From contig MQRK01213622.1 of the NCBI GenBank assembly GCA_001938485.1, forward strand, positions 102,768 to 153,588: a DNA stretch of 50,821 nucleotides, in the 5' to 3' direction. The DNA is from Girardia tigrina (taxonomy: Eukaryota). The notes beneath the pieces were generated by a model, which did no database searches, was not told the DNA's origin, and was given only the letters and a program-made list of their open reading frames with translations. The position numbers were made by a program, and so were the translations under genes. Positions 1-50,821 of this stretch are shown piece by piece; the first letter of the stretch is position 1; each line of letters begins with the position of its first letter.

Positions 1-895
1 ATATTCTAATCAAATGAACAAAATTCACGCCAAAACTTTATTAATCAATTGATATAGAAAACAATCACGATGGCGTCTTTCGCTTTGTATAATTCAAAAA
101 AAAAGTTCGCGCCAATCCACATTTACAAAACAACCGATTTGATTAACCTGATCGATTTAAACAATCGTTTAATTTTTTATAAAAAATGATAAAAATACAA
201 CAAATAATAATTTAAGCCGTAAACAATTTTACAAAATTCGTGGTGAATCGTTATTTTCCAATATCAATTTAAAGGATATAATCAATCAAGATAATTTCAT
301 AAAATTTCCATTAGATNNNNNNNNNNNNNNNNNNNNNNNNNNNNNNNNNNNNNNNNNNNNNNNNATATCAACCGAATTAGACAGTTGTAAATGTTCAGAT
401 TACAATTATAGCTCTATTGACAATTGTTCAAACTATTCGAACTTGGGTTTCAGTGTTTTAAATAATGAATTTCTTGGCAAAGCTTTAGCCAAATTCTCTT
501 TAAAATGAGTCAATGTGATTTAATTATTATCTTCAATTCCAAAAAGGAAAAAATAAAAAGAACCCGTCGCGAAACACGAGCTTTGCGTAAGACTTTAACA
601 TTTTACTTGGAAAGACAACTTAACAAGGGTGTCAGTAAGAATGAAACAAGAAGAATTGTTTTAATGAGAGAGAATCTTTTAGTACCATAACTAGGGTCCC
701 CAATTTTATTATTCCCAGGAAAATTTGAACAATGTTCTAAATTTGTTTATTCAGAAATTAATTTATATATGGATACATAATCTAAAGATAAATCTAACAA
801 AAATATATAAATAAAATTTTATACTTGTATTATAAATAATAATAATAATTTAAATAAACGAGAAAATATTTTATTGCATTATTATAAAATAAACC

Positions 896-972
896 ACAGA
901 CTCGAAAACCTTTGCAGTTAATGGTACTTCAATGGTCCTCGTTTTACTTCCATAAACAATAAATAATTCACC
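896..972 (-). CDS. Possible exon of a minus-strand gene
   Basis: Acceptor ttctctatttacAG; only one frame is open, (G)ELFIVYGSKTRTIEVPLTAKVFESV; weak donor GTTTAT. No convincing partner exon found. Confidence 0.25.
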
Positions 973-1269
973 TGTAAATAGAGAATTTATTTAAATATTC
1001 TCTAGAAAAAATATTAAAAATGGTATTTATAATTTGTATTAATACATTTTTATGAAAAATAATGGCTTTAAAGTTTTTTTTCAGAACTTATTGACTGAAT
1101 TGTTTCAGAATTTCATATTTCATCAATTATAATTTAATATTCGTTAATTTTTTTAGTTTTACAAAATGTAAGTTTTAAGTGAATGACTTTGATTTATTTT
1201 AATTATTTAAGATATTAGAGGATAACAATGGGGAAATGTTTTTCAAATTTAACTAAAGGTTTTAAGATT

Positions 1270-1513
1270 TGAAACAGCTTTACTTTTTCCATTTTAAATG
1301 TTTATTAAAGGGTTGTAGTGTCTCGTTAATAATGATTTATAGAACTGTCTCTCATAGTGTGAATCAAATCCCTTCTATAAAAGAGAAAACTTATATTTTG
1401 AAATGGATGAGGTTCCATCCTTACAACATAACCAATGATCAAGAACCTTACTCGATCGACTCATTTGCGAGTGCTCGCTAATCCGGGTTTTGAGATGACG
1501 ATTTGTCTCTCCG
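1270..1513 (-). mobile_element. Penelope-like element 3' fragment (GIY-YIG region)
   Basis: Reverse complement is closely similar to 19305-19630 (IGETNRHLKTRISEHSQMSRSSKVLDHW...). Truncated by an N gap. Confidence 0.85.
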
Positions 1514-1607
1514 ANNNNNNNNNNNNNNNNNNNNNNNNNNNNNNNNNNNNNNNNNNNNNNNNNNNNNNNNNNNNNNNNNNNNNNNNNNNNNNNNNNNNNN
1601 NNNNNNN

Positions 1608-1658
<51 letters not shown>

Positions 1659-1999
1659 TATTTAAATTATATTACATAAATGATATAATATTAATGGAAT
1701 ATAGATTTAATAAATAAAATCAATGACAATTGTTTAACTAAGGATTTTAATTAATTTCTCGTTGTTCAATTGTGAGCCAATTCAACAACAACAATTCCTT
1801 ATCCAAAAAGAAACTTGAATTCGACCGACAATTAACAATCAAGCAATTCGATCAATTAAATCAAATTAAACTTTTTGTTCCACAGCTTCACTATTCCGAC
1901 TGTAAATATATATATATATATATCTGTTAGTTGCTATATTATTTTATTATATATTTGTATTAAAATTTATTTTTTACATTTTCATTCATTTATTTATTT

Positions 2000-3450
2000 C
2001 TTTAAAAGAGTTCACTGAAATACGTTTCAGTTAACTCTTACACACATATTGTTTTCGATATATTTGAGAGGAAGCTTTAAACTTTGGATGTAATTGAAAC
2101 CCTTTTGATACTACTTATATTCTGACAAATACTTTTCTTAAATGCTGAAAAACCTTCAGAATATAGAATTTTGATTATTTGATTGTACTCTTCAACGTTT
2201 TCTTCCTTTAATCCTTTCTTAACCCGTTTTTGTGAGCATATTTTTTCTAATGTAACCTTAAAGTTGTGATATACCTGTTTGTTTGTGTAGATGTTGTAAC
2301 TTAAGCGTCCTCTAAGAATTTTATACCATGATCTACGATTTCAAAATTGGAAGACAAAATCGAAAATCTTTATCATAATATTTCAATATTTTTCATCATA
2401 AAAGCTCATTGGTGTGGTGTAAATACCTGTTTCTGATGTCTTCCTACATAATTCAGTTCGATATTTCCCATTCATCCGTTAGAAAGGAATGTCAAGAAAA
2501 GAACGTTTGTTATTTATTTCCGATTCTGTAGTGATTTTAATATAAAAATATTGATCTTTACTAAAGAGCAGTCTTTCGATGCATCGTTTAACGATGAAGG
2601 TTTTTTGATGCATCGACTCATTGTTAAACGATACATCGTCGCTCCATAATCTTTAGATATCTGGTAAAAAAAATATATGAATTCAAAGTTATCCCTGATT
2701 TAAAATTCATTAGAAATCAAGGGACTCAATAATGAATCAAAAATTTGATACCTTTTACTATACACTCTCAATCAATGATAGTACAGGGCTAAGTGGAAAA
2801 CCAGCTTTATGGATTTTAGTTAGCTATATAACTTGGCTGGTTTAGAACCCGAACACGTCAACAGTTTCTCAAGTGTTTTATAACTACTTTTATCCTTAAG
2901 AAGACGTTTTATTAAATTCTTCAATACCGTTTCATTCTTCATCGGTTATAGTTCCTTAAGATTTATCTGTGCCTAATATTTAATTCAGTTCATATAGGTA
3001 GTCTGATTTGTTTAGTCTTAAAAGACCGTTATCATAATCAAATATCTCAACAATTATGTCCTTCCCTTACCCTAATTCTTTTAATGTATTTTCTTCATCT
3101 TCTTTTTTTTCCTTTTGTTAATAATAAAAATATTTGTAGTTTTCTTTTGTGCAAATTGTTTGTCTTTTATTACACATCCTATAATACTTTGAATGTCAGA
3201 TTGTTTTTCTTTTTTTAATGTTAAAGAGTCTAGAGCATTTTTAATTTCTTCCTTTTTTCGTCTTTTTGATTAATTTTAATTTAGCAATTATTACTGTTAG
3301 AAAAGTGCAAACTTCATTAAAATTCTGAATCATCTAACAAAGTTTATGTCAAGAAAAATTGATGATTTTTTGATTTACGCTTTTTCAGAAATTTTCAGAA
3401 TATTAAAACAAAGTTCTTTTTTAAGGAGTTTTAATTTTACAATTTTCTAA
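2000..3450 (-). mobile_element. Degenerate Penelope-like element (RT remnants)
   Basis: Minus-strand remnants KIHKAGFPLSPVLSLI (~2750-2815) and TELCRKTSETGIYTTPMSF (~2400-2460) match motifs in the Penelope copies at 16280 and 48523. Boundaries approximate. Confidence 0.7.
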
Positions 3451-3489
3451 ATTTAACCGTATTATAAATATCGATATAATAAATATATA

Positions 3490-3895
3490 TGTAAGCGCAG
3501 CTGAGAAAAGGAACCACAATTCGCTGCACAGAAAGCCCAGAAATCGCCTGTAATAGTGGATTGGTCAAAAATGGGGCAAAAGTAGTTCTCTATCTATTTC
3601 AATAGGTCAATTCATGCCCCTGAATACAGTATGCATCATTTGTTGTTCTGACCTATTTATAGGCCTTAACTACTTGCGTAATTTGTTTGTGTAGCAGGGA
3701 TTTTAAAAAACATAATGTTTCAATTCGCGTTTTCTCAAAAATTTACGAATATGACCATTGTAATATATGTAGAAGAGTCAAATGATGGAATATCAGCATG
3801 ATTTTTTGCACAGTTGTTAACTATTATGAGACCTACAACGTGGCACTCTTAACTCAGTTTCCTACTTGTGATCCCTTTTCTCAGCTTTGGTCACA
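3490..3895. mobile_element. Non-autonomous TIR element (MITE)
   Basis: Imperfect ~28-bp TIRs: tgtaagcgcagctgagaaaaggaaccacaa versus (reverse complement) tgtgaccaaagctgagaaaagggatcacaa, in TA context. Confidence 0.6.
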
Positions 3896-5466
3896 TATAT
3901 AGTATTTTAAAAAGCATTTTTTATGCGTATTTATGTTTATTGTTTTTTGTAATGAACAACTTTAAAATATATTGAAATTAAAATAGCAATATTAAAATAT
4001 ATCTACTATTCCTTACATTTACTAAATTATTTTTTCTCATATTCTTGACCAAAAATATTCAATTTTAGATTTTAATTTCCATGTATTTATCGAAGATTTT
4101 ATTTTATGATAAGGGCTAAATTTTTAAATTTCGTCTTCATCATTTTTTAATTCATAATTAGACACATTAATATGGGATTTCTTAACATGAACTTTCGTTA
4201 TTCTAAAAAATCGTAGTAAATTATCTAATTTGTTAATATGAGTTAATTTTGTTTTTTATGCATTAAATCATTAAATTCTCTTGGAATATATAAATTGTTA
4301 AAAAAAGAAATTTTAAAAGACTCCTAATTTTTTTGGAATTTTATAAAACTTTCGTTAATAATATTAAATGTTAATATTTTTGTTACATTGTGAACATTTA
4401 TAATTTAATATGCCAACTTTTTTATTTTCAACAAAATAGATAAATGTATACAAAAATAATAATTTGAATATAAATCTTCTATGCTTAGGAAATGTTTCCA
4501 TTCGCAAATGTCAGCAGACAAACTAATTAGACTATAGACACTCTTCATCATATTTTATGCAAAAATTTAGTATATTGCTTATGATTATTTTTATTGCGTT
4601 TCTCAAATATAAATTTATTCATTTTATCATTAATAAAATGATTTAACAAAGTAATTTTCTTTGCATTTGTCAACACTTTCAAAACACGAGATACGTTTCC
4701 CTTATTAAAATTAAATTGTGAAAAGTTGGGACATTTGCCCCGTTGAAGGTTTCATGTTAACCTTTTAGCAACTTCTAACGTTTGGAAATTATTTAAAAAA
4801 TGGACGGTTTATAAAAATAAAGAAACACATTCAACCGGATTATGTTTGTGTCTTAAAAAAGTATGATAATATAATTTAAATAATATGAATATTGTGATAC
4901 AAATACTGTAAAGTGACCAAACTTTACGCAGTCAACCAAATTTTTTAATTTAATATAATTAAATTAAAAAATAATGATTTAATTGTTTCGATTATTTAAA
5001 TTGATAGTTTGTATGAAAAATATACTATTTGAAATAAATTGTCTCATTTTTGTCTATTTAACATTATTCAATATTTAAATAATGCTAAATGATTACAAAT
5101 ATGTTATTCGTAAATTTCGTTAATAAATTAACAAAATCAGTTAGACTTAAAAATATATATTAAAAGATTTTGTATTCGGCCTAAAAACGTTTCGTAAATT
5201 AACATTTTTTTCTGAAAGAATTTAGGCAAGACGAAACATTTTTCAATACTGTTTCGAGATTTTCTAGACATTTTTCGATCAAACTTCAAAAGTCTCAGAA
5301 AACAAAAAAATGTCTAAAACAAATGGACAGTTAACGAAAAATATTTTAAAAAGTAATTAAATTTAATAAAAAAATAATGCAAATATAATTATTTGGGTAT
5401 GGATAAGCGTGTCTATACTTGTCCGTTGTATTTGTCTTTGAATTTGTGTTGTGATAGCAAAGACCT

Positions 5467-5968
5467 TGTTAAGAACATTTAGACAAGTCTCATTTGAATG
5501 TTTATTGCAATTACATTTAGAGTCATTACAACTCTCAGAAAGTCTTTCATCGTTTGTCATCATTCTAATTGGTTTTCTTATTTTTATTTTTAATCATGAT
5601 TATTCGAACAATTTTTTAAGTCATTTTTTAAAATATTTAACCTCTAAAAAATATTAATTAAAAAATAATAATTTTTACCATTTTTCAATAAATCCCAAAA
5701 TAATAAAAATGTCATCCAATTATTAAAAATGCATTTAATTTAAATTTTGATAAAAAATATTAAACTTAATTTTAATTGTGAAATTAAAAAGTTGAACTTA
5801 TCAAATAATTATTTTAATTATGTTCGAATAGTCAATCACTTTAAATTTAATAAAAAAATACCAATTTCCATCTGGGTGGGAGAATCACCATTCTAAATTC
5901 AACATACTTAAATCAACATACAGCAGCCATACATTTACACATTCAAACAATTTAAAATATTCCTCACA
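5467..5968 (-). mobile_element. Solo-LTR-like element, family 1, copy A
   Basis: Exact TSD GACCT (5462-5466 and 5969-5973). Minus strand runs TGTGAGGAATATT...GTTCTTAACA, with internal CTCCCACCCAGATGG and AATAAA about 35 nt before the 3' end. Confidence 0.8.
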
Positions 5969-7742
5969 GACCTCATTAGCATTAGCCGAAAATTACAGTA
6001 TCAGGAAAGAAGCAAGAGGCTATTTCTTAGAAACTATACGTACTTGGGCGAATCTGAAGCCATTACTTAGATTATCATTCACCTAAGTGCTTACTAATGC
6101 TATTCTGATGAGCAAGGAAAAGTCAATGAAAAGAAGAATCTTGGAATTTAACCTTTTTTTCAGAGACTAACAATTTTATAACTATCAATTAATTTTTTAC
6201 AAATAATGTACATTATTTTCTTAGATTTGAATGGTAATTTAGTAAAATTATTTAATACAAAGTTGAGAACAAAAAGAGTGAGTTAATTGGAAATCTAAAG
6301 ATGATGAAAGAAAATAGTATAATCATTAATGAAAAGATAAATATTATTAATAAAACATACAAAAGACATAACATCAAAAGAACGTCTCAAGATTCTTTCA
6401 AAATGGAATTCAAACATAATAATTAATTAGTTTTGATAATACTTTTGAAAAGTTTTGGAATAAAATCAGAATATAAATCCGATTTTGAATTTAGAAATTA
6501 TAGATAAAATTATTACAATTATTTAAAAATAATAGAAAGATTATGAATAAAAAATTATTGAAAAGCAAATTATAAAATTTACAATTTATATAATTTAAGT
6601 AAATTATTTTAAATTATTTAAAAAGTCTTTCTGAAGCGCAACACTTATATCGGTCCCTCCTATTCATTTGATTTTTCGTATCAATCGTTAATCCAAATCT
6701 CGTCGGTTTAGGTCGTGATAAGTACCAAAAATAGGTCCAGGTCTTCTTATCTAAGCCATTGTCCATAATTTTGAAAACATAAGTTTAACTTAATATGAAA
6801 GATTTTATATGATCAAAATTTTCCATTACGATATATGATTTAAACGCAGTATTTTCCGGAATGGATATATCCATATAGTGAAAAGAAGTCAAAAACATTT
6901 TTTGGTATGAGTTCCGACCGGAAACGATGAGAAATGGCAAATGAAGTACGAGTAGCAAATTGTGACATGGCAGAAGAACCGCCGTCATAAGCCTGACAAG
7001 CTGATGTTTTAACAAGTTACCAGGTTCAAACTGTATTCCCAAAATACTTAAATTGTATAAAATCGATTAATATTTAACCAAAATTATTAATTGCCATGCA
7101 AATGACTAAAGGTTATTCTAATTTCAGCTATCCATGAAATCAGGAAGTGATCTATGATTCGATGGTAAGATCTGAAAAGAGGTGTTACGAACAGACAGAA
7201 TATATATATATTTAAAATATTTTAAAAAATACCAAAAGAAATTTAATCCGTAAACATAGAGGTTCTCAAGAGCTTTGGTCAACTTTATCTATTACCACAG
7301 ACCTTTAGTAATTAAAAAGCTATTATTTCATTTATTAATTATTCATATTTTCATGGAAAAAATATTTGCAATTTTAAAGCATTTCAGTTTTTATTTTTTA
7401 TTTATAGGCAAATATTTACTGATGTATAAATTGAAAAATTCAATTTAAACAAAAAATGAAAGAAATATAATTTTCCAAAAAATTTGGATATTATTTTTCA
7501 ATATATTATTGATTAAAAAATATTATGTATGTTATAATATCATATTTTAAATAATATAATAATGAAAAAATATAAATACTTTTCATTATTTACATTTTAA
7601 AATAATGAAAAAAATATTAAATAAAATAAAATAAATAAATAAGTATTTTAAATATCAATTTACATATTAACAAGATTATTTTAAAATTACAGAAAATTAC
7701 GTCAAAATTAAATTTTTAATTAATAATTAATAAAATTAAAAC

Positions 7743-8157
7743 TATTAACAACATCAATATAAATTTTGCAACATTTATTATTATCACAAGCGCATTCACT
7801 ATTTGACAATTTTCTTGATCAATTTATTTCTGAGTTCAAACTAATTATTTTCAATAAATGAAAATCTATTAATAAAAATTATTAATTATAAAGAATCTAA
7901 CTAGTTGAAATTAAATCTAAACAATTTTTTAAAAAAGTACATATTAAATTAATATATTAAAATTTTAAATTACATTAAAAAATAAATAATACATTCAAAA
8001 ATTATTTTAAATATTTTTACTTTAAAATTAAATTAAATTATTTTTAATTAGTAGGAATCAAAGAAAATATCAATCATCCATCTGTGTAGGAGAGACACAA
8101 TCCGAATCAATACACAACATGCACAATAACGACACACAATTCAAAACATTCCTCACA
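7743..8157 (-). mobile_element. Solo-LTR-like element, family 1, copy B
   Basis: TSD AAAAC (7738-7742 and 8158-8162). Ends TGTGAGGAATG...GTTGTTAATA, motif CTCCTACACAGATGG, AATAAA about 30 nt from the 3' end. Confidence 0.75.
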
Positions 8158-8810
8158 AAAACAATGATTATTTTACACATTTTTTAGAATTTATTTAAAT
8201 TATCCATTAAAGGATCTCTAAGGGAAAATAATGTGAAATAAGCGCTTTCCAAACACCCTTCTACAAACAAAAACCCATTGCAATATTTCCATAAAAATGT
8301 AAACATGTAAATTCGTTAACGAGTTTCATAAAACTAAAAATCCAGATATAAATAAAAATAAGCCAGATATAAATTTAAAATATTATTTATTTTCATAATT
8401 ATAATTACAATCTTTAAATTTAACTCATCCTTATTAAGAAAAAATAGGTATTATTATTGTAGTTAAAATAAAGAATATTTTACAAGAATATTTTAAATCG
8501 ATTCACTTCGTCTGTTTGTTAGTTAGTCTGAGCGCAACCAATCTCGTGAACACCTTGCGGTGTGTTTGAGGTGAAATTTTACACAAACATGTAATCCTGA
8601 AAACGACAGATGAATCAATTTAAAAATTAAAAAATAAAATTTATAATTTTATTTATTTTAATATTTGAATAAATAAAATTATAAATTTTATTTGTTATAT
8701 TTTTTTATATTTTGTGATAAAAAATTTTACCAGTTTAATGAGCTTTTTTACTCTTGATTTTGTGTGAAATGGAATGTTTTGTAATCAGTTACTTAAAATT
8801 AGTCGAAAAC

Positions 8811-9095
8811 TCTTAACAAATTGCTTGAATATGCAGTTTGAACATTGATTTTGGATCACGAGATCTTATTAACAATGATAATAAAACCATGTCTGTAAAC
8901 AAGTCGAAGAGCACGCTTATAGAAGAGGTAATAGAAGTATTGCAAATGAAAAATTGTAAATGTAACTTGAGTATAAATAATTTCAAAATTCTATGCAAAC
9001 AATAAAAAGTTTTGGAAGAGAGTTCAATGTGAATCAATATTAATAAGATCTTGTGATCACTGTTCAAACGGCATATTCAAGCAATTTATTAAGAG
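8811..9095. mobile_element. Inverted pair of Penelope 3'-end fragments
   Basis: 8811-8872 is the reverse complement of about 9039-9093. The sequence resembles the Penelope C-terminus (LIRSRDPKINVQTA...LLRVF) also seen near 12215-12280. Confidence 0.6.
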
Positions 9096-9523
9096 ACTTT
9101 TATTAATTTTAATCATCCATTTTACATATTTAAGCATTAAAAAATGGGTATCTAACCCTTTTCCATTTTTTTCCGAAAAAAGAAACCACATTTTGAGGAT
9201 TTTAGATGTTAAAACAGCTTTCCAAAGACCGGACTATTTGAATTAGCTATTGGTATTAAACTAGTCTTTCAAAATTATTTGAGTTGAACTGAATAGTTCA
9301 TCATTAATCGACACAGTTCTATCGAATAATAAACCTCATTTAAAAAGTGACTCCGATCTGAAACAAAACTCGATCTTTGTAAACTCTGCAGTTTTTGTCC
9401 TCTGAACAAATGATTATTATAGTGACCTACTTGTCTTGCACCAGTTAACTATAATGATCTGTTTATGTATATTTCATTATTAATATTTATAATTAATAAT
9501 TAATTTATTTTTAAATAAAACTC

Positions 9524-11563
9524 TCAGTATTTTTAAATTGAATTCTCAGTATTTAAAAAAAATCAATTCACCTATTTCACCGTATATACTACAATGTGCG
9601 GAATGTGAAAGTAGGATTTGTATATTGATTGAAATTTCGCCCTTTATGATAATCACAAAAATATTATGCCAAGGAAAGAATAATGCAAATAGTGATTGTT
9701 GCTCAGAATAATGCTTAGTACTGTTTAACCCTTTCGTTACCAGAAACGTATGTGACCGTTTTTGCATATGTGAGCCTCCAATCTCTTTAAATGGTATTGA
9801 GCCGTATGCTCTTTAGAGTATCCACCCCAACTAAAAAGCACTAGCAGCCCCCAGATAGGCCTCCTACGAGGTTGTCAGCTTACCGCTTACGTTGTCTCTT
9901 CGGACCCCTAGTAAAAAACGACCAACCATGTTCGGATGTTCCATGATTTAGCATTCCTTTGGTCGTTCCTGTGGACTTTGAACAGCCAGCGATAGAACAG
10001 TTGAAATTTTGAGATATTTATTTTTGAGACATTGATTTTCATGTCTGGATTACACAGCAGCCTCATTTCCTAGAAGAGCTCTTTCACTCGGCCATTCTGT
10101 TCATTGCATAAGATCTGCGAGATGTTCTGCCCAATGTTATCTACTCTGTTACGTTTCCAAAGTCGAATATTTCTGAGTACTTTCTTACGAGCTTCATTCC
10201 ATTCGTGGTGTGTCGTATCTTTCCTGTTGTTGACAAAATTCTTTCTTTTATCCAATTTTACCCGTAATAATTTCATCAGTTCATTCTGATGATTTTTTAA
10301 CCATCTCTGGCTTAGTGGAATTCGCTGGCTCGGTTTTCCACGACTACAAGCCGATGCTAAAATACAATTTGTAATACCAGTCCAGCAGGGTTCCATATTT
10401 CGGCTTGTAGCTTTTAGAAATTGTTCGATCTTAGCCTTATAGGACGCTAAAAAATTCTGTCAGGTATCTCCTCTTCTTTCCGTTTCTTGCAAGTTTTCCT
10501 TATTGGCCTATTTCTCTTTCTGAGCCATGCAATTAGCACTGAGAGATCATGGTCAGATCCTCAATCAAGTTTAGAATAACTCTTGATGTCGGATATCAGT
10601 CTCGATCGATGTTGGTCAGTCAAAAACAAATCAAGCATCTCTTTCCTTTTCGTGTCCGGATGCATCCAGGTTGTCCTCTGATCCCTGCAATGCTTGTGGA
10701 ACGTGTTCTCTATCCTTAAACCGCAAGAAGCAGCCATCTCTATAATTATTGATCCGTTTTCTGATAAGTTTTCTCCCACATAGTAGGGACCAAATTGTGT
10801 CGTATTCATATCTGTGCGTCTAACACGACAATTAAAATCACCCCCAATGAAGAGTTCATGATGAGTAGATTTAGCAAAGTCTTTCTCGTCCGCTATTAGG
10901 CGTCTGAAATCCGAGTAAAATGAGGATTTCTCCTCTGGAGAGTATCCACAGACCGTAGGACCATAGACAGCGATGATTGTTGTATGTCTTTCTGGAATCC
11001 GACATACTAGTATACGATCAATTTTCGTTATTGTCTCGATGTTATGGCTATCCGACTTTCTGATCATTAATTCGTCATCTCGTATTTTCCTACCCCATAA
11101 GGCGTTCCCGCTGTATAGAATCTCCAATTTCCTGCACAGCATTTCCGCCATAGTTGGTTTTCATCAAAATACACATGTTCAGGTGTATCTTTTCCAGAAT
11201 CACTATATTACGAGTTTTTCATCCGTTAATCATCTGACGTTCCAATTTCCAAGCTTCAGTCTGACACTAGAACCCTTCTCGAGTGGTTCACGCCTCGGGA
11301 GCTTATTGACTGCGAGTCCTGCGAGACTCCTAGTTAGGGAAGTAGAAGTGGTAAATATATTGCGCATAGGGGTGCTGGTCCTATTTGGCAGGTTACTCAT
11401 TAGTTTAACCTTTTTGCACCGACTAGTTACCAGGATCAACAGCGAGGAGGAGAGTAACATCATTTTCCATATATGAGTCGAGATACTGAGGAATGTATAT
11501 TTTTGATTATTTTTTTTCAGAGTTTAAAAAAATTGTTACTGAGAATTCAATTTAAAATACTGA
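9524..11563. mobile_element. Foldback/TIR element hosting a LINE insertion
   Basis: Inverted repeat tcagtatttttaaattgaattctcagta (9524-9551) and tactgagaattcaatttaaaatactga (11538-11563), with extra TACTGAG motifs nearby. Confidence 0.5.
9770..11462 (-). mobile_element. RTE-like non-LTR retrotransposon, internally deleted (APE endonuclease plus 3' end, RT missing)
   Basis: APE motifs LGNWNVR, AVYGPT, GGDFN, TWMHP, LDLFL (ORFs 11230-11463 and 10561-11151). The last zinc finger (CSIAGC...HGTSEHGWSF) and 3' UTR match the 17414 copy. Probable TSD ttttgcatat / ttttccatat. Confidence 0.85.
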
Positions 11564-12089
11564 AACTTTTAACTTTGTTACTGAGCTAATATAATAGTTT
11601 ACTTTTATTTATATATAATTATGTGATATTATAAGCATTATTATCATTTGTTATTTATGTGTTATGTTCTTTTTTTATATTATTACTTTATTTTATTTTT
11701 ATTAATAAATAAGTATTTATTAATGTTATTTAGTAGCAAGTATTTATATTTAAAAGTAATAATTATCCCATAGAAATTAAGTCTCATGAGATAATTCAAA
11801 AAATTTCAATTCGAATCGAAAAATTAATTCGAAATTATTAATTACAAAATTACAAATTACTTCTTACTGGAATATTGGTTGTTTACTTGCTCGCTGTAAT
11901 TATTTTTTGTTCCTATATATTACCTTAAATGGTATAACATAAGATAGAAGAATAGTATTCTAAACAATTATTCAAATTAAACCATTTGAAAACAATTATC
12001 CAAAGTTTTTGGTCTGTTATCATTTATGCTAAATTTCACATTCGAATAACTTTGTTCAAAATAATTTCTATGAAAATATATATATTCAA

Positions 12090-12430
12090 GATTACCCTAC
12101 GAACCAGTTTTTCAAAAGAAATTACCTAAGAACTGATATTAAAAAATTTTTAAAATAATGTGCACTCAATTTAAAAATTATTGGGAGAGAGTGACTCATG
12201 TGAAGCGTTATATATAAGATCTTTGGATCCCAAAATTAACGTTCAAACTGCACTCTCTACAACTTTGTTGAGAGTTTTTAAATGATGTACTGATTACACA
12301 TTGATTGCATAGTCATTAACTGCACTATATAAGTAAATTTCGTTTGAAAAATCATTTGTGCTGACGATGACGGTTAAACCGTCGAAATTAATAAACTTTG
12401 ATTGGCTTGAGAATTTTTTATTTGATAATT
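12090..12430 (+). mobile_element. Penelope 3' fragment with pseudo-LTR
   Basis: CEALYIRSLDPKINVQT...LLRVF-like C-terminus followed by a hammerhead core at 12361. Confidence 0.7.
12356..12398 (+). ncRNA. Minimal type I hammerhead ribozyme (stem I degenerate)
   Basis: CTGACGA-tGACGG-ttaaa-CCGTC-GAAA-ttaata. Confidence 0.65.
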
Positions 12431-12945
12431 TGCCAATTTTATTTCAATTTATTTACTTATTTTTGTTAATTTTTCGAATTCCTTGATCAGTTTTTTTGTG
12501 TTTGAAGTGATTCGAAAACCATCTTTTTTTTAAAAAAATACTTTCTGTTTCCAAGTTTAGTCGTTAAATATATTTTGTACATAAAATAATTACTATTATT
12601 TTATATAGTACTTAAAAATTCATTAATAGTTGTCAGATTAAGTTCATTTTGTCTTAGCCAAGTTTAACAACAATTATATTAGCGTGACTTTCAAAAAATG
12701 TTATTTTTTATATTTTGCATGTTTTTTATTATTATTACATACTTTGTCAAAGAAATTAATTTCCTTTCTATTCCAATCCCTCTACTTTGCTTTCTTCTCG
12801 AAATTATTTTTAAGATATTTATAACCAAGGAAGTTATTTGTTTTAACGATAATGTCCTATATTATTTATTTATAATAAATACTTTTATAAAAACAATGTA
12901 ATAATATCTATATTCAATAAGTTTTTACTATTATTATCATTACAG

Positions 12946-13065
12946 TAATGTCAAAAAAGACATCAACAGAAACCGTGGAATACCTTCGGATGACATGAAA
13001 CTGTGTAGAAAGTTACTGAGTCAATCAGAACATTCGAAACCCACTGAAAAAGTTATTCTAAAAGC
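12946..13065 (+). CDS. Internal exon of an unidentified host gene (phase 2-2)
   Basis: Acceptor ttattatcattacAG and donor GTAAGT bound 120 nt that are open as NVKKDINRNRGIPSDDMKLCRKLLSQSEHSKPTEKVILK(A). Phase matches the exon at 30242. Confidence 0.65.
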
Positions 13066-13499
13066 GTAAGTCTTAATTATAATAATCAATTATTATAATA
13101 AACACAGAAAAAATTAAAAATAGTAAAAATCTATGAATTAAATTATATATAACTTTATTATTTATTTTTAAAACAAGTATAACAAATTTAACAGGAACTT
13201 TTGTCAAAATTGTCTTACTGGATAATTTACAAATTTATAAGGGATGTCCCTAATAATAAGAACGATGAAAATAAAATTTATATTTCTTTCGTTGCTCCGT
13301 AAAAAATAATCTTAGGAAGGATATTCCTTTGGAATATTTTGTATTTATTCTTTTTGGCCGATTATGAATATATGGATTGAGAGATTAATGTAATCCCAAA
13401 TCAGCAAAGACACTTTTATTCAAAACTATTAAAATGCCAACAATTATCAGTTTCTAAAAATTAAAAAATGATGGCAACTTATTTTTAAAAACAAAAATA

Positions 13500-14060
13500 C
13501 GCCATTTGTTAAATAGACATTTATTTTTTACGACAATTAATTTCGACCGTATAACCGTCATCGTCAGGTCTCAAGAAAAAATGAATTTTAAATCTGCTTA
13601 TACAGGCAAGCAGTGATTATGTCATCAAATGATTGTTATATCATCTAAACACGCTCAATAGGGTTTTGAGAGACCCGTTTGCACAGTAATCTTAGGATGT
13701 TAAGATCTGATATAAAGTGCTTTACAGACTACCCTCTCGCAATAGTTTTTAAAACGAGTACAACAGAATTTTAAAATCATTTATGTTTATATTTTCGTTC
13801 GAATTACTACCCTTTCTGTGTTCTGCAATATTACTCCCCCTACATTCCGACCATGTTCTCGGATTCTCCTACAGAGATGATGGGGCATCTCTCCATTGTA
13901 TGTGAAATTACACCAATTACATGTAAATTTATATACGAGATCCGAACATAATCCAAGTGGGGTTGGAAATTTATTACAAAATACATTTTGGATTTTATAT
14001 GTTTGTGATATTATTTTTAAATTAAATGCATTATTTACGCATTTTAAAATTGAACGTTTA
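13500..14060 (-). mobile_element. Penelope 3' fragment (GIY-YIG plus pseudo-LTR)
   Basis: ORF 13787-14095 contains LVYKFTCNWCNFTYNGE...HLCRRIREH; hammerhead core at 13531-13572. Confidence 0.8.
13531..13572 (-). ncRNA. Minimal type I hammerhead ribozyme
   Basis: Reverse complement gac-CTGACGA-tgacggttatacggtc-GAAA-ttaatt-gtc; stem I gac/gtc; palindromic stem III. Confidence 0.75.
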
Positions 14061-14544
14061 AATTGACCAAATTGAATATTGTAATAATAATACATAATAA
14101 TAATATTATAATAATATAATCTCCGATTGATTTGTAATGTTAGGTTCCATTATATGACATTTTTTCTGTTTGTGACTTGTTCCTAATGAAAATATTTTTT
14201 GTATAGGAATTTTTACTCTTAATGTAACCGGTGAAGAGGCGCGTAATTATGTTATATTTGTTGCATTTGTACTGTTACCTTACAAAAACAAGTTATTTCA
14301 AGTTTTAACTTTAAAATAATCGATGTTTGTATAATGAGATCAAATTTTAGCAAAAATATGAGATCCCCATGTGGTCCGATTAAGTGGCTTCTACATTACA
14401 TAAAAAATTATTGTTTTGAATTCTTAGCAACTATTTAATGATAAATAAATAAACTTCCTTTCGTATATTTGCTATTTTTATATCGTGGCTAGTGCAAGCA
14501 TTTGTTTAATTAACTAAGCATATATATATATATATATATATATA

Positions 14545-16034
14545 TAAGGAGTGGGGCGAAATTTTTTATTTTAATCAAACATGCATAAAAAGGTGCTCTA
14601 TGTATAGCATAAGCAGAAACGTAAAGTAGAATTGAAAACATTTGTGGTTATCAGGGTGCAACTTGATGATGATTGCTTGGAAAATTCCCCAATTTTCACC
14701 TAATTTTGAAATTTTACACATTTTACTTACTATTTATTAAGCATACTAAATTGATAAATTTATAATCTTTTATATCACCCCTACCTTCAATTTAACTAAA
14801 ATTTACTGATAATTTACGTTAATTACTAATAATTAATGTTTTTTTAAATAATTAATAAGCTGTCAATATGATATTTTTAATTATACAAGTTTTTGTTTTA
14901 AAAAATATAATAATATTTCAATTAAATTTAAAATGTTTATTATTTTTTTGCTAAAGGATTTTTATTATTAGAATCTAAAGCCTTTATCGATGACAGTATT
15001 ACTCACTCAAGAAAATATTTTCAAAACATACTATGAACTTTCTTCTGATAATAAATTTGACTATAATTATTTACAATGTGTAGAACATATTTCAGAACAA
15101 ATTATTTCATGATATGAAAAAGCTTCTCTTTCAATTAAAGAAAAAAGATAGTGTAATAGTAAAAGTGAAAAGATTAATATTAAAAGTAAGAAACTTGAAT
15201 AAATATCCAGATAATAAGAAAACATCAGAAAAATTTCTTAATGACGCTGACTCAATGAAGAACCCTTTTGATAATATGCTCTTGTAAGTGCCTTTCTAAA
15301 GGAGCTGAAAATAGATCAAGTTACTTTTGTAGTAAGAATAAAAAAAATCCAGAAATAGAGTGGCCTTTCTGGATTGACCAAAACAGTAAAACAATGATGA
15401 AAATAGGAGCTATTGTGAAAAGAACAACAGAAAAATTACAAAAAAAATAGAAGAAAGGAAATGCAAACGAAAAAATTAAAAAAATTAATTTTTCAGCAAC
15501 ATCTTTAATGGATATGGTAGATTGGTCAAAAACCAATTTATCTCTTCCACCACTCCTTGTCAGCAAATTAGAAGATATCAAAGATGCAAATAACCGATTC
15601 TTTATAGACAAATATCTATGTGACTTCCAGGCTGTAGAAAGAAATGTAAAGGATGTTAGCTCCGCAAGCAAAAGAGTTTATGGTCTTGTTTCGAGACGCG
15701 GCTTGATTCTCCAGCAAAGGAAATCGAGTATTGAGCACCCCAATATGGAAAAGAAGGCAGATGTTATGCAGAATGACATTTTTAACCTGTTATTGCAATA
15801 AAATATTTGAATAACAATTATTTCATCCTTAATGAAAGTTTCATTTCTTTTATTGATCTCGCTGTAAAATTTCCTTATTTTTGAATTATTTGCTATTTTA
15901 TAAATAAAAATTGCATCCTGATAACAAACTCGGACAGAAAAAAATTTAATACCACCTTATTCAGGACAGAAATGAGCACCTTTTTCTCTATGTTTGATTC
16001 ATGCAACAAAAGTTTCAAACTTTTTCGCCCAACC

Positions 16035-16038
<4 letters not shown>
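14545..16038 (+). mobile_element. Internally deleted DNA transposon, probably hAT-related (hATm-like)
   Basis: TIRs taaggagtggggcgaaa...aaaaaggtgctc and ttagggttgggcgaaa...aaaaaggtgctc. Transposase C-terminal remnant CDFQAVERNVKDVSSASKRVYG (15508-15801). (TA)n on both sides. Superfamily assignment is from recall and tentative. Confidence 0.6.

Positions 16039-16100
<62 letters not shown>
16039..16100. repeat. (TA)n(GA)n microsatellite
   Basis: Directly visible. Other (TA)n tracts near 1609, 1906, 14521, 19891, 46089, 49116 and 50795. Confidence 0.95.
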
Positions 16101-16103
<3 letters not shown>

Positions 16104-16130
16104 TATAATTTAAAGCTTTTTTATATAATT

Positions 16131-16172
16131 ATTGGACATGTTTCGATGTTTATATACATCATCATCAGCAAT
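16131..16172 (-). ncRNA. Minimal type I hammerhead ribozyme, intact core
   Basis: Reverse complement attg-CTGATGA-tGATGT-atataa-ACATC-GAAA-catg-TC-caat; GUC cleavage triplet; stem I attg/caat. Confidence 0.85.
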
Positions 16173-17413
16173 TTAAATACAATTTTAATAGATACAAAAA
16201 CTTTAAAAGGTATATTACGAATTAAATATTATTATTCATTAAAGTATTACTGGGTAATAATAGCAAAATTAAACTAAAATACATAAAGCTGGTCATCCAC
16301 TCCGCCCTGTTTTATCAATGATTGACACGGTTCAGTACTGAGTCGCGAAGGTTCTTAATTCACTATTGAGTCCTTTAATTTCAAATGATTTTGATATTAG
16401 GGATAGCTTTGACTTCCAAGATTTCATTTTGAATCAGGTACCGAAATGTAATTCTGAGTATATGATCTCATTTGATGTCTCCAGTTTATTCACGAACGTA
16501 CTATCGATGAAACCATTGATTTGTGTGAAAAGATGTGGGATGAAAACTCTAGCTCTGTGAATGAATTAATGAACAAGCAGGCACTGAAAGAACTTCTTAA
16601 ATTTTGTGCCAAAAATGTACCTTTTCTTTTTAGAAAGACGGTGTCACAATGGGTTCCCCATTAGCGCCAACTTTGGCATCAATCTTTATGAAGTCGCTTG
16701 AGGATAAAATGAATGCATACCCTGGTGAAAAACATGTGTTGTACAAGAGATATGTAGATGATGTCTTTTTGGTTTTCAGAAATCAATCCCTCATAGAACC
16801 ATTCTTAACATTAATGAATGGTCTTCATCCTAATATTAAATTTACCACAGAATTGGAAGTAGATAATAAACTTCCCTTTCTGGACATTCTTGTAACTAAG
16901 ATGAATGAAGGCTATAAAACTGAATTATTCAAAAAGGCAACAGATACAGATCTTGAAATAACACCACAGAGTTTTTGTGGGGGAAAATATATAGAGGGTA
17001 TGATAAAAGGGTTTGTTCACAGAGTTTGGAATTTGTCGTCCAGTTTTGAAATTGCAAATCAGGGTTTAAATATTCTTAGAAGGCGCTTGAGGGACAATAT
17101 GTATACAAATAAGCAAATAGAACACAACATTAGGGTAACATTAGACAAATTATGTACAGATGCACGAGTCAAGAAACAATTGAAAGAAGAAAATACTGAA
17201 GAATACAAACAAATCATTAAAATTCCATATTCTGAAGGATTTAGAGCTTTTAAGAAGAGTATTTGTAGAACAATAAGTAGTGCTAAAGTAGTCTCTGTCG
17301 CATCCAAAGTTCAAAGTTTCCTCTCAAACAAATCGAAAACAATTTGTGGTTTGCAAGCTAATCTGGTATATAAATTTAATTGTCACGGGCGTCAAAACTC
17401 GTACATCGGAGAG

Positions 17414-19305
17414 TTTGAGAGACAAACAGAAGCACAGCGCACGCGATTTGTATCTTACGAAAGATACAAGAAGAGGCCAGATACCGGAACATAAACGTAT
17501 TTGCTATTTTTATCGACCTTGAAAAGGCATTTGACAGCGTACCCAGGAAAGTTCTCTTGGATTGCCTTCAAGGAATTGGAATACAGGATCGGATGCTAAT
17601 TATCATCATGAAATTTCATGAAGGTTTCACGGGAAGCATTGGAAAGGATAAATTCAGTATGGACAAAGGAGTCCGTCAGGGTTTCCGTATTGGGTCCTCT
17701 ACTATTCAAACTTATCTTTGATCATGCAATTAAGACCGCGATGAAAGAAGGACTATCAGGTGGTGTGAAACTAAAATACAATGGGGAAGAGATGACCGTG
17801 AACAGACTTGCTTATGCAGACGACCTTTGCTTGCTGGACGAGGACTATGGAAATGTCGAACGGAATCTCACGTGTCTCAACACTGTGTTCTTGAATATGG
17901 GGTTCAAAATCAACATTGGGAAAACAAAAATCCTGAATCTCAATGGAGCAAAGTATATTACGGCAAGAGACGAGCTGAATGCCGGAATAGAAACGGTGGA
18001 CGAATTCTGCTACCTGGGATCGATAATTGAAAGGGGAAGAAGCTCAGGTACGGACATCAAAGCCAGAATTCAGAAAGGAGCAGCCAAATTACGGACGATC
18101 AGACCAGTGTTGAAGAACAACAAATTGTCTCTCCGGAATAAGAAGAACATAATTAGCAGCTGTGTATTCCCAGTGGTTTACTACAGCTGGGAAAATTGGT
18201 GGACAAATGAAGTACACGTGAAAAAGCTAAAAGCATTTCACAATCTATGTACTCGGCGAACTTTATGGATTTCGAAAGCCGAAAGGATCAGGATTAATGA
18301 GATATCAATTGGACTGCAAAGCCCAATGGATATCATCACGTGGAGAAGAATCGTACACAATACCAAGGTCGATTTAGAAGAATGTCCGGAGAACGTCAAG
18401 CAGATCAGTGGATGCGAACTCATTGGAGGAAAGAAGATCAACGGTCGGAGAAAGCAACATCTGGTAGAATATCTCAGAGTGGATGCTCACTGGCACTTTG
18501 GAGCCGAGTACAGTTTCGGTGAATTTAAAAGAGACGTTCTGCAGGAAAACTTACTGAAGATGGATGGAAAGATCGAGAAAGTATTCCGACTGAAGAGAAT
18601 TCAAAGAAGCGGGGACGAGCAAACACTAAGTCTGGTGCTACCTCGTCTGAAAGAACACAGCTGCCCGATGCATGCCTGTTACAAACAATATGCGGAAGTG
18701 AAGGAGTTAAACAGGCATCTCAGAAGAGATCACGAAGGAGCAGAGCCGATCCCGCGGAAGAAGAGAGAGAAGAAAGCCCAGCCACGTCAGAAGAAAAGGA
18801 AATATCAATGTCAACACTGTCCGAGGGAATACAAGGCCGCTGGTTTCCTAAGGATTCATATTCAGAAGAATCATCAAGAAGCGCCAACATCCAACACCCA
18901 GAGAGAAGAAAACTTAGAAGAAGAGAACGAGGAAGAGCCGACATCAAACCAATCAAATCCTCAGTTGCCGGATGCAACTGTGAGTATGCCGAGGATACAG
19001 CCGAACGACGATGCCGAAGAGACGCACCTACAATACAGACTGCCAGCCGATTACAAGACTGCAAGAGGACAATTCAAGTGCCCATTTAGCGGTTGTTACG
19101 CGTCCACCGTAACAGCCAACGGCATGTACGGCCATGGTACCAAGTTCCATGGCTGGTCGTTCGTTACTGGCAAGCCGACTGCTCAGAGGCGGAAGGCCAC
19201 TGACCCCGTAGGAGGCCTATCGGGGGGCCCTTAAGGACTTTAGTTTGGGTGGACCCTCTAAAGAGCCTTAGGTTCAATATCATTACAGAGATGGGAGGCC
19301 CACAT
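17414..19305 (+). mobile_element. 5'-truncated RTE-like LINE (RT plus three C2H2 zinc fingers)
   Basis: Motifs FIDLEKAFDSVPR, GVRQG, LGPLLF, LAYADD, FCYLGS in and upstream of ORF 17618-19234. 11-bp TSD acatcggagag (17403-17413 and 19302-19312). Confidence 0.9.
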
Positions 19306-19783
19306 CGGAGAGACAAATCGTCATCTCAAAACCCGGATTAGCGAGCACTCGCAAATGAGTCGATCGAGTAAGGTTCTTGATCATTGGTTATGNNNNNNNN
19401 NNNNNNNNNNNNNNNNNNNNNNNNNNNNNNNNNNNNNNNNNNACCCGGATTAGCGAGCACTCGCAAATGAGTCGATCGAGTAAGGTTCTTGATCATTGGT
19501 TATGTTGTAAGGATAGAACCTCATCCATTTCAAAAGATGAGTTTTTTGTTCTACAAAAGGGATTTGATTCACATTGCGATCGACAGTTTTGTGAATCTCT
19601 ACTAATAAGACACTACAACCCATCAATTAACATTCAGAATGGGCAAAGTAAGGTTATTTCAATACTTAAAATTTTTAATTAAAATATTTTTGCCATTATT
19701 ACCCAATAATCCTCTAATGAATAATAATATTTCATACGTAATATACCTTTTAAAGTTAATGTATCTATTAAAATTGTATTAAA

Positions 19784-19818
19784 ATTGCTGATGATAAAAA
19801 CATCGAAACATGTCCAAT
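19784..19818 (+). ncRNA. Hammerhead ribozyme copy with a stem II deletion
   Basis: attg-CTGATGA-taaaaacatc-GAAA-catgtc-caat. Confidence 0.6.
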
Positions 19819-19884
19819 AATTATATAAAAAAAGCTTTAATCAAATTATATTTTCAAAATATTAAACTTGCGTTCACAAGACTC

Positions 19885-19919
<35 letters not shown>

Positions 19920-20307
19920 NNNNNNNNNNNNNNNNNNNNNNNNNNNNNNNNNNNNNNNNNNNNNNNNNNATATAATACCAAATTTATTAAAAAATAAAAA
20001 TATTATATATTGTATAATAAAAAAAATCCTTTAGAATTTATTGATTAATTTTTTAGTAAAAAAGTTTTAATACACAAATATATAAGTTTTAGTAGTTTCA
20101 GATACAAAACGATACATTTTAACAAAATGAAGTTTTTTAGAGTGAATAAATTTTTAGTTTTGGAAAACTTTCTAAATCGTTACAAATTATGATATCTTTT
20201 ATTTAAGTTTAATTTATATTATATTCAAATAAATTCAATTTTCTATACAATTTAGTCAGACAAACATTTGATAAAATAAATTCAATATTTTTATTAAAAA
20301 ACTAATA

Positions 20308-20497
20308 CAGTCGATTGTTGATAATCGCGTATTTATAGACCGAGAAAAACGTGTTTCGGGCTGATCATCGAATTTGATCGGAATAAAGAATGTTAAAAAA
20401 TGTTTTAAAATATAAAAAAATCATAATGAAAAGATTTATATTTGACTAAACTTGTTCTTTTCTGTTCTATAATGCGCAGATTAGCGAGAGTCGATTG
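20308..20497. mobile_element. pogo-type MITE
   Basis: TA-flanked TIRs cagtcgattgttgataatcgcg versus (reverse complement) caatcgactctcgctaatctgcg. Confidence 0.55.
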
Positions 20498-20689
20498 TAT
20501 CAGTTTGAACTAAACTCTTCATCCCTCTGAGGTACAAATGAATACCGAAAAATATTTTAAAATTAAAATATCTGGGGAACAAAAGGATTAATAAAAGAAA
20601 AAAATACTCAGTAAATTACATGTAACAAAATGAAAAAAAAAGAAAACGGAAATTAAAAAAAATGAATCTGTCTTATTAACTTTATTTAC

Positions 20690-21080
20690 CAAATTTTTGA
20701 AATTACAACACCAGTTTCCATTCCTCTTTCACATTAACATCTCAATTTTAACTAAATTAATTTCTTCAATATATTTTTGGCTGACATAAGTCGATTTGTT
20801 TACCACCGCATTCATTTAAATTATTCCAATCTCTCTTTTAAAAAATGGAACAAAACTTTATTCCTAAGTTATCTTCATGAGTAAATGTTTTAACCTGATT
20901 TGATCCACCACAGTTATATTGCCAAGGTATCTCTGTCCTTCTGTATATCGATCACTTTCATACATGTAAAGATCTCTTTTAGTATATCTATCATTCCTAA
21001 AGTCCGATTTGAAAATCTAAAACATGATTTTTATTTTATGATGTCCTTTAAAAAGGCATCAAAATATTAATAAAAATGGA
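20690..21080 (-). mobile_element. Degenerate CR1/L2-like LINE 3' fragment
   Basis: Minus-strand remnant RDWNNLNE..VVN resembles the WNxL...VV C-terminal motif, followed by AATAAA. Confidence 0.4.
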
Positions 21081-21797
21081 CATATAAATTATTGAAAAAG
21101 TAGTAACCCAAAAATGGATTTCAAAAGAGCATACTTGCAGATTCACATTGAGCAAAGTTTGGGGGTTCATCAAACGGTAAGGTGGCGAGGTAAAACGTTC
21201 TTACTTACTCATTTAGGATTTGGATTATGCTCAGCACCAAATATCATAACGAAGATTGTAGATCAATTTGAACGATGATCTCAAACGAGGTGTATCCAGC
21301 TATATTTATAACTTATATTGTGACGAGACATATATTACTGTGCAAGAGGTGCGAAGGCATTTCCTTGAGTGGGGTTTGGAATCGAAAGAACCGGAGAAAA
21401 TTTGGAAAAATGATCCGGTTAGATTGTTAGTTCTAAAAATAGATAAAGACTGGAATTGGTCCAGAGACCGAGAAGTTTCGGAGTTAGAAGGTGAAAAGAT
21501 AACAAGACGAAATCTACACAGCTTTGTTGAGGAACTAATAAATCACCTACCCATTTGTGGACAATTGAGAATCATGTGCTCAATGTTAAAAAGGATGACA
21601 GCTGCGGAAGAGAAACACTGGGATGAACCTGTAGTAATCGAAGTATTACAGAAGGTGAAAAGTATTAAAATATTTTTCATAGAGAATTGTGATCCAAGTA
21701 AGGGAAGATGGCCAGGGAAACAGGACTCACCAATGACGATTTGGACTGATTCGAGCTCAGAGGTAATTGGAGTCTTGTTGGAAGTGGATAATGAGAT

Positions 21798-23207
21798 TGT
21801 TGGGTTCTTGATCAATATTAGAATTCATTAACACCAAAAATTTATTAATAACACAATTAACAATTATTCAAACAATTTTTAGTTAACAATTTTTATTGTA
21901 ATAAAAATTGTTGTTTTTAATAAAAAAATTTTTGTAGAGGAACTTTTCTATCGTTTTCTTTATGACCAGATACTTATATAAAAATATGAAATTATAAATA
22001 TAAATAACTGATAAGTTATTTAAAATTGAAAATTTTTAATTCTATTTATTTGAAAATTTACATTCATTATTTTTAAATTAAAACCAACAAAATTTTGTTG
22101 TCATATTTTTACTAAATTAACTTTTATTAAGAACACCAATTTGATTTTTTATATTTTTATTTAAACAACAACTTTGATTGTCCTCAAAACAATCTCTGTC
22201 AAAACTTTCGTACATTTGCATTCAAAGCGAAATTGATTAATAGTTTAATTCTCATAACTTTTTTAGAAAATGGGGAAATAAATATTTAAATAAAATATTC
22301 ACTCAAAACTTATTGGATAATAATTAAAATGATAATTAATTATTTAAANNNNNNNNNNNNNNNNNNNNNNNNNNNNNNNNNNNNNNNNNNNNNNNNNNAT
22401 TAATTATTTAAAAAATATTAATTTGATTTATTTATTAAATATTATAAAAATTAATTAATTTATTTAAAATTTTAAAATTATATGAAATTAAAAATAAATT
22501 TAAACATTACATATTTTAAATAATAAGAATTAAAATATTAATCATCCATCTGAGTAGGAGACACATTTCCAAATCAACATACAACATTGAAGTACAAAAC
22601 ATCAAACATTCAAATATTCCTCACAACTTTAATGATTTTTTATTATTTTAGAATTAGTTTAATGTTATTTCTCTTTTTTTTGTGAAACATTTCAAATTAA
22701 TAAAGATTTTAACGTTTTATTTTTTTCATTATTTAAAAATTTTATTATTAATATTTAAAAGCATTTTTACCTACAATTATTTTAATTACCATACAATTTA
22801 AATACCAAAAAATAATTTATAGTATTTTACAGTAATTTACAAATTTTATTATTATTACGATACGTTAATGATAAAAGTCATAATTAATTTTTTTTCACAA
22901 AACTATTTAGAATAACTTTTAAAATTATTACAACCTATTTTATCCTTGTATTTATATATATTTTTTAATCAATTATTTAAAAATCCATTATTTCCCAATT
23001 AATTTCATTTTAAGTTTATTTTTTACTCTACAAATAAAATTCGATTATTCTAGAAAATAACTTTTTAAAATTAATTACGATATATTTTTACATTATAAAT
23101 GTTTTAGAAAAGTTTTGATTTTAAATATTTACTTATTTCAAATATTATTTATAAAAATTATTTATTCAAAAATTTAAAGAATGAGCTTTTCACATGAGTC
23201 CTTCACA
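21798..23207 (-). mobile_element. Solo-LTR-like element, family 2 (about 900 bp plus nested copy C)
   Basis: Exact TSD GAGAT (21793-21797 and 23208-23212); TG...CA ends. Removing it restores the Gypsy reading NEIIEDAAWLR. Confidence 0.88.
22125..22625 (-). mobile_element. Solo-LTR-like element, family 1, copy C
   Basis: Exact TSD ACTTT (22120-22124 and 22626-22630). Ends TGTGAGGAATATT...GTTCTTAATA; motif CTCCTACTCAGATGG. Contains an N gap. Confidence 0.8.
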
Positions 23208-24939
23208 GAGATCATAGAAGACGCCGCTTGGTTGAGACCCAAGGACGACCTAAATCACATAAATCGTAGCGAATTGGATGCTGCAATCAAGGGAATAAAC
23301 TTAGCGGTCAAATGGGGTGCGCGCAGACTGATCCTAAAGGTGGATTCGAAAACAGTGTACGGATGGCTCAACTCAATAATCAATAAAACTCACAATGAGA
23401 AAATACATGCATTAAGTGAGATAGTTATTCGAAGGCGGCTTGAAAGTGTTTGCGAAATCATCGAGGAAGAAGAATTATGTTTATCAATTGAGCTTGTTGC
23501 ATCCGCAGATAACAAAGCTGACAGATTAACACGCTTTCCAAATCAGTGGAATGTAAGGTCACAAACCAAAATTCAGAATTTGGAGAAGGAAATCGAAAAA
23601 AATCATAACCGTTGTCACTTGGGTGTGCAACGCACATTGGAATTGGGCAGAGTGAAAATGTGATCCGAAGTATGGAAAGAGAAGGTGGAAGCCTGTATTA
23701 AAAACTGTGACAGGTGTTGTCATGTGGATCCAGCGATAATGCACAGATGGGAGAAGGGACACCTGTTGTGTAATGAGCTGTGGGAAAGTATTGCAATCGA
23801 CATATCGCATGTGAATGGAAAACCATACCTCACATTGATAGATGGTTACTCTGGATTTACAGTGTGGAGGCAGCTCAGAAATGAATCAGCCAATGAGGTT
23901 GTTTTATACTTAAGGCAAATCATCGTAGAATACGGGTCACCGGATTCTTTCATGTCTTACAATGGAACAATTTTTCAACGACGAGATGTCAACCAACTTT
24001 GCCAAGAGTGGGTAGTTAGACAAGAATATTCATGTGCATACAGGCCTCAAGGCAATGGTGTAATTGAAAGAGTACACAGAACAATCAAACGATCAGTAGG
24101 CAGAACTGGAGGATCGGTTGAAGAATCCGTCTTTTGGTACAACAACACTGCTGGGATACATGGGAAAGCACCGTACGAATTGATGTTTGGGTATGTATCT
24201 CGGAAAGCCGGAGTCAGCAATGTCAGGACAAAATCTAACTGTGAACCAAAACAGGTAGAGTGCGAGAACGACTACTGTGACGTTGCTCGTAATCATTAGT
24301 TGTCGGCGACAGGGTTTATTTAAAGCCTGACAGTAAAAGATGTGATGAAGAATGAAGTGGGCCTCATCAAGTGACAATGATCATCTTAAGAGTTTTGGTT
24401 GAGATAAATGATGATGTTTTGGCGAGGCATGTTTCGTTTTTGCGTCTTACACCAAATAGAAGAAAACATAGCCTAGAAGACGAATGGGCAGAATGCTCAA
24501 TGGAGAGAGAGTTCACAATAGAGAACTATCCCGATGAGGTACCCGATGAAGGCCAGAATTAGTCGGCAAGACCACAACGCTCCAGGAGGACTCCTCGATG
24601 GCATGAAGACTACGACTTTGGTTGATCAGTTTGGTGTGTCCACCAAGGGGGGCGTGTGACGATATTATGATGAAATTGCAAAAATATTATAAAAATAATT
24701 TATTGTATATTTGTTTTAATATTCAGATATTTGTATTTGAATTCAATAAAGCATATTCTTGTTTCTGTTTTATTTATCTTTATATAAAAATACTTACGAG
24801 AGTTTTGTTTATGATTGTCCTTAGAAGAATTCAAATTGTAGTAATATTAAACATTTCGACAAATATAGTGTTTATTAATGTGATTTTTTTTCTGTCTGCA
24901 TAAAGAATGGATATAAAAAAAAATTTTTTGATTTACTAG

Positions 24940-25711
24940 TTTAGTTGCTTTTTTTGGAATTTCCCTATTGCAGTGATAGAGAGTATTTAACTATTATTTA
25001 TTGTTTTACGATGCCAGTCAGACGTTTATCAATAGATATAAGAGCTGAAATTGCTGTCCAGTATCCACAAAATAGTATGGAAGAATTGTCAAAGCGGTAT
25101 AGTGTGTCCAAATGTGTAATTCATAACAATGTCAAGAAAAACAGAGAGATGGGGACAGTTTCAGATCGGCCCAGATCAGGACATCCACGAATTTCCACAA
25201 CAAGAGATGATAGCACCTTGGTTCGTCTCGCATTGCGCAACAGATTCTACTCAGCAATGGCTCTACAATATTAGTGAAGTGTTCCAGCCTCAACTTCAAC
25301 CATCAAGCGTCACCTTTCCAATGCTGGCCTCCGATAATGTGTGTCAAGGAAGAAATCTCCTCTAACATCCCTTCACAGGAAACAGCGTCTTCTAGGGTGC
25401 AAAGCTCGTAAGAATTGGACTTTAGATCAGTGATGATCTATAATATTTGCGGATGAGTTTAGGAGTTAAATCGACTGGGGGTCACATTATCCCCTGCTTT
25501 AATACGACAATATGTCGACTCTATGTCACGTAGATACTGTGTGCTGTAATTGTAGCTAAGGGAGGCAATACATGTAACTAATGACATGTATTATCTCGGA
25601 AAATCATTTCTTCATTGTTACAATGTTTGGCTCATTGTGGAAAACAATTAGTCTTTCTATTTACAAATATGCGAAATTTTAACATCGTTTTAAAAATTTT
25701 GAGTATAACTG
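24940..25711 (+). mobile_element. Tc1-like transposon remnant
   Basis: HTH region ...DRPRSGHPRISTTRDD..., plus W...IFADE remnant. Right TIR ...ttttgagtataactg followed by TA. Confidence 0.8.
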
Positions 25712-25719
25712 TATACATA

Positions 25720-27047
25720 TTAGGTCGTCCAAAAAGTTTCCGGGCAGTATAACGTAATAGTTATAAATATAGTTATAAATATATTTGTAAATATAGTTAT
25801 AATTATAGTTATAATAGTTACAAATAGTTAACGTAATTNNNNNNNNNNNNNNNNNNNNNNNNNNNNNNNNNNNNNNNNNNNNNNNNNNNNNNNNNNNNNN
25901 NNNNNNNNNNNNNNNNNTTGCAATTAGAGTATTGTTACGACATTACTGGAAAAAAGGTTTGTCAACCAGAGCAGCAGTGAAAGAAATTTGCAGTGTTGAA
26001 GGCGAAGGTTCAGTATCAAAGTCCACAGCTTCTGAATAGTTCCAACGTTTCAGTGAAGGAGATCTTAGCTTCCATGACAAACCTCGCTCCGGAAGACCCT
26101 CTACTGTGAATGAACAAGAGTTGTGTGCAGCATTACAGAAACAACCACACTCAAGCGNNNNNNNNNNNNNNNNNNNNNNNNNNNNNNNNNNNNNNNNNNN
26201 NNNNNNNNNNNNNNNNNNNNNNNNNNNNNNNNNNNNNNNNNNNNNNNNNNNNNNNNNNNNNNNNNNNNNNNNNNNNNNNNNNNNNNNNNNNNNNNNNNNN
26301 NNNNNNNNNNNNNNNNNNNNNNNNNNNNNNNNNNNNNNNNNNNNNNNNNNNNNNNNNNNNNNNNNNNNNNNNNNNNNNNNNNNNNNNNNNNNNNNNNNNN
26401 NNNNNNNNNNNNNNNNNNNNNNNNNNNNNNNNNNNNNNNNNNNNNNNNNNNNNNNNNNNNNNNNNNNNNNNNNNNNNNNNNNNNNNNNNNNNNNNNNNNN
26501 NNNNNNNNNNNNNNNNNNNNNNNNNNNNNNNNNNNNNNNNNNNNNNNNNNNNNNNNNNNNNNNNNNNNNNNNNNNNNNNNNNNNNNNNNNNNNNNNNNNN
26601 NNNNNNNNNNNNNNNNNNNNNNNNNNNNNNNNNNNNNNNNNNNNNNNNNNNNNNNNNNNNNNNNNNNNNNNNNNNNNNNNNNNNNNNNNNNNNNNNNNNN
26701 NNNNNNNNNNNNNNNNNNNNNNNNNNNNNNNNNNNNNNNNNNNNNNNNNNNNNNNNNNNNNNNNNNNNNNNNNNNNNNNNNNNNNNNNNNNNNNNNNNNN
26801 NNNNNNNNNNNNNNNNNNNNNNNNNNNNNNNNNNNNNNNNNNNNNNNNNNNNNNNNNNNNNNNNNNNNNNNNNNNNNNNNNNNNNNNNNNNNNNNNNNNN
26901 NNNNNNNNNNNNNNNNNNNNNNNNNNNNNNNNNNNTTGATGATTAATATGATGTTGTTATTATTACATTTTTATTCTTATGCCTATTAATTTTGTAAAAT
27001 AAAAATAAAAACTGCTATGGTGCCCGGAAACTTTTTGGACGACCTAA
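25720..27047 (+). mobile_element. mariner transposon (mostly N gap)
   Basis: TIRs ttaggtcgtccaaaaagtttccgggca at both ends with TA TSD; Mos1-like HTH ...FQRFSEGDLSFHDKPRSGRP. Confidence 0.9.
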
Positions 27048-27729
27048 TAAAAATAAGTAATTGTAAAAATAGATAACTAATTATTATTTTGTTTAATTCT
27101 AATATTTTTATTTTAAATTTTATTAAAAATATATTTTATTCCAAACTTATTAAGTTTGTATTTTAAATTAATAATCAAATTATTTTCAAACAAAAATTAT
27201 ATTTCAAACATTATTAATACTAGTACAGACAAAATAAAAACTTACATAAACGTATAATGTTGGTCAAAATATCATATAGTTAGAATATAAATAACAAATG
27301 CTACGACATATGTGTCGATATTGGTTTAAAATCAATTTTTTTCTGGTGTGTGTCAAATGGACTCACATTCAGCAGTAGTGTTAAAGTCTTACATTTTTAA
27401 ATTTGTAAAAAATATTTTATTTAAAAATTTTTTAAAAAATATTCAAATTCTAACTTATTAAGCTTGTATTTTAATTTAGTAATTTATTTATATCAAAATT
27501 CTTTACCATTTTTAATTAAAGTTATTTGATAATACATTTCCAATTTTTTATTATAAAAACATATATCAACTTTTCTTATACTAATCATAAAATTCTTAAA
27601 TTTTAATTTATGACATATTATAAATGTTTTTGAAATTTCTTTTATAGAATTTAAATTCAAAAATATATACGAGTTTCCAAAAATCCTCACAATTGTTATT
27701 TACATTATCCGAAAGGTTCAAAATATTCA

Positions 27730-27826
27730 AGATATCAATCTTCCATCTGGTTTGAACAAATGCAATCCTAAAAACAACATTCCAAACACAAAATACAATA
27801 AACACCATTCGAAAATATTTCTCGAA
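27730..27826 (-). repeat. Degenerate family 1 terminus (copy F)
   Basis: tatcaatcttccatctgg, then CA-rich aaacaccattc...aatatttctcg, closely resembling copy E. A second terminus-like tcctcaca lies near 27685-27691. No clear TSD. Confidence 0.6.
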
Positions 27827-27984
27827 ACTTTCAATTATTGGATTTAAACAAATTTCCAATTTTATTCATTACATTTAATTCATATAAGTAATTTTTATTC
27901 CAACAAATTAATATTTAACCATTCAATATACAAAATTAATTCATGCATTTTACAATATGAAGATAATTTTTAAAAAAATCAAAA

Positions 27985-28970
27985 AATATCAGAATTGTAT
28001 ATTTGAATATTTCAAAAATATATCTCATAAATTTCATTGATAAAAATTAAAATGAATTTTATTTATTTTTAAAAATATTAATTTGGTTTAATCGATTATC
28101 AAATATAAAATAAATTATTTAAAATTTTCGGTTCATGTATAATGGTGCAATTAAATTAAATCAAGTTATTTTATTTAATTCAATCATTTATTTTTTATAA
28201 TTATAATAAGGATAATTAGATGGATCTAAATTATAAATAATTAAAACCAAATAAATATTTTTTTAACATCTGAAAGATTTCTTTCACTCTAAACATTGTT
28301 TATTTTTTTTGAAGGAAATCTCTCAATCAGTTTTGATCTTATCTAAAATGGTGACACTTTCTTTTGAAACAAAATTTTTCAATTCCTGAAATATTAATGG
28401 AAAATAATTTATTAACATAAATAAATTTGAAATAAATTTAAAGATGTTTATTTCAAATATGAAACTTAGAAATTATTTATTAATTGTGATCACTTAATTT
28501 ACGGAAATATCGTCTTACAACCGTTTTGTGACGTAATTGTTTAAATCGTTGTTTGTTGGTTTTAGATTTTGATTTAAATATAACTTGTTCGTTGTTCATT
28601 GTGTTGTTGCTACACGTTTTATTGGACATAGGAGTGCAGTGTGTTTTAAGTTAATTTTACGACAATATATTTATCATTTTAAACATTCTGAACTAAAATT
28701 ACCAATAACGGTATTAATATGATTTTTGACATTATTATTATTATTATTACACAAAAAAAGTATTAACAAAACTATTGTAATTTTATATTGCTCAAATTTA
28801 TTATTCTTTTTAATTTCAAATTATCCGAATCAGAATTGTATATTTGAATATTTTAAAAATATACCTCATAAATTTCATTGGTAAAAATTAAAATGAATTA
28901 TTTATTTTAAAAAATATTAATTTGATTTATTCATTTATCAAATATAAAATAAATTATTTAAAATTTTATA
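27985..28970. repeat. ~145-bp direct repeat (27985-28130 and 28828-28970) related to the interior of copy C
   Basis: Near-identical atcagaattgtatatttgaatattt...aaattatttaaaatttt. Resembles about 22290-22480, and each copy is followed by an acatctg motif. Confidence 0.65.
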
Positions 28971-29399
28971 GTTATTTTTAAATTAGAATTAATTATTTCA
29001 ACTTTAACCTTAAAAGTAAATTAAATTAGTTTCTGTGATATCTTACAAGATTATTTAGTTACTCTGGATATGTAACATCTGTGGAGTAATACTCTAACTG
29101 GTCAACCCTAGATGATTGACTCAGAATAACCAACATCTAATTATATATAATCATGTTAATGTAAGTAATAATAATAATTTTTTAAAGATAATTAAATATT
29201 CTATTCAATAATGATATGTTGGTTGATTGGAATATTTAAATCAAAAAAATATTAATTCATATACTACTGCTGAAGACGTCGAAGTTGAAACTTAATAGGC
29301 ATAACTAAACACAAATTCCTGACTGTAATTTTAAATATTTCTAACATGTACCAAAAAATAAATCAAAACATTAAGGTTACATTATTCAAATTATGTACA

Positions 29400-30070
29400 C
29401 AAACACTGGTTAAGAAAGTATTATAGGAAGAAAGAAATGAAGAGTACGAAAAATAATATGAATACCGTTTTCTATATGGTTTAAAGAATTTAAGAACAGT
29501 ATTTGCAAGAATATTGGTAGTTTCAAAGTAGTTTTAATGACATACAAATTTCAAAGCTTCCTCTAAAATAAGTCTAAAACAATTTGTTAATTGCATGCCA
29601 ATTTGGTTTATATATTTAATTAACTCGTACATTGGAGTGACAAATCGTCATCTAAAAATTCGGATTAGTGAACATTTACAATCAAATCCATAGATTAAGG
29701 TTCTTGAACGTTGGATACATTGTAAAAATAGAATCACTTCTATTTCAAAGGATGAGTTTTCTGTTTTACGGAAGGGGTTTGATTCACATTATGAGCGCAG
29801 TTCTGTGAATCATAATTGACGAGACACTGCAAACAATTAATTATTATTCAAAAGAAGCAAAGTAAGTTCGTCTCTATTCTTAAAATCTGTGTTTAAAATT
29901 TTAAAAATGTTGCCAATTATATTTAATATAATCCTGAAATGTTTAATATATACTGATAACATCTCCCATCAATGAACATTTTTATTCTTATGCATTTGTA
30001 TTCTTATCCGAAAAATATATAATAATTAATTTCTTAAAATAGCTTTAACAAAATTATTTTCAAAAAGATA
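29400..30070 (+). mobile_element. Degenerate Penelope 3' fragment
   Basis: NSYIGVTNRHLKIRISEH at about 29620-29680 and downstream similarity to 19480-19860. Confidence 0.75.
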
Positions 30071-30241
30071 TGTGTTCATGCTTAATATATTTTTTTACGT
30101 CTAGTTTTGTCAACACAGTCTCTGGTCCTGGTTATCTTTTTTTGTTTGATTAGATCATATTATATATTTTTATAATTTTAATAATATATTATTATATTCA
30201 AATTTTAAAATATTTATCAATAATCGCATTTGATATTTTAG

Positions 30242-30360
30242 ATTGGATTCAGATTTGGACTCCACGGAGAGCAGTCAGAATGCCGTAATAGATGCTTGCG
30301 TTCAAACGGACGAAAGCAGTTTTATGCAAAATAATTTCAATTTCAAGTATCAAGTTTCAG
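30242..30360 (+). CDS. Internal exon of the same host gene (phase 2-1)
   Basis: Acceptor gatattttAG and donor CAG|GTTATT bound 119 nt reading LDSDLDSTESSQNAVIDACVQTDESSFMQNNFNFKYQVS(G). It is a higher-GC island in AT-rich DNA and joins both neighbouring exons in frame. Confidence 0.6.
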
Positions 30361-31406
30361 GTTATTTATCACATTTATATGTCAATTTAAAATTTACATT
30401 TCGAGAAAATTTTTAAAAATTATTATAGGCATAATTAACGCTTACTTATTTAAATTAAATTAAATATATTAATTAAAATAAAAGATTAAAAATTATGTTG
30501 TTTAAGTAAAATACACATTTTTAAAAAGTGTCTTTGCCTTCAATTTATTCAATCAATTATTTTATTCAATCCAATTGAAGATGGGATCTCCCCACAAATA
30601 TCAAAATATTAACTAATTTCAAAAATTTTATTTTGTAACAGAATTTTGTAATATTGAAAATGATGTTTGTAATAATCAAACAAGTGTAACGTTCAATTTA
30701 TCGAATTAAGATTTAAAAGTTATATAATATTATAATTCGTAGTATATATAAGAAAATCTTTTTCCTTTACTTTAGTAATATATGTATCTAAAAGTTTATG
30801 GTTTTTGCTGCTGTTTCAAATTAAAAATAATTCCGGAAATGAAAATTTCCGACTAAAATTCGCAACTTAAATGTTAATTTAATAAGGCAGTAGATAATTT
30901 CTTCTCAATACATCGGTCGTACTTAGGGTTATTGTATGTGGGTTCGAATGTTGCTACACCTATGGTGCAACCTGGCGGTTCACACTGTCTAATTTGACAT
31001 CGACATACAAATGCAGTAATAAATAGCAATTTTCAGTTCAGAGGTCCGTTTTTTGGTCGAAGAAGCCAAAATGATTAATGTGTAAAGGGAAATGACAAAA
31101 CATAAGTGTTTTGTCATGTCTGATTGCGCGGTAGAGCGTGACTGTACAAACAAAGTAGTATCTAAGCAGACATGAAAGTATGTGGCCTCAGTATATAAGC
31201 TGAGATATGAAAACGGTGATGGGGAAGTGGTGTGTGTGTGAGAGTCACATCAATGATCTGTACAACTGGCCCTAGAGAGCGACCTCCATAGATTCTATAC
31301 ATGAGATATTGGTAGAATCGTGTCAAAACGGGTGTTAAAGGTACGAGTTGTCTGGGGTGAGTTTTAGTGTAACGTGTGGGTACATAGATACTAACCGCTT
31401 GTCTAT

Positions 31407-32348
31407 TGTTGGGAGCGTTGTTGAGTTCATAAATTTTTTGAAGTTACAATCTTATCAAATTAATAATTAAACAATTACATTCCGTAAAATATTGTTATAG
31501 ATATGTTAAAATAAGATTTTCAGAAATTTAATGTAAAAAATTAATTCATGTAAGAAATAAAATAAATTTTANNNNNNNNNNNTTAAAAGATTTATTATAA
31601 AGTAAAAAAGTTAATTTCAAATTTGATGAAAATATTTAAGTGAAATAAAATCAAAAGTAATATAAAGTTTAATATTTTATTTGCGAAATGAAAGTAAACT
31701 AAAATATTTTTTGTAACTTTCTTTTATTTTACACGATTAAATGGAAGTAAATTAAAAATGTCACTATAATTTTATTTTTTGGAAATTTTAATTGGAATCA
31801 AAATATATTTGTAAAACAATTAAATCGATTTAAATGAGACTGCGGTTTTAATTTTATTTTGGAAAACGTAATTATTAATGGAAATATAATTTTATTTTTT
31901 ATGTAAAAAAGGGGTAATTTAAAAAATGTTAAATTAAACGAAATTGCGATTTTAAATTCTATTTCCAAATATTATTAAATCCAAAGTAATTTTTAAATTT
32001 ATTATGTAAACGAAATGAAAAATGCTATTGTATAGATTTGGGAAAATTAATTGAGAAACAGGTAAATTTCAAGGTACAATAAAATTGAAATTTAATAAAA
32101 GACGAAACAAAATCTTTGTGACAAAATTTTAATTCACTTTATAAATTTTTATTAAAAAAAAGTATAGAATTTTAATTCGAAAAAAATACAATAACCATAT
32201 TTATATTTATATCAAATCTTATTTATAATGGTTTGTGTAAAAAGAAAGTGCAAAAAGTTCCTCGGAAATATTTGTTTAAAAAAACTCAAATTGTGGTAGA
32301 AATAAAATTTTTTGTTCATGACAACGTCTTTTGATCAAGAACCCAATA
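31407..32348 (+). mobile_element. Solo-LTR-like element, family 2, plus orientation
   Basis: Exact TSD TCTAT (31402-31406 and 32349-32353). Ends TGTTGGG...CCCAATA. The 3' end ttgatcaagaacccaa is shared with 21798-21815 (reverse complement); AATAAA about 42 nt before the end. Confidence 0.8.
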
Positions 32349-32818
32349 TCTATCGAGGAGCATGTGTGGCGAGAATACGAAAAAGATTACCCAATACTAG
32401 TGGTTGCTGGGGATGCCGCAGTCATAGAACCCCCCTTAGAACTATGACACGGGCACTTAGGAGAAAACCGTGTGAATTTAATACAGAACCGACCGGGGAA
32501 TTTTCCGCACTGATTAAAAATGTCATAAATTTATGGTACATAACACTTATAATCTCTATTTTTTAAATTATATTTATTTTAAAAATCAAATGAACGATAA
32601 TTTTTTGCAGTACGTGGGTTTTTGTGCTTAGTTGTGTTTCCATGACTGAAATTTCAGACTACGCTGGTAAAATATCTATTTGAGCGAATTTATAAAAAAT
32701 CAAATGGCAATCTCTCAGTAATTACCCGTGCAGTACGATATAATTTGCATAATTCTAAACAGTAACTGATAGAGAAAGCATTATATTTATTGTATACAGA
32801 TGATACAATTAAATATTA

Positions 32819-34025
32819 CAGTAAAACCTGTACATCCGACCATCTGTCTTTTCAGACCTCACATTTTGGGACCAGAAGTTTCTCCTCTGATTTTTATATA
32901 CCCATTCTAACCACCTTTTTAATGTGTATTCCGACCACCCTCTTGAGGTATAACGATTAAAAATTACCTGTTTATTACGACCTTTTACTGTTGTTAGCTA
33001 ATAAAAAATATTTGGAACCTATTTCAAAAGAAAATTTTAAAATTTAATATATGTATGTATTAAATAATTATAAAAAAGATATAAGATATATTTGTTTGAA
33101 TATTTTGAATATAGAACCACACGCCATCACACAAACATGATTTACGTCTGACAAATATCAAAATAATATTCTTCCCCTAATACATCTGCTGCTTGCCAGC
33201 CACTTGATCAAGAAATTAATCAGGCCATGAAAGTGAAATACCGAAAACATTTTCTTCGTGCAATATGCTAGCGTGTTGATACGGTAACAAAAGAAGTTCA
33301 AAAACCTGTTGAACAGCTGAGGAAGTCTGTCTCAATTCTGGATGCTGGATACTGGACCGCAAAAGCAATTTCATGACATTAATTCTATTACAGTTATGCA
33401 ATGTTTTTCTCAATGTGGATTTCCTGTAGTTTCTGTACCTTTCTTAAGCTTCAGAGAGAATGATTTTTTGACAGATAGTCAGGGTCTTATTAATTTGTCT
33501 TCTAATGTTCTTCATATTCCAGAATCATAGGTTATGTCTGTTGACGAATTTATTAATTTTGACAAAGAATTGGCAACCGAAATAGAAGCTGATATTAGCA
33601 CAGATGAAGAGGAAATAGAAATTATCTGAAATCCAGTCCGATGAAGAGCCTCAGCTGATAAGTGGATGCATCAACTATGATTTATTTTCTGAGTAAGTGC
33701 CCCGCCTGATTACCTCAGTTGGAAAAAGCAGAAGGCGAAGTGCAATGTCATGCTCTGAAATTAAAAATGCATGGTAAACAATTGAAATTAGACTCTTTCG
33801 TGAAAAGAGCGTAACTTTGAAATAAATAAATTTTGTTTCTGTTTCACTTTTTATTCATTGAAAATTCGCTTTACTTTTTCATTGTTTTTAATTAAAAAAT
33901 GTGAAAACCTTTATTTTACTTGTGTCTTAATATTTCAACAATATGAGCTGTCTAATCCGACCATCTGTCTATTAAGGTTGGTTACACTGTACCCAGAGGG
34001 TGGTCTTAATATACATATTCTACCG
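32819..34025 (+). mobile_element. pogo/Tigger-like transposon, internally deleted
   Basis: TA-cagtaaaacctg TIR with a degenerate right TIR. DDE remnant PNTSAACQPLDQE..QAMKVKYRK at about 33175-33250. Confidence 0.8.
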
Positions 34026-35435
34026 TATATGATTTCAGGAAACATTTGTTTAAGATAAATTGTGGAACTAGTTTTTACTTAGCCACTGGTTTCCCTGTTA
34101 GTATCAGACGCTAATATTAAGGTTTTTAAGAAAATTATTTCATACTTCACATTATTTTTGTAAGATCATTTAAGAACATATAACGAAAGATTGCTTCATT
34201 TATAGACAAACGATTTTTTCTTCATTTAATATTAAATTATTCAATAAAAATTAATCAAAATTTATTGAAATATTTTTTAAAAGAAGAAAAATTTTTCAAA
34301 TATTTATAAATTATTCTAACAATTTATTTTCATTAATTAGATCATTATAAAATTGTTTAGTTGTTTTGTAAGTTAAGACTCATTTAAAATAAAAATAATT
34401 TTATTTTTCATTGAAATTTTCAAACTTTCATATTTAATATTTAAAACTTTATTTTTAATAAATTGTTTTAATTTATTTTTTTATGAATTTCAAAATTTAA
34501 ATGCAATTATTATTCATTGAAACATCTTGTTTCATCCTATCTGTGGCAGTTGATTTGGAGCTCGGACGCTTCGACCTGGGCCTATTTTATTTTTGATGAT
34601 AGTTTGTTCATCGATATTGTTTCTTTAGTAATAAAATATCATGTTTAAATTAAGTTCAAATTTCGTTAAAGTTCAAAAAACTTTATTTCACAAAAGCATT
34701 CAATTTGGCTAGCAATCACAATCACGAGATTCGATGTCGTTTAGTGAATAAATCACCAAATATCATTCGCAAAATTTCTCTTAAAAAATTGCTTATAATA
34801 AGAAATTTCATATTTGCCTTCACTCAAAAGATCAAGTTATAAAATGATCAATTTTTTGCCAAAGTCTCAATCTGATTGGTTAAAAAACCAGAGCAAGTCA
34901 TTTTAATAACTACATCCACTTTAACAAACACTCGCTCGACAACAATAATTTCACAATGACTCGGTCATGATCGCCAAGTCATTTGTTCATTTTAATTGAA
35001 CAAATTTCAAATTTTTTTTATGTTAAATTAATATTTATTATTGTTTAATATTTGTTTTTTATATTTTTTATTTGCATATCATATCAGGGTTTTCAGAAAG
35101 TTCTGTTCTAATTTTTTAAGGTTACCAATCGATAGTTAAATCTTTCTTAAGAAAGATAAAAATGTAAAAGAAATGTTTCAAGTTCAAACAACCAAAAATA
35201 TTAAAAAAAATGATCAAAGTTTCCACCATCAGCGTTCCACCTTCAAATGCTTTCAGAAGCTCTCAATGATGGTTTAAAGTTCTTTGGTGGTAATTTCATC
35301 CTAAACTTTCTTCAGAACCGATTTCAAGACTATTAAGAATACCGATATGGTTTTTCGAACATTTATTTTCATTACAATTTGAATTGCCTTTCAAACAACT
35401 CTCAGCCAAGCTTTCAGAATTTGACATCTTTCTAA

Positions 35436-35838
35436 ATTGATAAATTTTGTTAAAAAAACAATTATTCGAACAAATTTTCCTTTTAAATCATTTCAGATTT
35501 TATTTTTAAAAATTCTACTTTTATAAATTTGTTAATAATTTTATGTAAAAATTAATTTAAATTTAAAAATGATTTTATTTAAAGAAAAACATTTATTTAC
35601 TTAAAATTAAAAACAAGTTAAAAATTATTTACTTATTAAAAATTATTGATAAATTTTGTTAAAAAAACAATTATTCGAACAAATTTTCCTTTTAAATCAT
35701 TTCAGATTTTATTTTTAAAAATTCTACTTTTATTTGTTAATAATTTTATGTAAAAATTAATTTAAATTTAAAAATGATTTTATTTAAAGAAAAACATTTA
35801 TTTACTTAAAATTAAAAACAAGTTAAAAATTATTTACT
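35436..35838. repeat. Near-identical ~200-bp tandem duplication
   Basis: attgataaattttgttaaaaaaacaattattcgaac...aaaattatttactt occurs twice, with a 4-bp indel. Confidence 0.85.
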
Positions 35839-35949
35839 TTATTTAAACTTTTGATATTAATATTTGAAACAATTTAATATTTTAAAAGTTTTTTAATATC
35901 TTATGTTGAAATTTAAAATGCAAATTATGCTATTCATCGTGAATTTCCA

Positions 35950-36059
35950 AAATACCAATTTGCCATCTATGTGGGAGAAACACATTTCCAAATACTAAAC
36001 TCAAAATACAAAAATCAATATACCAATTTCAAAATACCAAATTTAAAATATTCCTCACA
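35950..36059 (-). mobile_element. Family 1 solo-LTR-like 5' end, copy D
   Basis: TGTGAGGAATATT...CTCCCACATAGATGG abuts transposase sequence exactly at the terminus. Left end and TSD not found. Confidence 0.7.
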
Positions 36060-36756
36060 AAGGCGTTCACCATTGTGTATCTTTTGCTCAAGATTTTCTG
36101 TTCCAAGATCGACCAGATTGATAAGTCGAGGGGGCTCAAGTTTGGTAAATTACTAGACCAAACATCCTTGTCCCAGTATCCCGGAAAGAGTTGATTACAG
36201 ATATTTATTGTTGACTGAGCTTCATGGGCCGGGGTTCAGTCTTGTTGTGGCTCAAATCCAGTCGGACCATATTGATTTGAATCTCATGGCTTTACCAGAT
36301 TTATCAGAACACATTTTGATAAATTTGAGCATTAACTTTCACATTTCGGTGAGTGAATACGAGTGCGATCTTTCGGTAGCACTTACCATTACTGACTTTA
36401 GAAAATACTTCTTGAGCTTCAATTAAGCCACTAAATTTTTCTTCAAACCGTGCTTTAGAAATTGAAGAAGATTTTTGTAGTTAGATTGAATAGTAAATAT
36501 TTTCTCATCCGTGAATAACATTCGTTTCAATCGACTACCAGCTACCAGATTCAACATTTTGCTGGAGTCAACATTAGAGTCATTTTAGAACTATACTAGA
36601 CATAGTACTAAATGAAGTACCTATCTAGAAATATTTCATATTGAAATAATAAATTACTTCTTGATATGAATTGTACTGTAGAAGTACTTAAGTTAATTTT
36701 ATTGAAATTGGAATTCAAATTCCTATTCTAAATTTTTCCTTCAATTTCCAATTTGA

Positions 36757-36922
36757 ACAACCTGGTTATACTGCCTTCCGACTATATAACCATGTTGACG
36801 CCGTTCTTATCGTGGACACCCGATCGACATAGAAACAATGTTAATAGAACTCCCCATCTCAAACCATTCTCAGGCCAAGCCTCCAAGTCGCTGGATTACA
36901 GGCGAACACCACTACACCCGGC
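36757..36922 (-). pseudogene. 3'-truncated SRP RNA (7SL) copy
   Basis: Reverse complement GCCGGGTGTAGTGGTGTTCGCCTGTAATCCAGCGACTTGGAGGCT...GGAGTTC...GATCGGGTGTCC...CAACATGGT...ACCAGGTTG is colinear with metazoan 7SL, including helix 6 with a GGAA loop. Helix 8 and the 3' strand are absent. Confidence 0.9.
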
Positions 36923-38089
36923 AATGTTGAATCTGGTAGTCTCTATTTCCCATAGTCTCTCAAGAAGTCGATTTGATAACTACTCAACCCACGCTGTTTT
37001 TGGATAGTTGTTCACTTTTTAGTCTATTTCCATGTTTCTGTCGATCATTCGTATCGAAGGCATAGGGTTTTGGCGGATCTTGCAACGAACCTTGTTGATA
37101 TTGACTGGAGTGACTGTACTTGGCGATCTGCCGCTCTAAGTGTGATCGCTCTCATTTCCTAACTACTTGTTTTGTTTTATGGCCCTGTTAATCATTCGAT
37201 CATCACAGAAAAATATTGATGCCTAGTTTTTCCTGCTTTCAACACGTCTCTTTCTCACATCCATTTTCCTAAAAATAAAGAATTTTATTTTTTAAATTTG
37301 GTGATTTTTTTGTAAATTATATTAAAACAAGTGACATAAGATAATAACAAAAAAAGTCTCTAAGAAATACACGTGCTCAATAATCTTTTAGAAGTGAGGC
37401 AGAACTTTCTGAGCACTCTGTATATCCTGTAAAAGCGAGGAAACAAACACGTACACAAGATCAATATTGCCATTCAAAATCATAAACAATGAAAATGCGA
37501 TTCCAAACTCAAATTAAGATTGTCTTTTTAGCAGAAGAATAATTCTCGATATTATTTACTAAAATAAGAATAAAATTATAAATAAAGATATATTCTGAAA
37601 CACTTATTTTATGATGTTTAAATGGGGCTGGAAAAAAATTAAATTAAAAATAAAATATTATTTCAATTAATGTCAGAGTCATATAAATATTTCCACATAT
37701 ACGTATATTAAAAAATTATAATAATTCTTTAAAGAAAAGAAATATGATTATAATGAAAAAAAAGCATTTATTTGAAGATTTCTGTTGGGAATATAATTCT
37801 ATATGATCATTAAAAATTTATGGAAAAAAATTGAACGCTGCAAATAGTATTTTCTTTAATAATTAATTAGAAATTAATTAAATTTTATTTAAAATAAAAA
37901 CTATTATGGATTATATTTTTTTGACAAAAAAACAATTATGGAAAAAAATAGTGAATAAAAATTATTTTTTTATTTTTTTCTAAATTACAATTTTCTTTTA
38001 TGGATATTTTAAAAATTTATTTAAATTTTTAAAAATAAATAATACTTTTTCTACATAAAACATGTTATTTTGATATATTTTTTCTTATT

Positions 38090-38608
38090 TTTTCCATTCT
38101 TTTTATTAACTTACTTTGTATATAGGTATATATATATAACGGATTTTGACAAATAGTATCACTAAAATTTTTTAAGTCGGTGATACTATTTGGGTCGTGA
38201 TACTATATGGGTTGGTGATACTAATTATATATGTATATATGTATATATATGTATATATACATATTATATATGTATCCATGGAATTTAGAAACCTATTTTT
38301 GAAGGTCTTCTACTCAATTGATTTTCTTCAAACTTTGCGCACTTACTCATTCTCGATTACAATAAATGATTATGTAAAAATTTGATCGAAAAAGTCTTTT
38401 TAAGATCCCAAAATGGGAAAAAACGGAAAATTCAAAATTATCGAAAAATGTTAATTGCAAGACATCTATTTATAAATTATAAGTAGTTTATATTAACTTT
38501 TAATGTTTTTGAGTTAAAATGTTTTACATTTTAAAATCTTTGTTGGCAAAGTAGAGTTCTGTCTGCAAAAAGAATGGATATAAAAAATTTTATTTTTTGA
38601 TTTACTAG
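38090..38608 (+). mobile_element. Non-autonomous Helitron-like repeat
   Basis: 5' part repeated at 44972-45170; 3' part (tctgtctgca...tttaCTAG|t) repeated at about 24890-24939; internal TA/TG microsatellite. Confidence 0.55.
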
Positions 38609-38619
38609 TTATACAATTA

Positions 38620-39290
38620 TAACCACTATTGTTGGACCACATTCAACTAAAGTTTAATATTCAAAATTTTGTTAAACAACATGAAATGCTTTAACTTTGA
38701 AATTGATTGATGGACATAAGTCTTATATAAAGCGTATAAAGGATTTAATGAACCAAAAAGGAACGTTGAAGATGAAACTCAAGCAAGACCAATACTTTAG
38801 GAATACTTTTCTCTGTTGTCTGAATAAAGTGTAAGCGTATAGCACCCTTAGAAATGCTGAGAACAAGAGGGCAGTCAACAAGGATCTCTTTGTAGCCCAA
38901 ATACATGGTTGGAAAATAGTTTTTTTATCAGAAAAGACTTAACGACCAGGATAAGTCATACGGATTAAAAACAACGCAAGGCCTCATGTCAAAGATACTT
39001 TTAATATACTATACACTTCTGACTTTGTGCTAACAGAAAATTCCTTTTTAAGTTCCACGTCAAAAGGAAATTAGTGGTTTCACTTTCCCTTAACTGAAAG
39101 ACGTTAAGAATTTATTCCCCATACACTTCGAGTTTAAGCCTACTAATTTATGGCTAAGAGCATCAATATGTTTATTTATGAATGAGAGTTTATTTTAAAA
39201 AAGATGTAAAATACATAATTGATTAATGCGTTCCTTTAATTTTTTCATGTTTCAATAAAAATATAAAAATGCTTGAATTTATTTGGTGAA
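38620..39290 (+). mobile_element. Degenerate mariner fragment
   Basis: NARPH (~38972-38990) and YTSDFVLTENSF (YSPDLAPSD-like) remnants. Confidence 0.55.
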
Positions 39291-39487
39291 TCGTTTGATT
39301 TTGGAGTTAGAATTCAGACTTTAAAAATGGTTCTTTCTAATAACAGATTCATTTAGAACTGCATATGACAGATAAAGGGATTATATTAAGTTGAAAATGT
39401 AAATTAAATTAAAGTTATATTTAAAGATTTTTAAACTTTTTTATCATTTTTAATTATTATTTATGTCTATTTTTACCAAAAATTCAG

Positions 39488-39524
39488 GTTGTGAAAATGG
39501 TCCGACTATTATTGAAAAATTCAA
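39488..39524 (+). CDS. Small internal exon of the same host gene (phase 1-2)
   Basis: Acceptor ttttaccaaaaattcAG and donor GTAAGT bound 37 nt reading (G)CENGPTIIEKF, in frame after the 30242 exon. Confidence 0.55.
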
Positions 39525-40310
39525 GTAAGTAATTTTGATATATTTAATTTAATTAGTTTCTATATATTATTAAAATATATTATTTTCATATACCAAATAA
39601 TTAAATAAAAATATTTTATCGTAGACATTTTTATTTCCCTATAGAAATGAAAAATAAATTTTTTTGTATTACTCGGATTTTATTTTCTAAAAGATTTTAT
39701 ATATTTAATGGTGAATTGATTAAGACAATATTTAATCCATCTATTATTTATATGAGATAATATAAAATTTTAAATAACTTTTATTATCTATATTTTAAAC
39801 TTTTATAAAAAGAAAATATAGATATAGAAATAAATTAATAATTGTTTGAAATAAACATACTTAAATATTAATTATTAAATACATTAAGTTTGTCGAAAGA
39901 AATTTCACATTTTATATTTCAATATTTATAGTATAAAAAATTTTAAAATAATTTATTAAATCTCTAAATAATGACAATTGTTAGATGTTGTAGGAACATC
40001 CTCAAGATTATTATTAAAAGTTGATTCTGACATCCAAATTTTATTCTTATACAAAAGTTTTTTTCAAAGCATGATTAACACTAATATTTGAACAAACTTA
40101 TTTTTGTAGAAACAATTCGTTTTATAATACTTAAACTGGTATAAATAAAAATACTTATAATCATAATATTTTATTTTATTTTAATTTTATAAAATTTGCT
40201 TTTCTTCAAATTTTATAATTTTTATTTACAAGAACATTTACAATTATTTAAAAGTTTTGTTAAATTTAATTAATATAAAACTTTCTTTTACAATCATCAA
40301 ATAATTACAT

Positions 40311-40668
40311 TATTAGGAACATTAATTGGATTTTCAATACATTTCTTCACATAATTTTTGTAACTAGTCATTGTTAATTTTGTTAATTCTGTTTTTGATA
40401 AATGTTATTCAAACAAATTTAAATTAAATTGAATTTACAATAATGATTACAAAATAATTTTAATAATTAAAAAAAATATTTTAAGTATATTATTTATGAT
40501 ATATTAATTTAATTTAAAAGTTTTTATTTATATTTTTTAAATTGATTAAATAATTCGACATTTTAAAACATTTAAAATATCAATCTTTCATCTGGGTGAG
40601 AGAAACTCAATCCAAAGACAGCATACCAAACAACATACAAATAAACACCATTCACAATATTCCTCACA
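40311..40668 (-). mobile_element. Solo-LTR-like element, family 1, copy E
   Basis: TSD TACAT/TACAA (4 of 5 match). Ends TGTGAGGAATATT...GTTCCTAATA; motif CTCTCACCCAGATGA. Confidence 0.7.
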
Positions 40669-41032
40669 TACAAAGTTTAAAGATTTCATACATTTAATTT
40701 TGTATATTTAATTTTACATTATTTCAAAAATTTTTAATAACATTTTTGAATTCTTAACAACAATAATTGAAAATAAATAATTTAATTATATTTAGTTTAA
40801 AAGGTATTAATTTATAATCACATCTTTTTAGAACAAAAAATAATTTAATTTAAAATTTCTACAGAATTGCTTCACGAAGTCTCTCAAGGGAAAATTGTCA
40901 TTCTTAATAAAACTCAAAAGACAATGTTGAGTTTTGGGACAAATCTTGTCCGAGAAACTGGGATAAGAATTGTTTCAGATAATTATTTTTGACTGTACTT
41001 AGAATCTATTTGATAAAATGTGGTACCGACTG

Positions 41033-41651
41033 CCGAACCAATTGGCGGCAACCAGCACCTCTTAATTGTGTGGGAAATTGTCGTTGGCAGACATGATCGG
41101 TCGGTTGTCCACTTATTACGATTGGTCCAATTATTACGATTTAAAAAATTAAAACAGAAACTATCAAAGTCGAAAATGCAACTCACCCGTCATATATGAC
41201 GGATCTTTTTCTAGTTGGTATAATAATTCTACATTGTAGTGATCCGATAATCGATTGCAAACAAAAAAACTGACTTTTGTTTAATTAAATAAAAATTATT
41301 AAACGCGGGAAATTCAAATGTGATAAAAATGTCGATGAAAATAAATTCTTCCGATTTCTTACTTTTTTAATTTTTTAAATTGTAATGGAATGAAATCGAG
41401 CGGACCATAGCTACCGCCGCATTGTTCAGCGAATCGGCATCCGGACAACCCACTTGGACGTATCGAGTGGACCACCGACCGATGCGACGCCGCCGATAGT
41501 ACCAACACACTTCGCTGAGTCGATGTAAGCCGTTTGCGGCGCCGACGCGCGCCCGCGTATCGACCATTGGACACTGAAACCGACCGATCATGTCCGCCAG
41601 CGACAATTTCCTGCACAATTAAAAGGTGCTGGTTGCCGCCACTCGGTTCGG
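41033..41651. repeat. GC-rich element with ~75-bp inverted repeats
   Basis: 41033-41106 (ccgaacc...ggcggcaaccagcacc...gacatgatcggtcggtt) is the inverted copy of 41578-41651. Confidence 0.8.
41130..41214 (+). mobile_element. Helitron 3' terminus
   Basis: Hairpin ccgtcatatatgacgg followed by tttttCTAG|t. Second copy in reverse at 50102-50186. Confidence 0.75.
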
Positions 41652-42299
41652 ACTAAATAACATACATAAATAACATACGGTTCATACATAAATAAATCCG
41701 TGATGATTGGCTATCATGATCGTCTATTAATGATCTGTAAAGATTGTGTAAGAATGTAATATACAGTTTGTATTAAATTACTGTCTGTACTAAATTTCCG
41801 AAGTACTGTCTTTGCAGACTGCGAAATTGTGAATATCAAACAACTACTTACTGGCAAAAACGGTTTTTCGTGATAGTCTATCACTGATAGACGAAAGTGA
41901 AGGTTTTAGCAGGTTAATTTTTAGCAGTTTAATTTTTAGCAGAAATTTTTAGCAGGTTAATTGATAGCATTAATAATGTATATAAAATCTTTATGGTTGA
42001 TTGAGGAGTTAGTGAAGGGAGCACTGCCCATCAATATGTTGTGTAACTAATTGATGACCTTCTCTAAAGTTTTAATGTTGACCAACATGATTTTTCACTA
42101 ATTTTATATGATGCTGCGTGACATATGACAGCTGCTGTTAATGATTAGCAAGTTCTTTATCCACATCTCTTTCAGGTAAATTGTGTAATGACATACTTTA
42201 GAATTGAGCTGAGGTGCTCGTCTTTTACAGTGATGTGGATGATCTCATTGCACGAATTTTTATTTGGAATTTAAAAGACCAAATAAATTTTCTCCTGTA

Positions 42300-43165
42300 C
42301 AAGAAAACAACAGGAATTCATTTGCTCACAACCAAAAACGTTCGAGGATAAAAGAAATCTATTATGATTTTACGAAAAGTGGGATGACAATTGGGAAATC
42401 AGCAGAACTAACTTGTTAATCTTAGTACGGTTAAAGCAATAATTCAGCAGTACAAAAAACATAATTGTCAATTAATTTGCAAGGAAAGGGTGGAAACGGT
42501 TTGAGAGGATTGATGAACCAATTTGTAATGGAAATTGAATAAGAATGACAATTTCAAACGTCGTGAAAGTATTTTTTCAGCGATGAGAGCGCCTTTTATT
42601 CTGATATTAAAATATCACAAATGTTGCGGTTTGCATGTTGCGTACAGCAAATCCACATTTTTATGAGCACTTTGAAGAACATCCTCCCATTATAAAGGCA
42701 TTGACAGCTATCTGCAAAATATTTGATTGAGCCATTCTTCAAAGATGATTTAGTAACTGCTGAGTGTAATGTTCATCTTTTGTAGATTGAATTTTTGCCA
42801 GCTTTGAATGCGAAATATATTATGCTTGAATAAAACTTACAAACAAGATTGAGCTCAGGCTCACACTGTTTTTAAAACAATACACTGCCTCAATCAGAAA
42901 TTTCCAGACCACTGATCATGTAAATTTGGTTCCACTGGCCTACCAAAAGCCAAAGTCTTTCACATTGCGATATTGCGCTTTAGAGGATTTTAAAACCAAA
43001 AATCTCGAAAGATTATGTCAAAACTATACAAAGAGTTGAAAAACGTTGTTCGACAAAATATTGCGGAAGTTCCAGTGACTGTGTTGCACTAAATTAAAAA
43101 TCGCACTTTTCGAAGTTTGCATCTGTGCATGGAAAAAAAGGGATTATAAGTTTGTAATAAATAAT
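42300..43165 (+). mobile_element. Degenerate maT/rosa-like transposase
   Basis: FSDESAF, QD*AQAH and WPTKSQSLSHCD (WPPRSPDLTPCD-like) remnants. Confidence 0.7.
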
Positions 43166-43202
43166 ACAGATAATTAATGAAAATTCTTATACAATATTTG
43201 TA

Positions 43203-43789
43203 CAGTCGTGGACATAATTCACCGGCCACCCTTGCATTTTAAAGAAAATTAATATCTATGTGCGTGTATGTGTAAGTGCATGTAAATAATGTTCTTCACT
43301 AACATCCAATAAGAATACAGCTTTAGTAGCATACTCACTATACTATTATGATATATACAAATATTTGTGTTAAGTATTTGTGATTATTCCGTCATGACTG
43401 GCAACCAACGTTTACCCACTCTGAGGGCACAAATCGTCGCTTTACACGACACTGGAGTCTCGAACCGTGCAATTGCCTGCGATTCAATATTAGCCGCGCT
43501 GCAGTAGCCGACACTCTCCGTCTTCATCAAGCCACCGGCGCCTTTGCCTATACGAAACTCAGTGGAAGGCCGCGTATTGCAAGCCAAGTGACAGATCGAG
43601 CCATTTTGAGATCCTGTAAGACCAATCAATTTGCTGGTTCCCGCGCAATACAAGCTGATCTTAGAGCTAACATGGATAAATTTCCTAGCGCACGAACCAT
43701 TCGTTTACGTTTGGTTGAAGGAGGCTTATATCAGTTAGTCAAAAATGTCAGTATTTTTTGGGCAGGCTGGTGAATTATGGCCACGACTA
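43203..43789 (+). mobile_element. Internally deleted Tc1 element
   Basis: TIRs cagtcgtggacataattcaccggcc and ggctggtgaattatggccacgacta; HTH remnants RAQIVALHDTGVSNRAIA and SARTIRLRLVEGGL. Confidence 0.85.
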
Positions 43790-44971
43790 TATGTGTTCAT
43801 TTCTAATGTGATTTATGAATTGGTGTACATACAAAACTCAGAAAGTGGTAGTGAAATATAAAACAATCTGTAATACTATTGAATTAATAAATTCTTCAGT
43901 TATTTTATTAATACTTTTATATATTTTCAATAAATCTCTTTTATGAAATATTTTTATTTCATACTTAATTTTATATTATTATAATAAAAAATAAATTAAA
44001 AGCAGACATTAATAATCGCTTTGTAACAATAATAATAATAATAATAATTAAAATATCAATGATAAAAAATGTTCTACTGTAATTGTTGTTTTTCCTTTTA
44101 TAATTGTTGTTCAGTACATTTTATTCGTAGTTTATTAAACATTGACACATAAAATGTTTGAAGGAAAACATATAATTCAATTAAATTTTATATTATAATA
44201 TTAAATTCAGTTTCTTAACGTTTAAAGTGCAAAAAATAGTAAGTTGTTAAGTACTCGTCCGTGTTAACAACATTCTCTTGAGATTACACCTAGAAAATTT
44301 GTAAAAAAGAAGTACATAAAAAATATAATTTATGACTGGTAAATTATAAAACAAAATGTTTTTCCACTCTAATTAAGAGAGAAAAGTCTGTTTCGTATTT
44401 ATTCCTTCATTTGGGAATAGAACCGTAGATTAATACATTGAAAGGGCTGTACAGATTTTATTAACATTTAGTTATAATTTTAATTATTGTGCTCGAAAAT
44501 TGCAAACGTTTAAAACAAAATTTAAATAATAATTTTAAAAAATAATCAAAATAAATTTATTTTTCAATGAAAACTAAAATAAAAGCGAAAACTTATTGAC
44601 ACAAACAATACGGTTTCCTCTTTATTAAATACAAAATAATAATGGAGTCAAACAAAATTACAAAGATTCAGTTATTAACTTTATTGAACCCACGGAAAAA
44701 ATGAAGTTTTTACAAATCACAAAAAATAAGTTGTGGTGAAATAAGATCACAATAATATAGAACTAACAGTTATAGTTGCGATAGGATAGTCGGTAACCGA
44801 ATAACTGTTGTAAAGAAAACTGTCCAAGCTAAGATATTTGTTCTTCTTACCTTTGGAAGGAATGGATTCGATTTTTAAAGTAAACGGGTGAGAGAAACTT
44901 CTTCAATAACTACTAGTAATAAAACTTCTTTTAAGGTAAATTCATCCGCGGTTATTAATTATAATTTTATC

Positions 44972-45170
44972 TTTTTCCATTCTTTTTATTAGCTTACTTT
45001 CTAGGTATATATGTATCCATGGAATTTAGAAACCTATTTTTGAAGGTCATTTACTCAATCTATTTCTGCAAACTTTGCGCACTTACTCAATCTCGATGAC
45101 AATAAATGATAATGTGAAAATTTGATCGAAAAACCTTTTTAAGGTCTCAGAATCAGGAAGAAACGGCTCC
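44972..45170 (+). repeat. Second copy of the 38090 Helitron-like repeat (5' part)
   Basis: gtatccatggaatttagaaacctatttttgaaggtc...tttgatcgaaaaa is shared with 38272-38400. Confidence 0.7.
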
Positions 45171-45188
45171 GAAATCAATATCGTTATT

Positions 45189-46085
45189 TTATGCCATTGT
45201 CAACACTTGATTTGCAAATTCCAAACATCTTTCACCTGAAAGTTTATTTGTGGGTTGATTGGTTTGAATCTTATATGTAAATAGCGACAATATTTTCTTG
45301 ATAATTCTTTGTACCGATGATTTGCGGATGTTCAGTTGCTTGCTTGCTATTCTAATTGATGTTGAAGGGCTTTGCTTGATCAATTCCTCAACTTTCTTAA
45401 CATTTTCTTCGACAATAGTCGTATTTTTCTTCGTTTACACACCTTCTTTATCGTCCATTACGCTACCAGTTGTCATAAATTTGTAAAATAATGATAAAAA
45501 TAGTTTAATTCATTTTAAATGCCTTTACTAACTTTTTAATTGTCTTTGGATTTATATTGTGGTGATTTCCAAACTTTTTCTTGAATAATTTAACCGCTTC
45601 TGATAGTGAATTCGTATCCCGATAAAATAAAACCATAAAACATCGTTGTTCTGTAGAATATCGGTTCATTTTCGCTGAATAAAGAGGAAACTTGAGCATT
45701 TTAGAAACTAAAACACACTCTAAATAAACAATATGGATTCTAGAGATCAAAATTACAATTTAGAATTAGAATTACAAATGATGAATTTATTATTTTAATC
45801 GATGAAATTAATTTAAATATCGATAAATCAAAATTTTCTAAACTTATAATTTATTGAATAACTTTGCTACTGTTCATTCATGTTTACTTCAAAAAAGTTG
45901 TTTAAAATTGAATAATCTATAAAATGAGTCATTATTTAACTTTAAAAATTTTTGAAAAACTTTGTTACGTAATATTTTATATGATGCTAGATTTTTAAAA
46001 ATTTTTTATTAGTCAATATACAATATATAGACCCTAAACTTCAATTTAACATCAAAATTAGCGAAGACATACCCTGTGGGACACC

Positions 46086-46088
<3 letters not shown>
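45189..46088 (-). mobile_element. maT/rosa-like transposon, 5' half
   Basis: TIR TA-cagggtgtccc. N-terminal HTH MNRYSTEQRCFMV..., TTGSV, SPSTSIRIASKQLNIRKSSVQRI...YKIQ...R.LEFA. Confidence 0.8.
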
Positions 46089-46133
<45 letters not shown>

Positions 46134-47739
46134 AATATTTGATGATATCTTCTATGATCATTCTTCATCTTTATATTCGTTGAGTGTTTGGCAAAGGTAT
46201 TCGCTAGAATGATCTACAAATTAAAATATTATTCTCTTAAAAATTCGATATAATAAATCAAAAAGAATAAAAGTATTTGTCTAATCATACACTGGTAAAA
46301 TGAATATATGTCAATATCACATTCAGTAGACAATTGGAAAAACAAAATTCAAAATTCTTTTAATTATTTTATTATTTATTATTGTGGATCAACTGAAAAG
46401 AGAAAGACAAAACAGCAAGCTTTATTCAAATAAACCGTTCTAAGTTCACTTTATTTATTTATTTTACAAAACAAAATACTAATATCGACACTTATTATTG
46501 AAACAAAAATAATATTTATCAAACAAAATAATTTAAACAAAATAAAACAAACAAAACAGAATAATTTTATTTTCGAAAAATAAAAGTTCGTTTTCAACTT
46601 TTAAAAATTGTGTTTACAAGAAAACAAAAGATAATTGTTTTTTTTCATTAAAAAAAAAGAATGATAATTTTCCATCGGAAATTAAACAATATTATTTTAA
46701 TTAATAAAATTAATTAAAAAGTGAATAAAAAATATTATTTTTCCAAAAATCTTATTACAAAGATTTTATTAAATTACAAAGAAAGAAAAATTTGATATTC
46801 TTTTCTTAAAAAAAATTTCGAAATTTCATTTTCATTTTGATGAATATTTTTTTATTGTTTAAATCCTTTTAATTTCCAATTTAATTTAAATTAATTTTAA
46901 CAAAATTTCTTAATTAATTTAATTTATGTTTGGAATGATTCTGTTGATAGAGAACATATATGAAGTGGCAGAATTAGAGGTCTCATTAGTCTCTCTGCCA
47001 TTAATTTTTTTTAATCGATTGCACTGAATTTGAAAATCTTTTTCTATAAGATTTTTATTCTGTGAATCGATTTTATTTTTTAAAGGATTGTTAGACATAT
47101 CCATAGAAACTTTAGAACATGTATCAATGCAAAAATCATCACTTACATTACACAAAGCCGCATGCTAATGCTAATTCATTCACAATTTTATTCCGTAATT
47201 TCTTTTCTTTCTCCAGCATTCTTTGTATGATCTTGCGGTGAATACTTCCGACGTCTTCATTGAACAACGCTTCATGCAATTTTTATCTGAAAATAAACGA
47301 TGGAATGATATTTTCTTCCACAAACCTTTCTAAAAAGCATAAGTCACCTGCTTTTCTTCTCAGTGAAGAAAATATCTTTTACAGAAAAAAATAAATGAAG
47401 AAAGGTTTTCATTTTCAGTCAATCTAAATGTCGTCGAAATATAACTACATGTTTTGTTTTACATTTGTTGGCATTTTCATCTAAGTAAAAATGATGTAAA
47501 AGCAGTCTGAATAAATTAATTAAAATGTTATTTGTATATTCAAATTCAATATTGGAGAAGCTAACCAAAGAAAATATTGATAAATTAATTAATAGACATA
47601 ATAAAGTGTATAAATATTCAAGATCATGATTAATCATGCAATACTAATACTATTATAATATCAGTTTTGAAGGACTTAAAATATTTTAAAATTCTGTTTT
47701 AAAAATATTATATAATGTCATAAATTTAATATCACGTAC

Positions 47740-47990
47740 CTAAAACACTGAAAATATGTTCGGTTATAAATCTCATTCACCGTTAGTATTTTGTTTGGAT
47801 TTCATTTACCAGTATACATGTAATGATTGCAACTACACATTCATTTGTGATAGTTCGCGTCATCCCTATATGAGAATCGAGGAACACAGTCGTAATGATT
47901 GGGAATGTAATATTGCTAGATATGGAAAACATTACAAAGGGAATAAATTTCCAAAACATTGAAATTCTATTCACTCAAATTAGGAATTTA
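47740..47990 (+). mobile_element. Penelope GIY-YIG fragment
   Basis: IYQYTCNDCNYTFICDSSRHPYMRIEEH. Confidence 0.6.
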
Positions 47991-48059
47991 AGATATATAT
48001 ATATATATAAAACATTAAGATTTAGTGGCAATTTATTTGTAAAAAAAATGAATAACAAA

Positions 48060-49115
48060 CGCCATTTTAAAAGTTTTTTATTTCTCAAAACATGTTTCGC
48101 CATTACGGCATCATCAGTTGTGAAGTAAATTTCAAATTACAAGTCATTTATATGGCACATTGTCAATTACGCAATTAATATTTTTTTAATTAATATTAAA
48201 AGATTTTAATATGATTGGATAATTCACTTTGAAAATTTAAGCATGGTTTTAAATGCTTTATTAATAATGCCTCAGTGACTATCCTCTCATGATATGTGTC
48301 AAAATTTTTCTTCAAAACTGTAAATTCAGTTTCATAGTTAACTTCATCTCTATTTCTGCATTTTTTAATGTGATCTAGAATTGAGCTATTCCTACTCAAT
48401 TGGGTGTGTTCAGCTATTCTAGTGCGGAGATGACGATTTGTTTCTCCAATGTACAAGGATTCACACTTGTGACATTTAAATTGATATACTAGATTGGCTT
48501 GGACACCCGATGGAGTTTTTGATTAATTTGAGAAATATCTCGATAGTTTATTAGTTATAAAGATCACCCGCAAATTAAAACCCGAAGGAACCTTTTTCAT
48601 TAGGCCTTTCCTCAAATCAGACGCGCCTTCAGAAAATGGTAATTTTAAATTTATTGTTTTTATTACATTACTACTATCATTATTTATAATGTTTTCATTT
48701 TTATTATTAGATTTTTTACGAATTGAGTCAATTGTATTTTTTATCAAATTATTTAAATAATTTTTATTGTACCCATTATTTTCTAACCTGCTTTTAAGAT
48801 CAACAATACCCTTATCCACACCACAATACGTAGAAGATAAATTCCATATTCTGGGAATTAATCCCTTCACCATATTTTTATTGTACTTGGGAACACAGAA
48901 ACTCATAGGATTATTGTATAAACCCGTGTCAGTACTCTTTCGAAATACTTCAGTTTCATAGCCCTTCGATTTTCTTTCAATCAATACATCCAAAATGAAA
49001 TCTTGCCCGCTGATTCGATTTCATTGGTAAATCTCATATTTGGATGAAGTTGATTCATAAATTGTAAAAAATTATCTATATGGTTTTTATTTTCAAAAAT
49101 CAAGAAGATATCATA
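48060..49115 (-). mobile_element. Penelope-like element, 3' half (RT C-terminus, GIY-YIG, pseudo-LTR)
   Basis: ORFs 48523-48993 and 48196-48456 (YIGETNRHLRTRIAEH, EALLIKHLKP.LN); hammerhead core at 48086-48120. Possible degraded 5' continuation to about 50090. Confidence 0.9.
48086..48120 (-). ncRNA. Minimal type I hammerhead ribozyme, intact core
   Basis: Reverse complement caa-CTGATGA-tGCC-gtaat-GGC-GAAA-catg-TT-ttg. Confidence 0.8.
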
Positions 49116-49116
49116 T

Positions 49117-49149
<33 letters not shown>

Positions 49150-50101
49150 TTATGATCTTTGGATTCTAAAATCAACTTTGAAACTCACTTTATCTCATTA
49201 TTTTTTTACGGCGTTTATAATAAATATCTTTAATAAACTTTTATTTTTCTTATACCAACAATTATTTTTCTTTTACATTAATATTATGTCTTCATTATAC
49301 TTGTGAAATGATACTGGGAAAATATTTATGCTAATATCAGTTAAATATTATGTACCATCATTATCAATGCGTATTATCTAATGAATTTACAACTCCCATT
49401 TTATTATTGATGAGTATTTCAGCCCCGGAAGGTCTGCCCTGTCTACCGTCGATAGATCTTATTGATATAAATTAAGCTTCACATCCCTGATTGTGAGAGT
49501 ATAAAATATTGCTTAATTTTTTAGTTTATTCTTCCAGAAAAATCAATATATTATAAAAATAAGGACTACCTTAAAGATGTACTTTGAAAGAAAACTCATC
49601 TTAACTTGAATGTTTTATAAATATTAGATTAACTCTAGAATTTCCGATGTAAAGTTTGTACTTTAAACTTGATGCGACTTTAGGTTTCATAGAAAAAAAC
49701 AATCATTCTTCATCAATCTCTCGTAAAACATCATTGTATAATACTTCTTTTCTTACAAAAAAAGAATTCGTGCTCTAATTACTTCTCAAAACGCTGCTCA
49801 AGATTACTGAGTTTGGGACAAAATCTATAGATTAAAAGAAAACTAATATTATAATATTATTTATTATTTGTGTTTTGAGAAAAGTAGTATTGATGAAGGA
49901 GAAGTAACCTTATCGAAATTTTAATATTAAATATATGATTGATGTTTTGAAGATCTTTGATGTGATACGTAATACAAATCTTTTTCCTTCTCTCATTGAT
50001 ATTTTTATCAATGTTTTAATAAAACCTCTTTTTCGAAGAATTAGTTATTCCCTTTTGCCAAAGGGTTTGTTAAATTGTCTGACATTTTGAAATATATTTA
50101 T

Positions 50102-50789
50102 TACCAGAAAAAGACCCGTCATATATGACGGGTGAGTTGAATTTTCGAATTTTGATAGTTTCTGTTTTAATTTTTTAAATCGTAATTATTATAATTTATT
50201 ATTTATTGTTTCGAATTCTGTGTTGATTTAACGGTCAGGCAGTTAAATCGGCTCCCGGAGCCTTTCGGCGAAAGCGCTGCACAGACAGAACCGTCTCGAT
50301 GCGGACTATGTAGAGTTATCTCAACTTTACGCGGATTCACTCACTGTTACTCCCTATTTCGCATTTTATCAGCATATATATGATAATAGTAAAATTTGAG
50401 CTTGACCGACAAACCGTGAATCAAATGATAACGAAATTTTGCAAATTTAGCCTAAATTGATTTTTAGAAATAAAATTAGTAAATAAGTGATAGAAATCGT
50501 CATTTATCACATAAAATAGTATTTTATTAGTATTTTCATAAACATTTTCACGAAATTATTTGTAGGAATCGGCCAAATCGTCATTATTCGAAATCAGTGT
50601 AATTTAACCATTTAACAACTTGTACGGTTTCCGATCGATTTCATCGGCTTCAGGGTATCTTTCGGCAGCGATAAAATTATATTGATGCGGGCTATCCAGA
50701 TTGACTACGCCCTTAAGTGAATTTATTCTGGTTTCTCCGAAATTTCACATTTTAAAGAGTGACCGACAAACAAACACACTTTTTAGACA

Positions 50790-50790
<1 letters not shown>
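50102..50790 (-). mobile_element. Helitron-like element
   Basis: Perfect palindrome acccgtcatatatgacgggt near a CTGG end; 50102-50186 matches 41130-41214; degenerate internal direct repeat with period about 350-400 bp. Confidence 0.6.

Positions 50791-50821
<31 letters not shown>

Follow-up and report, generated by a model that had tools for sequence, protein, structure and literature searches.

The window, that is, the whole stretch of 50,821 nucleotides of Girardia tigrina DNA (contig MQRK01213622.1) that was analysed, carries five whole long terminal repeats (LTRs), A to E, and a fragment, F (Table 1). A sequence-only reading had described at least six copies of a solo-LTR-like family in this AT-rich DNA. 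A to E are indeed whole LTRs, whereas F is a 5' fragment for which neither the TGTGAGGAAT start, a 3' end nor a duplication was found. On the minus strand, A, B, C, and E begin with TGTGAGGAAT, followed by a GT-rich spacer, a CTCCYAC..AGATG box, and a GTTCTTAAYA-like end, as proposed earlier, except that the AATAAA included in that layout is absent from E. Copy D, for which only one end had been given earlier, contains an internal tandem duplication of 205 bp (35436-35856). LTR C lies in a high-copy AT-rich repeat and has a repeated stretch on both sides of its 50-N gap, owing to which its length is inflated. No internal region of the LTR family was found within the window, as had been stated before. 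A gypsy remnant at 21262-24299 was rejected as the parent: no DNA match was obtained, and the sole match, at 24%, came from an unrelated integrase.

Table 1. Copies of the LTR family in the window and features of copy A. Duplications of A to E are given as read on the minus strand.
Feature	Position	Strand	Length	Subfamily	Remarks
Solo LTR A	5467..5968	-	502 bp	A	exact duplication AGGTC
LTR-encoded open frame of copy A	5467..5563	-			starts with ATG; its end reads VLN, then the A of the junction ATG
TGTGA at LTR start (copy A)	5964..5968	-			integrase end; in 3' LTRs its bases 3-5 form the pol stop codon
Solo LTR B	7743..8157	-	415 bp	B	exact duplication GTTTT
LTR C	22125..22625	-	501 bp, including a 50-N gap (22349-22398)	C	exact duplication AAAGT
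F	27696..27823	-	128 bp	E-type	decayed 5' fragment, 80% to E-type LTRs
Solo LTR D	35331..36059	-	729 bp	D	duplication GCCTT/GTCTT (1 mismatch); paralogous empty sites
Solo LTR E	40311..40668	-	358 bp, shortened	E	duplication TTGTA/ATGTA (1 mismatch)

All five whole window copies are flanked by a 5-bp target duplication, exact for A, B, and C and with one mismatch for D and E. The earlier count of four copies thus becomes five with the inclusion of D, and its three exact cases stand. By chance, 5-mers at such distances in the window match with a frequency of 0.003 exactly and 0.035 at one mismatch or less. At the same tolerance, a duplication was found in 9 of 10 LTRs lacking the polypurine tract and primer site (five of them the window copies) versus none of 35 LTRs identified as 5' or 3' LTRs, the LTR ends having been called independently of the duplications. 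The integrase would have made these duplications. The search for empty sites suggested earlier was carried out on paralogs: all nine fetched paralogs of the host repeat of C lack the LTR and carry one 5-mer each, and both flanks of D are adjacent in six of seven paralogs. These paralogous empty sites confirm the insertion of C and D. For copy A, whose boundaries coincide with a change in read depth and with loose ends, no joint skipping the copy (an empty allele in other runs) was found among the 15 joints listed out of 118, where the contigs, all short, show presence and not absence. Runs in which only a low proportion of the words occurred were not accepted as evidence for habitat.

Searching the genome for the bipartite motif, as had been recommended, gave 17,705 matches, with 0 for the reversed control. 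In 2,077 exact cases genome-wide the LTR start is preceded by the polypurine tract GAGGGGGA, and in 1,538 cases the LTR end is followed by TGGCGACACA, leading into the primer site and gag. Paired LTRs were recovered at five loci. In L058 the pair shows 440 matches and 6 mismatches around an interior of 4,199 nt, and in L063, where ATGTC stands outside each of the two LTRs, 398 matches and 16 mismatches; L061, L067, and L071 provide further pairs. The whole element of about 5.1 kb consists of an LTR, a 7-nt primer site, gag with two zinc knuckles, PR-RT-RH-IN, the polypurine tract, and the second LTR. With paired LTRs enclosing gag and PR-RT-RH-IN over about 4.2 kb, the parent is identified as a Ty3/gypsy retrotransposon of 5.1 kb. 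The interior matches zf-CCHC (E 6.5e-8 in Gag), protease, RVT_1, RNase H, H2C2, and rve domains, and the PR-RT-RH-IN order recurs in the 93%-identical P0121. The capsid part of Gag had no Pfam match; look-alikes of Retrotrans_gag at 0.94 are a lead only. Among solved structures the best named match of the reverse transcriptase is Ty3 Gag-Pol (E 9e-43), with retroviral reverse transcriptases at 2e-21 or weaker. In the protein search the closest Pol with a name is K02A2.6-like (31% identical), and one named reverse transcriptase match is microsporidian (39%); the top matches are unnamed metagenome proteins, and the named relatives did not yield a clade.

The window copies are thus very probably LTRs of a high-copy Ty3/gypsy lineage, likely left solo by LTR-LTR recombination, which would have removed the internal region; the earlier reading, which saw in them the solo LTRs of a retrotransposon lineage that has diversified, is supported, and the parent has been identified. 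That they are instead copies of some new element, non-autonomous or excisable (SINE, MITE or TRIM) and with no relation to an autonomous LTR element, has hardly any probability left: the window without an internal region and the weakly inverted TG..TA ends would fit such an element, but the same sequences flank gag-pol, follow the polypurine tract and precede the primer site in the numbers given above, and the paired LTRs around gag-pol refute it. It is also improbable that, for some or all of the window copies, the short-read assembler merged the two near-identical LTRs of a whole element into one. The assembly is fragmented into 255,254 contigs, so that a collapsed element may pass for a solo LTR, especially at C, where the gap flanked by a repeated stretch makes both a solo LTR and a collapsed element possible. 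Many motif matches sit at contig ends, and whole elements assemble poorly, as no new LTR pair, and no further whole element with both outer duplications, was found in 20 further stretches. Against a collapse, A, B, D, and E are gap-free and show 7-20% difference to the best relatives in the sample, and LTR pairs differing by only 1-7% were assembled apart elsewhere.

The window copies resemble one another at 71-76% over 95-246 nt, in line with the earlier remark that their interiors are barely alignable. This does not extend to other genomic copies, to which A is 93% identical over 501 nt, B 93% over 417 nt, C 92-96% in two halves, D 83% over 437 nt, and E 80% over 261-282 nt. The interiors of A to E do not align with one another because they represent five different subfamilies. 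At least five LTR subfamilies exist, with internal regions about 70% alike and AT-rich LTR interiors that have diverged. As each window copy is 80-96% like other copies, 5' or 3' LTRs among them, repeat finders would not miss them, and the family, for which read depth on copy A is about four orders higher than on its flanks, is not cryptic as had been supposed. By arithmetic from the motif and tract counts, its share of the assembly is roughly 1-2%. Among the entries listed by literature searches there was no paper on the LTR family, which may already be catalogued in Repbase, Dfam or GyDB.

Open reading frames extend into both LTR ends. The pol stop codon is formed by LTR bases 3-5, within the 5' TGTGA. 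At the other end an in-frame ATG, 22-32 codons within the LTR, begins an open frame that crosses the 7-nt primer site and continues into gag; a second in-frame ATG straddles the LTR end. The frame occupies the last 66-96 LTR bases and is open in all five subfamilies, and it is likewise continuous from the LTR into gag in the independent record P0241. This does not support the claim that constraint is limited to the attachment sites, a single promoter box and the poly(A) signal. In copy A the ATG-led open frame comprises 32 codons at the 3' end; its counterpart in whole elements runs on into gag, and positions 5468-5590 match the gag frame of L058 at 83% over 41 amino acids (tblastn). Copy B itself lacks the ATG at -22 codons typical of its subfamily. 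The last 90 nt of 45 LTRs contain 42 stops in the gag frame versus 271 and 66 in the other two; the gag frame is open in 29 of the 45 versus 4.9% of shuffles, and the second frame, with its 66 stops, is also stop-poor (13 of 45 open). AATAAA is read as Asn-Lys in the gag phase in 31 of 36 occurrences. Under a null model, the probability that all five subfamilies are open with an ATG was 0.0012, with one open copy taken per subfamily.

There is a somewhat better than even chance, judged from these sequence features, that translation of Gag begins at the ATG within the LTR. In five subfamilies this ATG keeps a nearly constant distance and has A or G at -3, although at -29 to -34 it is kept in only four of nine C-type and three of six E-type copies. 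Between subfamilies the residues encoded by the LTR are under weak constraint (pN/pS 0.53-1.08, 30-50% identity), whereas the 24 codons after the junction ATG show pN/pS of 0.18-0.31, so Gag may instead start at the junction ATG. The copies would still be solo LTRs, and the upstream frame would be an untranslated relic or a by-product of constraints on the poly(A) signal and U5. This alternative, possible though short of probable, draws on the sharp rise of constraint at the junction ATG and on the junction MAT, which is invariant in the aligned rows, in part from the choice of search pattern. It does not readily accommodate the position and context of the LTR ATG, the depletion of stops in the LTR frame or the open-frame length differences between subfamilies, which at 3 and 30 nt keep the frame.

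For the remaining signals, the CTCCYAC..AGATG box could with an even chance be a promoter element, and the prospects that AATAAA doubles as a poly(A) signal are about equally balanced. A fixed TATA box was rejected, with 17 of 45 LTRs giving scattered positions. The LTRs start with TG in 45 of 45 cases, by selection, and end in AATA in 41 and AACA in 1 of 45; copy A is the sole LTR of the 45 ending in CA, the others ending in TA, TT or GA. These ends depart from the TG..CA rule. Exceptions within the Metaviridae, in the Zam clade, are listed in PMC3601003, and thus TA ends do not exclude Ty3/gypsy membership. Reverse transcription would be primed by tRNA-Ser(GCT), of which the L123 sequence matches the primer site over 7 nt only; searches for a longer-matching tRNA, with 18 and 11 pattern matches, gave this one tRNA with its 7-nt match. 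No second primer segment was found. Global duplexes of tRNA-Ser with the tract/U3 in 21 LTRs (z -0.5 to +1.8), modelled as a bipartite primer site, and 5'-3' pairing of U3 with the primer/gag region in 11 elements (z -2.1 to +0.9) did not surpass shuffles by a crude method. Pol is probably produced through a -1 shift of frame at GGGAAAC, a heptamer of the X XXY YYZ type. Of 14 complete gag-pol junctions, 10 contain it and 10 have it in the gag frame, and in 6 of 10 the exit is in the -1 frame. A hairpin 3' of the slippery site is 93% paired, with z from +0.8 to -3.3, and no compensatory change was found in 10 of 13 aligned rows.

By anatomy the Mag lineage is nearest, as described for Culex in Table 1 of PMC3286476: both have PR-RT-RH-IN, no env, about 5 kb and one or two ORFs, and they share the 5-bp duplication, a primer site that here is putatively of the tRNA-Ser type, and AATAAA near the LTR 3' end. 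The primer match here is 7 nt only, and a 5-bp duplication with a Ser or Leu primer, though in agreement with that table, is not diagnostic alone. The LTRs are 410-550 bp here versus 119-304 bp in the same table, and end TG..TA (41 of 45) versus TGTT..AACA in Mag A and C (PMC3601003, Table 3). Ty3 of Saccharomyces shares two overlapping ORFs, the best named structure match, and a short 8-nt primer segment next to the LTR (PMC4974528); it differs in that it shifts frame by +1 and has a further primer segment at its 3' end, whereas the frames here point to -1. The microsporidian Ty3/gypsy groups encode a single polyprotein (PMC4202319), whereas gag and pol are separate frames here and the primer site is tRNA-like. 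Ty1 of Saccharomyces, of another superfamily by domain order (Ty1/copia), has a 334-bp LTR, RNA from nt 241 and a 53-nt leader (PMC5454406); by arithmetic from these values GAG starts inside the 5' LTR, with about 13 codons in the LTR, and its primer site lies within GAG (PMC4974528), as here in gag. Ty1 uses tRNA-iMet and a +1 frameshift, versus a putative tRNA-Ser-type primer and a probable -1 here, where 22-32 codons would lie in the LTR, a second ATG spans its end and the start is deduced from sequence.

The family is no new kind of element but an ordinary, very abundant Ty3/gypsy lineage with one oddity, namely that its LTRs likely supply the Gag start codon and first 22-32 codons. The value of the result is mainly one of annotation, as it names a lineage of roughly 1-2% of the assembly, and the 'conserved LTR motifs' of this lineage are shown to be partly coding. 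If Gag starts inside the LTR, the Ty1 layout would also occur in a Ty3/gypsy clade of animals, and whether solo LTRs seed new open frames could be tested on thousands of natural examples. A further-reaching reading, tentative and rather doubtful, is that of an animal Ty3/gypsy clade without a non-coding margin, with the pol stop in the first five LTR bases, the Gag start 22-32 codons inside, the poly(A) hexamer serving as Asn-Lys and the primer site reduced to 7 nt within gag, so that each of more than 16,000 solo LTRs would be a promoter, a start codon and an open frame into host DNA. If this were true, solo LTRs would be a genome-wide source of N-terminal fusions and de novo ORFs.

The window (GC 27%) is crowded with decayed Penelope, LINE, gypsy and Tc1-type mobile pieces. 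Six or more LTR-like copies had been claimed in it by a sequence-only reading, of which five (A-E) proved to be whole; F is a fragment. All five lie on the minus strand and carry the same start and end words. The 5-bp duplications claimed for four copies are present at all five (three exact, two with one mismatch), compared with chance rates in this window of 0.003 per copy for an exact duplication and 0.035 with at most one mismatch. As also claimed, no internal region of the family was found in the window. Two AT-rich stretches resemble a C-type LTR interior and are either old fragments or low-complexity matches.

LTR copies and other mobile pieces in the window
Feature	Position	Strand	Description
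LTR A	5467-5968	minus	TGTGAGGAAT start, GTTCTTAAYA-like end, exact 5-bp duplication
LTR B	7743-8157	minus	TGTGAGGAAT start, GTTCTTAAYA-like end, exact 5-bp duplication
Stretch with LINE	17403-19312		zinc-finger tail; RT frame 17612-19234; 11-bp duplication ACATCGGAGAG at 17403-17413 and 19302-19312
gypsy pol, decayed	21262-21831		DUF7047
Stretch with repeat hosting C	21795-23210		~0.9-kb AT-rich repeat
LTR C	22125-22625	minus	both end words; exact 5-bp duplication; contains 50-N gap
gypsy pol, decayed	23178-23663		RNase H-like
gypsy pol, decayed	23664-24299		rve
F			128-bp 5' fragment of LTR, without start word
AT-rich stretches	28006-28128, 28847-29002		74-78% alike to C-type LTR interior
Stretch with repeat interrupted by D	34900-36600		older repeat, paralogs ~75% alike
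LTR D	35331-36059	minus	both end words; 5-bp duplication with one mismatch; 205-bp internal tandem duplication
LTR E	40311-40668	minus	both end words; 5-bp duplication with one mismatch

The bipartite motif has 17,705 exact matches in the genome assembly, and the reversed pattern has none. The window copies are only 71-76% identical among themselves, over 95-246 nt, but 80-96% identical to other genomic copies; A-E are members of five subfamilies. The description of the interiors as barely alignable thus holds between the window copies and fails against the rest of the genome, and the family, which had been thought cryptic, is large and not cryptic. In public contigs (four runs, three organism labels), copy A is covered about ten thousand times more deeply than the sequence on either side, and loose contig ends fall at 5469 and 5968. 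The exact polypurine tract is present in 820 of the 17,705 motif matches; at face value, simple arithmetic gives about 20 solo LTRs to each whole element, a ratio that is inflated by decay of the tract and by repeat collapse in the fragmented assembly, and about 45,000 LTR starts in all, or roughly 20 Mb. Two further words, absent from the sequence-only reading, are shared among 45 LTRs, GTATGTTG at LTR positions 21-48 (42/45, one mismatch allowed) and TTCGAATAA about 140-150 nt from the 3' end (31/45). The main box (CTCCYAC..AGATG) contains CACCC-like and CAGATG words, which may resemble transcription-factor sites.

GAGGGGGA precedes the motif in two of the first 30 matches fetched; in the genome there are 2,077 occurrences of this tract joined to an LTR start and 1,538 of an LTR end joined to TGGCGACACA. 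Paired LTRs surround gag-pol in five fetched genomic stretches, L058 (440 matches and 6 mismatches between the LTRs, interior of 4,199 nt), L063 (398 matches, 16 mismatches, each outer side bearing ATGTC), L071, L067 and L061, in agreement with the solo-LTR reading. The interior encodes a gag with CCHC knuckles, protease, RT, RNase H and integrase; the order PR-RT-RH-IN was read in a 93%-identical protein (P0121), and the best named match of the RT among solved structures is Ty3 Gag-Pol. Upstream of the tract, interiors are about 90% alike within subfamilies and 70% between them. Stops, frame changes or deletions interrupt every genomic copy read, and their positions vary from copy to copy. 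Many unnamed metagenome-assembly Pol proteins (P0121-P0203, 48-93% identical) share an RN(V/I)EWLKPF..G end motif at the tract, indicating that the lineage extends well beyond the G. tigrina genome. In L061 (4034-9448) and L149, an LTR has a tract-like word before it and the primer site after it, an arrangement of tandem elements with one LTR in common; the two LTRs differ by 7%.

Among LTRs that have no tract and no primer site, 9 of 10 carry a duplication (at most one mismatch) when the ends are called from motifs alone; among 5' or 3' LTRs, 0 of 35 do. The search for empty sites succeeded among paralogs of the sequences around C and D and not for A. The LTR is absent from all nine fetched paralogs of C's host repeat, each of which contains the 5-mer once, and the flanks of D are adjacent in six of seven paralogs, with a single 5-mer in the three printed; no empty allele of A was seen among 15 of 118 joints listed from contigs of other runs. 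The window copies are very probably solo LTRs, derived from a Ty3/gypsy lineage that is abundant in this genome.

The AT-rich repeat hosting C is present in many copies that are 96-97% similar (1,985 candidates) and itself splits the decayed gypsy pol, giving three nested layers. Pieces adjoining the host repeat of D are, judged by eye, presumably decayed Tc1/mariner transposase. The LINE interrupts a Penelope GIY-YIG endonuclease within its YIG motif.

Both LTR ends lie in reading frames. The integrase frame continues across the tract to a stop codon at LTR bases 3-5, and the Pol C-terminal end is the same (RGM) in 10 of the 11 most similar Pol proteins. An ATG that spans the last LTR base and the primer site opens MATHDH, the conserved part of Gag, and an in-frame ATG lies upstream at codon -31 (A), -32 (C, D, E) or -22 (B). 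In the last 90 nt of 45 LTRs, the gag frame has 42 stops versus 271 and 66 in the other frames (169, 143 and 160 in a control region) and is open in 29 LTRs versus 4.9% of shuffles, the copies not being independent of each other. A conservative star model with one open copy per subfamily puts the probability of five open frames at 0.018, or at 0.0012 if the ATG must be kept as well. A continuous LTR-to-gag frame is also present in an independent record (P0241). Between subfamilies, pN/pS is 0.53-1.08 for the LTR-encoded residues versus 0.18-0.31 after the junction; this weak constraint and the non-independence of the copies count against an LTR-encoded Gag start. On balance, the frames somewhat favor a Gag that starts inside the LTR. 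AATAAA is present in 36 of 45 LTRs, usually at a distance of 37 or 40 nt from the end; 31 of the 36 occurrences are in the gag frame, and the hexamer would likely double as a poly(A) signal.

The primer site matches tRNA-Ser(GCT) over 7 nt; a longer tRNA match or a second primer site was searched for and not found. The GC-rich end of a separate repeat family (L108-L121, L124) mimics a tRNA T-arm pattern and was ruled out as a tRNA by ARAGORN. gag and pol overlap at GGGAAAC in 10 of 14 complete junctions, with the gag frame around it in 10/14 and the -1 frame out in 6/10. A 10-pair hairpin follows, with no compensatory changes in the 10 of 13 rows aligned, three being left out for indels or a broken stem.

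Domain order, RT and polypurine tract agree with Ty3/gypsy, whereas the LTR 3' end departs from the TG..CA rule, to which exceptions within Metaviridae are published (PMC3601003). The 5-bp duplication, candidate Ser primer and 5 kb size agree with the Mag lineage as described in PMC3286476, a likeness by features; clade names follow PMC6238403. If Gag starts in the LTR, so that gag also contains the primer site, the layout would be that described for Ty1 (PMC5454406, PMC4974528). Elements of microsporidia are described as having a single ORF (PMC4202319), whereas gag and pol overlap here. Planarian genomes are reported to be rich in LTR/Gypsy DNA (PMC11410931); the literature search, with repeat databases and supplements outside its scope, listed no paper on this LTR family.

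Whole elements, duplications, empty sites, subfamilies and reading frames are seen directly in the sequences. By analogy with established Ty3/gypsy biology, the element would be transcribed from its 5' LTR to yield Gag and a frameshifted Gag-Pol, reverse transcription would be primed by a tRNA, integration would create the 5-bp duplication, and later LTR-LTR recombination would leave a single LTR. From one subfamily to another the LTR interiors change quickly, whereas integrase, the pol stop and the gag frame, and probably promoter and poly(A) signals, hold the ends. The element is mostly ordinary, and its coding LTR is the modestly interesting feature.
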